A stretch of DNA of 62,987 bases, counting the filler, from Perkinsus olseni (lineage: Eukaryota): the NCBI GenBank assembly GCA_013115125.1. It is 5 parts of 5 records of this genome, joined end to end, with 100 filler letters (N's around TTAATTAATTAA, not from the genome) between each part and the next. Parts side by side here need not be neighbours in the genome. Positions count along the whole stretch, not along the records: positions 12,696 to 25,230 come from JABANN010000788.1; positions 25,331 to 37,845 come from JABANN010000789.1; positions 37,946 to 50,443 come from JABANN010000790.1; positions 50,544 to 62,987 come from JABANN010000792.1; 1 more part is not named here. One strand, written 5' to 3'. The position numbers were made by a program, and so were the translations under genes. Each line of letters opens with the position of its first letter. The stretch's first letter is position 1. The notes beneath the pieces were generated by a model. The model had not been told where the DNA came from, ran no database searches, and saw nothing but the letters and a program-made list of their open reading frames with translations. Positions 1 to 62,987 of the stretch are shown one piece after another.

Positions 1-263
1 CTCGAGTGACGGAGACAGAGTCTCCCAGACTGGCATCAGAGATCCAATGAGAGCAGGCCATCCACTGGGGCGTAAAATGGCACAGTCTCGTTGGAAGATG
101 GGGGGGGGGGGTAGATCGCGAGATGAGAACCTTCCGCAGAGCCGGGCACTTTTAAGTGAACGCCCTGGCGAGTGACCACTGGTGACACGACACGGCAGGC
201 AAAAATGTTTCAAGCCGAGTGGAGCGCCGTGTGAATAGGGTTTGCATTTGGCGTGGAGGGAGA

Positions 264-332
264 AGAGACGAGCCCGGAATCGAACTTGGGCCACTAGATG
301 CACGGGCCAATGGTCCACCCAACTAATCTGCT
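264..332 (-). pseudogene. Degenerate tRNA-like relic
   Basis: Reverse complement contains ...ggcccaaGTTCGATTCcgggctcgtc (B-box/T-arm); no intact cloverleaf. Confidence 0.45.
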
Positions 333-760
333 GTTGTTGCTTCTATCGTATTTCTGATTCTCCCAAGCCGCGGGGCGCGTCGCGCTCGCCTTCCGCAATG
401 CGGAGTCCGCGGTGCGACTGATCATGTTCCAAGTACGAAATTGGAAGTGCCACTCGACGGGTAGACATTTCTTCGTCGCTCCGTGGCCTTGTTCACGCGT
501 GCGTGTTGGCCGTTTATCGGTGGCAGCCTGCGCATGCGTGCATAGTTAGTATCCCGTCCTGTTGCTGCACTACAACCTCGTAAGGCATGTTCAGGGCGTT
601 GGGTATGGACAGGAAGTTCACAGTGTATACTGTACACGTATGTATAGCCGCGAGGTTGACCGGTCCTGCGAATTCGTAATCCTGCAAGGATTACGTTAAA
701 AGCATTTCATATCTCATCACACTGCTTAAACAAGAGTTGTCGCAGTTATAGACAGATCTC

Positions 761-1890
761 ATGAATCTACACCGCACCTTCCTCATCCTCGCATACCTCA
801 TCCTGGAGGCTCACGGAAGGTTTGCACGCTCACGCCGTTACGGAAGGGTTCGCGAAGAGACCAAGTCGCTGGAAGAGCTCTACGCCGAGGCCATCGCTGA
901 GGGAGGCGACCTTCTCGTCTATCACGGCGGTGATCTCCCTGATGCTGAACTTCAGCAGCTGAAGACGCAGTTGCCAACGCCTTCCGGGAGGCCTTCCCCC
1001 AGATTAACATTACGATAGTCGTCGACTACAGCAAGTACCACGATGCTCGTGTGGACTATCAACTCGAGACGGATACTCTGATTGCCGATATTGTAGCGTT
1101 CCAGACTGTCCAGGACTACCCACGTTGGAAACGCGAAGGCCAGCTATTGCATTACAAACCAGCCGGCTTCTCAGCGGTCTACGACGGCTTCAAGGATGCC
1201 AGAGATGGTGCCTGGTTCTCTCATGTGGTGTATACCTTCAGCTACTTCTACGATCGAGAACTGTTGGCAGCGGAGGGGCTTCAGCCTCCTGCAACTGCCA
1301 ATGACCTGGCTGACCCTCAATACACCAACCTCATAGCCTCCTCCTACCCACACGACGATGACGCCGTTTTGTTCGTCTGCATGCGCCACGTCTATGATTA
1401 CGGTTGGGAATGGGCTAGAAGGCTCGCTGCTTTGCGAGTCGAGTTTAAGCGCGGTTCTGATTCTGCGGGAATGGCCGTGGCAGAGAAGCGCAAGGCCATC
1501 GGTTTGGCCGGATCAGCGCCACGCGGGATTGACACGGTGAGGGTCATGATCGGCCCCAACTCGACCTCTGAGTACCTCACCTGGGCCCAGCATATGGCTA
1601 TCCTTCGGAAGGCTCCTCATCCGGCTGCTGCCAAGCTCTTCGTCAATTGGATAATCTCATTGGAGGTTCAGACGACCCTGCTGGCTGGCTCGTCGACTCG
1701 CACCGACATCCCCCCCCCACCGGGCACCCTACCTCCATGGCGAATCAGGCAGGCTAACTCTCTGTGCTTTCAAAGATTCATGGAAGACCGGGCAAACATC
1801 GAACGTCTCAAGGCTATCTTCGCGCTGCACTTTGGCGAGGTCCGTGGCGAGCCGACCCCTGGTCAACTTGGCCTGTACCCCGGCCTGTAG
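761..1890 (+). pseudogene. Secreted ABC-type (Fe3+/thiamine-class) extracellular solute-binding protein, frameshifted by a 14-nt palindromic insertion at 943-964
   Basis: ORFs 761-1018 (signal-peptide-like start, ELYAEAIAEGGDLLVYHGGD) and 1051-1890 (YPHDDDAVLF, APHPAAAKLFVNWIIS) join into one 371-aa intronless frame (...DAEDAVANAFREAFPQINITIVVDYSKYHDARVD...) when 14 nt are removed. Confidence 0.8.
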
Positions 1891-3293
1891 TCTACAGGCC
1901 GGGGTCTACAGGCTGTTGAGGCGCATGAGACTGGTCGTGGTTATATTCTCATCAGCATAACCGCTGCCGAGTGGATCTCGTGGCTTCTCCACATGTTCGC
2001 CCTAAACGGGCCGACTACGTCACCTTTGCCAGATCCCTTTGTTCGTTCTGGCGGTCTTGTTCCGGCGCGCTCGTTGCATTCGACCGTGACGGTCACGTGT
2101 GAAGTCCCACGATTCCGTCTCTCAGTAGTACTCGATTTCATAAACAAGTGTCATTCGATCGTCAATAGTTGTCCTCTTCTGTCCGAGCTGATGGATTTTC
2201 TTGCATGAGAAAGATTTCCCTTCAGCGCTCGGCATCTCCTACACGGACGAGTTGGCCTACGGCTGAGTCACCGGCTGCAAGTCAGCCACTTAGAATTTTT
2301 TCGTCCATGAACCATGTCGCGTTGTCTCACCTCCTCTGCCACTCGCAGTAGTATACAGTGGTGGAACACTCGTCCACAAAGGTTCGTAAACCATCTGATA
2401 ATCGCCGATTATCAGGGATAATTTAATCGCGCGAATTTCACCCGTATTGGGTGCAAAACCCCTGCACAACGCGTATTGCATAACATAACGCGAAGTGAGT
2501 GATTTTAGACCAGAACGCGAAGAAGGTTGGGCTACTAAATATACCGCCATCCGTGACGCGTTGATGTAACGCGTCACAGGCGAGCCACACTACAATTACA
2601 CAGAGAAAGCTCTCGGAAAGTGCGCCTGTCCGAGCTGGGACAACTGCAGCTCGGAGATCATTTACTAGGTCTCCGAACTAGGAAAATGCAACTAGGACTC
2701 GGAACTCGGAGTGGCTGAGCACTTGAACGGGCTCCAGGTAAGTCTTACCTGCACAATTGAAAATGTAGACGCTGGAAACTGGGCCGCTGCGTTCCACGGA
2801 TGCGTTTTGACGCGAAGAGTTGTCGCAACACATCATATCGCGTGTGTCGCGCGGGAAACAGTTCAACACGCAAAACAGGTGAAACTCTCGGGTGTAACGA
2901 TTTCTGGATGAAGCCCTCATGTGCCAATTTCCTGAAGAAATTTTGAAGTTCAAAGATACGAGGGCATCGGTGACTCTAACGAAGCCACAACGAAGCCTCT
3001 AACGAAGACATTTCTAATTCAGCACGACAACGGCAACCTCCTTGCCGTGCTGAATTGCTGGTCGCACGACTTCTACATCGTCTTCGTACATGTTTAAGAT
3101 ATGGTTGCAGAATCGATTCTGAGTTTTACGGTTCCCGAGAGTTCAGCATTCAGCATCAGCATCGCAGCTTGGCTCGCCGTGTGTGGCGGGCGCCATATTT
3201 CTACGAGTGGCGCTCGCCAAAAAAGCTATGGGCAATCATCGATCCGGATAGGTGGATTCTTCATGCAGGAGTAAGTGATATAAATGGAGCTGC

Positions 3294-3780
3294 GATGATG
3301 AATGAATTATTTATCAGCTACTAGAGCTGAAGTACCATGTTGACTAACAGGACCTATTTTTCTGAACGCAGAGCGAATCTTATGTTGAAGCAAACCAGAT
3401 ACGGAACAAGTTGACTGAATGCAATGCTGTTTATGATGACGAATTCAATTATCAGCTACTAGAGCTGAAGTTTCATGTTGACTTCTAGGACCTATTTTTC
3501 TGAACACAGCACGAATCTTATGTCGAAGCAAACCAAATACGGAATAAGTTGGCTGAATGCAATGCTGTTGATGATGATGAACTTAATTATCAGCTACTAG
3601 AGCTGAAGTATCATGTTGACTTCTAGGACCTATTTTTCTGAACGCAGCACGAATCTTATGTCGAATCAAATCAGATACGGAACAAGTTGAATGAATGCAA
3701 TGCTGTTGATGATGATGAACTTAATTATCAGCTACTAGAGCTGAAGTATCATGTTGACTTCAATGACCTATTTTTCTGAT
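3294..3780. repeat. Tandem repeat, ~138-bp unit, ~3.5 copies
   Basis: ATCAGCTACTAGAGCTGAAG recurs at ~3313, 3450, 3588 and 3727, and the intervening sequence is also conserved. Confidence 0.95.
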
Positions 3781-3870
3781 AACAGCCCATGATATTACCA
3801 GCATCTGCTGACTTGCCAACTCTCATAGAAGACCGCAGGAACTGAATTTTTTGATAAGATGAACTGTGGA

Positions 3871-4564
3871 GTGTGTGTGTGAGTTTATAGTCCAACGCTT
3901 ACGGTTCCGGCTTAGTTAGACTCTGGCCAATGTGCACAGTTGGAGACTTTCTGTAGCATTGACATTGACATTCATTAGCATTGAACTGTGGAAGTCCAGC
4001 CAAGATTGGTGGCAGTTGAATAAACACTTACATGCCATCAAAAGACTCATGTGAGTTCGCCGCTCGTTTTCGAAATTAGTATTTCGAAGATACGCCAAGG
4101 ACCAAAACTCACAGAGCCTCAGCCAGGCTTGTTCGCTCGCTGTACTTTAATCGATGGGATTATTACAATCCTGCTAAGCCACGCTGAGGTTTTCGGACAG
4201 CGATTGTAGAGGATGAGGAAGGGCCAGTGTTCATGGGCTAGTGTTACTTTTCCGGCTGAGTCGGGTGTTTCGACGCTCTGCCCTCTGAGTAAAACTCCCA
4301 TCCGTAAACTAGCTTGAATCGTCTCTTGTGTTGTAAGTGCTAAGAACAGCGTCAACCGGGCTCGCGCAGACCGACGAAAGCACGCAGTGGTTTTGCGAGT
4401 ATCAGACGAGAACGATCACTAGTAGCATCTTCATTTAGTTTCACCTTCTTCGGCTCCGTCTGATTGCGGTGCATATCAACGCTACAGCGAGTCTCCAACT
4501 GAGTACATTCGCAAGAGTCTAACTGAGCCGGAACCGTAAACGTTGGAATATAAACTCACACACA
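3871..4564. repeat. Inverted pair of a ~75-bp dispersed repeat (3871-3948 minus, 4490-4564 plus); third copy at 39139-39213
   Basis: Consensus AGTCTCCAACTG.G.ACAT...AGAGTCTAACT(A/G)AGCCGGA(A/G)CCGT...GTTGGA(C/A)TATAAACTCA(C/A)AC in all three copies. Confidence 0.85.
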
Positions 4565-4762
4565 GACCTTCTTCGGTATAGTCTACTACTCGTTGAAGTG
4601 TCTTGATGTTGTTTTCTGCAGCCACCGAACTCCCAACTACAGCGATGCTGAGCTGCTAATGACGGTATCTTTTGTAGAGCAGTTTTTACGGCGTCTTATT
4701 GTCCTTTATGTTTGCGCTTTACTTGGGAACTGGGTCGTGCTGAAGTGCGGTAGTATCCTTTG

Positions 4763-4888
4763 CAGTGCGTGACATTTTGGTATGCAAATCGCGAAAATTG
4801 ACGTAATCGTGTAACGAGTCGAAACTTCTAAGGAAAGCGGAGAATTACGTCAATTTTCGCTATTTTCATATCACAATGGCACGCACTC
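4763..4888. mobile_element. MITE with ~45-bp imperfect TIRs (CAGTGCGTG...), TA target, Tc1/mariner-type
   Basis: GTGCGTGACATTTTGGTATGCAAATCGCGAAAATTGACGTAAT is mirrored at 4844-4887; the neighbouring diverged copy of the flank (~4975-5080) shows the empty site ...GTAGTATCATT-TA-CATGG... Confidence 0.8.
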
Positions 4889-5868
4889 TACAGGGCATAT
4901 AGATACTAGTAGTGCTCGCTGAGCTAGTATTTAACAGCAGTCATGAGAGCAGCTTGAACGGTTTCCTACTGTCGTGTATGTTTGCGCTTTACTTATAAAA
5001 ACTGGGTCGCGGGAGAGGGTCGTCCTGCGGTGCAGTAGTATCATTTACATGGCGATGTAGATACTTGTAGTGCTCGATGCGCTAACAGCGGATATTCACA
5101 ACTAGCGATTATCGGTTGTCTATGAGTGCAGGATACTCTTGTTAATTTGATCGTTATGAAATCATCTCTTCCGAAGGGAGGCGAGGGAGAGCCTGACGAC
5201 GATGCCGATGATGATCATCACGCTGACGGTGAGAGAAGAAGAATCGGGTTTAATAATAATGTTGGGTAATGGGGGGAGATCACTTGTGGTCGTGTTGCTG
5301 TTTTTTATTATACCCGAAAACCGTATTTCGGTATCGATAGAAGCTTCCTTACGCGTCGTGCTGTACATGGTACAATCGCCACGTCTCTCAGCTCGAAGGC
5401 CGCCGGCTGTCACCACGTGCTTGGGTATCATATCATCGGTAGTTCACTTGCGCGTTTCTTACTGTCGCCGTCTTTGTAATGCGTATCATTTCGTTTGTCG
5501 CAAGCAATGGTGAACCTTGAGACGGACGCTGTGCAGCTATCACGCCGGTAATTTACCCGGAGGTTTGGTGTCTGGAAATTTTTGTTCCTCTCGCGAATTG
5601 GCGGTAATTTTCTATAAAAAATGTTTTTTATTGATTTTTAAGAATCAAATAGTGATCACCGTGTACAAGTTAATTATTCGTAATGTTATTCTACTGAAAT
5701 GGTTCCCTGGGCGTGAAGTTGGAGATTATTAATCATAATTATCCGGCGTACTAGTAATCGCTACGATTAATGTCGATTAATGTGATTAATGGCAACGATT
5801 ACTAACGAAAATTGTCGGCATTAACATGAGCAGATAATCTCCTTTAAGTTACCATAAGCGCGATCAAC

Positions 5869-7366
5869 ATGAGCTCACCAGATGTGTCATCATCTAGCCC
5901 TTCATCACTGGAACTCGTTTTCAGGGCAGCAGGAGCAGCGGACGAGGGCCACAACGCAGTTCCATCGGTGGTTCCCACCTCGCAGCAGCCTACCAGACCA
6001 GCGTTAGTTGCGGTTCCTGATCACATCCGGAATGCCGGTAAAAGAATAAGATTTGACGAAGCAGTTATTGCGGAGCATGATTTGGAGAGGTACTATGGAC
6101 TGCCTTTCACGAGTCTGCTGGGTATCTTCTGTCGAAAGCGGTGAGATATAAGTTGAATTATGTTAGTAGTGTTGCAGTAAGCTATCTCACCGGAGTTTGT
6201 TCCATTTTGCTGAAACTACAACATCAAGGGATCGATCCGGGAACCTTTCGACTACTTCAGAGGCACTCGTATGACTATCGATGAGCCCGATACCCCCTTC
6301 GTTCGCACGCCCCTGAGCAGCGGCGAGTCGAGCGAGGATTCCTCCTCCACGCATGGCGGCCGTGGGGCCCATATTAGGATGGGAGAAGTATCGAGTGAAG
6401 CTCGCCTTCAGAATTTAGCCAACGTAATCACGGGGGTCTAGAGAGTTTTTTGGTTTTTCCCGGAAATTTTCGCTCATTTTGTTAATTTCTGGTCTAGCAT
6501 GTGGAACGTGAAAAATATGTTTCATCTTCCTTGGTTTTTCATTCGGAATGAATCATTCCGTTGTGTTAAGATCTATTGCTTGGATTCATCATCAGTATGT
6601 TGCGCTCATTTCCGTGACTGGTTTAACGCGCAGGGAAATCACGTGGCCGATGAAGATGAAGGTGATGCAGACGGCGGGGCTGCCAGTTTGAGGATAGACT
6701 TTTCGACGGCTACGGCTGATGAGGCGGAGGAGTTAGAGAAAGCTCGGAAGGCTCGGGAGTTTCATGAGAAACGCAGACGACATTATAACGAGATGCAGGT
6801 CATACGGGGGCCTCGCTTGATGGTGAATGAGCGGAGTGTCTAGTGATTTTCCATGAGAATTCGCTGAGTTCACCATTGGCTCAGTAGGGTCCACTGTAGC
6901 ATCAAGATTGCGAAAAAAATTGCCTAGCGGCGTGTGTGTGAACAGCTATTGAGCAAACCAGAGGCATGTCGCAGTCGTGGCGTTTTATGCTTTTCTCCGA
7001 GGATTGTTGGTCGTTGTACTGTCTACAGGATATTCTGCATTAAATTCATTCGCTTGACTTGGCGGTAGAAGCGATAGCCTTTAAAACTGAATTTTATATC
7101 GGTCACGGCCGTTATAGCGAAGGCCTGCTTGTGGTGAATCATAGCCCAGAACGCATCTTGCGGAAAATAATAATAATTTATGAAGTTGCGGAGAAATTGT
7201 GGGGGGATTTTTTCCTTTTCCTGCTCTGCAGATGGTGCGTGCGTTGCGGGAGCAAGGGCGTTTGGAGGCCTCTGAAGAGGAGGAGGACGATCAGACTGAG
7301 CCGTCTGATGGTGCTGCGAGGGATCAGACTATGGAGAACTGTCGGCATCTCGGCAATCCGTGTTGA
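5869..7366 (+). CDS. Protein phosphatase 1 inhibitor-2 (IPP-2 family), 4 exons (~5869-6089, 6261-6423, 6634-6798, 7232-7366)
   Basis: Spliced product has KRIRFDE (RVxF-type), MTIDEPDTPF and FHEKRRRHYNE, the I-2 signature motifs; GT-AG junctions keep frame. Confidence 0.85.
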
Positions 7367-9652
7367 TTTGCGGTCGAGGTATGTGTGGTGTAGTTTCACT
7401 GTTATGGAACGATATTTTTGTTGCTCAGTAGAATCTGGGGAGAATTTCGTGGCGCGCGGTCGGGTGAAATATGCATGGCTTGCGAACTGGTTATGATTGG
7501 CTCTTTGTAGAGGTTCTCGACTGCTGTCGCGTGCGGGGTGACTGGTCTGCGACATCGGGGTGCGACGATATTCTCGCGAGATCGCGAATGAACTACGAAT
7601 TAGTCCGAGGGAAATTCACTCGTAATTGAGATCATTCTGGTGAGCTTCGGAGCTCGTCAGAGGTCGCATGGATCGAAGCTCGTCTGAGTTCTTGAGAACT
7701 GAATCGGTGACGCTGTCGAAGTGGCGTCCGAAGACTCGATTCTGAGCAGGCAAACAGCCAAACAGTGTAGAGGGTTGGGTGCTGGAGCGCAGAGACTAGC
7801 TCCGCCTGTCGAGTGTGAATTTCTCGGTGGCCAATGCGTTCCTCATGTAACGGGTGGAATTCCAACTCAGTTGAGAGAGTGTTTTTTAGATGTGTAGTCC
7901 TTGCCATTGTCAGCTTTCTAAGTCTTTGCTATCTTCCCCTCGACATTGGAGTGGCGGCCCACGTTAAGAAGCTCGGCCGTAGGAGAGATGTCACCCTCTA
8001 AAATTTCTTTGTATGGATTTTCGTTGATTGGAGCTTCTCAGAGCTCCTCAGTTGGTTATAGTAGCCTAGCAGTCACTGGCAGCTGTTACCAAGGGGATTG
8101 CAGCGAGACACTTGATTTATATATGAAAACCTCACCTTTCGGCAAGGTGAAGCGTCTCGGTGGTAAGACCGGAGGTAGGGAGCTTTGCGGTACTTGGCTC
8201 AAGTAACTCAAGAGGTCGCAGCAGTTTACTAACCATCATTCCCGTACCAGTGAGGAATTTCAGACGGTGCTCGTGGAAATACTAACAAAAACCATTTTCC
8301 ACGCCTTGCAGTTGATAGGGCTGATCATGGGGATGCGCGTTCATCGAAGAAATTCCCCGACTCTTGTACTGCATCCGAGAGAGACAGAGTCATAGGGCCT
8401 TTGGCACGATCTTTACCAGTAGTAAATTACCACCAAAGGTCCACGGAGGAGCTGGAGGCTCATGGCTGATACCTCTTAAGCGGCCCGACCGACCCACTGC
8501 ATGGGTACCCCGGTCGGGCCCTATCTCGGAGTCTGGTGTTTAGACTGCTTAGCAGCGACCTCCGAGGTCTACTGACTTAGTAACTCACGCCCTGACGAGT
8601 CTCCAGCGATGCGCACAGGGGAAAGTCGAAGCCACATGGCTAGGTCAGGATATGTGATTGAGATCGGTACCGCTTCTTCGCTGAACATGCGAGAAGAGAG
8701 CTATGCTAATCCTCTTAGAGACGAGACTACGCACGGTGAGGCATTTCCTACTGCCTCCAGTACGACTCTTGACTCGAGATATAGAAACCGCCCGGACTGC
8801 CATATAGCGGGAATCGCAGAGCAACCAGTGTAATCCTCACCCAATACGAACAGTTCGGACTCCCTTTGAGTAACACTCCTCGGAACTTGTTGCCACCTCT
8901 CGAGGCGTGGTTCTGTGAGCTGTGGGTGATGGCTCCTCTCCCGGCCCCTTGTTTGCATGTACCACGTACACTGTATGAAATGTTCCACGAATGATGAAGA
9001 TCGTTGAAGATCGATCCACGATGTTAACTATAGAGGAAGGTAGCAAGCCATATAATCGTAACCCGATCACGTTGGAGCAAACTAATCTCCACGGGACTAA
9101 CCGTTTGTCACTATCATCTCACCTTTCAACTTTTGTGATCCATCCACTGTCGATGATCCCCACATCGGTTTTGAACGACTCTTGTACTGCTGGGAGCGTT
9201 TAAGCACTTGGTCTGCGGCCGAGAGGACCGGAGATCAGCTTCGGTAACTCGCATGGGCCTTTTTGACAAGTTTCCTGTCTGTGATGCGGAGCGGTTGCAC
9301 GCATGTCCCGACTCGGGGCCCCCGAGTGGTTGCACGCGTGGCCTGAGTGAGCCCATGACCATCCAACGCAATAGGTTCTCACGGAATGAGGTAGCTAGCA
9401 CAACTCCCATGACACAGCCTCACGACCTGCAGTGCCTTGTGCCATGGACTGCGTCGGGACTTCATGATATGCCAGTGCGTTTTGGAACCTAAACACCTAG
9501 CCTATGGTCGTTACTGTGTTTTCGGTACAGTGCATGAGGTCCTGACAGGACCGTCCTGTAGTGGCTGAGGATCGTTCGCAGATAGACAATGAATTGACAG
9601 GACCTTTTTCCTCAGCTCTGGTTAATCCCTAAGCACGGTTTCCTGACAATCC

Positions 9653-10136
9653 ATGCTTTCCGTGATCCTCGCCATCGGAGCTCTCATCAGCGTCAATGAT
9701 GCGTATCTGCCGGACGGCAACTTTGCGGGGAGGGTTAAGTCCCCCTTCCTCTCCGTCGATTGTATCTTCGACCCTGGTTCTGGCGTCTCCTCCGTGCACA
9801 TGGTGGTTGGATGTGATGAGGGGAAACCCGCAGCTGTGGGACGTTTCGAGATCAAGCCGTCGACCTATCCGCCCAACCTATACGTGAACACGGATTTCAG
9901 GAACCCGAGTTACATGAGTACATACTCACGGACATAAGCTTTGCAGTTCAGCAATCATAATGATTGCTGAACTGCAAAGCTTATGTCCGCGGCGTGGATT
10001 CCTGAGGGACGATTTCGGGAGGTTCGAGAGGATCAAGGGAAAGACTATCTTGCACGATGATTATCGTGTATATTATGCCAGGGACAGAAAGTCGGTTCTC
10101 CTGACGAGACTTACTAATACCTCTGATTCGGTTTAG
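9653..10136 (+). pseudogene. Small secreted protein, paralog of 11422-11856, frameshifted by a 40-nt fold-back insertion
   Basis: Aligns end to end with the 144-aa paralog (IGALIS.N, HMVVGCDE.+PAAVGRFEI, DDYRV.YA, LLTRL) once 9920-9959 is removed. Confidence 0.85.
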
Positions 10137-11421
10137 CGGGGTCGTGTATGAACCGTCATGAGGTAGAGCGGAGAGGTTGAAGGTCGTCGCAGTGCTGTAA
10201 TGATTTCGATTACTCTGATCTCAGATCAGTGATCTGGCGATTGTCACGTATTCCAGGATGTCGATCTTATTAGGATACGCTCGAATAAGATCTCGTGATT
10301 GAGCCAGTGCATCCTTTCTTTGTTCGTATGCTTATTAATAATAAGTATTTACTAGTATTAATAATAATACTAATAATAATAAGTTATTATTAGACTCATT
10401 GAGAAGGAGTGGAGGATCGAGGACTCGTCTGTGACGCGATCATACCTGAATCGTGATGTTTGCTGTGAAGCCCGTGTTGTGCCGCACTGCTTCGTCAGTC
10501 CTACTCTGTGATACTCACGTACTTCATGGTCTCTCATTTTTTCTATTTCGTCAATATCGCTCCGACAGGGAGGATATTCCCATCGCAGAAGAAACTGTCG
10601 AGTTGCACGAGGGTCAGTCATCGATAACGCCTCCCGGGGTCCCCAGCGGGCGAGAGGTCGTGAACACTGTGTCACTCAAACTGAATCAGTGTGCCCAGTA
10701 AGAATTTTGGTTCGCAATTATTGACCATGCATGGAGGGAAATGTCGGTCGACATGATGTCATTGAACAGAGCCCGAACGCGAAGCGATGTCATCGACATC
10801 GCTTCGCTCCTTCTGCGCTGCACGTTATTCAGATTAACCACCACCAATTCCAACTTTCTCAGTCCATGCCTAGGCTCAATGCTTTCTGAGCCCAGTGGAG
10901 CAAGGTCGTGTAGCACCGTGCATCTCTGAGCTCGTCAGGGACGCCTGTGGATGTTAAGAAAGAAGCGCAGAAGAGGTAGTCGTGGGGCGGAGGTGTTGGG
11001 CCAGAATTGCCTCCGTACACTGCTGTCTGGGGGTAATACTAACTGCCCGTGCTGAGTAAAGGGCAGAAGCTGTTGATGTCCGTTTTCGAGCAGCGAACAG
11101 GACAGGTTATTTATGTGGAAATAGAATTCGCGACCAGTTCACTGTGAGAAAGCGGTCATTGAAATGATACGTGGATCTGGGGTGGTGGGAGAGGTGTGAA
11201 GGAAACACGGACAATTGTAGTCTGGTCAGCCGACACGGGTGCCTTGAGGCTGTTGATATAACTTCGGGTGGCCGTGGCCACTGGCCGAGCCGGAAATTGG
11301 TAAGCCGGGAAAAGATTGATTTGGGTGGCGCGCGGAAAATCGAGAACATCTCGATTTCCCGCACGACAAGTCAGATTCCTGCTGGTCCCCCTTGGGGAAG
11401 AGGTAATTAAACCTTCTACCT

Positions 11422-11856
11422 ATGCTTTTCGTGACCTTCACCATCGGAGCTCTCATCAGCATTAACTCGGGGTCCTTGCCACGCGGGAACTACGCGGGAA
11501 GGCATGCTACCCCCTACCTCTTTGTTGATTGTACTTTTGCACCAGCAGAAGCTGCTGCTGCCCGTGCATATGTACACATGGTGGTTGGATGCGATGAGCG
11601 AAGACCGGCAGCCGTTGGGCGGTTCGAAATCGGTCAGGTGGCCGATCATCCTAGACGATTTGCGGTCACCGATACTCAAGGTCCGAGCTATATGAACATG
11701 ATAGAAGACCTGAAAAGTATATGTCCACAGCGTGGCTTCCATTATGGCGATTTCACAGTATTCGAAAAGATTCAGGGACTGCGTCCGGTAGCAGATGATT
11801 ATCGTGTTTTTTACGCTGGGCCCAATCAGTCGATCCTTTTGACGAGACTTTCCTGA
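11422..11856 (+). CDS. Single-exon small secreted protein of unknown function (144 aa)
   Basis: Hydrophobic N-terminus followed by LPRGNY; intact ORF; paralog 1.8 kb upstream. Confidence 0.75.
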   Translation: MLFVTFTIGALISINSGSLPRGNYAGRHATPYLFVDCTFAPAEAAAARAYVHMVVGCDERRPAAVGRFEIGQVADHPRRFAVTDTQGPSYMNMIEDLKSICPQRGFHYGDFTVFEKIQGLRPVADDYRVFYAGPNQSILLTRLS

Positions 11857-12461
11857 CTCGGGCAGCCCGAGTCGGGCTTTCGGAGTCATTCATCAAGCTC
11901 CGCGTTAGATTCGTTCATGTGATTGAACTGAGAGGCCCTTGTGCATTCGAGTGATGACTTCATATCGTTTGTTTGCCATTCTTCTGGTGCTCATCTATGC
12001 CATGTCTATCCATTTAATGGATTCCATTAATTCCATGGGCTAGCGTACTACTGGATGTTATATAGTTGCTATCATTGCTCAGTGTCCGCCGTGTGAACTT
12101 TGGTTCGTCAGTATTCACCACGCATGAACGGGCGGCATGGGGCCCATGCCATGGGCAGCCCATGATGGGCTGTGGCATAGCCGCTATGCTACTATTAGCG
12201 TTTCTCTTTCTATTGCAGCTACTACAGGCGGTGGTATCAGCGGTGGTCTACCGTTTTTCCTGCTGCAACGGCTGCTGAATAGATAAATTTCAGCTGGTTC
12301 TCTCGAGTAGTTTTGTCATACTAATGTCAGTGGCCAGTCATTTATATGCAGCCAGCAGTACTCCCGTGACGATGCCGAGTCGGCCGGCGCAGACCTCCTC
12401 GGGGACACCGACGCCCATGGATGTTAAAAGAATGGCTGAAGAGGTAGTAAGTGGACGGAGG

Positions 12462-12595
12462 TTCTTCTTCTTCTTCTTCTTCTTCTTCTTCTTCTTCTTC
12501 TTCTTCTTCTTCTTCTTCTTCTTCTTCTTCTTCTTCTTCTTCTTCTTCTTCTTCTTCTTCTTCTTCTTCTTCTTCTTCTTCTTCTTCTTCTTCTT
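12462..12595. repeat. (TTC)n microsatellite at contig end
   Basis: Pure TTC run ending at the N spacer. Confidence 0.98.
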
Positions 12596-12695
12596 NNNNN
12601 NNNNNNNNNNNNNNNNNNNNNNNNNNNNNNNNNNNNNNNTTAATTAATTAANNNNNNNNNNNNNNNNNNNNNNNNNNNNNNNNNNNNNNNNNNNN
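12596..12695. other. Artificial contig-joining spacer N44-TTAATTAATTAA-N44
   Basis: 100-nt linker with stops in all six frames; identical at 25231, 37846 and 50444. Confidence 0.98.
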
Positions 12696-12801
12696 GGGCC
12701 CTGAGTCACAATCGCTACGGAGAAATTAGAAAAAAACTTCATGTGATATAATTTTGTGGACGGGTTTATTTTCATACCACTCCTTTCCCAACTCTGTTCA
12801 G

Positions 12802-15800
12802 TCGCTAAGTTGACAGCTGATCTGAAGGCGAAGGATGCTGAATTGACGGCAGCTCGGGCGTCCGTGCAGAACGCGGAGAAGAAGATTCAGGAATTCGAAT
12901 CTAAGGTCGACCACTGAAGATTCCATTTGTTATCGGAGCGAAGTTTTTTTCAGGGTGGTTTGGCACGTAGTGATGCAGAAGCACTTCGGGAAAAGATACA
13001 TAATCTGGAGGAGGATCTGAAGCAGGCTAAGGTATGCTCGTCAGAGGTATCGGGTTCGAATCCCAGAGGCTGTACTTTTCTTCAGAGTGAAATTGACTTA
13101 GCGAACGCGAAGGCCGTGGAGGCCGGCAACGCCCTGAAGGACGCCAAGCAGGAGTACACGAGAGAGTTCATCAAGCGAGGGAAGGAGGCCGAGGCTCTGG
13201 TCGCGGCGAGGCAGGAGAGGGAGAGGGCGGTGGATGAGATGAAGAAGGATATCGAGGAGCTTGATAAGAAACTGAAGGAGAAAGATGAGGCTCATGCCGA
13301 GACCAAACGCCAGCTGAGCGCCGCGGAGGAGATGGTGAAACAGAGCGAGCAACGGATAAAGGCGTTGGGAGAAGAGAATGAGAAGTAGGGCTTGCCGAGG
13401 GAAGAGCATGTCTGTGCATGCGTGCTGCCAAATAGATACCAAACTTTGTTCACATCGGCGTCTTCGTCGTCGTCGGCTTCGCCGGCTTCTGGGAAGGAAG
13501 GAAAGGAGAGTGCGGCGACCGCTCCGTCCTCGCCGAATGAAGTTGGGAAGTTGAAGGCTCTACTGCAGCAAGTGAATGAGAGCAAGAAGCTTCTTATCGC
13601 AAGGGAACAGGAAGCGGTGAGTTTTTGAGGAATACAAGATTTGTCGAGATTGCAAGATTCTGCGTAGCTTCTCGAGTGTTCTCGTCATAAAGCGAGGTCG
13701 TTGGGTCTGGAAAAGGACCTCAATCGGCTGGAGGAGCGGTTGAGACAACAGGAGGATCACATCGAGAGAATGAGGGAGGCGGAGGAAAAGTAGGTCTTAG
13801 CGGAGCGAAGTTTCTTGTCATTTTTCGCGATGGTACAGATACTCGCTGCTGACGGCCAAGGTGCAGGAGTTGTCTATGTACGAGTCGGAGTATCAGCGGT
13901 TGAAGATGGATCGTGGTGAGAGCGCGACCTATTTTGTCGGTGCCGCGGGTCAAGCTCGAATACTCTTCAGAGACCCAGCGGCAGAACCTCCAAAAGACTC
14001 AATCTGAGCTGGATGCAGCCAAGGAAGAGAGCAGCAAGTTGAAGGCCCAGCTCAATGAGGTCAGACAATTTTCCTTAACAACGCACTATGAGAGCTTATA
14101 ATAATAATAATATCATCATCATCATCGTCACTGGTATATTGATGATAGTAGTAAGATGAGTTTTATGCGCATGTAGCGCACAGGTGTCTGAAGGGAGTTA
14201 TTTTTTGGGATTAAATGCCCGGCCAATAAATTGATCCTATGCAATGCAGCTCACCGTGGGGAGTGATAATATACAGCTATCTACCTTGTAACCCACAGGG
14301 TTAGCGACTCATTTCATATCTGGGGTTTTACTCATTTTTCGTGCTATAGCCGTGAGCGGAGGTTGAGGCTCCATGCTAGCCTACGCCATTTGCAAAGTGT
14401 AGATTGAGGTTTGTCTCTAATTATAGTACTTTCAGCGAGGGGCCGAGTATGGTGGATACTTCTACTACCGAACTAGATCGTACGGAGCGCAGTCCATCCT
14501 CCTTCAGAGTACTGAAAGGTTCCGCCATCAGAGCGCGGCGATGAAGGCGACGGCAGCAAAGGCTGAGCGGTTTGAGAAGCTGCACGCTGAGTTGACAAAG
14601 AAGTAGGGGACAATGTGTGAGTTGCATGGGTCGACCTAAGATACGTTAGATACGCTAACATGGAGCCAGCAGAGGTGGCCAAGCTGAAGGAGAATGAGGG
14701 TAAACTAAAGGCTGAGCTAGCACAAGTCCACGCGCAACTGAAAGAGAAGGTAACGAGGAGGATAATCTTCGTAGTTGAGGATAAAAAATAAGCTCATTTT
14801 TCCGCTTATTCTGGTGACTCGGAGAATTTCGAAGTCGCTGCTGGCCTGATCTCGGACGGGCGCATGGTGAAAGCGTCAGTCGAGGTGCAGCCTCCGGTAG
14901 TTGGTCAGATGAGGCGTACGGAGTCAGAATTTGTGTGGACGGGATTGGTGTCTTGCGGTTTTAGAGCGCCAAGGTGGAATCTCTGCAGAGTGCATCGAAG
15001 GCATTGCAAGCTCGGGCGGCCGAACTCGCCAATCAGGTAATGGGAGAGCGCGGTCTTATTTGTTAGTCTGCCTGCACTCGTGATGAGTGGAGGTAGAACA
15101 CGGTTTTTCTCCTCCCGGGGATTGAACCGGGGACCTCAGGACGCCCGTCTCTGTGGCTACTGCACGACGTCTGCGAGTGTGGTTGTCCTGCAGCTCGGCC
15201 ACCATAGCTAAAATTAAACTCTTGTTCATCTCGCGGCCCACCATCCGGGCCGGCTATGGGCGATTATTTGTATCGTGCAGGTCCGCACCAATGAGGCTAA
15301 CATGAACACTGTGAAGCAGGAAGCTGAGAAGAAGGCGAAGAATCTTGAAGAACAGGTTGGCCAAGGAAGATACGGTGAGTTAAGATTCCCTCGACCTCTG
15401 TCAGTTGTCGATGAAAGTGCGGTTGCTGAACCAAGAGCAGGGGATGCGCAAGCTGAGAGACAACCGCATCAAGGATCTCGGAGAGCAAATGAAGAAGATG
15501 GAGGAACAGTTGAGAGAGGAGGAGAAGAAAGTCAAGACGGCTGCGGGCGCAGCATCAGCTGCAGCAGCAGAGCAGCAACAGGCTAAGGTATGAGCCGTAA
15601 TTTTGTGGCGCGCGAGAACTTCTTGGTGTAGGCGCAGACGAGCTCGGCTACCCAAACGGCCGGAGTGGCTGTCAGCAGCGCTCAGCCGACGACGAGCCGG
15701 GTGGTGAGGGACAAGCGGAATATAGAGTTGCTCCAGGGGTCAGCTAAGATACTGCAGGTAGGGCTACATGCATTGTGCGGGGAGTATCGATTGGAGTGGT

Positions 15801-16491
15801 ATTGATTTGACTGCTCTCTACGCCGGAATACGAGCTGTTTTTTAGGAGTATCGAATTCAGCTGAGCAAGGCGTTAGTAGCATTGAAGAAGTCAGGGGAGG
15901 GGTCCCAGCCGGCTGCTGCCGCGGCGGCGATGGGCGTAGGCGCGCAAAAACGGAAGCATCCCGAGCAGGACCCAGAGGGGGGGGGAGGGACTGCTGGAGG
16001 GCCTAATAGCAAGATCAGTCGTGTGGAGAAACAGGAGCAGGCTGGAGAGAGTAACGAAAGGAGTGGTATAGAGTTGAGTGCATGTAAATACTCTCAGGTG
16101 GTGGAGTTGCATCGTCGACATCATCATCCAGCAGTGCAACAGAAGCAACAGCAGCAGCAGCAACTACAGCGCCAGGTGGGGGTCTTCGCCAGAAGGTTCC
16201 TATCGTACTTCTAGTTTTTCTGAAGAATAAATTGTTATAGGAAAACAAAATCCATCATTGTTGCAGATTACCCAGCGCGGCCCTGATGTGTTTCATCGTA
16301 TGATGACGGCTGTAACTTATGAATGCTGCTATTCCTCAAAGCCGCCAGGCGGCGGCGGCCGCCTAGCAGCAGCTCCTTGAAGTGTTGTTATTCCCTCAGA
16401 GCCAACGACCACCACCACGGATGCAGCAGAGGAAGACAAGTCAGTAGGGGAAGAGCAGCACCCGCCTCCTCCTCCTTCGACCACGGAGTAG
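12802..16491 (+). CDS. 5'-truncated multi-exon long coiled-coil protein, possibly TPR/Mlp-like nuclear basket protein
   Basis: More than 12 E/K/A/Q-rich exons; KYANMEPAEVAKLK resembles a late Mlp/TPR coiled-coil motif; low-complexity tail with NLS-like QKRKH...KISR. The gene is clear, the family call is tentative. Confidence 0.6.
15107..15211 (-). pseudogene. tRNA-derived relic in an intron
   Basis: Reverse complement has A-box-like TGGTGGCCGAGCTG and T-arm GAGGTCCCCGGTTCAATCCCCGGG; acceptor stem does not pair. Confidence 0.6.
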
Positions 16492-16621
16492 ATGACGACG
16501 ATTCGTTAATCTAGTTTCTCAACGTACGGTATCGATCTTGATTCATTACGTATTTCACTGCACCCAGGTGCTGTGTTGAGTTGACAGGCTTTCTAGTCGG
16601 TGGCGTAGTTTTTATCCCAAA

Positions 16622-17999
16622 ATGCTCCGCACTGGTGGTGGCCACACGGCAGGAGCATCCACGCCGTCCTCCTCCTCCTCGTCGCATGCCGCTCGAGGGG
16701 AAGCCTGTTTCCAGAGAATGGAGAAGTGCAATGCTGAGGTGCTGGCACTACTGTAATAAGGCTGCTGCCCCACCGTTCGCTTGCGTTGGAGAGCAACTGA
16801 CCATTGGCCCACCAACTAACTTCCTGCGGTATTCCTCACCACTAAGGAATCTACTGCCTCGTATTACCCGGATGATCAGCACGTGGAGAATTTTTGTGAA
16901 ATGCTGAAAATATTTGCAGAGGGCGAAAAACTCCTCGGGGGAATCTTTCAGCGGCTGAGTTGTTGATGAACGCTGTCGTCCGGAGCTGCATGGGCCGTGG
17001 GAAGGATTCTTGCCTCAGCTCGTGTCGCCGTCAGATACGGCGCCACGGTAAGGCAGCTGCTGGTGGATTATGATGGCAATTTCGATAAGGTGAATGGAGA
17101 GCTGTACAGGATGGGTACCGATATCGGCGCCCGCCTGCTGGACGAGTTCCTTATAAAGAGTCGAGTGCCGCCTTGTCAGGACTTCAGAGACGCCTGTGAG
17201 GTGATAAGGATGATAGATGTTCCACCCGGGGATCGAACCTGCGCCTGATGCATTTTAGGTTATGAGCAAAGTAGCACTGAAGATGTATCTTGGTGTAGCC
17301 GGAGAGTGTGTCGACTGGGACAACAGCACAGAGGGGAGGAAGTGCCGGCTGGTAGAGCGACAGCTTCGCTCCACCCTTTTTTCCTCAGCAGCATTGCACG
17401 TCCGTGCATGACACTCCTTGCAGGTGCTTCCAGTGAACCCTCTCAATGACTTTGTAGAGCTGCCCATGGACCTCAGACGCCAGCCACCGGATGCTGTCTC
17501 GCAAGGACAAAGCGGACCTATTCTGTGAGTGTCTGGTCCTCGTCGCTGTGCGGGTTTCCTTCGATCTCCCTCGTACCATAGCTAGCATTGATGTTTGGTG
17601 CCCTTCTCTTCCCACACCATCGAGGTGGGGTCTGCTGGCGGGGAGGGCGGCCTGGACATACGAACTGTCGTTGCGAAATCAACGCCCGGACCGTGGCAGT
17701 ATGAGTCGGGTCGTCTCAGGTACTACAGCAACATCCTTTGCGGTGTCATCGCGGGAGCGATGGAGCAGCTGAGGATGAACGTACTGGTTATCGGTCGGTT
17801 GTCTGAGAAGGATATGGTGGTCATGGTCAGGTTGCTGTCCAATTCGAGAGTGATGTTCTGCTAGGGGACGAGACAACAGTTATCAGCCTTGAGCTGCTTG
17901 AGGTGAGTAGTGTCGAGGCTGGGGATCGAACCCACGACCTTTCGGTTACAGATCGTGTCTGATGAGATCCGTGAAGACTCTGATAGCGATGCTGAGTAA
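16622..17999 (+). CDS. BET3: TRAPP complex subunit Bet3/TRAPPC3, multi-exon
   Basis: NAEVLALLYGATVRQLL, MGTDIGARLLDEFL, KVALKMYLG, NPLNDFVELP, YSNILCGVIAGAMEQL. Confidence 0.92.
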
Positions 18000-18089
18000 A
18001 CTGTGAAGAACCGTTTCCTGGTATTAATCGGTTTCCTCTTCTCTATGTAATGCGTTTTGCGTGGAGAGATCTCGCGACACAACCGCTGT

Positions 18090-18205
18090 GTAGGAGCCTC
18101 CTACTAGGAGGGGGACAGCATCACTATGATGTGACTAGGAATAACGGTGGGGGTGTGTAGGAGGGGACAGCATCACTATGATGTGACTAGGAATAACAGT
18201 GGGGG
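18090..18205. repeat. ~50-bp tandem duplication; first copy carries a 14-nt palindromic scar
   Basis: GGGGACAGCATCACTATGATGTGACTAGGAATAAC occurs twice. Confidence 0.9.
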
Positions 18206-18251
18206 GAGAGTCGAGAAGCTGATGGGGCATATCTAGTTGTGTTGATTCATA

Positions 18252-19400
18252 ATGGGTAATTACTTGTGGAGTCCCAAGAAGGTCGCGTCCAAGGACTACT
18301 TCGAAGAGTTCATATTCGGCCAGAATGGAGTTCATCACGTTATCAAGAGGTAGTCTGCCGTCTCAGACACTCCCCAGCTTGTCACCCATCCACCAGGTCC
18401 TTCACCATCGCTGCCAGCAAGAAGGTGGCCCCAGCAGAAGCGGAAAGCTTCAAACAGTGAGTTTCAAGCCCCCGGTCTCTCCAGGGGGTCACTGTAGCGG
18501 TGGTGCTCAGGTTTGTTGATTTGTCGGCCAAGTTCCTGTTGGTACATCATTTACAAGAGGATGAGCATATCTTTCCGTTCTACAGGAAGCATTTGAAGGA
18601 CGCTACGGCCCTGGAAGGGGAAGTAGACGAGCATGAGGAGGTAGGCGCCGCCTTGCGGGCTCGGAGTTGGCCTAGGTCTTCTATGCCGCTGCAGGTCTCG
18701 AGACTGTTGGTGGATCTAGAGGAGAACCTGAAGCAGGACAAGATCAGCGATGCGCAGAAAATCTGTGAGGATTTCTCAAGAGTGTGCGGTTGACGTGATT
18801 GCTGTCTTCGCAGGTGCTGCGATCCGTGATATGATGTGTGACAATGTGAACGGTCACCTGGTGAGAGAGGAGAAGATCCTCACGCCAGAGGCCTTCCGGG
18901 AGCATGGTATTTCGGGGCCTTCGCCTCTCCTGGGTGGTGGACGTGGCGTTTCCCTCAGCCACTGAGAAGGAGGTGCGCGATCTGTCTACTGCCATACACG
19001 GCATGATCAAGGACCACATGAACAAAATGGATAGTCTTATCTTCATGATGTAACAGCATGGGAATCAAGCTCCACCCGGAGGACCATGGTGATACTATTA
19101 GTTATAATATGAACGACGCCGAGAAGGCCTTCTTCGATGAGAGGATGCCCTGGATCATGACCTACTTGATCTTCCCTATAGCCGCCAACAAGAAGCCCGA
19201 AGTGTAAGCATCATTCGGATGCTGTAGTACTCGATACCTCCTGACAGGTTCGCTCACTGCGCTTTCCCCCGCTACTCGAGTCCAGATAGACTGGGATGGT
19301 ACGGTGAATGCCCGCCAGGTGAGAGTGGAGGTGCCCTTAAGCGTTGTTAAGGCTCCTCATGTCCTCAGTTCCTGCCGAGCTCCCCACAGACCTCCAATAA
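18252..19400 (+). CDS. Hemerythrin/HHE cation-binding domain protein, multi-exon
   Basis: HHLQEDEHIFP, DEHEE and HLVREEKIL match the HxxxE...H...HxxxEE ligand pattern. Confidence 0.8.
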
Positions 19401-19621
19401 GGTATCGTAAAGATTCCTGATCATCACGAGCAATGGTGTATACAGCACTACCTTGTTGCTACTCGATGCCCGATGGTATTCCCGTCCAGACGGCAGATAG
19501 CCCCGACCCGCAATGCGGGACACGCATCTAGCGTTACTCCAGTACTAGCAGTACCGAATAGTTGTGTTAATATCAATCTTCATTGAGGTGATCTCTTGTA
19601 ACTATATAGTTGGTGGGGGAT

Positions 19622-22600
19622 ATGTCCAGGCCAGCTGCTGCGACGGATGGTTCTCCAACGACGTCATCGCTTCGGTCTTCCTACAGCGACGATACTAGTA
19701 GCTGCTCATTCTTCTCCTCGTCGTCGTCTTCGAGCTCTTCCTCCTCGGACTCGGGTATACCTGAGTGGGGGGAAGGTGAGCCTACACACTAACACATAAT
19801 GGTGTTCACCCCTGTCCTCAGTACCGCTAGTCGTGCCCTCTCCCGCTGCTGGTAGTGACGGCCTTTGCCGAATCGGTGATTCAGAATTCTCAGGGCTGAG
19901 AGGTGACGGACACAAAATGGGATCGCTTGCGAATCCAAGCACCTCGTTGCAGGATCGTCTCGGACAACCAGTCTGCTTGCTTGGCCTGCTGCAGAAGGGA
20001 AGCTGAAGTCATCAGTGGAGCTCTCAAGCCTCAGGCTGCATCGAGGCGCCATCTCAGTGTCCAACGGCCAAAAATTGATACTGCGGGATTGCGGTATGGA
20101 TGAATGCAGAGTGGGCGTTGAGAAGCCCTTGATCTTTCAATGACCTTGGCTGTGCTCAGGTGTCCGTTGGCGACGGTGCGGAACTTGTTCTTGAGAGGTG
20201 CAAGTGGACGTCGGGCCTCCGTCCCGCTGTTCACGTGTGCTGGTCGACGGCGCCGGTGGACACTCCTCCGCGGATAGAGATCAATGACTGTCATTTCTCT
20301 GATATGCACGTAGCTGTATCACTAGAGGTGAGTCGGACCGCTCTACAGTGGAATCACTACCTTGACGAATGATTCTTTTCCCGTTTGCATCGCGAAGGGT
20401 GGAGCTCACCGTGGTACCTGCTGTCCACGACCGAAATATCCTAAATGGGCGCGTTGGAGGCATGTCTTGGGAGGGACATATATTTGTTTAACACTTTCTG
20501 TGGGCGACAGTCGCCCGTCGACTCTGTGAGAGGCTCTCACTCACAGCAATTCCCTTGAAATCGCCTATGGCCCGACCTTCCCTATGGCATGCCTCACCTC
20601 ACCCTTACCCTAGCCTCGCATCAATCATTGGGATCTAGCGTGATGCCCTGCCAGCTATCGGCCAGGTATAGACTTTCGCGATGCACTGTAGCAAGACATG
20701 GTCAGAAAGGGCCCATCAGTGGGATGCTTCGGATGCATCGCATCCTCTGACGCTCCATGGGTGACCAAGCACCAAGCTGTAGGCTGAGGACCAAGGAGAC
20801 TCCTATATTCCAGGCCGTCGATGTTTCGGCAATATACTCGGGCTCTGATGAGGATCGGAGGAGATGGGAAATTCTTACTGAGAATTTGAAGGAGATTGTC
20901 CCGTTGTTGAAGGGAGGTTGAATGTTGGTATCGAGCAAATGAAGATTGTGATTGTTTCTAGTGCTTCGGCTAGTCTCATCACTGGAGCAGCAGTGAAGGT
21001 CCCAGGTGTCGAGTCTGAAAATACGGAAGAAAGCAACTTGACGTCCTTGACAGAAGAACTTGTGTCGATATCACAGTATGCCGGCGTTTTCGTTCTCTCC
21101 CCATCTGGACGACCAATGATCACTCTTAGTAGCGCTGACGGCCGTTGAGGCAGCGCCCTCATTTAAGAACTAATTACGGTTCTTCCAGACGCCGGTGGCC
21201 CGCCCTAGTAGCTGTGGGGTTCAACTCTCCTTGGGCTTCAGCCAACTTGCTCATTCCCAAAAGGGCGGCTAAGGAAATTATTATTAGTGGCGCATGAGTC
21301 AACCGGTTCGGTTCCCCCGGTCGAGCAGACCGCTGGCTTGCCACCTCCGCAGCAGCAGCCTCAGCTGACGTTCTACCGGACGGTCAGCGTCCAGAGCTAC
21401 CGGAGCCGCCGCGTGGTTCTCACCCTCAAGAAAACGCCCAGGTCCGAGCCGGTGACCTGCCGGCGGTCGATGCTGCTAGGGCCAACGAGGCACTTGCTAA
21501 TGACGAGATCATTTTCGACTCAAAAATTTCGAGATGGCAACCCCTATCAGGGCCTCGTTCAAGGCGGAAAAGAGGTTTTGCCTGCTTTCGCCGTTTCCTT
21601 CCTGAAAGAGAAGCTGGTCGCTCAGGCGCTGGTTCCTTCCCAGCGCCCTCCAAGGAAGAGCCCGCGGAGGATTCAGGGGTAGCCGAGGCCTTGCTGAAGG
21701 AGTTCGAACGAAAGTTCAAGGTCCAAGTACCTGCCAGATTCCTTGTGTCTTCAAGGACATTCGGCGAACTCAAGGAGCATGTCCGGAAGATGAATGCGTC
21801 TACGTTGCCAACCATCGGGCTGGCCGCCAGCGGCTGGCGGCAAGCGCAAGATGAAGATAGATCTGAGCTCCGGTGAACTTGAGGTGGATGATGCCCCTGA
21901 GATGCCGCAAAGCACCACATTCCCGGCTGCCAATGAAACCTACCTGGATGGGGCTCTAAAGAGCGTCCCTCTGAGTCCTCCCAGGATCGAGTGTCTTCGG
22001 GAAGCATTGGATGGCGCTCTTCCTCCGAAGTCTCGACTCGCGGATGGAGTGTCATTATCAGTTGGAGAAGCTCCGTCTGTTCTGGAGGGGACTGCTGTCA
22101 GAGTGGAGAACTTGGGTCTTTCCGAATTTCCTCGTCTTGTCGTTTCGGGTCGCAGACAGGTGTGGCCGTTTGCCCAAGGGTTATGAATCGGACAATGTTC
22201 AGAAAGAGTTCGAGAGAAATGTGCTCGCGTGTATTTGTCATCACTTTTTCTCTTATCAGAATGGGATGGAGATCAGCACTCTCTGCATGTTTCAGTTAGA
22301 AGCCTTCCCCTCCACTGACGGGGTGCAACAGCGCACTATACCGCCAGATTCTGTCCCAACCGTTGGACTGCATCACTGCACTTTCACGGACATACGCGGA
22401 GCAGCGATCGTTGTAGCCGTACACATCCGATCTCCACTAGTAACGTTATACCGCTACTACGCAGCTTATCCTTGTTTCTCTCAGGCTGCTGACCAAACCG
22501 ATTCTTCTGATAAGGACTCCGTCTACCATTTCAACTTGAGTACTCTGATGGTAGCTGACGAGTCTTCCCTCTCCTATGAGAGATGTCCCGCTCGATTCGA

Positions 22601-23477
22601 GGTTTCCTTTGGAGGATCGAAATTGCTACGACCGTTCAGGTGAGGGACAGCTCTGTGCTCGGCTGCAGGCAGTGCTTACCCCATAGACTTCTCGTTATTC
22701 TACAGTTTCTCGTCGTGGCCCCCTCCCTCCGGCGAGTATCTCACACCACGTCGGGGATCATCAGGACGAGGGGCACAGCAAGTGAAGGTGGGTTTAGCCA
22801 CTCCTCATGCGCACTTAGGAGTTCTCATCAGGCGGTGGTATCAGCAGATCGCTCGCGGTTAGAGATTGTATGCCCTCCAGTTGCGTTCTCCTCGGGACGA
22901 AAGAGGGCAGGCAGGAAGGCGTCGTCGTCACAAGTCTCGGTTTGGATGGAGACGCTCGGATTGAGCGATGAAGGTGTGAATGGGTTACAATGAGTGCGGT
23001 CGTAGCGACGCTTCAGCAGAGCAAGCCGTCTAGGATCGGTGAGGGTCCTCCTACTGCCGCTAATGATACGTAAAAAATCATTCGGAGGGGATTCGATTGC
23101 GTTGATTGAGGTTCGCTCGTGTCGAGCTGTCCCTGCAGCATAAGAGATAAGCTATCAATGCTAGATATTCATTTCCTCGGACACTAATCGGGCGAATTCC
23201 TGCTGTGAAGCCGTGGCCCGTGGCTGTTGGTTCAACCGGGTGATGTGGTTCAGATATCAACGCTCTATCACGCGAGGCCATCATGTCAGCATTTCGGAAG
23301 CGCAGCTTGTCGGTCCACCCCGATAAGCGAGGGGCGTCGGCATCCCCGGGAAGCACTCCAGCCGCTGACAACAGCAGCCCAGAAGATTTCATTAGCCTTG
23401 TAGAAGCGAGAGATGGATTACTCCAGTGTTTGGCAAGTCGGCGTGATACCGCGAAACGTAGCAGGCGGCGGAGGTAG
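19622..23477 (+). CDS. Multi-exon protein with beta-helix-like repeats and a C-terminal J-domain
   Basis: Last exon AFRKRSLSVHPDKR...FISLVEARDGL (HPD motif); internal exons IEINDCHFSD and GLHHCTFTD; ~2-kb intron ~20328-22297. Exon chain approximate. Confidence 0.65.
20720..21880 (+). mobile_element. Decayed LTR-retrotransposon-like fragments (protease-like and gag-like) inside an intron
   Basis: CPVVEGRLNVGIEQMKIVIVSSASASLIT resembles retropepsin (hhDSGASxSLI with D and G lost); YQGLVQGGKEVLPAF resembles retrotransposon gag; stops and frameshifts present. Confidence 0.5.
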
Positions 23478-23676
23478 TAGTAGTAACGATGTTTCTTCCG
23501 TTTGAAGCCTTGTGTTTCTCAGTAGGAGAACGAGAGTCGTTCTTTGGGGCGATGCCGAGATAAATGGGAAACTATAAGTCACATTAGAGGGAGGTGACAG
23601 TCGGGGTGGAGTATGCAGGGGTAAAAAGTGTTCGATGCTTCCGGCACTTCCGGCAGCGGTAAGCGAAAATAGTTCC

Positions 23677-24430
23677 TTAATTCCGATGACCAATGGGAAT
23701 CCCCTGGCGTGCGCCCTGTATATCGAACAGCTTGGCGAGCTTCTTTTTCGTGCACTTAAACGGTTTTCCATCCGATGCTTCTCCGGGGCGCTGATTATTT
23801 CTCCTGGTCACCATAAGAGCCCTCAGTCGTGCCAAATTATACACGTCTCTCGAGTGGTGCCCACAAGGGGCGACAACGCACTCGTATGCCTCCATCAGCT
23901 GTTCTTGGTTCTGTGTAATGGCCTTCTCCACACACTGTGTCTTATTTTTCATGTTGACTTCGACCTCGGCGCTGGCACTGCAGTCTGGTAAGCGCATGAG
24001 AGCTGAGTCCACCGGAGGGTATATGGAGGTGAGCATCACCGTGATGGAGGGGAATACTCACCTATTGCTTCCCAGGTTGATGATTCTGTGGCGGAAAGGC
24101 TTGCCCAGCTGGAAAGCCAAGTGTCTAGGCTGAGCGAACAACTGTCGGCTTCTACTATTAGACTCACCGACTTTACAAAGACGGTGGGAGCTGGAAAGAA
24201 ATCGTTCTAGTCAATCGTGGACCGTTTAGGTAAAGAGCGCCCGATGCTGGTGCTGGGTTGAGTACGCAGACAGCGTGTTGAAATTGTCCCATAAATATAA
24301 ACCACTTGTTCACGGCGTGGTAACTACGGTTGAGTGGAAAGACAGTCGACCAACATCAAGCCGCATCTCTTACACGTAATACTAATAAGACTCATAGTCA
24401 CCCAGCTTCCCATATCTCGTCATGAAATCT
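23677..24430 (-). CDS. Hypothetical multi-exon protein
   Basis: 120-aa ORF 23677-24039 plus upstream GTGAG...CAG-bounded segments; no recognisable domain. Confidence 0.35.
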
Positions 24431-25230
24431 CATCCTCAGTGTGCAAGCTGGAAAGTTAATGGAGCTCGAGTACGGTAATGCTACAGCCTCGGGCTCCATC
24501 GCGAAGCCGACCGAGGAAATTGCAAGAAGGTTCGCAAACGTGATTCCTTTTGCGAGTCTGATGGAGAGAATAAGACATGATTTTGAAAGAGGCGGCATGT
24601 CGGACTACATATGTGGAAAGCTGATCGAACATGTCGAATCTAGCCCTCATGGCGGCTACAAGGCAGGGAAAGACTGGATAAAAGAATTCGTGAAGGACAA
24701 CATGAATACAGCCTTGAATCTACTACGACAGTACGGGCGTTATTCCAGGGAGGGCGTGAAGGATTCTACCTCCCGGTAAGCTACTCAATACTCTTGCGAG
24801 AGTCGTGTGAGATTGTGGTCATCACGGTGAGTATCTTTATTGTGTTAGTTGTGATGTTGATGTATTAGAGGATGAAGTGCCGAGTTGCTTCACTCAGTCA
24901 ATTCGTCGAAGGGTTGTGATGACTGCTCACCACGTTAGAACGTGGGGACTCTGATTAATATCTTTCACCAGGTCGTGAAGTACCGGGACGGGCGCCGCAG
25001 TAAGCTGAGGTGGGTTGAGCCACTCCTCAATGAGGAACCCCCCCATGCACGATTAGACAAGCCTTTTAACGGCGACCAAAAGTCCGAAAAGGTCGCAGAA
25101 AGTTGAGTGAAATCGATCAGATGTACAGTAGGGCCCTATCGTCGGCATCTCCGACGTTCCCGAGATCCCCGATTGACGAACGTGACATGGGTGAGATGAA
25201 TGCCAGAAGCAATGAACAAGACTAATGGGC

Positions 25231-25330
25231 NNNNNNNNNNNNNNNNNNNNNNNNNNNNNNNNNNNNNNNNNNNNTTAATTAATTAANNNNNNNNNNNNNN
25301 NNNNNNNNNNNNNNNNNNNNNNNNNNNNNN
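25231..25330. other. Artificial contig-joining spacer
   Basis: N44-TTAATTAATTAA-N44. Confidence 0.98.
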
Positions 25331-26057
25331 ATTGTCATTCTTGGATTCAACAATGTCATTCTTGTCTGCTCACGTGTCAAACTTGCACGGGAAATGGTGT
25401 AGTATTCCCTCCTCCTCCTCCTCCTACTGCTGCTGGCTCTGTCCCTATTTGGGATTACTACCAAGACTACCAGGGTGTTATCTATGTTCATGGCTCTCTA
25501 ATAAGCACTACCATCTTCATTGGAATAACTAGTTGGAATGAGTATATTGGCATTGATAATGTATTGTTGATTGTTGTCTAATGACATCAGTTCATCCCAC
25601 ATGACATCATTATCCTAAACTCTGTTATTTGCTTGCCCCTTCTCCGCCACCACTTTGGGTTCACAGATAATAACAACAGCATTATACTCCTCTCGATATT
25701 GTATCCTAGTAGTAGTCGTGTAAGTGTACCATCATCATTATTATACAGTCGCCCCTGTTCTCACTCCTCTTTGCTCTCACTGATATCATCCTTACCAATG
25801 GACTCTACATCATCGTGTTACTCAATCAGGGATATCGTGGGGAGGCGAGCGAGATTGATGTGATAACATTTCACGCAGTTCGCATGAAAACAGCATCTTA
25901 CGGGTAACAACAAGAGCTGTGCGCATCTACCCATCGACAGCGTCATACGAGTGTCATCTCCAATTGATCATGCTTGTAATCTCACATCAGTACGTGTCTC
26001 CTATTGTGTTGTCAATCTGACTCACTATCCGCTCGCAGCTTCCATTACTTACCACCA

Positions 26058-26577
26058 ATGGTAGGTTAGCCACATCATCATCATCGTAGTAGTAGCGGGT
26101 TGTTGATCATCTTCCTTTTCCCAGTCCGAAGTTGAGGAGACTCTGAATCGTATTAAGACCCATAAAGGCGTGTCGGGTATCGTCATCGTCAATCATGAGG
26201 GTGTATGATGTCGATGATGATGATGATGTTGATAACATTACCAATCGTGTCAGGTACCCATACGCTCGACATTGGAACAGAAGTATACTTTGCAGTATTC
26301 TGCACTCATAACCCAGCTAACCCATAAAGTACCCTCTTTTGATTATTATTAGATTCTTATGGTCTTGTTATTATTATCAGGCCAGATCCGTCGTTCGAGA
26401 CTTGGATCCTCAAAACGACTTAACATTCTTGAGGCTTCGATCGAAGAAACATGAGATTATGGTCGCGCCCGATAAGGACTATATTCTCATCGTTATTCAA
26501 GTAATTGTGGTGGGAGTGCAAGTTATCACCATCATCATATTCAGGATCCCCATGCTGACCAGCAGCTCAATGCTTGA
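26058..26577 (+). CDS. DYNLRB: Dynein light chain roadblock/LC7, 5 exons (first coding exon is ATG only)
   Basis: [24 protein letters not shown]...[34 protein letters not shown]. Confidence 0.95.
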
Positions 26578-26734
26578 TGATGATTGTGATGATAATTATA
26601 ATTCATGATCGTTCGATGTTGTGTTTGATAGTCCGTAGTTACCAAAGATGTCAACTGACAAGTTGGCACGTGCCTGGTCAGGAGAGTGTTCCCCCGATAA
26701 TAACTGCATAACTCAACCCCGACACTGCTGGTTA

Positions 26735-28601
26735 TCAAACTTTACATATATCCTCAGGACGTAGTTTCACTTCCTCCTTGTTAACTTCTAATATTACTGT
26801 ACATTCACCAGTGGTAACATCCACATTCTTCAATACCCCAAATTGATCCCTACAAAGTATTGATAGTAATACTGATGATGATGATATTGTTGTTGAACTA
26901 CCTGTATTGTCCAAGTACAACTTGTATTGTTCGACCATTAGCTGGTGTAACTGTTTGTAGATCTTCTTGATCCAACTCCAATACATCACCCGTCTTCAGT
27001 ATTTTAACATGGCATACGTATGGTGATATTACCTTCCTTATCTCACCTTTACTTTTATAATATTTACCCTCACATAACCCTTTATTCAGGACCTGCATCA
27101 TTATCATAACAGCATTTAGACAGACAAAGCATTGTTCAAGTGTCGTGCCTTCATTAGTATTACCTTGACAATAAGACCCTTCGTCAACCATGCATCGGAT
27201 GCTCTTTCATCACCATTATGATGATGATGAGCGGATTCTTTCTTGATACACGAAGTGGTGGCTGGTGTGATCATGTCCGAGTCATCTCTACGCTGTTTCT
27301 TCCTATTAGGCGAAGAACTACCACAATACATCATACGTTAGTAAATTGTATATATTACCTGGGGTACTCATCATCATCAATTGCCACTACCACATCTTCA
27401 TCTTCATCTTCTTCCATTTTCATCCAAAGTTCAGCCTCATCTTTAGCTGCCTTCACCGCGGCTTCCTCCAATACATTCACTTCTGATAGCAAGTACACGA
27501 TAATAATCATCATCATCACCTCCTCCACATCGTTGATATATAGTCGTTGATATTACTTGGTGTTATATTTTGTTGTTTGGTTGATCTGCCGGCATTCCTC
27601 TTGACATCAATTAAATTCATAACCTCCAGTTCAACTTTATCCGTATCATTCTTCCTATCGAGAGTGGTTGCTTTGATCTCCTTAACATCATCTTTCCCAG
27701 CTGATACTGATCATCACAACAACAACAACAAAGCTTCATCACCACCATCATCATCAACACCCTACTATTACTACCTTTCGCCATACGAACTTGTTTAGCT
27801 ATACGCCTTTCCTCCTGTTTCTCTTCGTCAGCTTCTTGCTTCTTATCAGCTTGATATTTCGCTTCTCGCTCCATTCTCTCCCTGATAGATACACACCCCT
27901 TCCTGCTATCATCATCATCATCATCATTATTCAGTACTAGATACACACCCCTACCCTAGGCTACTACCTGTCTATATACTCTAAATACCATCCCCTTTCA
28001 GTTTTCTCTATCTTTGCTTTCCCCGTTCTACCCAAATAGAGTACAAACCCGGTGAGAGTACACCAAGCAGTAGAGTTCATATGAACATGTTGCTTATCTG
28101 AAACATAAGGTAAGCAGCAGCGGCAGCAGTAATGACGATAATAGTAATAACATGCTGATCGGAGGTGTTACCTGATATTAGATCCTGATACACCTGATTA
28201 GCCAGTACCCGTGTTGATCTATACCGTGTTGATAATAGCCTCCTGAAGATGATCATCATGGTCATGGTGGTCATGGTGGTGATATAATCATTACATAAAG
28301 GTTGATTCGAACTCTCGTGAGAAATCATTCATGTATTTACCAGGTCTCTGTATAAATAACTGCATCTGCCTAAGATGCTGCTCTGAGGTTCTGAGATCAC
28401 AACAGCAGCATGACGATGACCACCGCCACCACCACCGTAATAATGATGATGTTGTTGTTACCTGTGGCATTTGAATCCATTCTCATCTCTGCATTGCTTC
28501 TGACACATTTGACAATACCATTTTAGTTTCTGTAGACCCTTGGCCTTCATCTTATTATCCAACCATTTTGGTGTCCATTTCTCGGCCCTCCCTTTACCCA
28601 T
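26735..28601 (-). CDS. KIN17: DNA/RNA-binding protein KIN17, multi-exon
   Basis: KAKGLQKLKWYCQMCQKQCRDENGFKCH zinc finger; VLANQVYQDLI; C-terminal WLTKGLIVKV...YYKSKG...LELDQEDLQTV. Confidence 0.95.
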
Positions 28602-28802
28602 CAGCAAGAAGAAGAAGAAGAAGAAGAGAGGATGATGACAACAACACTAGGATAACGACATTAATAGTGATATGGAACATCATCCATCTCAACGAACACA
28701 ACTGATACTGTATAACAATTTTGTGGCGCGTGACGGAATCGAGGGTTGGTCGGTGGGTCGTCGTGATGTCGTCGTATCAGTGTTGTTGATATCTCCCTAG
28801 TG

Positions 28803-30380
28803 ATGTCATCATCATCATGGTCGTATGGATCACAACAACGTGCTGTTAACAGGAATTGTAGTGTATTTGTTGGTAATATACCCTATGAGGCTTCAGAGGT
28901 ACTAACACAGCAGAAGAGGAGGAGGGCGATTTATGGTAGTATATGGTGGTCGTCGTCGTCAGGAGGAGTTAAGGGAGATATTCAGCAGAGTTGGGCCGGT
29001 GATATCATTCCGTTTAATGAAAGATAAGGAGACAGGCATGCCCAAAGGGTATGGGTTCTGCGAGTAATACTTATGTATTACGTTTGGTGTGGTATTAGTA
29101 ATGATAATAGGTATCGAGATATGGAGACTGCATATAGTGCCATGAGGAACCTATCCAATGCTGATTATGGTGGTAGACCATTACGTGTTGATTGGGCTGA
29201 TCATGAATTAAGGAATTCTGAAGCTGTTACTAAAGTAATGGTACTACTACCCGCAACTACTGCCCTATACTGATAGTAGTAGGTATTAAGAACATCGAAC
29301 GCTGAGGTCTCTGAAAGAACTGAGAAAATAGTAAAGGATAGGCTGCAGGTGATAACAACGACAGTTGTTGTATCAAGCCAAGCCGAGCAGCATAATCATC
29401 ATTCTAGGAGTTTAGAGGTAAAATAACTGATGAGACTATCGAACTGGCTGTTAGTGATATGCAACCATTCAGGGAGATATCAACATTAATTGATGTAATA
29501 ATAATGACAGTCACTGGAGTCTCACCATTATTATTATTATCAGATACTGTCTAGCGAACAAATAGTACATATATTGGCGGAGATGCAGAGATTATCATTA
29601 ACGGATCCAGATACTACTAAAGCGTTACTAGCAACACAACCTCAGTTGAGAGTGGCTATAGCATTCGCATTAGTAATAATGAAAATAATTCTGTATGGTC
29701 ATAATAATACTATTACCATCTAGATACGAATCAACGTGATAACCGACCCTTTTCGTAGAGCTAATACGACAACACGGTCTGCTGGCACTCTGATGGCTGA
29801 TGGGAGTACTACGACGACGACTAATAAAAGACAACGTAAATATTAGTATTGGTAGAAACATATGTCGTACTCAGTGATACCTTAGGATTGTCAGTGGATA
29901 ATAATGGTGGTCATGATAATACTTCACCACAACCACCGTGGGCAAGAATGCATCATCATCAACATGATGAAGATGAAGGTAGTATTGATTGTGATGCTTG
30001 TAGTAACGATGATGTCGATCAGATGGGCCCAAACATGGTGTTAGTAGTGATAATGAGTCCTACGATGTAATATAGTGTTATTATTATTATTTGAATAGCA
30101 TAGCATTAGTGTAGGTTACTCAACTGAGTAGCGAGGAGAAGATGCGCGTCATTGAACAGTTCTCTTCGTTATCAACTGATGAGATATCAGAATTACCACC
30201 GGAGGTTAGGGAGTCAATGGAGACACTCGTAATAATAATAATAGCTAACACCACTCATACTACCACTACTATTATGAATAGGTTCGGGAGTGGGTGGTAT
30301 CACAGCAACAACATCAGCATCATCATCATGGTCATGAATGGCAGCAGGAAGGTGATGCCGAGGGTACCAATGAGCAGTAG
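28803..30380 (+). CDS. CSTF2: Cleavage stimulation factor 64-kDa subunit (CstF-64/Rna15), multi-exon
   Basis: [44 protein letters not shown]; hinge-like LLATQPQL; C-terminal [12 protein letters not shown]. Confidence 0.9.
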
Positions 30381-30526
30381 TACACGTACTAGAAGGAGGA
30401 GGAGAGTAATAATATTGTTGATGATAGTCTGAGTATATTTGCCACTTTCTTACTTATCACATCATTGTAGTGTTATTACTCTGGTTATCATCGTCAGTAG
30501 GTGTTGTTATAGTCTTCACTGTTGTA

Positions 30527-31131
30527 ATGGACACATCAATGGCCACAACAGAGGGACCACCATCCGTGGTCATGGCCCCTCCACCACCACCACCACAATC
30601 TAATGGGATACAACAGCAGCAGCATAATAAGGACTATATAGTACAATACAAGAGGACTAGACGTGGTAAGTATAGTAATACCATAGTCCTAGTAGTATTA
30701 CTATTGTTATGGTATGTAGGTAGAGTAAGAAGGATTGTAAGAGAATCTTATCTAAGGGATGATATATCCTGTGGATTTATAGAATGTGATTATTGTAGAG
30801 AAGATGATACCACAACTCCCCATCATCATGATACTACAATGCAACAACAAGAAGGGGAAGATAATGCAGTTATGTCTGTTGAATATGGTAATACTACCAC
30901 TACTACTAGTACTAGTAGTAACACCAACATCCATATTATTATTATCAACATCAGGTATACCGGTATTATCCCCGCATATTGTTATCATACCAACACCATC
31001 AGTCTGTATTAAACAATTGGACTGGTTATGTGATTCCTGTGATGTTGACGGTTGGCATCTGGGTAATGTAGTTATAACCTATACTGCATTAAATGTAATA
31101 ATTATTCATGCGTACTAAGTATCAACATCGC

Positions 31132-31164
<33 letters not shown>

Positions 31165-34100
31165 TATCCCTGATAGGCATTGAAGCACGCAGGCAGTAGA
31201 GGAGGGTCTGCTGGTGGTAGTAGACAAGGTAGTTATGATAGACTACGTAATAGATGTCGGAATAGTAACATTACCACTCTACAACATACGAAGGAGGAGG
31301 GGACATCCAAGTAATGTTAGTTCGGGTGAAGGTAGTTGTTCATTACTCTTCCTACTACAGATCACCCTCCTCAACATCATTAACCTCCAATTTCTATGTC
31401 TTTGCTAATGAGCATTGTCGTGATACATTCGTACCGATGGAGATGCCAACAACAACAACAGGAGAAGACTCTCTTGATGATAACAATGATGGCAGTGATG
31501 TTAATGATACCAGGGATCTATGTTGTACATTGAAGGTTGCCCAATGGTAGTATCACCATCATCATTAGGATGAGGGGGAGGAGTGGTATACGCGAGCTAG
31601 GTACGATAATCATTTGGGTATACCTAACGCATCATTGGTATTATGTAATGATAATAAATGTAAAGAAAAGGCGCAAAGGATGGGGTATAAGGGGGATATC
31701 GTCACCTGCCAAGAATTGTGTGATAGTAAAGTAATACTCATATCACTAACCCCACTACTACTACTACTACTACCTCTATTATCTTGTATCATACCCTTAT
31801 TGTTATCGCCATCATCATCACAATAGTTACACGAGGTGTATCCTACATGTTCTGAGAAGCTAGCATCATCGACACTAGCTACTACTACCACTACACCTGA
31901 TAATATGGCTGATGATGGTGGATATACAGGTAGTGTAACAACAGCACTAGCATAATCACACAACACTAGTATTACCATTAGGCCATTATCATCGCAGTAT
32001 TATTACTAAAGGTCTACAAGATGGTACGATACATCAGGGTGTGCTCAGAGCTTCAGTTAGTACTTGGCAGAGAGGTAAGGTCATACTCAAAGATGACAAT
32101 AATAATGAAGTACATATGATGATAAGGGGAAGGTAATAATAATACCAACAAAAAGAAGACGAAGGAGGAGGAGGAAATTAATGATGATGATCATTCTTTG
32201 TAGATTCAATATCAATCGTGCAGTGGATGGTGATGTTGTTGCTGTTGAAGAGATAAGTCAGGCAACTGTGAATGGTGATGATGATGATGATGATGACGAA
32301 GACGGCGGCGGCGGTGCCGACGCTGTCCCCACCACGGCTACTGAGGCTATGGAAGAGAGAATCACTGAAGGTGATGGAGGACGGCAGACGAGACAACAAC
32401 AGGAGGAGGAGGAAGGTAGTGTATTATAACGATCCATCGATCATCATACTCATCATCATCATCATTGTTGTTGGTGTTATGGTAGGAGGTATTATCATCG
32501 AGAAGGAGGGCAGGGTAGTTGGAATCATCAAACGTAATTGGAGGGAATATGCTGGTACACTCCGACCACTACAAACAACAACAACTCAACAACAACAACA
32601 ACAACAAGGAGAGGAGAAGGAGGGGTAGTAGGAAGGACAATAGACAATGTGGATCACTCTCCTAATCTTGATCAGTGATACAACTAATACTCAACCCAAT
32701 GCTACTGCTACTGGTGGTGTTGGTGTTGGGTATAGCAAGATAGATAGGATATTTATACCAGCTAACCCTCGTATACCCAATATCAGGATTGCTACCAAAC
32801 ATAGTAATGATTTGGATAACATGAGGATATGTGTTGCTATTGATTCATGGGATAGAACATCAAGATTACCACAGGTAATAACCCGACCCTGTCCTCCTCC
32901 TCCCCCTCCTCTGCTGTTGATGATGTTGATGGTGTTGTTGTTGGTGTTTCAGGGGCATTGGACTCGTATACTTGGTAAATGCGGTGAGAGAGATACTGAA
33001 TCATCGGTTATATTGCATGAACACAATGTTATCACTAGGGAATTTTCTGATGATGTTATGAGATGTTTACCACCTAAGGATTTCCAACCAGATGAGTAAT
33101 GATGATAATACCAACAGTAGTAGTGATGATGATGCTGATGTATTGTTAGAGAGGAGATATCCCGAAGGTTGGATCTAAGAGATGTTACTGTTTGTAGTAT
33201 TGATCCGCCAGGATGTAAAGATATTGATGATGCCCTAAGTTGTGAGGTAATCACAATACTAATATCATCATCATCAATATTACTACATATTCACTGTTAT
33301 TATGCTGCTGCTCTTCTTCTTCTTCTCCTTGTAGGTGTTACCTAATGGTAACTGGCGTATAGGAGTGCATATAGCTGATGTTACACATTTTGTGCATCCT
33401 AATACTGCTATTGACAAAGAGGCCGCTGAGAGATGTACAACAGTGTATTTGGTGGAGAGAAGAACTGATATGTTACCAAGTCTGTTAACGACTGATTTAT
33501 GCAGTCTAGTAGGAGGTAAAGATAGATTATGTTTTTCGGTATTATGGGAGATGGATGCCAATAATAAGAAGGAAGCCTTCAAGATAGTTAACACACAATT
33601 TCATAAAGCCATTATCAATTCTAATGCTGCATTAAGTTATGGTGAAGCTCAAGCACGTATTGATGATAAGAATGATCATACTGATCTTACTCAGAGTAAT
33701 AACAACAACATCATCATCTAGCCCTACTAATAGGGTTAGGATGGTGCTGCTGATGATGATGATGGTTGTTGTTATTGTCAGGTATAAGACGCCTATTGAA
33801 AGCAGCTATGGTTATTAGACGTAAACGTATGTCTGGTGGTGCATTGGAATTAGCAAGTCAGGAAGTACGATTTGAACTGGATTCGGAGACTAGTGATCCA
33901 ACTGATGTCGCTGAATATACTATGAAGGATACTAACAGGCTTGTTGAGGAGTTTATGTTGTTGGCTAATACTTCAGTAGCACAACAAATACTCAAGGTAA
34001 TAATAACAACAACACCACCGACAAGAACAGCAACAGCATATATCGCTATTATGCGACGACAAAGCGATGATTATGATGATTGGTGATGATGATATTGTTC

Positions 34101-34239
34101 AGCATTTCCCGAGTAACAGCGTTCTTAGACGTCATCCACCACCCAAAGAACAACAGTTGAAGGCATTGAAATCCTTACTTGAGAAACAAGGTAGTAACGT
34201 TACTTTATAGTAGTATCATGATTGGCATGGTCATCATTT

Positions 34240-34284
<45 letters not shown>

Positions 34285-35397
34285 CAGGTGTTAAAGGGTT
34301 CAAGTTTGGTAGTAATAAGGAATTATCCAATAGTCTCAACAGTACAGTGTGTACTAGAAAGGATGATCCTTACTTCAATAGATTAGTTAGAATAATGACT
34401 ACTCGGACGATGAACCAAGCACAGTAATAATAAGACGAGGGGATAGATAGTGACTCTCATCATACACATCATCATCATCATCATCATCATCATGTCACTC
34501 AGCATCAATCACTCAGGTATTTCTGTACGGGAGAGGTTGAGAATGGTATGTTTTCCCATTATGGTTTGGCTATGGGGTTGTATACCCATTTTACCAGTCC
34601 TATTAGACGTTATGCTGATATTCTAGTAATATTATCACTAGGCATCATCCTTTGGAACATGGACTACTAGCAGCAACCGACTATGTTAGGTACATCGTCT
34701 ATTAATGGCATCTTTGGGTATCAGACCATTACCACAACAATTGAACGATAAGACAGCTGTTACTGAACAATGTGATAAGATCAACTTCAGACATCGCAAT
34801 GCACAATTTGCAGGACGTGCATCAGCTGAGCTACACACCTTCCTGTAATAATAATCATCATCATCATACTAATGACTATTCACTAACACTTGTATACATC
34901 AGATACTTCAACAAGAAGGGGCCATGCATCGCCGATGCTGTTATTACTCGTGTTAGAGCAGCAGCACCACCACCAACAACAACAGCTAATGTGAAGCAGC
35001 ATAGACAGCATCATAGTGCTGGTAGTTTACAAGTTGTAGTACCAAGATTTGGTATTGATGGTGTATGCAAATTGGAGAATTGTGATGAGAATGGTGAATG
35101 GAAGTGTAATGAGGATAAGATGATAGCAGTTAATGATAAATTGGGGATAACCCTTGCTGCATTCGACCATATTCAAGTTAGAATCATGGCTGATAATACA
35201 GACTTCAGGTAGTAGTACTACTATGATCACGAGGTCATGTTATTATCCCTTATGTTAGATTCAAGACAGTTATGACACTTTTGGAGAAATCCAAAGCAAA
35301 TGAGATCGATACGTACGAGGAGGCGGAGGGCAACAGAAAGAAGGTCGATAAAGAGATGTGTCCAGATAGAATAAGTAGGGATGATAACGTCGCCTAG
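30527..35397 (+). CDS. DIS3: Exosome catalytic subunit DIS3/RRP44, multi-exon
   Basis: CR3 [19 protein letters not shown] region [65 protein letters not shown]. Confidence 0.97.
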
Positions 35398-35606
35398 TGG
35401 TACAAATAATAATACCAATTCTTATACGTCAAATGTTTCATAGCTCTTAGTGTTGTGTGATGAGTGGATAACATGATGCACTAATGAGACCACTATCTAC
35501 CACCTTCGTCTGAATAACACAATGCTGAGGGTAGTGTTAACAGAGTTGAAAGAAGTTTTCCTTATCATGTAGTATCAACATGTACCAACAAAGTGTCTTA
35601 TCAATA

Positions 35607-36473
35607 TTATCGAGAAGGACGTGAATAAACACCCAAGGTTCTTCCGATGTAATCAATGTTACATCCTTCCCTTATCTTATATGTTAAATTATAATCCAAT
35701 ACCATACCAGTTATATTCTCAATAAACTCCTTTACTTCATCAAACCTTAGTAGATGATTCCGTAGTCCTAGTATTATCACATGATTATTATTACGGTAAT
35801 GGATTGACATGGCCAATCCCCATTAATTGGTCACTCCAGCTTATTATCATACCATATCTTGCCATACTATTCCAATTACTCACCTATCATGCAAATGAAT
35901 GAAATCCACTTATATGATGCCTTGCATCACTATTACCAGTGTTTGGGTATATTGTTTCGGTATGTGCTCTGCCACCTCAATACTCATTACCCAATCAAAT
36001 ACTCTTCCTCCCTGCTCAACTGATATAATTGGTGAACTTAGATCCATGTACGATACACGGCCGTGAGTAATCTATCAAAGGTGTGGCAATAGCAGCAAGA
36101 CTGGGAGTATCATTACATTGGTGATATCATTAATACCGTCAAATGCATATGCGTTTACTATACCAGTATTATTAAACCATTGAGAATAATGTCCACCACC
36201 AGCTCCAAGATCTCCAATACTCACTACATCACTATCAGTGTGGTTGTAATGTGGTATTACAATATGCTGCATGATACCCCTCAATAAACCTGTATCTAGA
36301 CCCCATGTGTCGAATGTTGTACGTTTGAGAGCTTCAAGATTATCGAATGCACCTGACCTGAACAACAACATCATTGGTGATTATAATGCGGTATATAATT
36401 ATGGTAGTACCATTACTTTGTATGATAGTAATATTGCACGGCACGATATGATGGATGGGGACGTCCATCATCG

Positions 36474-36537
<64 letters not shown>

Positions 36538-37620
36538 GGGATATAATAAGGGATATCAATGAAGGATCGATACTCGATACATAATCTTCAACATACTTAG
36601 CAATGCGAGCAGATAACATAACTGCAAAGGTTGTATCCTAATAAGGGAGATAGAGAAATGATAATCATCATCGTGATACTTACCTTAGTCCAAGCAGCAA
36701 ATGATGATGGGTCAGTCGGTAGAGGGTTAGTATCACCACTGCTCTTCTTCCCAGTCTTACTATTAACATCATCATCGATATCACCTTCCACTATATCACC
36801 GTATATACCTACTACCAATGTCGTTTGGTAGGTATAATGATGTTTCCTATTATCCTTATTATTACCGAATATGTAGGTAGCCCAAATTAATTGGGTAACA
36901 TCCTTCATTACCAATCTGTATTCAGCTATGTAATGAGCGAATACTCTGAGTAATCACCACATGGTAATAGTGACAAGAAGTTGGTGATGATGATGATAAG
37001 CCTATCGATAATGGATTGTGTTGGTGTTGTTGTTATTACTACCTTCTAATACTCAACGGTATACAATCAGGATTTGATGCAATAACTGCGGCTAATGTTG
37101 TATAATGTGTATTGATGTCATATATCATATTATTGATATGCCTGGATATCCACCAATGATAATTATTAGACGATGGTGGTAGTAGTTGAGCGTCCAATAA
37201 ATAATATAATCCACACCCTGCTGTAAAGTTATTATGCTCTTCAACCTACTCATTATCATCATTAGTAGTCATCATCGTGGTCGTCGTCGAAGTATGATGA
37301 TTATTGTTATTATTATTACCATCGTATTAACAAGGTTGATTGCATTATCTCTGATATACTGAAGAACATTGTAACACGAAGTCTCTTCCATGTACATAAA
37401 ATCCCCTAAACTCAATCTTCTCCTCCTTCTCAGTATATCCATACTATCAGCTATTATGTACCTATCTCAGCAGCAGCTGTTGTTATTATAGGTATATGTA
37501 TTACTCCGCGTTGATTCTCGTCCATATATCATCATTTGCCCCTTTTATACTATCATCAATACCATTACCAGTTATATCGGTAAGAATGATAGTGAGGATA
37601 ATGATACTCTTCTTCAGCAT
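35607..37620 (-). CDS. Signal-peptide/anchor-bearing class I SAM-dependent methyltransferase, multi-exon
   Basis: N-terminus MLKKSIIILTIIL; motif I SIGDLGAGGGHY, AYAFDG, FDWVMSIEVAEHIP. Confidence 0.75.
36473..36537. repeat. (TTG)n microsatellite (another at ~34240-34284)
   Basis: Pure intronic trinucleotide runs. Confidence 0.95.
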
Positions 37621-37845
37621 CCTCGCGGGGAAAGAAGAACTCCGCCTATGACCAATCTAGACAAAAACCACTCATCATCATAACAGCAACGTGTGCGGTG
37701 GTGGTGGTGGACGGTGTGTCGTATTTCGTGGCGCGTGACGATAGTATCTTATGTCGTACGTGCGGGGGACTTGGTGGTAAGGCGCCGGGTTTGCCAAAAA
37801 CCATAAACTGTCGCGCAAGCGACACATCAGCGAGCCTGGGCAGGG

Positions 37846-37945
37846 NNNNNNNNNNNNNNNNNNNNNNNNNNNNNNNNNNNNNNNNNNNNTTAATTAATTA
37901 ANNNNNNNNNNNNNNNNNNNNNNNNNNNNNNNNNNNNNNNNNNNN
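37846..37945. other. Artificial contig-joining spacer
   Basis: N44-TTAATTAATTAA-N44. Confidence 0.98.

Positions 37946-38018
<73 letters not shown>
37946..38018. repeat. (AAT)n microsatellite at contig start
   Basis: Pure AAT run. Confidence 0.97.
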
Positions 38019-38257
38019 GAATCATCACCTTTCTCAGCCCGATAACTATCATCCACCAACCATCGACCTTGCCATGATGCAACCACACCATCCGGCAGAC
38101 CTTGAGAGAAGCCAGAGGGCACCTAAGATACTCCCAGCGTTGACAATATTAACTTCAATATCTAATAATTGCGACCTTAGGCCTTAGGCAGACCGAATCC
38201 TAGCTTGATTATTGTTCATGCCAATACACAGCAGAAACACCAAAACGCTATCTCTGG

Positions 38258-38430
38258 GAAATTTCCCCCTTTACCCCAAAATCTTTCCATAAATTTCCCC
38301 CTTTACCCCAAAATCTTTCCATAAATTTCCCCCTTTTCCCTAAATTTCCCCCTTTTCCAAAAATTTTTCCATAAATTCCCCCCTTTTCCCAAAATTTTCC
38401 CCTTTTCCTCAAAGTTTTCCGTTTTCCCCG
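38258..38430. repeat. Degenerate pyrimidine-rich minisatellite (AAATTTCCCCCTTTACCCCAAAATCTTTCCAT-like)
   Basis: ~31-bp unit with a ~17-bp sub-unit, repeated about 5-6 times. Confidence 0.85.
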
Positions 38431-41318
38431 CCCTTTCATTACTCGTCTCCCAACAGCCTGTTCCTTCAAGTCCAGCATCTTTCCCTCATTCTCCACCGGA
38501 GGAGGCAACAGAAGGTCGGGCAGATTACTCGGGTCAAACTCCCACACATCAAACGGCATTGCCGCAGCTAGAGCATCGAAACCTGCAGCAGTAAAGTCAA
38601 TGGAATCTTGTTAGTTGGAGAAGGCGCACATTTCCTACAACCACGAGGTTCAAGTAGCCATATATCGATCACTAGTCCCCGAGCCCAACGGTATAGATTG
38701 TCGAGAATCTTTCGCTGTGCGCGGTAAGAAACCGTTATTGCGAAACAATAATAATAGATTTGATATAAATAACCAGGCCCAAACGCTAAGTAGTCAAGAC
38801 AAAATTAACTTGGACTGATTAATTTGGAGCACCGATAAGGACATCATTCGTCCCATAGTAAGCAACCGTCTCACCTGGAGATTCGTGAATATAATTATCT
38901 GGAATTACTCCACCAACCAGAGTCTCGCCGGTAGTCTTCGCCGAGCTGCCACCAGACCGTCCAAAATGGCAAGAAGGCCCGTCCAGACTACTGCAGACCT
39001 CTTCAAGATCTGATCAACCAGCGAGCATTGTAAATCATCTCTGCCTTCCCGGAGCTTCCTCGCTCGTGGCGGATAAACTCAGAGGTGACAAGCAAATACA
39101 AAAATTTCGCAATTTTTCCACGAAACGATACAGAGTACAGTCTCCAACTGAGCACATCATCATCAAGAGTCTAACTAAGCCGGAGCCGTGAGGGTTGGAC
39201 TATAAACTCAAACCCGAAACGGCGAAATGCCGAAAATATCAACCCCTGCAATTCTCGATCAATCTCTCTAAGTGTGAATCCTTAACACAGTTGAGGCCAC
39301 TATGTCATGGGCGGCATCAACGAAGGTCATTACGTGTCCACATTTATGACCAGGGACTATAGTCTTGAACTATATACTTGAAAGGACTTGCGTGCATACA
39401 GTAACTATACACTCCGTACCCATCATGCTTTCCTACTGAGCGAAAAATGTCTCTTTTCACAAAAAAATACTCACCGAAAACCGCTGCCCCATTTTTCCCG
39501 AAACGATCACTTTCACAGCAACTGCACTACACATGATTCAATACATGCACTTTGCACCCTGCCCAAGATATTTACAATCGATCAGCCGTTTCGCCAGCGG
39601 AACAGACATATTAGTACGGAACAGCTATACAAACGAGAATGAAAATTACCCAGATCTACGATAGTGCTGACGAAACAGTTCTTTTTTGCTCGTCGAAAGT
39701 CCCCGGAATCTACCCGAATTTTTCAGGCTTTGTCTCAAACTAGAAATTTGATCTCGTCCAAAACGCTGTTTTCCCCAACAAGGAGAACAACAGACTCGCT
39801 CGAAGAGCTGCCAAGGGCGGACGGAAATTGTCGGTAACAACCGTAATTTTCTCACTTTTCTCAATATTCGTTCCTCAAGGTTTAGTCCGTGACATTTTCA
39901 GATCACAGACGCGAAGCAGCAGGAGAAATGCCTACAAGCTCGGGGCTCATAGCGGTCTAGCCTGGCAAGTTGGGCCTAGTGGGCTCCATTGCCATTACTA
40001 CACTAACGCTGATAAAACAGGGCTTGAAAATTCGGCACTAAAATACCGAAGATTTGCACGATCGTGGCGGCTGTAATTTCTCGCAAGTTGAGTAGCATCA
40101 ACCTTGCCCGAGAAAAAGTACAAAAAATTATCGGGGGTAAATTTCCCTGGTACTACCTTTTTTGACCAGATTTTTGGTCTCCACAAAAATCCTAGTCCTC
40201 ATTTTTGTGATGAGATTGTCGGCTGCGTCAGGAGGAAGGTTCATCGCTGCTTGGGAGCAGCTCAGTCGAGTGCCCAAGAACAGTAAAGATGAGACGATCG
40301 GTTTGTAACGTGCCATAACGACGAAAAAAACTGAAAAAAACATTTCTTTAGGAACTGAGGGAAAAATTTTGGGAGCAAATCAGACGAAGTCAAAGACGCC
40401 TTCCAACAAGAGAATGCAAAAGAACTATTTTCAACCAACGTCATTCGAGTGGGAGTTGTCCGACAAGCTCAACCGTGAAGCGTAGCGTTGATATAGTAAA
40501 CTCTATAAAGGTCCATGAAAATCAAGGACCACATCTGCCGCCAAGAAGGACATTATACATAGTTCATTCTGTGCTTCAACTTTGTTATTTGGAATGCGGC
40601 AAGCGCTTTTTCTATGAAAGGCGGTCGAGATTCCATTCCTCACATTTCCTACTTTTACATCAGAAAACCAACTCAAGTCAGAGACTTGGGACGGCGGCGG
40701 CCGAGCCTGAATTTAGGGCGCGCGCTTTTTTCGCTGTCCTTTCTGCCGTCGCCGCGTCCGACCATCTTAGCACCGCTTGAACCTTCTGACTGGGCAAGCA
40801 TGCCTGTCCACTATTGAGTGCCCTGTGCTGTTTGCGGGCGTTTGTTTGGCTGGTTGAGGCTGTTGATAAACGTTTCCCGTGTAATCCGTATTATCTACCA
40901 GATGAGTAAAAAATTTCTTTCCCACTGAAAGCTTCTAGAGTGAGATGGAGAGTCAAAGTCGCCCAGGTCAATGTTAGAGTCTACCGATACATGGCCATCG
41001 TCAATGTCCTCATAAGCCGCACTGATGGCCTCCATATTATCTCCAACCGAACTTTCACCACCATAGTCCAACTCAACATCATCAATATCGTAGCCAGAAT
41101 ACATTGAGTAAAAATTGAGAGATAAGACTCTAATAGTCCATACAGAAAGGAAACACTGAAGTACTCACTTTGAATCACTAGAATATAGCATAGTAGGGGA
41201 CAGATGCACACAAATCAGAGTCACACATGAAAGGACTGGGCGAGCGACCATACGCTATCACCACTCAAAAAATCTATTCATCATCATCAGCGTTGTTGTT
41301 TTTTTCTCTGTCACTTGA

Positions 41319-44225
41319 ATGATCCATTTCATCCTCTTGGTTAGTCGGCAGGGGAAGATACGGTAATACTGCGGGCCGAGTGCCGATGAATTTTTTACTA
41401 CCTTCATAAATTATCTACGCCAAAGCAGTAATTTGGAAATGGCCGTCGAAATTAAACTAGCCAGCGTTCATCGTAGTTTCACCTGTGGCGAGAGAGAGAC
41501 ATGTTTTTGCGAAATTTTTCGTGATTTTTTGTGGAATTTTTCACATCGCCAAAATCCGCATTCGACAGGTGAAAGACGCGTAACAGATTTGAGGTGCTTT
41601 TCGCCCTCGGTACATGAAACTAAAAGGTTTTTGATCATGAAGTTGATGATTATTTTCTATCAAAAAGTTGTCTTTTTTCTTGAGCTTCTTCGTTTTCAGG
41701 CGTAGATGTTCTTTTTCCTACTAGAGAAAGATTATCAGTTTTATGTCACTTCCGAAAATCGGCAGTAGTTTTTTCCAAACTTTCTTACAGCACTCGACGT
41801 CATCGCGATAGAAAAGAGGAGAAAGCAAAATGAAGTTATCAATGCCAATTAAGGCACGACGGTACTCATTGCTGATGAGTTCGGCGAAGAGTGGTAGCAA
41901 TGCTGAAGAACTGACCATCTACTCAGTAGACTGACGGTTGGAAGAACTTGAGTAAAAATTTTTCATTTGTTCACGCGCTGGCGACGGCGACGAAGTAGAG
42001 TTCGTGGAAGATTGCTAGTGCAGTTGATTAGATTCCTTCACCTGGCTGATGCGCGCATAGCCGCAGCCTTGGTTGAAATCTCAGCATCCTCTGAGACGCG
42101 GCCAACTTCCATCTCTCATCCGTGGCCAAATGTGTATTGAGCTGGAATGCTCAGAACCTCCGTCAGCTGTTGCACGCATGCACACAAGATACGTTTCTCA
42201 CTGCTGTACTTAGTGGATCATTCCGATGATTCATGTCCCTTCTGCGATGAGATGCTCAATATATCCCAAAATTCTCAGAGGATTCTCTCACTTTCTGTTC
42301 AGCGGCTTCTGTTTTCCAGTGCCCACTCTTCGCAGTTCCTTTTATGCAGGGAGTACGTTTATTCGTGGCTGGAAGACTCCTGATTTAACCGCCTGCGATT
42401 CAATAAGTTAACAACAATATTTTACCGACTTTCTAATTGGAATTGCTCATTTGATTCGGAAATGTGGTTGACTGAAAATGGAAATGATCTTCTCGCACGG
42501 GCTCGCTGCGGTGCTTTTGATCTTTTCGACCAACGGTAATCGACACAAAGATACCAATAATGTAGAATATTAGTAATAATCAGTGCTAGGAACAGAGAGA
42601 AACGGAGGATTCGTCAACTATTATCGACAAAAATCAATTTTCTTGTAATTTTATTGTCTTTCAGATTGATGAAATGGTATGTGCCGACGACGGTTCAAGA
42701 TCAGCAGAGGGATGCAAAGGAGGTAGAAATTGGGAGAATCTTTTTCTTCGTGTTGAGCACTAATCAACCTGGGTCTCAGTGAGCGAAAGTGTATTTCTGG
42801 TCGGACGTGCTTCCTCGAGCTACTTACTCTTCTATCGGGCCACTTCGCCCACTTCTTAGTGGTATTAGTGGCGGGTTTTGTGCCCTTGCGAAATGCGAGA
42901 AATGTGGTATCAAAAAATCTCTCTCTAACCGGAGTTCGAAGGTATAAGAAGTTATATGCTTCCTTCTTCGGTCGAAGGACATATTTGCTAATCTGGCTTT
43001 AATCAAGGGCGAGTTGCAGCGAACTGTGGTCGTTGGAAAAATTGTGAAAACTTAAATTGGAATTGTAATTTTATCAATCACGCTCAGGGCGCGCCCCTTA
43101 TGAGTGAGAATACTCGGTATTGGTATGAATCAACCATAATTTTTAGAATTTATCTTCGGTTCATTCTTGCTGGTGATCGACAAAAGATTTTTTTATCATC
43201 ATTTTAGGTGTCAAATTTGGTGCTGAAGAGAGGCCAGAAGTTGTGTAATATTTTGGAATGGCGCGAACAGAAGATTGTCTACAGACGGTAAGAATCCTCC
43301 CTCTTCCTTTTCTCTTTATTATCTAATTCTTGATTGTGGATTACTCGGAATATTCCAGTGTTATTCTGTTAGAGCTGGGCAACTGTACTAAATTTGAGGA
43401 AAGTACGGTACGGAGTACCGTCCTCCCTCTTCCTTTTCTTATTATTTCGGAATCTTCCAGTGATATTCTGTTCAAGTCTTGCTTCAACCTAAGATACGCT
43501 TCTCTCTACTTTGTCTGTTCGATCGACCGCGACGACAACGAGTTGATTGCCCTGGAGACCATCCATCTCTATGTGGAGATGCTGGACCGATATTTCGGGA
43601 ACGTGTGTGAGCTGGATGTCATCTTCAACTTTCACAAAGCGTAAGATACCCATCGATTGTTCATGGCGTTCATGGCTTCTGTTCTAGGCAATACATTTTG
43701 GATGAGGTGCTCATGGCTGGGGAGCTGCAGGAATCTTCCAAGCGGGCGGTAGGAAATCGGTTAAAGGTGTGGTGGTAGCATAAATTTTTGGTCGCCCTGA
43801 CTTCGCAAAATTCCTGTTATTGGTATAAAATTATCAGCCGTCCGGTCACCACGCTTTGTTGCTTCGCTTCAGTAGTGCAGAGCACTGCTCAGTGAGCAGG
43901 GTGTCTTCCCCTTCTTTAACCGGGTCGTGCGCGGGAGTTGGGCGAAATGCGAGAGAACTTGGTTGAGTTGTAGCGCAGCGATATGCCGTTGGTTATGTGT
44001 GAAATACATCGAGTTTGTGAGATGTGAGTAATTTACGCACGATTATGTCAAGCTTGATTCGTGGTGTTTATTATTACTATCATACTTAATCGGTGTGAAA
44101 AGCGCTCGCCCTAAGGCGGGTGTGTTGGGGGCTCATTTCTGCGGTTCTCGCAGGTGCTCCGGGCGATCTCGGCTGAAGATGAGTTGATGGAAGAGAAATC
44201 GTCGTCTTCTTCTAGGCGTCGATAA
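41319..44225 (+). CDS. AP1S: AP-1 adaptor complex sigma subunit, 6 exons
   Basis: [20 protein letters not shown]...[55 protein letters not shown]...GELQESSK. Confidence 0.93.
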
Positions 44226-45165
44226 AGGAGTGGTATGGTTGATGATACTTTTCAAGATCTGTTTTTGGACGCGATTGTGTTGTCAATTGGGGAAGGGGAT
44301 GCCTCGTGACGGTTACCGAAGTCAAATCAGCTGGAGAGTGCGCTTCAAACGCACACTGAGAGTCTCAGTCTGAGACCTTGAACTAAGTCGGCAACGACCT
44401 GGAGAACCTCGTCAGTGTACCACACAGTGTTAGTGCTAGGCTAAGCTGCGTCAGAGATTCCCATCGTTCGCTCTATTACCAAGTTGATTCGACTTGGTTA
44501 AGTATACAAACTTGTTTCTCATGCTACACTGTAGCGCTGCAATGAGGCGTCGAATAGCTTCGTTATGGACTCTTGCGCATGCGTGCTGTGAGAGTATAGT
44601 GGAAGAATCTTGGAAAGGATCCGTGACTTGTGTGTGATCGATGAGAGTGTATTCACGCGACAACATGGCGCTAGTAATCTAGGAGCACTGGATAGAGGGG
44701 ATAACAGCTCTGATTCGATAGAATCATTCAAAGCCCTCCCATTCCTTGGCCGGAGGTAAAGAGTAGGTCGGGTCTGTGACCATCACACTGTCTTAGTAGC
44801 GCAATGACAGTGACAGTCATAACGTCACAATGCTGTCTTGTATTCGTCAGGTAGACCCACACTCTAGCAGGTGAAGGATGCTTCTGGCTGTGAGCTTATT
44901 CACCCGGGTCTCGGTTAGAGCTTTATGCTGGGCCCGGTCCGGGCCGCCCGGACAAGCTGTCCGGACCGAGGGTTAGAAATAAGAGCTCGCCCGGGCTACT
45001 GTTTCACGGTTCTGTGCTCGCCGGGGCCGTGGTTTTGCAAAAAGCAATAGCTCATGCTGCCTGTGAACCGACCCAATTGAGTATAACGCAGATCCAACCG
45101 GATTGATTCAGATTCATAAAACTATAACGTACAGACAACAGAAACCTACAGCTTCAAGGTATGCG

Positions 45166-45500
45166 CTATGATATTGGTGGGGAAGATCTGTAGACCTGGC
45201 CTGTCGCATCGTCATCAGATGAGGCAGATTCTGCCTGCCTCACTTTTCTGTTTAGCGAATATTGGCTAAGTAGTGACACCCGATTCAACCAATCGGAGAA
45301 AGCGTCTTCTTTCGGGCATAAAACCGTGGCCGCGGGGGACTGGGAGGAGGTGGATCCGAAGCCCGAACAGTGCAGTGCGCACTGTGCAGCAGGGTGCCAC
45401 TCATGAGGCATCTCGAAGCCGCCGAGAGCCGTGCCAAACGGCTTGCCCCAGACAGGGGCGGCGGCTCAGGTGCCAGAACGGTGACAGCCACTGCGAGTTG
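45166..45500 (-). mobile_element. Decayed gag-like zinc-knuckle relic
   Basis: With a 1-nt frameshift reads RCLMSG-HPAAQCALHCSGFGS, resembling BEL/Pao gag CCHC knuckles. Confidence 0.4.
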
Positions 45501-46358
45501 GTGGGCAAGCGAACCACAGTGCCCGAGCTGGAGGCATGAGATCGCGACTGGTGATCCCGGGGCCTACCAGGTCGGAGCACTCTCCCCGCGACCTAGGTCA
45601 CCGGTACTGGGTGGGTGGGTTTAAATTTCCTCACGCATAGAATGAGAAACCACAATTCGGAGGCTGAATAGATGGTAGGGCGGTTGCTCAGCTTGCTGTA
45701 GGGCCCAACGGTCCATCCCACAGCTTGTGTCGCATCCGGATACAAGAGGGAGGGCGTCCCCTCGCTCTTGGTTTTACCCACGTCGAACCCTGCGGGTTTA
45801 ACTCAGAATTAAAAAATGCCCGGGGTCTCGCGCGCCCAGAGAAAGAGGAATGACAGATCGACTAATGCAAGGTCCACAGATTCAAGGTTCATCACATAGT
45901 TGGCATTTCGAATCCCAACTCCCGAGAAACCATTCGAAGTGATATCAAAGTTCATAAGTTGCACAGGTCGAATTGAACACGCTGGAATGGAAAAGGGAAG
46001 TCGGACTTCACCTCTCCATTTCTTCTTCCGCCAGAAGTCCGGATGTTCAATAGACTGCCTCCCCTGGATCGTTTTTTTGTATGTTGCTTTCGGTCCTAGG
46101 AGCGCTCTTGAAAGTCAGGAAAGTGCAATGTTCCCGTCGCTGATCGGATCAACTCAATCCTATCCTACTCCGAGAAGGAGCTATGCTGAAGCTAAGCGGC
46201 GGATGATAAGAATACAGCCGATGAAAAGGTTGGATAACAGATGGCAAAACTCGGGTGTTGTGTTCTCAATCAGCCAGTCTCTTCACAAAGGGAAGTCTAC
46301 TGAACGCCATTGGTGCCATTCAGAGTCGTCTCTCGCCATGATCATCAGCCACAGTTCG

Positions 46359-47884
46359 ATGAAGCCACTGTCCTCCGGACCAGTCTACCGTCGCCAACCC
46401 TCTGCGACCTTCACACGAGCAATGATTTACATCTTTTTCGTGGCCGTCAGCTCCACGGTACTTCTACCGCTGTGCTTTTTCACTTGGTGGGAGTCTCAAC
46501 CGTCGCCAATCTTTCCTGCTCCGAAGCAAAAGCCACATCTTCATCAGTGCTCATCGAAAGACGATCAGATCGATTGGGAATTTTTTCTCACTTCTGGAGA
46601 CTTCTTTCGCTATGCAATCGCTCAGAATCGGCCTTCCCCCTTGAAAGTGGCGGAGAGCGAAAAGCATCTATGCTCACCACCGAAGGACGTTAGCCCGACT
46701 TGGAGTGACTGTCTGCCTATTAATCCGAGTACAGACCCGGAGAGGTGCCTCCTGGCTATGAGAACGGAGCTGCTGAAAACGAGTCCAGAGTTCGTTGGGA
46801 AGGTCTGCATGTCTGCTTTATTGGATATGATATTGATCGATGTTGATGAAGTTATGCGAGAGCTCGGGTGTCGTCCTCTGCTTACTTTCGGGACGGCACT
46901 GGGAGCGTCTCGGAATGGCACGCATATTCCCCATACAGACGACGTTGACTTAGCGTGAGTTGAAGGGAAGGCGGAGGGTGGCTCGGGATTCCCGAGTCGG
47001 GAAAATGAGAAATCTGAGAATTGTAAATTTTTCGTTTGGCTCAGGTAACGTAGTCGAGTCGAGAATTCATCCATTTACAAAATTCACAAATTTTCACATT
47101 CACAGAAACTGATATCAGTAATAATCTGGTATAGCGTACCCGAACGGCACCAATTATGAGGGCAGCTCGAAATTGAACAGCCGTGCAGAGGAGGCACTCC
47201 CGCCTGGCCACCGCGCAAGGTTTCACAGGATTAGACTCTCGCAGTATTCGGCACATGAAAGAATTGACTAGCTGGTGATGGCCGTGTATGGCTATTGTAT
47301 GCGGGAGAAATTTGGTATGAGAAGTCGGGCAACTCTACATTCCCTCGTATGAATATCACATAACGTAGTTGAGCTTCTTCTTCGACCGTTTCGTGGATCA
47401 AGGACATTGAAGACGTAGCGTACTGATGGCCAGTCATAGGTACGTAAAAGAGGACGATGAAGATTGTTTGGGCAGTCGCTTCACGGAGCTGTTAAAGAGC
47501 CGCGGACTCTACACGTTCAAGGATGAGCTCATACGAGTTTGCATCGCTCCTTTTCACCCACTGGCGTCCAACTTGTACGACATCCACCACCCACAGCCAT
47601 GTGGCCCCGAGCGATCGTGCGGGTATGTGGACGTCTATCCACTCGTACCGTACACCGGCAACAAGCCGTACCATCGAGAAGGGAAATTGTATCGGCATGC
47701 GCCCTACGACGGGTACCGAATGAGCGAAGAACAGATATGGCCCCTTCGAAGCGTCTCGATAAATGGCAGGAAATTCGAAACGTTCGCTGACGTGGAAGAT
47801 CTGCTCGAGAGAAGTTACGGAAAGGATTTCCTGCATCCGAAAGGAGATGATGAGTATCTTCGCGACCTCGGTATTCTCGTATGA
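46359..47884 (+). CDS. LicD/fukutin-family nucleotidyltransferase-fold type II membrane protein, 2 exons (intron ~46955-47439)
   Basis: N-terminal TM segment; FGTALGASRNGTHIPHTDDVDLA; YVDVY; IWPLRSVSINGRKF; LLERSYGKDF. Confidence 0.88.
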
Positions 47885-49678
47885 TGTTCAAGAGCTGAAC
47901 TATGATTCAGCAGCACCTTTTTTCAAGTCATCCCGATTTCAATCGTTCTTCGCTGCCGACCAGCTTGTTGTATGCATACTGGAGTGACCGTTCTGTGGTA
48001 CGGTAATGTCCATTCGTATTACTGTTAAGTTCACTTACTAATGGGGGGGTACTCTCACACCAAGTGAGAGAGAGCGCGGGATCACTGTGGAAATTGAAGT
48101 TGGGCGGCAGAAAAAATTCTGAAGGCTAGTGACTAGCCGCTAGTGCCCTGGATAAGAAGGGAGAGCAGCTAACAAAGAGGTTTTCGGCAAAACATACACC
48201 AGTCGAAAGCCCCACAAATTTCTGATCTGATGGGCCGGTTTCGGTCCAACATTCGCAATCGAGTCTCAAGTTCTCTCAGTCTCTCAAATCTTGAGAGTCT
48301 CAAGTTGAAACTCGAGTCTCGAGTTTAACTACCGAGCCGTGATCTGAGATTTCCTCGCTATCAGTTCACTGCAACACGGTGACTGCCTAATTGTGGCGGC
48401 GGCTAACGAACGACTGTACGATGAACAACAGACGACGTATGAGGATATATTCAGACTCCTGCTGCACGGAATTTCAGCTACTCTAACACGTCAAACACAG
48501 CTCCCTCTTCAAACTGTAGGGTGGAATGATTCCACGATCCCACTGGAATCGGTTACTAGCGAAACTAGTGGCCCGCAAATCTCACGCACACCCTTGTCTC
48601 CCAACTTCGTGCAATGCGAACAATATACTCCTGGGCTGGCTTTTCCGCCCTCCGTCCCTGGGCGGGAACTGTCGACAACAGTATGCAGTCCATGGGTCTC
48701 TGACTCTTAAGCTCGTCGTTAGCTCGCATTAGTCTCCAAGTTATGTATCAGAGAGAGTGCCCTAAGTAAAGATTATGTCTTCAGACTTCCCATTAAGCTC
48801 CTCGATTGTATTCTCCTAGCTTTGTGTTAACGGATGACAGAGCTGTCCCCGCCTCGACGTCACGCCAAAGCAAATTCCTTTGAATGTTGAAATTCCCATT
48901 GCTGAAAATTTATGTAAGAAGTAAGAAGTCTCTCAATGGGATAGAATCGCACCAGGAATCCTGCGGGTAGAAGAAGCACGGTGTTAGGGTGGACAATAGG
49001 GCGGAGGCTCTGTACCCTTACTCATAGAACGTCACTAGTCACACACCACAGTGACATTACTGATGAGGAATTCGTTTTAAGATACTTGGCCATATACAGC
49101 CACAGACAGGCTCCCACAGCACCAGTGGAAGGAAGGGACGAAACGATGGATGCATATCTGAAAGCTATCCTGAGGATAGTATCCTCCCGCCGGAGTTCAG
49201 CGGAGGTGAACTAATTTCGCGAGTTCTGCGAGTGTCGCGATGTGACAGTCAACGGTTCAGGAGCAGGCAGCCGGTGTCGCGGAGGAGGCAACCAGTGTCC
49301 CGCAAGGGACAGCCGGTGTCCCGTCGAAGCGAGCGAGCGCGAACGCGTGCTTAGCGCCGCCAGGCTAGCGAGTGCTGCGCATGCGTGCACAGCGCTATTT
49401 AAATGAATCACAATTCTTACTTTTCTCTTACTAGCAAGTTCGTGGCGGTCTGTGAGTCGATATTGAGACTCGCGACGGCTCATCCTTGATTTAGGGTCTA
49501 TTGAGCATCTCGACATTCTATTACGGTGGCTGCAACTAGGCTCTTGTGGTCCACAGCATTCTTTACGCCCATATTCTTAGCTTCTTCCGGGGCATAACGA
49601 AACCGGTATGCTTCATCTGCTCTTGAGCGCTGCTTAATTCTCAGAAGCTCATTTTCATACAGCTACTTTACGCTGTCA

Positions 49679-50401
49679 ATGGTAAAACCCGTCGCAACTT
49701 GGTTCATCACCGCCGCTCTCTTCCTGGTAAATACGAGTGCTCAGTTCATTGGAGAATACTCACTGTCTACGGCGTCCCACAGAGTACGAGCTCTTGTGGC
49801 GTCTCGTTCCCTAACCCTCACTTTCGAGCCGCTTGTCGGGGATAACAAATCGGTCACTGCTCGTGCCCTTCGCCTCAATGAAGGTGCTGATGCTTATACT
49901 GTTGTCTATCGGAACTTTGAAACATTCAAGGAATTCATTAACTCTCGAGGCTCATCCATTCAGGATGGTGACTTGACCGATCTGTATCAGCGCAACGCGC
50001 TGTCTATCAAGACTGTACTCGAAGTGCAAGAGGTAACATTTTTCAGAAAAGCTCTACTTCTGATCCCGGGTAAATACCTTTTTGCATTTACCGGCTTCTT
50101 CTTGGTCTTGGATATTACAACTAGCGTGAAAATGAACATCCAATGCGAAAGTGTCGATGGCGATACGCGTCGTTTCGAACGCGAATTCCGTGAGTTAGTC
50201 GACGCTGGGGCAACCAATATTAAGTACGCCGGAGGTACAAACTACATTAATTTCATTGGCGAAGTGGCGAAAACCTGTTCGAGCATCGGTATGCCGGCGG
50301 ATTCTACCTTCTTTTATGTATTCTCAGCTACGGATAGATTTGTCTACCTGGGACTGGGTGGGAGAGGAGATGTTGCGCGAACTATTGTCTTCGTTGGTTG
50401 A
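49679..50401 (+). CDS. Single-exon secreted protein of unknown function (240 aa, apparently two related modules)
   Basis: Signal peptide ending NTSA-Q; modules start IGEY and PGKY, like LPRGNY in 11422-11856. Confidence 0.75.
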   Translation: MVKPVATWFITAALFLVNTSAQFIGEYSLSTASHRVRALVASRSLTLTFEPLVGDNKSVTARALRLNEGADAYTVVYRNFETFKEFINSRGSSIQDGDLTDLYQRNALSIKTVLEVQEVTFFRKALLLIPGKYLFAFTGFFLVLDITTSVKMNIQCESVDGDTRRFEREFRELVDAGATNIKYAGGTNYINFIGEVAKTCSSIGMPADSTFFYVFSATDRFVYLGLGGRGDVARTIVFVG

Positions 50402-50443
50402 TGATAGTCGGGCGTGCGCGCAATACTTAAGCTTATCTTTACG

Positions 50444-50543
50444 NNNNNNNNNNNNNNNNNNNNNNNNNNNNNNNNNNNNNNNNNNNNTTAATTAATTAAN
50501 NNNNNNNNNNNNNNNNNNNNNNNNNNNNNNNNNNNNNNNNNNN
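50444..50543. other. Artificial contig-joining spacer
   Basis: N44-TTAATTAATTAA-N44. Confidence 0.98.
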
Positions 50544-51007
50544 TCAAACACGTAGTATGTGCTGAATTAGACTGATTTTTGTGATTTGCATATCGAATTG
50601 GAACACCCTGTATTTTTCAGCACGTCTGTGTTATTGTTACAGGGCGTAGTCACCGTTATGTAGTTGCTGGCGGTTACGCGAATATTTAAAGCGTGTTAGA
50701 CGCAGAACCTCGTAGTGGGCTAACTCGATTCCCGGTGATTGTAGAATAATAGTCAAGCCCAACCTTTGGGGTTGGTTTGTCCAGCACGTACCGTGATGGT
50801 TTGAAGTAACCAAATGACAGGAGAGTGATGCAATGACATGGGTAACGGACGCGACCGATACCAGTGGCCAATGGTCTGATGATCTAAAAAATATATAGAT
50901 ATCAACTGCGGTCGTTACCCTCTCTGCACACTCGGACGTTCGATACGAACTGCATCTGTTCGCTCCAATGCGTGGCAGGAGTTGGAAGGCCCGGTGATCC
51001 CCATCAG

Positions 51008-51929
51008 ATTCTGGCTCCAGGCCTGCGTCTCGGTTGGTTCCACACTCACCCTGATAACATCGCCAAGATCATGCCGAGCGGCGTTTTATGTGAGTCGGAG
51101 CGTTTGATATCGGAGCTGATCGATTGGTGCCAGTGAGCGGTGGCGGACCTCCTCCGGTTTTGGTGGAAGCGGTAACGACTCTGATGAAAGACGGGCATTT
51201 GAGGGAATATTTGGTAGTGTCGGGCCCGGGGATCGAACCTGTGCACTTCTTATCTGCTCCTTGTAGGATGAGCTGAGGCGGATCTATGCATCTCGACTGG
51301 GGGCAATGGTCACTTCGTTGAAAGAGGAGATGTCCGATTTTGCAACGTTTCATGAGCCGAGCGGCGGATACTTCCTCTGGCTGAAGTTCAAAAAGTAATG
51401 TGGGACGTCTGAGGACCGGAATCACGAATGGATACAAATTTTACGAAAAACGGTTTCGGACATACCGCATGGAATACAAGTAATTAAGGAGGGGCTATGG
51501 TCAAAATTTCCGGTGAAAACTAGAAATAGATTGAAACTTTTCTCTGCGAACGAAATACCGGTCTTCGGATGTCCGGTACTTAGTCGCAGCGGTAGAGCAC
51601 TTTGTTACGCATGCTAAGGCGTGGGTTCGATTCCTTACCATGACTCTATGGGACTGAGTCACATCTCCCTCAGATTACCAGCTGGTAAGGACACTACCCA
51701 ATTTCTCGAGTTCTGCCGTGACAAGGGAGTTGGCTTCTTACCAGGTGAATTTGCCATTCCCTTGACTGTCCTCTTATCGTACCGCCCAACCTCAGGCATC
51801 CGTACGTCAGTCGACAGCAGTTCTGGCGGGGACTGCATTCGACTTTCGTTCGCCTTCTACACCGAGTCCGAGATCCAGAGTGGAATTCGAAAATTGGCCG
51901 CAGCGTGGAGGCAATTTTGTGGCGCGTGA
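51008..51929 (+). CDS. 3' exons of a class I/II PLP-dependent aminotransferase (ARO8/MocR-like), 5'-truncated
   Basis: ILAPGLRLGW, EPSGGYFLWL, GVGFLPG, CIRLSFA. Confidence 0.88.
51581..51647 (+). pseudogene. Near full-length tRNA-like relic (Ala-like) in an intron
   Basis: TAGTCGCAGCGGTAGAGCAC (A box) ... GTGGGTTCGATTCC (B box); stems degraded. Confidence 0.65.
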
Positions 51930-54020
51930 CTTTTCCTTAATTTTCTGGGGTCATTTTCTGGGGCTCTAACACTCGAGTTCATTCTCCTTTTCGGAGTTTC
52001 GTATCCGTTCGAGAGAGAATATTGAGCTCAGGGTGGTATCAATTTCGTGGCGCGCGGTCATTCTCTGCAGTTAGCAGCTCCCGTCATGGTGCCGTCGTTA
52101 GCTGCAGATTGTCGCCAGTGTCTTGACTGGCGCCTGCACGACCACACGTTGTTCCCTCGAATTCACGCAGCAGTAGAGGGCTGCCGGGCGGAAGCTCAGG
52201 TAGTGGGGATACGGATGTCGACTCCGGTCCACTCTTCGATCAGGGGATTCGTTAGGGTAGCCGACAGTTTTGTAGTGCTCCCTTGTATTGATTATTTTAC
52301 GCTCGCCCGGTACTCGTTGGTAATTTGCCCCGGTGCCTCTACTATGGTGCTATAACATCATATTCTTCGACGCGCTGGTGGACGAGGATCGCGAACGGCG
52401 AAGGCGATCAGATCTATCTGAGAGTTACCAGCTACTTCGACCACCTCTGGGGGAGCACAGCCGGGTAACAGCGAGTTGAGCTCGCCGTCGGCTGGTCGCC
52501 GAGGCCGGGTCGGATGTAGTTATCGAGCGGGATTGGAAGCTCGTTGAGTCGCAATGCCAGAGATGCGGAGTGTATCGCTGTTGTGGGAAGGGCTGCGAGA
52601 CGGTATGCTCCCGCGATCCGACCGCGGCGGTCGGCACAGCTCGGCTTTTGACGCCAACGAATCGTTGGCGAGTCAGCACTCAACGGCAGCTTCTAGTCGA
52701 TCATCGTTGGCAACGATATGCTGTGATAGTGAGCTAGCTTCTGATTGCTGTTAGATTCCCACAACAGAGGAACGACGTTGAATGCGGCGGCGTCTTCATC
52801 ATCTACTAGGCCGAGTCATTGACGGTGGGAGATACTAGATACTTTCGGTGGTGCGCGTAAGATTTTCCGTGATGCTAAGCAAAGCTTCGAGGCATTTATG
52901 GCCGAAGCCTTCGGCCATGGCAATCGCCGTGGCCCTGATGCGAGGTGGGTATGATGCGAACGGTGCTTGCTGGTTGCTTCTTGCTAATCTAGCAACGCTA
53001 CACAGCGGGTATTACAGACGATTCTTTGCCCTGGACGTAGTATGTAGTAAGTAGTAAGTAGTCGTAGTTGATGTAGTAAGTTACTACAGGGTTGTATTTT
53101 ATCGCAAAGGAGGGTTTGGCGCGCACATCGCTGTGCCTGCATGTTTGCCACCGCCCGGAAGCATTGAGCATCTTCATGGGGAGTCGAAGATAGCGATAAT
53201 TGAGCTTTGTGCTGAGTTGAGGTATGCAAAGTCGCTTCTAGCAGTGGTAGTAGCGAAGCCGGGGTAAGACCGCAGAAAAAACTGTCGAGAACGCTCGGCA
53301 CCTCTACGGTGAACACTAGTCAGGCAGATGCTGCAGTCTAGTTATGTGCCGGATGCCGAGATGCTCTGAAAATTTTCCGTATTTTGAATTTTGTCTACTT
53401 TTTTCTCGCCTGAATATTAGGTAGTCGCATGTTCTTCCGATGTTAGAATCATCGCCTGCACGATGCCTCATGGTTGGCCATGCGGAAAATCGGCCACCAT
53501 TGGTCTCGGCACACCTCGACAGTCGCGATGAATCATGATGGAGGTCACAAGGCAGCGGACTTCATACGAGGTTGCATAGCCAGGTAGTATCAATCTACTT
53601 ATTCGTACGACTCCCGAAGTTGAGGGTTGAAAGCCAATTTTGCATTCGCTTGGGCCGACCAAGCGAATGATCCAAGTTGGGCTATTTTTTGCCAAGTGAA
53701 GAATCAGAAAATGACTTCTTGAAGCGGTCCGGGAAACCCGGATGCTTTCTACGACGAGCTGGGCTCATCGACTGGCAATATTGGCCAGGTAGCCAGTATC
53801 ATAGCAGTAGCCGGTATTAAGCTGGCAATACCAACTTAATCAGCTTGATCACAAACGCGGTACGTGACGTCGGATCTTGTCCTCATAGGACATAGATGCC
53901 ACCTTCGGCCCTTCGGAGTCCTATTCTTGAGTGTGCTGAGAATTCGTCTCTCAGGCACCTGCGTCATACCATTGTCCGCCCCTGCGCTGAACACTGTCAC
54001 TTGAAGATGCTGTGAGAAGT

Positions 54021-54092
54021 GGCATTACCTTGGATTGAACCTGGGACCTTTCGATGTGCAGTATGAGCGCATGGCCTTGTTGAGCATTTTCC
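54021..54092 (-). pseudogene. tRNA-like relic (Cys-like, CT-GCA loop) upstream of pinin
   Basis: Reverse complement ...ACTGCACATCGAAAGGTCCCAGGTTCAATCC...; acceptor stem broken. Confidence 0.6.
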
Positions 54093-54209
54093 ACATGAAT
54101 AATGCACTCTTTCGTTGAGGGGTTTTTGCGACTACTGGATTTTATCAGCCGCATCAATTGCTGTTGGTTGTAATACCGAGGCGGACCCCCTCGCACTACA
54201 ACAGAAGTG

Positions 54210-56694
54210 ATGTCAACTTCGACGGCTAATAAACCAGTGGCGCCTCGTGGTGGCCGCAAAGATGCCTTCTCCTCGACCTCCCCAGTGAGAGGTAAGGGGG
54301 ACAGTAAGGAGAAGGGAGGAGGAGATGAGCACGCCTTGAATAAGGAGATGGATAAACTGATGGAAGAGCAGTAAGCGGAAGGCCCCCGGATCGAATCCCA
54401 CGAGGGGCATTTGTATTTTCTATAGTGCCCGCATTCAAGAACGGTTGGCTGAGACGAAGCCGCCACCTGTCGATTCGAACGAGGTTGGAGGGATCGTGGA
54501 TTACGATCAAGATGATGACGGAGCAGGAGGAGATTCTGGGGAACCCACAGCAGGTGATTATCGTGAAAGATAATTTCGTGGCGCGCGACGGTTTTCGACG
54601 TGATCAGATGGTCGGGCTGGTAGACAGCAGTCTCAACCTCGGCAATCTGAGGAATTAACAGAAGAGCAGCGAGAGAAGGAGGCGAAAGCGAGGTTCATCA
54701 AGAGCGAGCTCGGAGGCTTTTCGGAGGCTAGTCCGCAGGTGGGTGACGCTCAGGCTTCTCATAAGTGCTCAAGTATCCCGGGTACCGTACCCCGCTTCGG
54801 ATTCGAGCTGGATCTTATTCTCCCTTACAAAACACTTCATTTCGATACGGCAAGTGCTAGTGTGGAGTGCGTGTAGAATTTCTCGGCAGCAGTTTATTCG
54901 CAAATAACGGCTGACGTATTTCTTCTCTCATGGTGTGACAAAGTTCGGCTCTCGCGGGTGGTGGGAGTCTGGGTCAGCTTTTTAATAGGGGAACAACTGA
55001 ATGCTTTGGCCATTCTTGTTCATCCTGGCCATTCCAAAGACTTTTCTACTAGCGGCGGGAATCGCACATCATCACAAGGCGCCTGTTGACACTCTCTGGT
55101 GCCATACCCGTCGTAGTACTTCGTCAGTCTGAACGGGTTTCTGTGGTTGATCCTAGATTAGTCCTGTCTCAGATACGAGAGAGCATGAAGAGGAATAGGA
55201 GGATGTTCGGTAATCTCCTTGGGCATCTCGGCAGTGCTAAGCAGAGGCTCGAGAAGGACAGAAAGAGAGATGCGGCTCAACGTGAGAGAAAGCAATTTCG
55301 TGGCGCGCGGTCATTGGACGTGAATTGGTCAGGCCAGGAGGAGTGTGCTCAGAGGGTCGAGGCAAAGCTTGCGAGGCAGCGCAACAATCTGAGAGAAATC
55401 AGACGTCTCGAATGGGAGGAGAGGAGGAAGCAAGATCGCGAACGGCTGGTACGATGGTGGGAGGGCGTACCCGAGGTTGACCCTTGACATGTAACCACTC
55501 AGGAGCAAGTCTTGAAGGAGATGGAAGCTAAAAAGATCGAGTTGCTAAAGATACGCTTGCAGTCACACTACAAGTAATGTGACGGGAGTCGATTCTCTGT
55601 CCCCATTGTCTTATCCCCCTCGGCGTCAGGCAAATGACGGGGTTCATTCGCACCAACGCTCAGCCTTCGGTGTTCTACTTGCCGAAGCATCACAACTCGG
55701 AAAGCAAGGAGCTGTTGGAACAGACGAAACAACAGGTGGTGAATGGATGGTCTTTAGTTTCATGGGCGTATCTTTTTTTTGTTTAGATCGAGCAGAAGAT
55801 CGCGTCAATTCCGTACAGTTTCGCAGAGTTCGGGGAGCCCACTGTAGCGTCTGCAGGAGATGTCGAAGAAGAGAAAGAGGCAGCAGGTAAGGAAGTAGAA
55901 AAGGAAACGGAGAAAGCAGTTGAGGAAACTCAAGAGAGCCCAAGAAAGCAAGTGGATGAGGATATGCGAGAATCCAGCGAGCCCAGTAGAAGTGATAGGA
56001 AACGATCTCGAGGTGAGAATCCCACCGTGAGATCCTCGCTCCTGTACGGAGGTGCAGAGTTTTTCGTTTCTTTCCGCGTGCTTGGGGACTGAGGACGAAG
56101 ATTTCAACAAGAATTTTCTTTTTTTGGCGACGTTTTGGCTGCTCCTAGAAACTGCGATATCATCGGGGAGATACTAGCAGTTTTTGCATATTAGGCGAGA
56201 CGGATGGGAATAGCATGTAACATACTGTACTTACTGTATGTTCACGTTCAGTCCGTGGTAGACCATTTTTATCGTGTATTTTACTATTCTTCTCCTCCTC
56301 AGATTACTCGGGTTCTCCGGAACGATCGAGGTCTCGTCGTCGAAGCCGCTCTCGGTCGAATACCCGCAGGAGATCTTCTCCGTCACGCAGAAGATCTCGG
56401 AGGTCCTCTCGTGATGAGCAGGATGCGTCTGAGAGGCACCGCCGTAGGGCGTCACCATCACGCTCGAGGTCAGCCGGCCGGTCGAGAAGGAGGCGTAGAT
56501 CTTCGGCCTCAAGAGAAAGGAGGTAAGATCTTATTCAGTGGCCTGTTTGAAATTACTCTCTGGCTGGGAGTATCCGACTACGCCAGGAATATCTTTCTCG
56601 CTCGGAAGAAAGTCTTTCCACGTTTCACAGTACTGAGAGTCTTTCTTGGACTCAAGAATAGTCTTTGGTGCCCCTTCATAGGTCCTATCGTTGA
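54210..56694 (+). CDS. PNN: Pinin/SDK/MemA-domain splicing-associated protein with RS-rich tail, multi-exon
   Basis: KRNRRMFGNLLGHLGSAK; FIRTNAQPSVFYLP-type segment; Arg/Ser-rich last exons. Confidence 0.85.
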
Positions 56695-56708
56695 TATCCT
56701 GGAAGGCC

Positions 56709-56740
<32 letters not shown>

Positions 56741-56879
56741 ATTCGAAGATACGTTATTATGCTATTCCCAATGTCGACGACGATGGTGATGACGGTGTTG
56801 TAGTTTTACTTTCCTGAGGAACCTCTCATAGTTGATTTTGGTTAATACTTTTCGGGGATGGAACTCGGGGATGTACTAT

Positions 56880-57075
56880 CTGGTCTGAACTCAGAGAACT
56901 ACCAACCACAATCACTCTCACTGGCCCTCGCCATCACCTCAGGTGATTCACCTGCCATCGCAGTGGTGGACTTGAGTTTGCGCACATCGGCCGAGAGCCG
57001 TGGCTCGCATGTGCCTTCATCACGTTCCGCTGGGCGATAAAGAAAGTTCCCCGAATGATGAATATGTTAGTGCTG
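56880..57075 (+). repeat. Dispersed ~200-250-bp repeat; second copy at ~61505-61775
   Basis: Shared GGCCCTCGCCA.CACCTCAGGT..ATCACCTGCCATC.CAGTGGTGG...TTTGCGC.CATC.GCCGAGAGCC...CGAATGATGAATAT. Confidence 0.85.
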
Positions 57076-59545
57076 GAGGCTCGCCTGTCACGAGGTGTCT
57101 CCTAGTAAGTGGCAATGCTGGTAAAAGTTCGTAGAGGTAAGCGTAGTTACCTGAAGTTTACGATGTTCCCCGCTAGCACCCTATGAACACTATTTGTAAG
57201 AAAGAGTTAGATACCGTTGCGGTGAGAGTGTTGATGCATGGTCCTCGCGCTGCCCGGTGGTGAGGGCAGTTGATGACTTCGAATCGGATGTACGGTACAT
57301 GTACCTCCGTGTGAGGAAGTGAAGACCCTTTTTGTCTTCGCCATTCCGGTCGATAGTACGGGAGTACCTCGTGGACTCATTCTGGTTCGCTCGCAATGCC
57401 AGCAAACCAGATATCGCTCCCTAGGGCGACGTGAGCTTCCGTAGGGTGATGACCGTCCTGGTTCTTAGATTCAGTTCGACAACTTTGAGGGTGGAGGAAT
57501 TGTTCCACATCAGTGCGAGGCTCGTTTGCGACACACGAAATGCTAGATTGCTCCTGTCTGAGCTAAGATCGGCCGATTGCAAAGTGGTATCTTCACTCTT
57601 GAATACATGATCCGAGGATGAAGAATCTCCATTGGAGATGACTGCGAAGCCAGCAAGCTCCGGACTATCCCTGCTAGTTACATCCTAAACAACGAGAACG
57701 ATGAGACTTTCCGACAGCCGTCACCCATATCAGCGGGTGAGTGGCAACCTGAGGTTGCCAACCTCTCCGTGTAGTGACAGCTGGTGCGTGGTCGGGCTCA
57801 TACAGACTCTATTCGGCAATTCTTTTCTTCGTGCTAGGACATTGCTCTACAGCCGCGAGGCGCACGCGAGACTCATCCGGATCGTCCCTTTTCCCGGCCC
57901 GGGGGCTCCGGCCCATGAATGGCGGAAGAGGCGGTGGAGCGAAGGCAGAGTACCTCCTGCCGTACTGTGAGAAGCTGCTTCAAAAAGGGGTGAAGAGGTT
58001 ACTGTGCAACTTTGCATTCAATTTGCAATTTTGCTTCAATCACGCCCAAACATTGTACCCTCGTTGCTCAGCTATGTAAGGCATGCCAGTCGGAGCCCCA
58101 ATTCGAATGTTTAAGGATTGAACTTCAACCCGCGATTTGTAGAATAAGGAGAGCTTACTCAATGTAGGCTGACGTTGTGAGTGTTTCGTACTTGTTAGTG
58201 ATATTGTTGGGCTCTACTAGATTGGTCTTTCATAAGATCAAACTGGTTTGGGGTTTTACTAATTTGATCTGGGCTTTATTGAATTGCTCTGGGGTTTTAC
58301 TAAGTAGGTCGGGAAATGGTGTAGATGCCATCTTATACAGCTCAAAATCGAACAGTAATGAGTTGCGCAGTCAAAATTCGGACAGCTTCTAGAGATACAG
58401 CGTCGTTCAATACAGTGTCCACCGATACAGCGACAAGTCGTTGAGGATTCAGCTATATGCGTAAAACTAGCAGTGCTAGGCTAGGACGATGAACCGACAC
58501 TCCATGGTGGGACACCGCGCACGCGTGTTGTGCTTCTCCACCTCTACTGTTGTTCTTTTCTACCTGTGAGGCTCGGCCTGGCCGTCTCAGCGCCTGAAGT
58601 TGTGAATCTGGATCTGTAACTCTTGGGACAATACTACACAAGATTATGTGAGTGAAGGTGTCGTTCAGGGCTGTCGCGCCTTGCCCGCATCTGCGCATGC
58701 GTGCCAGGCGGTCTAGCTTAAACTAAGCTAGACCGGCCATGCATCTGCCTGCCTCCCATCAGTGTTTGGGGAGAATGGGGGGAATGTTTTAGGGGGCTAA
58801 TTTTGGAGTATCATGAAATCACTGGCCCTCAACAAAGAGTCAACATTGTACGAGCTGATTTGGCTTAAATTAACTCATATAGTGTCGGAAAGCACAAAGA
58901 GAGGGGGGGGGGGCGGGAATCCGAGCCTCGGATTCCAAGAAGAGACAACGCGTGCGTGGGGCAGGGCAATTGATGCCAGCAACAGTGGCACACATTCTGC
59001 GCCTTTTCAAACCGCCCAGACCAAAGGTCACAGACCTTTGAGTGGATGTGAGGCGAGAGAATCAGTTGTTGGAACGATCACAGTGAATACACGGATGGTG
59101 ACGACGTCGCCGTGACGTGACGCCTTGGACGGGCCTGATAGTGCGCCACCGAAGCTTCCTGAGCGGAGAGAAAACTCCCATAGCGATATATCCAAGAAGT
59201 TTTCCGTTATAGTTTCAACTCTATGGACGTCGGCGATAACCTCGAGTATCCAGTGAAGCAATCAGCAGGACCTTTGAAGCAAGGGAAGTCCCGGCTGTAC
59301 GCCATGCCGGCAGGTCTCGGAAGGAGACAGCGCCTGTCTCCCACTGGCTAAGCTGTGTCGGAGCTCCTACCGAGAAACCGTGCACGCGTGCATACGGTCA
59401 TTTTCGCGTTTCAAAAAGCACCAGAATATGAGGTTGGCCGGGGCCATGCTCAACTCGGGCAGCTGCCAGCCCTTGGCAACAGTCTGTCCTCCTCTTGGTA
59501 GTTCTTCTCTCTCCAGTATTTTATCCTTCACTTCTAATGCTTGTA

Positions 59546-60439
59546 ATGAGACTGATTCTGTTGCTCCCGTTGGCCGCAGCCGAACTGCGTTCATCCCATC
59601 ATGGGAAAGGGGGCAACGCCTGTAACGATCTCTGCAAGCTCATCCCTGGATGCTCTAAAAAAGGCTCCCACTGCAAATTTCCCCCTAACCCGAAACACCC
59701 CGCCCTGTGTCAAGATTTGTAGGTACACTCGGGATTTGTTCGAGGCCTAGGCCCTTTGTTTTAGGCACTTCGTTAAGGCTCCTCACTCCTCTAATGCGAC
59801 GGCGTGCTCAGTATGGGCCAGTGGATCGAAGTGTCCAACGGATTATCCAGTACGTTGTGATGACATTCAGCCGTGTAAGTAGCTTTCCATGATCTCCCGC
59901 GAACCAGACCTGAAATTTCTCTCAGTTGACCCCTACAGGAAGCCAAGATTCCCTCACAAGGCTCACGCTAAGCTTGAGGGTTACGGCAAGAAGAAGGGCG
60001 ACTACGGACACGTCTATTTCGAGGAGGAATATTACGATAAGACGAAAGTCACCTACGAGATTCACAACTTGAAACCACACGGTGTTTATGGCATGTACGT
60101 TCATGAGAGGTCTTCATTCCACCCTCACGGTTGCAAGTCCACTGGTGGCGTCTATGACCCCTTCTACAACGGCCCTAAATACGGCTATTCTAAGAACAAA
60201 GCTGTTGGTGACCTTGGTTACATCAAAGCTGATGCTCGCGGTGTTGCACACGGTCATTTCTATCACCAATACGTGATGGTGGAGGGTCCTATCTCTGTCG
60301 TCCATCGTCCGGTTGTGTAACACAACTTGTGTTGCACTATAAGGGCGATGGCAAGTACGACGGCAAGTACGGTGGCAAGTACGATGGCAAGTACGGTGGC
60401 AAGTACGACTATCTGGCTTGCGGCGAGATAACCGCTTAG
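59546..60439 (+). pseudogene. Secreted Cys-rich domain + Cu/Zn-SOD-like fusion, 3 exons, truncated by a 14-nt palindromic insertion at 60312-60333
   Basis: Signal peptide, CNDLC...GSHCK...CQDL...CP...PVRC, then SOD fold (YVHE, GCKSTGG, VGDLG, SVVHRPVV); removing 14 nt restores VVLH...LACGEI*. Confidence 0.85.
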
Positions 60440-62135
60440 AGGTTAACGGTGATACTACAAGGAGATCGACTCAAGGTCGAGTGGTACTCCTAATTCAGCT
60501 TATCATCGAGGGGCTTCGTCCCATTCTATTGCTCCAGGCAAATCGCTACCTCGATACCCAGTAGTTTTTCGTTGTAAATCGGGAAGAGGTCTACAGTCCG
60601 GTACACGATTGACCTGCGGGGAGTTCGTATACTGATGACAGTCATTCCTCGAGACTTTGACTACCAACAGCATTAGAATTATTCCGCTTGCGTTTAAACT
60701 GCACACAACAAATGAACTCGTTTATCGATTGATGACTCATCAATGATGAGTAACTTGGCCAGGTCGGCCAGCCCTAGCTTGTAGTCGACTCAAGTCCCAT
60801 TTTTCTTGTCGAGCGATTGGTCGAGGCAATTGGGCACTTGACTTACTAGTGATTTGTTATAAATGTGGGCACAAGGCAACCTCGTGTTGCCCTCAAGTTT
60901 GAAGCATCTCGCTGCACTGTCCGGAGACTCTGGTGTCAGCGTTCAACGATGCACGAAAGAGGGTTTCAGCACCAGTAGGCACGCAGAGCAGCACTCTCCA
61001 ACGAGCCACAGCCCAATAATAGAATTGAGAATTGATAGCAATCATCTACTAGTCGCAGCTCTTGGCAGAGCAAGAGTGGGGGTGTATTTACTGCTCGTAT
61101 GTAATGCTAAGGTCGCCAAGGTTCGGCTCTTGGGCGCTTCTTGTATCTTATCATTATGGCCGTTTGCAGTAGTTCTGGGTTCCAGAGAGTCTCCGCTGCC
61201 ACCGATTAGGTTCCGCACCGGCTTCCTGTCATCTACCCAATATGACGGACTCGACTTTCTGGCGAAACTGCGTCTTACGATGGAGCAATTTGCAGCCCTT
61301 TAACAAGACAGCTGGTCGAGAAACTCGGTGTTATATATCGCTCTTATAGCCATGCAGATAACCCGGAAAGCGTGGCTGGCGCACATTCATCGAATAATGG
61401 AGCTGCCCGAGAGTGGTACGGATACCGAGTCGAGCGATTCCTTTGTTTCTGTCAGTATCCGAGGCCGAGAATCATCTGACGAGCCTATGAATGAGGAACA
61501 CTATGCACTCTGAAGTTCAGAGTCTGAACTTCAAAAGATACTCAACGCATTCACTCCCACAGGGCCCTCGCGGCGAGGGCCTCGCCACCACCTCAGGTCA
61601 ATCACCTGCCATCACAGTGGTGGCATTATTCCACTAGAATAGACTTTGCGCGCATCCGCCGAGAGCCCGCAGTACCCCGAAGTGCTCTGAACGAGAAGCT
61701 GTCTGTCGCATGTCCCTCCGCCGTGTAACGGTGAGTGTTGAAAAAGTCCCTCGAATGATGAATATATCAGTGCAGGACGTGTGTCTGTTGCTCCTGGTCG
61801 CTATCATAGTCAACCAAACACTTCGTCGACGCAGCTTCTGGTAGTGATAATAGCAAAGGGATCAACCAAAAGTATTGCGCCAATCAATCTCGTACTTGCG
61901 TGCTGCAGCTAGTGTAAAATGTTGAAGAATGACAAGGTGACAAGTTGATACCATACTGAGTCCGCGTACAGCAACATGTCTGTCACGAGATGGCTGGTGC
62001 TGCTCAACTCTAGCAAATATGATTGAAGTTTCTTTGTGGTGGTATCTCGCAAACTCCAACTCGCAAACGCAACAAACATGGTTGATGATCCGACAGCATT
62101 GCATGTACGCAATTAATTCCGCACTTCTAATGTAC

Positions 62136-62603
62136 TCAATGATGAGATAAAAGGCCTATCAATGGCGCACCTATCACCACCAGAGATGTATCTACTAATG
62201 TTCCACAAGTTGCTTCAGATGTGATCTTCACTTCAGCCTCGACCTGTGGACTGAGATCTGGCGTCGTCTTCTGTGTCAAAAGAGTTGCCAGAGCTTCTCC
62301 CGCAGTGACACCAGGCACGCAAACGTGTCCACAAGCATTGGGGCAACAAAGTACATCATCACCTGAGAGAGGAATAAAATCCGACCCGGTCACACAGCAC
62401 GAGTCACAAGTCGTCGCTCACAAGGGCGGGCTTTCTGCTTAGGGCGGCTTCCACTCCTTACCGCAAAGCTCGCCGGGCAAGCACATCTCCACGCAGATAC
62501 CCATGAATTCCGGGAGAACCGGTGGACAAACAAGATCTGTCTTCGAATCCAAAATGCCTCCCACGAAGTTGATGACAGTCGCCAATAGGAGAACAATCTT
62601 CAT
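62136..62603 (-). CDS. Secreted WAP (four-disulfide core) domain protein, 2 exons (62603-62462, 62362-62136)
   Basis: MKIVLLLATVINFVGG signal; CPPVLPEFMGICVEMCLPGELCGDDVLCCPNACGHVC has the 8-Cys WAP spacing; hydrophobic C-terminus. Confidence 0.8.
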
Positions 62604-62987
62604 GGGAAGACAATAAATATCCTGAAGGGGGATTGTCCTTATGAGGATCGGACCGATCCCGGTACCGGGTACCCCGATTCTGCTTCAGGGTCCCTGAAGC
62701 CGTACAACCTCTGGCACTGAAGGACTCTGTCACTGACAGGCTGTCAGTGACAGGGCCTCTGGCCTACCGATGAAGCTGTAGACTATCATAGTCTGACTAT
62801 GACCTACATGACCCGCAGCTTTGATCATCTGAGGTCGCGCCGGTCGCGGCGCAGACGAGCGTTTCACAGGTGTGGCGAGCGAGAAATTTTCGGCGCCGTT
62901 GATCGACTTCAGCGCTGTGGCGGTCCAGTGGTTGACGAACTCGACATGGGAAATGAGTGGGATCAAAAGTTAATCTTCTTATCTTAT

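Follow-up and report, generated by a model that had tools for sequence, protein, structure and literature searches.

A near-uniform 14-nt palindromic scar in Perkinsus olseni DNA, probably left by hAT-type transposon excision

The DNA analysed here, a 62,987-nt stretch from the clam parasite Perkinsus olseni (hereafter the window), consists of five ~12.6-kb pieces joined by N44-TTAATTAATTAA-N44. It contains a bacterial-type solute-binding-protein gene, a Cu/Zn superoxide dismutase gene, two old paralogues (A and B), and 20 exact copies of a 22-mer of the form T[1-7]+revcomp(T)+T[2-8], where T is an 8-nt unit. These 22-mers and their mismatched versions are referred to as scars. The features are as follows, with a strand given only for the two genes.

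761..1890, + strand: bacterial-type solute-binding-protein gene; two frames, split by scar 943; scar in transcript
59537..60436, + strand: Cu/Zn superoxide dismutase gene; shortened by scar 60312, with a conserved C-terminal motif downstream in a shifted frame
943..964: exact scar; coding exon of the solute-binding-protein gene, +14 frameshift
6538..6559: exact scar, newly listed; lies in an intron with GT..AG ends (6424-6633), observed in RNA-like runs
9538..9559: exact scar
10215..10236: exact scar; present in RNA-like contigs
11857..11878: exact scar; present in RNA-like contigs
12008..12029: exact scar; present in RNA-like contigs
12135..12156: exact scar; final 7 nt are the initial 7 nt of scar 12150
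12150..12171: exact scar; target shifted by 1 nt relative to the scar 12135 target
18090..18111: exact scar
44355..44376: exact scar
44931..44952: exact scar, newly listed
46982..47003: exact scar
49165..49186: exact scar, newly listed
56933..56954: exact scar, newly listed; common to paralogue B, decayed there
57744..57765: exact scar
60312..60333: exact scar; last coding exon of the Cu/Zn superoxide dismutase gene, makes a premature stop
60729..60750: exact scar
61508..61529: exact scar; missing in paralogue A
61565..61586: exact scar; missing in paralogue A (empty site 56925-56932)
62780..62801: exact scar
8412..8433: one-mismatch scar
9305..9326: one-mismatch scar
12168..12189: one-mismatch scar
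20502..20523: one-mismatch scar
21512..21533: one-mismatch scar
21818..21839: one-mismatch scar
43878..43899: one-mismatch scar
48124..48145: one-mismatch scar
48290..48311: one-mismatch scar
52612..52633: one-mismatch scar
56012..56033: one-mismatch scar
57618..57639: one-mismatch scar
59097..59118: one-mismatch scar
62726..62747: one-mismatch scar; in a four-segment forward/reverse chain, row 62733 being the same structure
9141..9162: candidate two-mismatch scar (chance ~0.4 per window for the two-mismatch class)
19506..19527: candidate two-mismatch scar
20526..20547: candidate two-mismatch scar
20724..20745: candidate two-mismatch scar
52481..52502: candidate two-mismatch scar
58466..58487: candidate two-mismatch scar
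58919..58940: candidate two-mismatch scar
61620..61641: two-mismatch scar; 14 nt fewer at the same place in paralogue A
61587..61608: decayed scar, 3 mismatches; counterpart in paralogue A exact at 56933
56925..56932: empty site for scar 61565, paralogue A; 8-mer present once
56966..56973: empty site for scar 61620, paralogue A
56883..56890: empty site for scar 61508, paralogue A

Nine geometries, in which the outer copies of a k-nt unit were each trimmed by 0-2 bases, were scanned at k=4-13. Removal of one base from each outer copy gave the 20 exact scars at k=8 and none at k=5-7 or k=9-13; the other eight geometries gave no copies in the window at k=8, and the flush-hairpin form T+rc(T)+T none at k=5-13. 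With one mismatch allowed, the scar geometry returned nothing at k=9-12 and a single copy at k=7. At k=8, up to two mismatches yielded 46 rows (20 exact, 15 one-mismatch and 11 two-mismatch), and exclusion of those merely overlapping another scar (62733 among the one-mismatch, and 11850, 21825 and 61515 among the two-mismatch rows) left 20, 14 and 8, respectively, a total of 42. Twenty second-order Markov simulations of the window contained no exact and no one-mismatch copies and eight two-mismatch copies overall, or 0, 0 and 0.4 per window. Of the palindrome classes, one-base centres alone were in excess, those with centres of 0, 2 or 4 bases being close to the simulated level. At the middle of each of a scar's two 15-nt palindromes stands the complement of the base expected to flank an element. 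Intermediate forms with 2-7 palindromic bases numbered 3, 3, 0, 1, 0 and 1, approximately as simulated, versus 20 with all 8, forms with 0-2 palindromic bases being indistinguishable from chance.

The 22-mer pattern is confirmed, and is stronger than a preliminary description of this DNA had stated. All 16 of the exact coordinates given there hold an exact 22-mer, to which 6538, 44931, 49165 and 56933 are now added; its three one-mismatch sites (20502, 48124 and 62726) all fall within the class of 14; and the peak at k=8, which it had named as a check, is sharp and exclusive to that length and to one geometry. A literature search found no description of such scars for any organism.

Independent contigs were available from four near-identical runs belonging to four studies, two of DNA and two RNA-like. 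All eight scars of piece 1 are bridged by contigs of the two DNA runs, with no other letters and no gaps, and scars 943, 10215, 11857 and 12008 also lie within contigs of the two RNA-like runs. The scars are real DNA, and are transcribed, rather than an artefact; presence in independent libraries, another check proposed at the outset, is borne out by the agreement of all four studies.

Compared with unscarred relatives, the scar is an insertion of 14 nt: at five sites (943, 60312, 61508, 61565 and 61620) the window carries 14 nt more than a relative or paralogue that reads straight through. Two of the five are in coding exons, of the solute-binding protein (943) and the superoxide dismutase (60312), and both genes are otherwise intact and transcribed. 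A stop codon directly follows scar 60312, and the public protein model of the dismutase ends at this scar. Most scars fall outside long reading frames, and one (6538) is intronic. The single mismatches of the one-mismatch class are distributed over all three copies of the unit and are mainly transitions (10/14), while one scar common to the two old paralogues is exact in one (56933) and has three mismatches in the other (61587), which shows that scars decay via point substitution. The wording "fossil record", originally applied to the scars, is apt because the empty-site relatives are exactly 14 nt shorter, at five sites, and the spread of mismatches reveals decay over time.

Scars with up to two mismatches occur at a density of ~1 per 1.5 kb of the window, are limited to its GC-rich parts and avoid AT-rich DNA. 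They are confined to four of the five pieces, matching the distribution first noted, with none at up to two mismatches in piece 3 (25331-37845). Among the 42 scars, 14 adjacent pairs lie within 200 bp of each other versus 5.2 expected (P=0.0004), the tightest grouping being four scars within ~130 bp, and in one instance two targets are a single base apart. Such tight clusters, and scars within otherwise intact transcribed genes, were unforeseen in the initial interpretation.

A target logo was built from the 34 exact and one-mismatch sites, symmetrised to give 68 strands. The resulting preference is nTCnnGAn, in which the T2/A7 part is weak to moderate (29/68 strands; nominal p=0.002, ~0.03 after correction for 16 tests), C3/G6 is stronger (30/68; p=0.0002-0.002), and positions 1 and 8 hold G or C in 46/68. 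The counts of T at position 2 (8/16) and A at position 7 (5/16) reported in the preliminary description are right for its 16 sites, and the resemblance to nTnnnnAn that it drew from them is upheld by the T2/A7 signal of the symmetrised logo.

On balance, the scars are probably the healed donor sites of a hAT-type cut-and-paste DNA transposon. In the proposed mechanism the element would first insert, duplicating its 8-bp target T. At excision the transposase would nick one base into each flank, and each flank would end as a covalently closed hairpin because the released 3'-OH attacks the opposite strand, the tip being the complement of the base previously adjacent to the element (t8' in the left flank, t1 in the right). 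Nicks 8 nt or more from the tip would then let both hairpins unfold, leaving two 3' tails with rc(T) and T, whose perfect 8-nt complementarity would stem from the target duplication. Annealing of the tails, trimming of flaps and filling of gaps would give x-T[1-7]-rc(T)-T[2-8]-y whatever the position of hairpin opening, with a net gain of 14 nt, and the scar would afterwards decay through point substitution. Because intermediate forms are at about the simulated level, both hairpins would have to open far from the tip nearly every time. What we infer, rather than observe, comprises these four steps, which element was involved and how the breaks were repaired (by microhomology annealing, and with what state of NHEJ).

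Measured against what is expected of hAT footprints, the 8-bp target duplication is represented at k=8 only, the Ac/Ds-type geometry is matched by a one-base trim and one-base palindrome centres only, and the preference nTnnnnAn is present with a weak to moderate effect; the heterogeneous footprint spectrum is replaced by a near-uniform 8-base product. The search for candidate elements in the window covered 6,326 pairs of inverted 9-nt seeds, spaced 40-8,000 bp; the lone pair with an 8-bp flanking repeat lay within a trinucleotide repeat. The 150 longest of the 178 ORFs of at least 85 aa in the window had no match to transposase families, in keeping with the earlier remark that no intact transposase is visible there, and a literature search found no report of a hAT element in Perkinsus. 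The excision reading with which the pattern was first introduced is partly supported: each of its refuting conditions that was put to the test turned out in favour of it, and it has kept its k=8 geometry, target bias, +14 polarity and decay, but lacks an element or transposase in the window. The lack of a candidate element, the near-uniformity of the product, the high density, the extreme clustering and the modest T2/A7 bias all count against it, as do the two scars within otherwise intact, transcribed genes.

Several of these points favour an endogenous mutational process with no mobile element, which we regard as unlikely. This would be either a hairpin-forming nuclease, domesticated and active at hot spots, or a template switch, in which replication or repair takes 8 nt from the opposite strand as template before returning. 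No element is visible in the window, the scars are strongly clustered (14 versus 5.2 pairs, P=0.0004) and found in GC-rich parts only, the product is nearly uniform, and domesticated hAT transposases that make hairpin breaks reportedly exist, Kat1 being one. However, the information in T is present three times in the product, which demands an earlier duplication or fresh synthesis; a polymerase switch lacks any ruler for exactly 8 nt and a one-base centre in 20/20 exact scars; and the palindromic target preference suggests a dimeric, transposase-like DNA-binding enzyme. Short template-switch mutation was rejected as a candidate, the variable lengths and switch points expected of it contrasting with the fixed k=8 and offsets.

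The same chemistry could instead belong to another superfamily with long duplications and flank hairpins, such as an 8-bp Mutator-like or a Merlin/IS1595-like element, which is improbable. In favour of this possibility, the literature search gave no hAT report for Perkinsus, Mutator-like elements (MULEs) are described in sections of PMC5499845 as making 8-10-bp duplications and flank hairpins, and a passage of PMC8101967 notes Merlin-related ORFs in P. marinus, with 8-9-bp duplications elsewhere. Against this, the scar length is strictly 8, with nothing at k=9-12 even when one mismatch is allowed, whereas MULEs span 8-10; excision of Muta1 in yeast is given as >90% precise in part of PMC5499845; and the portion of PMC8101967 on the P. 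marinus Merlin copies has neither terminal repeats nor duplications found for them. It is for hAT elements that a one-base offset and a T2/A7 preference have been documented, and Merlin cleavage chemistry is not known to yield flank hairpins.

Two further explanations can be dismissed as extremely improbable. A sequencing, amplification or assembly fold-back artefact, at first hinted at by a uniformity so extreme as to suggest an algorithmic or library origin, is contradicted by the same scars, with no difference, in independently assembled contigs of four runs (one per study, two RNA-like), by a public protein model that terminates exactly at a scar-made stop, by mismatched and paralogue-shared copies that reveal evolutionary decay, and by the lack of scars both in the 12.5 kb of piece 3 of the same genome and in an unrelated 20.5-kb contig. 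Equally remote is a function as a ribosome hop, from a codon of the first copy to the same codon 14 nt downstream, yielding full-length protein from scarred genes: each scar has identical codons for take-off and landing, 14 nt apart on either side of a hairpin, a stop lies directly after scar 60312, and the genes with scars are transcribed and, the scars aside, intact, but there is no translation evidence, the majority of scars lie outside long reading frames, one is in an intron, and they decay as neutral sequence does.

Returning to hAT-type excision, a more specific proposal is made tentatively: Perkinsus may possess a hairpin-forming transposase of hAT type, which may be mobile or domesticated and might still be active, and whose combination with far-from-tip hairpin opening and microhomology joining would yield one deterministic 14-nt palindrome per donor site. 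If so, extrapolation from the window suggests tens of thousands of datable scars genome-wide, with scar trails at hot spots of local element hopping, scars as a main knock-out route for members of gene families, and excisions and double-strand-break repair legible across the genome. Because footprints of excision are as a rule too brief and diverse to recognise, the history of cut-and-paste transposition is normally invisible; a single product with 14 constrained bases can be found without a reference, and can then be counted, mapped and given an age from its decay. How often elements depart, where they land and how breaks are repaired would become measurable in a protist parasite. Annotation is also affected, since scars shift frames in real genes and at least one public protein model is already shortened, and tens of thousands of perfect hairpins may influence transcripts and genome stability. 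Should the process be independent of mobile elements, it would constitute a new mutational signature.

Several known systems produce related structures. In V(D)J recombination, hairpin-capped flanks opened off-centre give rise to palindromic additions, the P nucleotides. RAG and Transib make flush hairpins and 5-bp duplications, and their palindromes have no central base because the hairpins are flush; the corresponding flush pattern T+rc(T)+T is absent from the Perkinsus window at k=5-13. Short template-switch mutations draw on nearby sequence to make local inverted copies and perfect hairpins, with varying lengths and switch points, whereas the Perkinsus scars have a fixed 8-nt ruler, a one-base centre and a target motif. 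Muta1, a Mutator-like element, is characterised in sections of PMC5499845 by flank hairpins, 8-9-bp duplications and mostly precise excision; hairpin-type flanks and an 8-bp duplication are likewise proposed for the Perkinsus scars, whose length is strictly 8, unlike the variable duplication of Muta1. For Hermes, a hAT element, passages of PMC10368747 give 8-bp duplications and the preference nTnnnnAn, to which the 8-nt unit and T2/A7 (29/68 strands) of the scars correspond, although C3/G6 is at least as strong in Perkinsus (30/68) and G or C is favoured at positions 1/8 (46/68). Closest in form are the Ac/Ds footprints of plants, budding yeast and Candida albicans, described in parts of PMC5873905 as palindromes centred on the complement of the element-adjacent base, arising through flank hairpin intermediates with frequent microhomology, with palindrome arms of up to 20 nt in yeast, and as heterogeneous, 28 types being recorded among 128 events, mostly short. 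The insertions in the Perkinsus scars are likewise palindromic, the central base being the complement of the one that would adjoin the element. In contrast to Ac/Ds, however, one product, with both arms a full 7 nt and joined via all 8 bases, makes up almost every event that can be recognised, and where Ac/Ds footprints come from reporter assays, the Perkinsus scars are seen as an inherited, genome-wide record.

Across the window, in which five ~12.6-kb pieces are joined by N44-TTAATTAATTAA-N44, a direct scan found 20 exact copies of T[1-7]+revcomp(T)+T[2-8], where T is an 8-mer. These include all 16 exact sites listed in the preliminary description, and four more at 6538, 44931, 49165 and 56933. 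Nine geometries, with 0, 1 or 2 bases taken off each outer copy of T, were scanned for lengths of T (k) from 4 to 13. The geometry first described gave 30 matches at k=4, which is the chance level, 0 at k=5–7, 20 at k=8 and 0 at k=9–13, so that the k=8 peak set as a test in that description is present; the other eight geometries gave 0 matches at k=8 in the window. With one mismatch allowed, the geometry first described gave 0 matches at k=9–12 and 1 at k=7. At k=8, allowing up to two mismatches returned 46 rows (20 exact, 15 one-mismatch and 11 two-mismatch), compared with totals of 0, 0 and 8, respectively, in 20 second-order Markov simulations of the window. Four rows that only overlap another scar (62733, 11850, 21825 and 61515) were left out, leaving 14 one-mismatch and 8 two-mismatch scars, and 42 scars in total. 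Exact copies thus occur about once per 3.1 kb, and all 42 scars about once per 1.5 kb. Forms with only 2, 3, 4, 5, 6 or 7 palindromic bases between both copies number 3, 3, 0, 1, 0 and 1, and those with all 8 bases number 20.

Single mismatches are mostly transitions (10 of 14) and are distributed over all three copies of T, which fits decay after scar formation. The symmetrised logo of 34 targets has T2/A7 in 29 of 68 strands (p=0.002), in line with the nTnnnnAn-like preference suggested earlier, along with C3/G6 in 30 of 68 (p=0.0002–0.002); positions 1 and 8 are G or C in 46 of 68, and the consensus is roughly nTCnnGAn. The 42 scars are clustered, with 14 adjacent pairs within 200 bp vs 5.2 expected (P=0.0004), and scars 12135 and 12150 have targets one base apart. 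Scars lie almost exclusively in 2-kb bins with GC of at least 0.49, and the 11 bins with GC below 0.47 contain one of the 42. Piece 3 (25331–37845) has no scar at up to two mismatches; its GC is 0.36–0.41, and it is rich in trinucleotide repeats and carries an intron-containing Dis3/Rrp44 gene, an exon of which is 98% identical to P. olseni, so the scar-free piece comes from the same species. Perfect trinucleotide repeats, (TTC)n and (AAT)n, also stand at piece ends or starts (12462–12595 and 37946–38018), such repeats being typical break points of short-read contigs.

The scar geometry matches the prediction of hAT-type excision, and inherited scars of this kind, joined through the duplicated 8-mer, are the best explanation of the pattern and a fairly probable one. 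The element would be flanked by an 8-bp duplication, and the transposase would nick one base within each flank, leaving hairpins on the flanks; because of this nick position and the hairpins, palindromes would have the complement of the bordering base at their centre. Such centres are described for Ac/Ds footprints in excerpts of PMC5873905, which also give microhomology in 88–89% of yeast footprints and palindrome arms reaching 20 nt. If each hairpin were opened 8 nt or more from its tip, revcomp(T) and T would lie on the unfolded tails, and annealing over 8 bases, followed by flap removal and fill-in, would yield exactly T[1-7]+revcomp(T)+T[2-8], independent of nick position. We infer this joining route, from opened hairpins to final product, from the stated chemistry. 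For Hermes, a hAT element, 8-bp duplications at nTnnnnAn are given in excerpts of PMC10368747.

No credible terminal-inverted-repeat element with an 8-bp flanking duplication was found in the window, and a Pfam scan of the 150 longest of its 178 ORFs found no transposase domain, in agreement with the initial remark that no intact transposase is visible there. The window scan likewise found no tRNA genes or Rfam families, and the sole match in a metagenome scan for Perkinsus relatives was at 24% identity, so that no such relative emerged from it. A DNA joint, 10637>12324, was rejected as a candidate, its ends having no repeat structure. A dispersed repeat was also considered:

3871–3965 and 4473–4567: dispersed high-copy repeat, 95-nt inverted arms, 87% complementary
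39139–39213: third copy of the 3871–4567 repeat

Its depth in the DNA runs is ~7,600 vs a baseline of ~75, and it is therefore present in roughly a hundred copies; as no flanking duplication is visible, it was rejected as the element. Nearby, 3294–3786 is a tandem repeat of a 138-bp unit (3.6 copies, 90% matching). That the scars arose by a process without a mobile element is, in our view, unlikely. Still less probable is the same kind of scar from another transposon superfamily: Mutator-like elements form flank hairpins too, but excerpts of PMC5499845 give them 8–10-bp duplications and mostly precise excision.

Public runs containing window 500–10400 were sought, and contigs from four runs, each of a different study (X1 and X2 of DNA, X7 and X8 RNA-like), were aligned to window 1–12460. 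In both X1 and X2, all eight exact scars of piece 1 are spanned by contigs that show no differing letter and no gap (in X1, for example, 114–2671, 5363–8239, 9344–9801, 9791–10584 and 10608–12363), so that the scars are found in independent libraries, a test named in the preliminary description. These contigs exclude the initial guess of an assembly or library artefact, and a sequencing, assembly or library origin has a negligible chance of being correct; the scar pattern is real biology. X7 and X8 were taken as RNA because GT..AG joints (5264>5924, 6087>6259, 6423>6634 and 6793>7227) are exclusive to them and each has a contig starting at 744, directly upstream of a start codon at 761. Scar 943 is intact in RNA-like contigs 744–2704 and 744–2303, those at 10215, 11857 and 12008 are also covered by X7/X8 contigs, and 6538 falls inside the intron 6424–6633. 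Removal of scars at the RNA level is rejected at the covered sites, where RNA-like contigs retain them. Contigs of the four runs, which may miss rare forms, list no 14-nt gap or joint at any scar, and no scar-less allele is reported in them at the eight piece 1 sites; since contigs demonstrate presence and not absence, this is not evidence of fixation, and rare scar-less forms may exist. In the DNA runs, 8209–9421 differs from the rest of piece 1: the depth is doubled, and variants occur in pairs at about half that depth, so that two diverged copies or alleles are probable there.

Empty sites are provided by two paralogous stretches of ~130 bp each in piece 5:

56883–57000: paralogue A
61508–61667: paralogue B, with scars at 61508, 61565 and 61620

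Opposite each of B's three scars, A has a single copy of the 8-mer and is shorter by 14 bases, giving three empty sites. A fourth scar is common to both, exact in A (56933) and with three mismatches in B (61587–61608). Judged by sequence comparison, some scars predate an old duplication and others followed it, and the scar is a +14 insertion at five sites (943, 60312, 61508, 61565 and 61620), since paralogue A and the P. olseni proteins P0001 and P0122 are without the 14 bases.

Two of these sites lie in genes. The solute-binding protein encoded by ORF 1051–1890 is of bacterial type, and its best matches are proteins of Perkinsus olseni (86–96% identity). Relatives of the gene (761–1890) beyond Perkinsus are from oomycetes and actinomycetes such as Streptomyces, which suggests an old horizontal transfer. 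Its P. olseni homologue P0001 aligns in two frames, residues 1–63 up to 949 and residues 62–371 from 958, and is uninterrupted where the window holds 14 extra bases at scar 943. The Cu/Zn superoxide dismutase ORF matches a P. olseni protein at 100% identity; its Sod_Cu match breaks off exactly at scar 60312 (position 106 of 133 in the profile), where the scar generates a stop codon; the conserved C-terminal motif follows downstream in a shifted frame. The public model P0121 terminates at this stop, and P0122, a second P. olseni protein (92% identity), continues without the insertion. Together with the Dis3 exon, the matches of these two genes assign the window to P. olseni. When the 14 bases are omitted in silico, the open frame becomes markedly longer at 943 and 60312, as well as at 57744 and 49165; most of the remaining scars fall outside long reading frames. 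That the scars are functional, not passive, is highly improbable.

One-base-centred palindromes exceed expectation (at arm 7, 39 observed vs 2.0 simulated), and palindromes centred on 0, 2 or 4 bases match the simulations. Outside recognisable scars the window has about 13 more of the one-base-centred type (arms 7–30 nt), compared with ~3 in simulation. Eleven have short arms and may represent one-sided events or ones that have decayed heavily:

45222, 48308, 48521, 52652, 52703, 52898: non-scar palindromes, one-base centre, arms 7–10 nt
53072, 62645, 62682, 2395, 2735: further non-scar palindromes, one-base centre, arms 7–10 nt

A perfect 61-nt palindrome at 9929–9989 has 30-nt arms and a one-base centre, the centre type of the scars; neither a third copy nor a duplicated 8-mer adjoins it. 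Another, 1877–1913 (14-nt arms, one-base centre), begins at the final codons and stop of the solute-binding-protein gene and is followed by another inverted copy of its last 8 nt; the total excess of 28 nt hints at two events, and simple nesting does not fit. No iterative or nested scheme that was tried accounted for the long one-base-centred palindromes at 1877, 2395, 9929 and 52652.

Literature searches on Perkinsus (palindromic insertions, hAT, genome and repair genes) and on palindromic excision footprints with 8-bp duplications found no published description of such scars, and nothing usable on Ku and ligase IV in Perkinsus. Among known systems, the flush hairpin of RAG/Transib would yield T+revcomp(T)+T, of which the window has 0 at k=5–13. 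The uniformity of the product, its density and its tight clusters go beyond the descriptions in excerpts of PMC7789003, PMC5499845, PMC8101967 and PMC3706591, and exceed in the same way those in excerpts of PMC5873905, PMC8062965 and PMC10368747.

Follow-up and report, generated by a model that had tools for sequence, protein, structure and literature searches.

Ten fragments resembling the 3' portions of tRNA genes are scattered through the noncoding DNA of a Perkinsus genome sample: five occupy short introns, three lie in longer introns, two are located between genes, and none falls in an exon. We lean toward explaining these relics as decayed copies of amplified tRNA genes in noncoding DNA that have been trimmed to intron size. 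The stretch analyzed (hereafter, the window) spans 62,987 nucleotides and is composed of five ~12.5-kb pieces, with N spacers between them, from the genome of Perkinsus, a parasite of shellfish. GT-AG introns of ~50 nt are dense throughout, and the intron catalogue is poor outside the second piece of this 62-kb data set. Also, a 352-amino-acid ORF in the window shares 93% identity with a Perkinsus olseni protein.

Exact matches to the B-box pattern GGTTCRANYCC occur at six sites in the window, all of them intronic, compared to an expectation of 0.48 from 100 shuffles or 0.33 from 60 shuffles, and the observed count was reached in none of the 100 and none of the 60. Likewise, GGTTCGAWTCC with at most one mismatch is present at eight sites versus 2.02 +/- 1.22 in shuffles, with 0 of 100 reaching eight. 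In the best-annotated piece, the 37 short introns total 1,949 nt, and three of them carry an exact B-box, where ~0.01-0.015 would be expected. The earlier note had raised the alternative that B-box frequency in introns equals background, whereas intronic T-arm pieces proved to be far above it. Furthermore, the variable-loop sequence AGG lies at the canonical spacing in five of the six exact sites (P=1.2e-7, against a null of 2.9%) and at the variable-loop distance in seven of nine relics. The A-box pattern is not enriched (six sites versus 5.48 expected in the window, none at a relic), and thus no 5' halves come to light; the A-box is the weaker of the two motifs, however, and this result may reflect ascertainment. 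Chance resemblance in GC-balanced introns can be dismissed with near certainty. Single pieces are nonsignificant with covariance models, as that explanation would predict, but at the level of the set it is refuted by the two shuffle series and by the independent AGG signal (P about 1e-7).

The ten relics are listed below, beginning with those in short introns.

13032-13085, plus strand: sense relic in a 54-nt GT-AG intron of a coiled-coil gene; exact B-box at 13053-13063; AGG signature present.
17201-17258, plus strand: antisense relic in a 58-nt intron of a TRAPP/Bet3-like gene; exact B-box at 17229-17239; AGG signature present.
17903-17951, plus strand: antisense relic in a 49-nt intron of the same TRAPP/Bet3-like gene; exact B-box at 17922-17932.
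51214-51266, plus strand: antisense relic in a 53-nt intron of an aminotransferase-like gene; exact B-box at 51229-51239; AGG signature absent.
54371-54425, plus strand: sense relic in a predicted 55-nt intron of a pinin/SDK-like gene; one-mismatch B-box at 54388-54398 (GGATCGAATCC), followed by a T-rich tail; AGG signature present.
6214-6258, minus strand: antisense relic in an IPP-2-like gene, at the 3' end of a 120-nt predicted intron (6141-6260); one-mismatch B-box at 6228-6238.
15104-15148, minus strand: antisense relic in a predicted 244-nt intron (15037-15280); exact B-box at 15118-15128.
51604-51648, plus strand: sense relic in an intron of ~280 nt (~51396-51677); exact B-box at 51624-51634.
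262-306, minus strand: relic outside predicted genes; one-mismatch B-box at 276-286; AGG signature absent.
54017-54061, minus strand: relic outside genes, ending ~150 nt upstream of where the pinin-like gene is predicted to start; one-mismatch B-box at 54031-54041.

Relative to their host genes, six relics are antisense (seven with the relic near 264, which is on the minus strand outside genes) and three are sense. The four longer relics reported previously at 264, 15107, 51581, and 54021 are all present, each with a B-box that is exact or carries one mismatch; the relic at 6214-6258 is an addition to that list. Several host genes have Pfam matches in exons near the relics, including TRAPP for exon 17036-17200 adjoining the 17201 intron (5.6e-7), Pinin_SDK_memA for exon 55158-55448 of the pinin/SDK-like gene (1.6e-6), and IPP-2 for exon 6262-6438 downstream of the 6214-6258 relic (E=0.0056, under the family cut-off). 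The match of the 51214 host gene to Asp_aminotransf is weak (E=0.22). The 13032 relic illustrates the layout, with a variable loop (AGGTA), the B-box, a decayed acceptor strand, and a T-rich tail that runs to the splice acceptor. By eye, the anticodon-loop region of the 54017-54061 relic reads CTGCACA.

The short introns behave as ordinary spliceosomal GT-AG introns, with normal removal seen in RNA contigs for four of the eight claimed and reading frames in support of the remaining four. Eight short introns had been claimed in the earlier note, and sequence inspection finds GT..AG intervals at the coordinates of all eight. RNA contig joints match 17201-17258, 17903-17951, 18457-18510, and 19050-19101 in four of four runs each, with one contig per run, and these are among the 15 joints listed of a total of 43. 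At 13032-13085, RNA exon pieces start at 13084 in four of four runs, which fits the intron, and removal of 51214-51266 yields a single open frame (...HLREYL/DELRRIYASRL...). The introns at 54371-54425 and 55574-55629 are predicted by a crude gene finder only. Among the longer introns, the one at ~51396-51677 is supported by exon frames on both sides. The further claim that all eight short introns have a tRNA-like body holds for 13032, 17201, 17903, and 51214, which carry exact B-boxes, and for 54371 with one mismatch, but not for 18457, 19050, and 55574. These last three introns match neither a general tRNA covariance model (R1) nor a covariance model of the ten relics at E<=10, and the 18457 intron contains only a one-mismatch B-box without a variable-loop signature, a class of site that is at background.

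No relic is a working tRNA. ARAGORN reports zero tRNAs in the whole window, its relaxed settings give nine calls versus three to eight in five shuffles, and the Rfam tRNA model RF00005 has no match at E<=10, whether scanned over the whole window or over 16900-18100 by itself. At a threshold of 85%, which performs no better than on shuffles, ARAGORN calls c[265,329] a tRNA-His. T-stems are partly broken around the B-boxes, including the perfect ones, and individual pieces are weak when scored with R1, for which the best value in the window is E=0.18, obtained for the T-arm of the 13032 relic.

Comparison with annotated tRNA genes was made by BLAST of nine relics against phage records, and one of the nine, 17903, clearly matches such genes, over ~45 nt. 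Its reverse complement is tRNA-like from the anticodon loop through the 3' end and finds matches in 558 phage records, of which the 20 listed include tRNA-Thr (query 2-48, 76.6%), tRNA-Lys (32 nt, 90.6%, E=2e-3), tRNA-His, and more tRNA-Thr. At least 110 stretches of metagenome sequence contain an exact copy of a 21-mer from this relic, and for 46 of these 110 ARAGORN calls a tRNA. The 15104-15148 relic matched six phage records, three of them over the T-arms of tRNA-Ile/Val (E=3-10). No tRNA was among the phage records matched by 13032 (three records), 17201 (one), 51214 (19), 54371 (two), 51604-51648 (two), or 54017-54061 (three), and both records matched by 6214-6258 are without annotation. 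For relics other than 17903, the proposed tRNA origin is drawn from the B-box and the AGG signature.

The relics might instead all belong to one ordinary tRNA-derived SINE family that inserted at random, but this is very unlikely. Some likenesses speak for a single family. An identical 17-mer is common to 17201 and 51214, the 17903 and 51214 introns are identical at 23 of 26 positions between the donor and the end of the B-box, and the 17903 21-mer is also present in SINE-like repeats on metagenome contigs of other organisms. However, identity in the flanks outside the B-box averages 8.0/19 between relics versus 6.3/19 between different reference tRNAs, with maxima of 14 and 15, respectively. 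Furthermore, the five longer relics share no downstream body unrelated to tRNA, a BLAST of the window against itself reveals no repeated intron family, and the ten-relic covariance model finds no further copy in the window, its next match scoring 12 bits (E=0.24). Thus, the proposal that the fragments resemble different tRNAs rather than one SINE held up within the 62-kb window, where flank similarity does not exceed that among distinct tRNAs and no single repeat family is evident. Relics of tRNA pseudogenes and tRNA-derived SINEs are common in the introns of animals and plants, and the Perkinsus pieces are like these in being of Pol III type with a B-box, in either orientation, nonfunctional, and spliced out. 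They differ in that the short host introns measure 49-58 nt, such that most of each intron is relic. They also show no visible SINE body, tail, or target duplication, and their flanks resemble several tRNAs.

If the relics are passengers derived from amplified tRNA genes, as we favor, whole tRNA pseudogenes or fragments would have spread via retroposition of Pol III transcripts or via capture during DNA repair. A plentiful source of copies is suggested by excerpts of a study of P. marinus, which report 9+46+116+23+349 near-identical tRNA genes of five types (PMC3706591). Insertions would survive only where they are harmless, which would place relics in introns and between genes. Since introns are held to ~50 nt, ~40 nt of a copy would remain in a short intron, and the recognizable remnant would be the most conserved part, namely the variable loop and the T-arm with its B-box. 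Such a relic would be transcribed and then spliced out with its intron, and no function would be necessary. We infer both the route by which copies spread and the relationship by which long relic-bearing introns represent earlier stages of the short ones. The relics at 15107 and 51581, which reside in longer noncoding stretches, align end to end with the tRNA model, although weakly. The first is a full-length R1 match at 15107-15173 (E=0.3), and the second is matched at 51587-51646 (E=0.7), where a tRNA pseudogene of nearly full length lies at ~51560-51650 and has 51604-51648 as its 3' portion. These alignments fit a series from whole copy to stub. In 17903, tRNA-like sequence accounts for ~40 of the 49 nt, and the interiors of the remaining short introns consist mostly of relic, so the passenger model needs near-complete loss of the old interior with both splice sites kept. 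Even if the relics are only passengers, they offer a useful caution for annotation, because intronic relics inflate B-box scans and tRNA-pseudogene counts in Perkinsus.

The same crowding of short introns raises the possibility, which we regard as tentative, that a tRNA gene or pre-tRNA cDNA contributed a piece reaching roughly from its anticodon loop to its 3' end, which was taken up where a gene had broken and became the body of a ~50-nt intron, or overwrote one in a single step. An antisense copy would provide the acceptor AG from its anticodon loop, and a sense copy would provide a T-rich pyrimidine tract. The relics do occupy most of the five short introns, T-runs ending in the acceptor come after both sense relics, and the failure to find A-box enrichment agrees with capture of 3' portions. 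In 17903, similarity to real tRNAs extends to 1-3 nt from the acceptor AG, with the reverse-complement alignment reaching query position 2-4; the 6228 relic likewise abuts its acceptor, as judged by eye, and the next exon encodes a conserved IPP-2 motif. The spacing from B-box to acceptor is 19 nt in both 17201 and 17903, and the 9-mer GTAGTGTCG, common to 17903 and 51214, forms or adjoins the donor. Other observations weigh against capture. No target-site duplications are seen at the five relic introns, the same relics are present in longer introns and intergenic DNA, the tRNA-like part of 51214 ends ~24 nt before the acceptor, and the anticodon-loop reading of 17201 is putative. Moreover, introns of ~50 nt combined with B-box-based detection would force relic ends to within ~15 nt of a splice site in any case.

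Sequence from a related Perkinsus bears on the same question. A read-through ORF implies that the ortholog of the 17201 intron is 55 nt long and encodes 'PGIEP', a peptide compatible with the antisense B-box, so both lineages apparently have the 17201 relic in this intron. This intron therefore reveals no gain event; in the only comparison made of intron presence between close relatives, that of 17201, the related Perkinsus has the intron as well. The proposal that tRNA pieces are captured "as, or into, introns" is sound insofar as real introns hold T-arm pieces, but the "as" fares poorly given the lack of target-site duplications and the presence of relics in three longer introns and at two sites between genes. 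It is doubtful that Perkinsus recurrently builds or overwrites minimal ~50-nt introns with 3' portions of tRNA genes or pre-tRNAs, antisense copies donating the AG and sense copies the pyrimidine tract.

Were this route real, it would amount to an introner route based on Pol III gene fragments instead of transposons, and at the observed ~1 relic per 6 kb, thousands of introns would be affected. The matter bears on the long-standing question of how new introns originate and how intron sequence turns over, and if several percent of minimal introns visibly consisted of tRNA-gene debris, they could serve as a datable marker of turnover or gain. Filler DNA and organelle DNA captured at repaired breaks are known sources of introns, and in both settings a short foreign fragment becomes intron sequence, except that the source here would be nuclear tRNA genes. 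Perkinsids adjoin the dinoflagellates, in which introner invasions are known. According to excerpts of two papers, introners in Micromonas, Aureococcus, dinoflagellates, and Amoebophrya are families of near-identical copies whose terminal repeats or duplications supply splice sites (PMC7789003; PMC11282704). Judged by these excerpts, the relics share with introners the use of inserted repeated DNA as an intron body in intron-rich protists, including relatives of Perkinsus, but no such family, terminal repeats, or duplications were found in the window. The excerpts of the introner review contain no mention of tRNA-derived introners (PMC11282704), and a literature search, with supplementary files outside its scope, found no paper on tRNA fragments in Perkinsus introns. 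Excerpts of the P. marinus study also describe Dada transposons of 4.7-11 kb that insert at the A-box (TAGCTC) of intact tRNA genes (PMC3706591). That system, as excerpted, has in common with the present one the genus, unusually many tRNA genes, and mobile elements that interact with tRNA genes, whereas the relics center on the B-box and nothing Dada-like flanks them.

Finally, the B-boxes might be kept as functional DNA sites bound by TFIIIC only, in either orientation within Pol II genes, which we consider improbable. ETC sites of this kind in yeasts and mammals are defined by TFIIIC occupancy. The Perkinsus B-boxes resemble them in standing alone without an A-box, away from working tRNA genes, but carry variable-loop and acceptor remnants, which mark them as relics of tRNA genes. 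A genome with several percent of its minimal introns made of such debris would allow one to ask, in a natural setting, whether Pol II genes tolerate isolated B-boxes or make use of them. Selection on the sites would agree with their presence in both orientations, with perfect B-boxes flanked by partly broken T-stems, and with an excess confined to perfect matches (six versus 0.33), given that the one-mismatch (nine versus 11.4 expected) and two-mismatch (112 versus 138 expected) classes show none. However, four of the nine one-mismatch sites are relics, and a divergence of ~10-13%, estimated from the AGG positions, explains this spread without selection. The compatibility of the 17201 B-box with the read-through peptide of the related Perkinsus might also be taken to favor retention, but a neighboring non-tRNA intron is about equally conserved there (28 of 38 residues when read through in a shifted frame), and conservation of the B-box is thus not special.

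The B-box motif of tRNA genes is more common in the window than its base composition would predict, and the excess lies in introns. The exact pattern GGTTCRANYCC occurs at six sites, compared with 0.48 expected and with a mean of 0.33 (maximum 2) in 60 piece-by-piece dinucleotide shuffles, and all six sites are intronic, four falling in introns 49-58 nt long. In positions 12696-25230 (piece 2), where 37 short introns totaling 1,949 nt were catalogued, three carry an exact B-box when ~0.01-0.015 would be expected. Likewise, the pattern GGTTCGAWTCC with at most one mismatch gives eight sites, a number that 0 of 100 shuffles reach (2.02 +/- 1.22). An intronic B-box frequency equal to background, which would have refuted the earlier note, is therefore not what is seen. 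Across the window, B-box sites with one mismatch (9 versus 11.4 expected) or two (112 versus 138) show no overall excess, and the A-box pattern is at background level (6 versus 5.48).

These sites are tRNA-derived and represent more than a bare motif. Five of the six exact sites have an AGG 7 or 8 nt upstream of their 11-mer, where a tRNA carries its variable loop (null 2.9%, P=1.2e-7), and so do seven of nine once three one-mismatch sites from the earlier note are added. The same check revealed an additional relic on the minus strand at 6214-6258. Set beside the shuffles and this signature, chance resemblance is an unlikely explanation. Ten relics, meaning tRNA-gene remnants around the B-box and T-loop, are present in 62 kb, including all four of the longer ones claimed earlier (264, 15107, 51581 and 54021). 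Those in introns lie in sense with the host gene in three cases and antisense in five. When the ten are used to build a model, it detects no eleventh in the window, and its next match scores 12 bits (E=0.24).

tRNA-gene relics, with handles in parentheses and positions of exact B-boxes
262-306 (264): relic beyond predicted genes
6214-6258 (6228), minus strand: relic in a predicted 120-nt intron
13032-13085: short intron with relic, B-box 13053
15104-15148 (15107): relic in a predicted 244-nt intron, B-box 15118
17201-17258: short intron with relic, B-box 17229
17903-17951: short intron with relic, B-box 17922
51214-51266: short intron with relic, B-box 51229
51604-51648 (51581): relic in a ~280-nt intron, B-box 51624
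54017-54061 (54021): relic beyond predicted genes
54371-54425: short intron with relic

Eight short introns had been claimed to have tRNA-like bodies, and both halves of that claim must be judged separately. RNA-type contigs from four runs were placed on piece 2, to which RNA support applies, giving 15 listed GT..AG joints and 28 further unlisted ones. Among the 15, the joints 17201-17258, 17903-17951, 18457-18510 and 19050-19101 each appear in four of four runs, precisely as predicted. Intron 13032-13085 is compatible with exon pieces starting at 13084 in four of four runs, its joint being absent from the 15 listed. Removing 51214-51266 yields a single open frame (...HLREYL/DELRRIYASRL..., slash at the junction), and 54371-54425 and 55574-55629 are predicted introns from a home-made gene finder. 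This splice-aware program, run with an intron cost of 6, recovers 13-14 of 15 RNA-confirmed introns, is insensitive beyond piece 2, and missed the gene hosting 51214. As for the bodies, tRNA pieces are found in 13032, 17201, 17903, 51214 and 54371, whereas 18457, 19050 and 55574 contain nothing tRNA-like by covariance models, B-box or AGG.

Single-exon matches identify the host genes as encoding a TRAPP component (E=5.6e-7), a pinin/SDK protein (1.6e-6) and a coiled-coil protein, with a weak hemerythrin match (E=0.026) for another. The home-made intron catalogue contains 47 short introns of 38-75 nt, mostly 44-58. For 9 of the 15 confirmed introns (16753-19821), the exon that follows opens with GT. 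Branch-point-like motifs are weak, and intron GC is close to exon GC; among 64 catalogued introns, TCAG is the most frequent acceptor (29). A single RNA contig, from run X10, has nine loose letters, CTTGGCTCA, immediately before 18235. These resemble the Perkinsus spliced leader at its 3' end, and the hemerythrin-like gene may be trans-spliced near this point. Between the TRAPP-like and hemerythrin-like genes lies a 43-nt tandem duplication (18111-18153 and 18163-18205, 98% identity).

The clearest likeness to tRNA is carried by the intron at 17903. In a BLAST search of phage records, its reverse complement matched 558 records, and the 20 matches listed include tRNA-Thr (query 2-48, 76.6%), tRNA-Lys (32 nt, 90.6%, E=2e-3) and tRNA-His, along with some that carry no tRNA annotation. 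The control stretch 18511-19049 matched five records, none of them a tRNA. Among the eight other relics searched against the same phage records, whose tRNAs are of bacterial type only, no clear tRNA was matched. At least 110 metagenome stretches contain an exact copy of a 21-mer of 17903; for 46 of the 110, ARAGORN calls a tRNA (38 Met-CAT, 3 Val, 2 Ala, and one each of Arg, Lys and His), and many of the rest resemble tRNA-derived repeats. ARAGORN finds no working tRNA in the window, and with relaxed settings the window is not separable from shuffles. The Rfam tRNA model gives nothing at E<=10 in the whole window or when confined to 1.2 kb around two of the best introns. A general tRNA covariance model, trained on 28 tRNAs of phages and archaeal viruses and capturing only two arms (10 base pairs), reaches a best E of 0.18 in the window. 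By eye, the antisense and intergenic relics have no T-run terminators behind them, and the T-runs after two sense relics may be no more than pyrimidine tracts.

Insertion of a single SINE family might leave similar pieces, and certain pairs are close: 17201 and 51214 have a 17-mer in common, and 17903 and 51214 agree at 23 of 26 positions from donor through B-box. Beyond the B-box, relic pairs share a mean of 8.0 of 19 positions (maximum 14), compared with 6.3 (maximum 15) for different reference tRNAs. The anticodon-loop regions are unlike by eye (CTGAAG in 6228, CTGCACA in 54021, CTGTAA in 17903), no sequence downstream of the tRNA-like part is common to the relics, and self-BLAST of the window found no repeated intron family. 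Judged by these flanks, the relics therefore appear to behave like remnants of several tRNAs within 62 kb, which agrees with the earlier reading, and a single SINE family is unlikely.

One relic can apparently be followed into another Perkinsus lineage. An unspliced open reading frame of 103 amino acids in another assembly (P0004) agrees with the TRAPP exon in 40 of 46 residues and then runs through the orthologous intron, implying a 55-nt intron at the same position as 17201. The peptide there (...SPGIEPAP...) fits the antisense B-box and flank of 17201, and 44 of 58 aligned intron columns are compatible, an upper bound because of codon degeneracy. Thus, in this single case, intron and relic seem to predate the split of the two lineages. 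Conservation in P0004 is similar over the exon that follows and the beginning of the non-tRNA intron after it (28 of 38 residues, shifted frame), and the comparison gives no sign of selection on the B-box. A comparative search with a 156-amino-acid read-through frame over intron 13032 gave no matches, nor did a 247-amino-acid antisense frame over 54021 and 54371 among protein representatives.

The most economical reading is that copies of the amplified tRNA genes were scattered through noncoding DNA and are now decaying. Such copies would have spread and then decayed in place, with fuller relics kept in longer introns and intergenic DNA and stubs kept in short introns, since introns are confined to a narrow size range (47 short introns, 38-75 nt). 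The T-arm would be the part detected, being the best conserved and the easiest to search for. For P. marinus, Kojima and Jurka (PMC3706591) count five tRNA types with 9, 46, 116, 23 and 349 near-identical genes, and describe Dada transposons, whose insertion site is the A-box in those genes. Introners are covered in the Amoebophrya genome paper (PMC7789003) and in a review on transposon-derived introns (PMC11282704), whose relevant sections do not mention tRNA-derived introners. Full-text literature searches turned up no description of Perkinsus introns that contain tRNA fragments.

Scattering and decay does not explain well how tRNA-derived sequence comes to make up ~80% of a 49-nt intron whose two splice sites are intact, or why the tRNA-like part reaches the acceptor in 17903 and apparently in 6228. 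Because of these two features, we keep a modest minority chance for the earlier note's idea that a tRNA-gene piece was captured as the intron itself, for example when filler DNA at a repaired break replaced an intron in one step. A rule placing the acceptor AG always at tRNA positions 32-33 is not exact: 17903 has it at 33-34 without indels, 17201 varies with variable-loop length, and 6228 requires a 2-nt indel. A role for the B-boxes at the DNA level, as putative TFIIIC sites, fits their "perfect or nothing" pattern, but moderate divergence explains that pattern equally.

The source of the DNA is Perkinsus, an alveolate parasite of bivalves, since a 352-amino-acid frame at 45900-46958 has 93% identity over 51% of its length to a Perkinsus olseni protein; the identity to a P. 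chesapeaki protein is 55%. Blastocystis was ruled out as a source (TGTTTGTT seen once versus 2.15 expected). The ~12.5-kb pieces are separated by spacers of 44 N, TTAATTAATTAA and 44 N (12596-12695, 25231-25330, 37846-37945 and 50444-50543), and microsatellites stand at several piece ends, such as (TTC)n at 12462-12595 and (AAT)n at 37946-38018.

Pieces of the window
1-12595: piece 1
12696-25230: piece 2
25331-37845: piece 3
37946-50443: piece 4
50544-62987: piece 5

Positions 25331-37845 and part of 37946-44000 are AT-richer (36-45% GC versus ~50% elsewhere), with long trinucleotide repeats; the gene finder predicts few genes there, and tRNA relics number zero. In the GC-richest part of the window (56%) lies an unbroken 313-amino-acid frame (949-1890) with bacterial solute-binding domains (SBP_bac_1, 5.8e-8; SBP_bac_6, 8.8e-7), a candidate for horizontal transfer or contaminating sequence. 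At 3294-3786, three to four tandem units of ~138 nt with C/D-box features (TGATGA ... CTGA) and weak Rfam matches to snosnR61 (28.3 bits, E=3.3) and SNORD11B are probably a snoRNA gene cluster. A 74-nt hairpin at 9922-9996, a near-perfect inverted repeat, scores 50 bits on both strands with the mir-5595 model (family cut-off 100). Piece 5 contains a 23-nt exact repeat (52040-52062 and 55293-55315). Finally, an 89-nt inverted-repeat pair of 89% identity, ~600 nt apart (3874-3962 and 4476-4564), with a third copy in another piece (39139-39210), resembles the termini of a small DNA transposon or MITE.

Follow-up and report, generated by a model that had tools for sequence, protein, structure and literature searches.

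A possible introner-like family of short Perkinsus olseni introns that resemble decayed tRNA 3′ halves

INTRODUCTION

Several very short introns of Perkinsus olseni, a perkinsid alveolate that parasitizes shellfish, are almost wholly decayed copies of the second half of a tRNA. Within the window (the whole stretch of 62,987 nt of P. olseni DNA that was analyzed, filler included), there are at least six such tRNA-half units in 62 kb, five of which pass a leave-one-out profile search and one of which is borderline; beyond these six there are two or three weaker candidates, in the sense orientation. Related copies, about 60 to 70% alike, lie in at least four unrelated genes. Our leading reading, which we hold tentatively and rate at a little under an even chance, is that the units are an old introner-like family of short Perkinsus introns descended from tRNA 3′ halves. 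The observations suggest that stray tRNA pieces are raw material for introns. The origin of new spliceosomal introns has long been debated, and the clear cases so far are introners of the transposon type.

RESULTS

The 49-nt intron of the Bet3 gene

The window consists of five pieces of about 12.5 kb with spacers (N/TTAATTAATTAA) between them. The second piece holds a Bet3/TRAPPC3 gene, whose exon 2 is 100% identical to the NCBI entry 'Trafficking protein particle complex subunit 3 [Perkinsus olseni]', 93% identical to the TRAPPC3 of P. chesapeaki, and 89% identical to that of P. marinus. Its structure was established from spliced contigs of four public runs (X7, X8, X10, and X12; the record of one states RNA, two others are probably RNA as well, and the fourth is of unstated kind), which were placed on positions 12696-25230. 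The features of the gene are as follows.

16622-17999, plus strand: Bet3/TRAPPC3 gene of Perkinsus olseni, 7 exons
16753-17034, 17201-17258, and 17352-17423, plus strand: Bet3 introns 1 to 3, junctions in contigs of 4/4 runs
17525-17719, 17781-17830, and 17903-17951, plus strand: Bet3 introns 4 to 6, junctions in contigs of 4/4 runs
17903-17951, plus strand: unit A, 49-nt Bet3 intron, GT..AG, phase 0, junction in 4/4 runs
17911-17951, minus strand: decayed tRNA 3′ half of unit A, from loop remnant to discriminator A

In every one of the four runs, a single contig omits all six GT..AG stretches, and the computed spliced translation agrees with database protein P0001. At unit A, the contigs skip 49 nt, from 17900 to 17950, and the cut is movable by 2, which gives the GT..AG intron 17903-17951. 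An earlier note, made from the sequence of the window, had proposed an intron with exactly these borders and had suggested RNA sequencing as a check on the junctions; the spliced contigs of all four runs bear the borders out, and the check, which covered 12696-25230, confirmed the 17903-17951 junction. Given both the contig junctions and the agreement of the spliced translation with the database protein, we regard the intron as real and its borders as correct. The NCBI also holds a 'partial' P. olseni TRAPPC3 model of 290 aa (P0002) with a correct core and unrelated N- and C-termini, which is probably a mis-spliced gene model.

Unit A begins with GTGAGTAG, continues with a tRNA-like 3′ half in antisense, and ends with the acceptor AG. 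Read on the minus strand from 17951 to 17911, it shows the succession of parts that a tRNA has: the remnant of a loop (6 nt, CTGTAA), one strand of a stem (5 nt), AGGTC where the variable loop would be, a T-arm whose stem pairs at 4 of 5 positions and which contains an exact B-box (GGTTCGATCCC, 17922-17932), a 7-nt acceptor strand, and an A at the discriminator place. These parsed features agree with the series of loop, variable loop, T-arm, and acceptor strand that the earlier note had read in the reverse complement. They also agree with its placement of the 3′ splice site inside the tRNA-like sequence: the acceptor AG lies within the loop remnant and is complementary to the two bases with which the anticodon-loop equivalent begins at its 5′ edge. 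The tRNA likeness ends at the exon border. The loop remnant, which had been called Asn-like, fits a Tyr-type tRNA (a 7-nt loop that contains GTA, followed by a 4-nt variable region) equally well.

No tRNA gene was called in the window by ARAGORN, and Rfam gave no match there at the gathering threshold. Focused and truncated-mode Rfam scans gave no tRNA match at E ≤ 10, the best match being a tmRNA 3′ end (E = 2.1). When the ARAGORN thresholds were lowered, 49 low-score calls appeared, scattered through the window, and were treated as noise. Units A, C, and I have no 5′ half: the sequence on the far side of the loop remnant belongs to the exon and shows no pairing with the stem strand. A functional tRNA gene is ruled out by the negative ARAGORN and Rfam results and the absence of the 5′ half. 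Unit A is a decayed tRNA half and not a tRNA gene. Among database open reading frames of relatives that might run through intron A, there was no candidate in the sense frame and one in antisense, which did not score.

Relatives of unit A in other genes

The earlier note had paired unit A with an intron of an aminotransferase gene on another contig. That remark is right, since the pieces of the window are joined by N spacers.

51214-51266, plus strand: unit B, 53-nt intron of a class I/II-type aminotransferase gene, frame change 1->0, crossed by P0006

Database protein P0006 crosses this junction as ...REHL/DELRR... (the slash marks the junction), which supports unit B as a predicted intron. 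Its tRNA-like part, an antisense acceptor strand and T-arm with an exact B-box, lies at the 5′ end of the intron. Units A and B share a block of 26 nt with 23/26 identical positions (blastn), and a degenerate pattern of this 26-mer has only two sites in the window, namely those in A and B, where 0.00 are expected; no metagenome sequence matched the shared 26-mer in a pattern scan. Thus, the block that led to the description of the two introns as near-twins is real, but over the whole length only 35 of 57 alignment columns are identical, so that the description is overstated. A second proposal, that a GTAGT common to both introns is the donor, holds for the aminotransferase intron only, because the Bet3 donor is GTGAGT at 17903, the shared GTAGTG begins 4 nt downstream of it, and the junction can shift by at most 2 nt.

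The nearest relative of unit A is unit I, which is closer to it than unit B is: from donor to acceptor, 34 of 50 columns are identical. The units other than A and B are listed below.

17201-17258, plus strand: unit C, 58-nt second Bet3 intron, junction in 4/4 runs, exact B-box
54012-54061, plus strand: unit I, 50-nt GT..AG unit (candidate intron), upstream of an ATG at ~54210
15111-15141, minus strand: unit D, antisense tRNA-like T-arm region inside the predicted 244-nt intron 15037-15280
6213-6260, minus strand: unit G, antisense tRNA-like half, 3′-terminal in the predicted 171-nt intron 6090-6260
13032-13085, plus strand: unit F, probable 54-nt intron, sense tRNA-like half, exact B-box, a weaker family member
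51613-51644, plus strand: unit E, sense tRNA-like T-arm region, exact B-box, in the 279-nt aminotransferase intron 51395-51673
54371-54425, plus strand: unit J, predicted 55-nt intron with a weak sense T-arm-like core, frame change 2->0

In unit C, the antisense tRNA-like half occupies the 3′ 39 nt (about 17220-17258), and the 5′ 19 nt are other sequence. The host of unit D is a TPR/MLP1-like gene, in which intron 15037-15280 is predicted from frames only. Unit G lies in a protein phosphatase inhibitor-2 gene, identified by Pfam IPP-2 matches of plus-strand exons (E = 3.3e-6 and 0.0065); the alternative of a 46-nt minus-strand intron with unit G in sense was rejected, as Pfam puts the IPP-2 host on the plus strand. 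In unit F, the tRNA-like half is followed by a T-rich trailer and CAG; contig pieces of all four runs begin at 13084, and the junction is not among the 15 listed. P0006 crosses intron 51395-51673 as KFKK/LPAGK, and unit E within it may be a decayed whole tRNA. The family membership of unit J is doubtful; its alignment with unit F scores 13, against a background maximum of 10. The sample behind the family is 62 kb of DNA, with listed junctions for A and C only and a contig-piece boundary only for F.

Evidence for tRNA origin and common descent

The exact B-box GGTTCGANNCC occurs 5 times in the window against 0.38 expected (13-fold), and counts of 5 or more were seen in none of 100 shuffles. All five exact B-boxes (units A, B, C, E, and F) lie within confirmed or predicted introns. 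The 12-mer GGGGATCGAACC, with at most one mismatch, is found 4 times against 0.22 expected, every time on the plus strand. When one mismatch is allowed in the B-box, there is no enrichment (14 observed versus 11.95 simulated), so the loose B-box alone proves nothing.

In the leave-one-out profile search (nhmmer) over the nine candidate units A to G, I, and J, five of nine were recovered (A, E = 1.2e-4; C, 1.6e-3; I, 2.9e-3; D, 3.6e-3; B, 5e-3). Unit G was borderline (E = 0.054), and units E, J, and F were not significant (E = 0.26, 0.35, and 1.7, respectively); the top match outside the nine units was at E = 0.2 to 0.86.

The spacing of B-box, variable loop, acceptor strand, and discriminator in canonical tRNAs is well established. 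At the discriminator place, 20 nt after the start of the T-loop, 8 of the 9 units have an A (P about 1e-4). At the variable-loop place, AGGTC or AGGTT stands in four of nine units, and seven of nine have a start of AGG there. The T-stems are paired at 2 to 4 of 5 positions. With B-box, variable-loop motif, T-stem, and discriminator all found at tRNA spacing, the units read as tRNA-derived, that is, as pieces of tRNA pseudogenes.

The units also resemble one another. Alignment scores are 17 for A-B, 17 for A-I, and 14 for B-C, and 10 for A-C and 8 for C-I; among A, B, C, and I, scores range from 8 to 17, and four of the six pairs reach 14 to 17, above the maximum of 10 in a background of 55 pairs of other RNA-confirmed introns (mean, 3.3). 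Units B and C have the same two T-stem mismatches, which suggests common descent and not separate decay. Outside the tRNA-like part, blastn found no similarity between copies.

Orientation, size, and boundaries of the units

All six better-supported units are antisense to their host gene (A and C in Bet3, B in the aminotransferase gene, D in the TPR/MLP1-like gene, and G in the inhibitor-2 gene) or, for unit I, to the plus-strand GT..AG unit that frames it; unit I adjoins a plus-strand gene, just upstream of it. The sense-oriented units are F, E, and, doubtfully, J.

Four units (A, I, B, and F) take up an entire intron or GT..AG unit of 49 to 54 nt, and unit C largely fills its 58 nt. These are ordinary sizes: 10 of the 11 other RNA-confirmed introns compared measure 44 to 54 nt, and the 11th measures 72 nt. 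The units leave no room for an earlier intron. All but 8 nt of A and of I are tRNA-like. The tRNA-like part includes the acceptor AG in A, C, and I, and it stops 4 to 8 nt short of the donor in A, I, and B. The element itself thus supplies splice sites, as is asked of an introner.

On the side that corresponds to the 5′ side of the tRNA, the intron ends 21 nt before the T-loop in A, 21 in C, 22 in I, 23 in F (in sense), and 29 in B. A distance of 21 to 23 nt corresponds to the edge of the anticodon loop, and four of the five short units end there. Such clustering is as predicted for an insert that brings its own splice signals. The earlier note had argued that the insert contributes splice signals, and this stands as far as the acceptor within the tRNA-like part and the clustered boundary are concerned; it does not extend to GTAGT, which is not the donor in Bet3.

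Units D, E, and G sit in longer introns of 244, 279, and 171 nt (15037-15280, 51395-51673, and 6090-6260), which indicates that such pieces also land in existing introns. The motif is absent from 13 of the 15 listed junction introns of the same genes. The 244-nt intron also contains, nested around unit D at 15085-15135, a GT..CAG unit of 47 nt that may be a former or alternative short intron.

Unit C in a second Perkinsus species

P0005 is a Logan-derived open reading frame that agrees with P. marinus in its exon residues and continues without a break across the orthologue of intron C (...DACEVMFMDMLSPGIEPAPYPSGYEQS...). Its read-through contains ...SPGIEPAPYPS..., compared with ...HPGIEPAPDAF in frame 2 of the P. 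olseni window, and the P. olseni core CCGGGGATCGAACCTGCGCCT likewise translates to PGIEPAP in frame 2. The unit C core CCGGGGATCGAACCTGCGCC is thus common to P. olseni and a P. marinus-like species. On this comparison of sequences, intron C with its tRNA-like core is older than the split of the two. Since unit C is present in a second Perkinsus species, the family of tRNA halves is old and not the result of a recent burst. When metagenomes were scanned for relatives of Bet3, 144 stretches matched the pattern, but not one was confirmed.

In a hand alignment to the back-translated P0005 peptide, the 21-nt core of unit C shows no differences at 14 determined positions, and the flanks require no fewer than 9 substitutions across 30 aligned positions, in addition to 7 indel bases. 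The difference between core and flanks (hypergeometric P = 0.02, from one intron pair and a back-translated peptide) is suggestive of constraint on the core.

The same open reading frame touches another Bet3 intron. The third, RNA-confirmed intron (17352-17423, 72 nt) starts within GGTAGAGCG, which has the look of a tRNA D-arm in sense, and its stretch ACAGCTTCGCTC is retained as 'TASL' in the P0005 read-through. This intron is possibly a 5′-half-like piece.

DISCUSSION

Proposed origin of the units

We propose the following route for the descent of short introns from tRNA 3′ halves. The source piece would be a DNA copy, about 42 to 45 nt long, of a tRNA 3′ half from the anticodon loop to the discriminator, with a few trailer bases; our guesses for its origin are a truncated tRNA cDNA or filler DNA at a repaired break. 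The piece would land in a gene, mostly antisense to the host, and would be tolerated where both of its ends can be used as splice sites. In antisense copies, the two bases that form the 5′ edge of the anticodon loop would, as their complement, give the acceptor AG, and a GT within 4 to 8 nt past the tRNA 3′ end would give the donor, so that splicing would remove the insert alone.

We infer that the insert created the intron and did not invade one, for two reasons. The first is room: in an invaded intron, the former branch region and acceptor must have vanished with the frame undisturbed. The second is register: random trimming would not repeat the tRNA border in four units and in both orientations.

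Several observations speak against the introner-like reading. The copies are only about 60 to 70% alike; Rfam and ARAGORN are negative, the loose B-box is not enriched, and units F, E, and J fail in the leave-one-out search; unit C is old; and units D, E, and G lie in long introns.

With still less confidence, we suggest that DNA copies of tRNA 3′ halves could be a recurrent source of new perkinsid introns, perhaps of several percent of them, or thousands genome-wide. An insert of this kind, ~45 nt long, would be a ready-made minimal intron at birth: in antisense, with an acceptor from the anticodon-loop edge and a donor from the 3′ trailer, and in sense, with a GT, a T-rich tract, and an AG.

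Other explanations for tRNA-like sequence in short introns

The best-surviving alternative, which we nevertheless consider unlikely, is that the units are passive debris, pieces of tRNA pseudogenes that arose in tRNA gene amplification and landed in pre-existing introns. They would have survived there because a compact genome offers no other tolerant sites, with a deletion bias trimming the introns to about 50 nt, and the antisense bias would reflect the selective loss of sense copies, which would attract RNA polymerase III or the enzymes that process tRNAs. This explanation accounts well for D, E, and G, which lie within introns of 244, 279, and 171 nt, for the 19 nt of other sequence at the 5′ end of unit C, for unit E if it is a decayed whole tRNA, and for the age and divergence of the family, and it draws on the many tRNA gene copies of Perkinsus described in the excerpted text of PMC3706591. 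It fares worse with the short units: A, C, and I are tRNA-like right up to the acceptor AG, and A, I, and B are so from 4 to 8 nt past the donor, which means that branch site, tract, and acceptor must all have been replaced in frame, several times. Random trimming, moreover, would not leave the same tRNA boundary in four of five short units.

Selection on the units themselves is a further explanation, which we regard as improbable and which could be added to either origin. A T-arm-like core might be retained as a functional intronic element, for instance by belonging to the 3′ splice-site region, with a set spacing from the acceptor, or by binding TFIIIC as a B-box. The PGIEPAP core of unit C, identical in P. 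olseni and P0005 between diverged flanks, would fit such a role, as would the T-loop at 21 to 22 nt from the acceptor in A, C, and I. Set against these are the single intron pair, aligned by hand to a back-translated peptide, behind the P value of 0.02; a core that, read by eye, is unlike the usual branch-site consensus; T-stems that have decayed to 2 to 4 of 5 pairs; and the absence of the motif from 13 of the 15 junctions listed. If the core is conserved, the question arises what role a T-arm-like hairpin has in a 50-nt intron.

Chance, meaning GC-rich short introns that happen to hold a T-loop-like word, is very improbable: the lack of enrichment of the loose B-box (at most one mismatch) and the lack of an Rfam tRNA match would fit it, but the exact B-box (5 versus 0.38), the 26-nt pattern (2 versus 0.00), leave-one-out E values down to 1e-4, and the discriminator A in eight of nine units do not.

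Comparison with known sources of introns and of tRNA-like repeats

If the units do descend from inserted tRNA halves, how do they compare with known systems? Dinoflagellates also carry introners, and introner-like elements occur in fungi. The introners of Micromonas, Aureococcus, and Amoebophrya have terminal repeats and target duplications, according to the excerpted text of PMC7789003. The units share with introners that related sequences form whole introns in unrelated genes, apparently with their own splice signals. Known introners, in contrast, occur as near-identical and often lineage-specific copies, whereas the units are 60 to 70% alike, are old, and have a tRNA half as their putative source. 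Many known introners also have the terminal inverted repeats and target-site duplications of DNA transposons, whereas informal inspection of the units noticed only AG/GT.

Short interspersed elements (SINEs) derived from tRNAs keep a complete tRNA-like head, including both the A and the B box, which is followed by a body and a tail. Like them, the units are dispersed tRNA-derived repeats, often intronic; unlike them, the units comprise a 3′ half plus at most 8 to 19 nt, without A box, body, or tail. A tRNA-derived SINE is ruled out, as the short units cover tRNA positions about 32 to 73 only.

Introns have also been gained where breaks were repaired with filler DNA, or through inserts of organelle DNA, as in Daphnia and in introns derived from mitochondrial DNA. 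There, too, a short foreign piece becomes an intron through a usable GT and AG, but those are single events with varied sources, whereas the units have one recurring source and a common boundary.

The primer-binding site of LTR retroelements is a stretch of ~18 nt that is complementary to a tRNA 3′ end including CCA, starts with TGG, and adjoins the LTR. It is ruled out as well, for the complement in the units extends over ~41 nt to the anticodon loop and is preceded by TAG or AAG, not TGG. No LTR-like repeat was found near the units by blastn.

Within the genus, tRNA genes of P. marinus have been amplified to 349 copies for Leu, 116 for Gly, and 23 for Tyr, and its Dada transposons, 4.7 to 11 kb long, target tRNA genes, with the A box as insertion site (Kojima and Jurka 2013, PMC3706591, excerpted text). 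The amplified copies are intact tRNA genes, and half-tRNA intron pieces are not described in the excerpts of that paper (PMC3706591). With hundreds of copies of some P. marinus tRNA genes, tRNA-derived DNA is plausible as an abundant source in the genus. In the excerpted text of a 2024 review of transposon-derived introns (PMC11282704), 'tRNA' occurs only in unrelated senses and 'SINE' never. Full-text literature searches brought up no account of tRNA-derived introns or introners, whether in Perkinsus or in other organisms; the supplementary tables of introner surveys may list perkinsids.

If the proposed origin is true, half tRNAs are a different source of introns, one that requires no transposase and is tied to the unusual amplification of tRNA genes in Perkinsus. 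The T-arm would then be a sequence tag for dating intron births across perkinsids, syndinians, and dinoflagellates.

Other features of the window

Next to Bet3, at 18105-18205, between its stop codon and the next gene, a 52-nt unit is repeated 1.9 times with a 95% match. The highly covered neighbor gene (18252-19900) encodes a protein with HHE motifs that look hemerythrin-like by eye, and it has nine RNA-confirmed introns of 44 to 54 nt, none of which is tRNA-like.

In the first piece, a near-perfect palindromic hairpin of 74 nt at 9922-9996 resembles a miRNA precursor on both strands in Rfam, below threshold (mir-5595, 50 bits versus a gathering score of 100), and may be a small inverted-repeat element. 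The GC-richer part of the same piece has a 313-aa open frame at 949-1890 with matches to bacterial extracellular solute-binding domains (SBP_bac_1, E = 5.8e-8; SBP_bac_6, E = 8.8e-7), which could be a transferred gene or contamination.

The third piece (25331-37845) has a GC content of 0.36 to 0.41, compared with 0.45 to 0.56 in the other pieces, and carries Dis3/Rrp44-like exons. Finally, a 352-aa open frame without a Pfam match at 45900-46958 has weak LicD/fukutin-like neighbors in a protein atlas (score of 0.88, below the guide value of 0.9).
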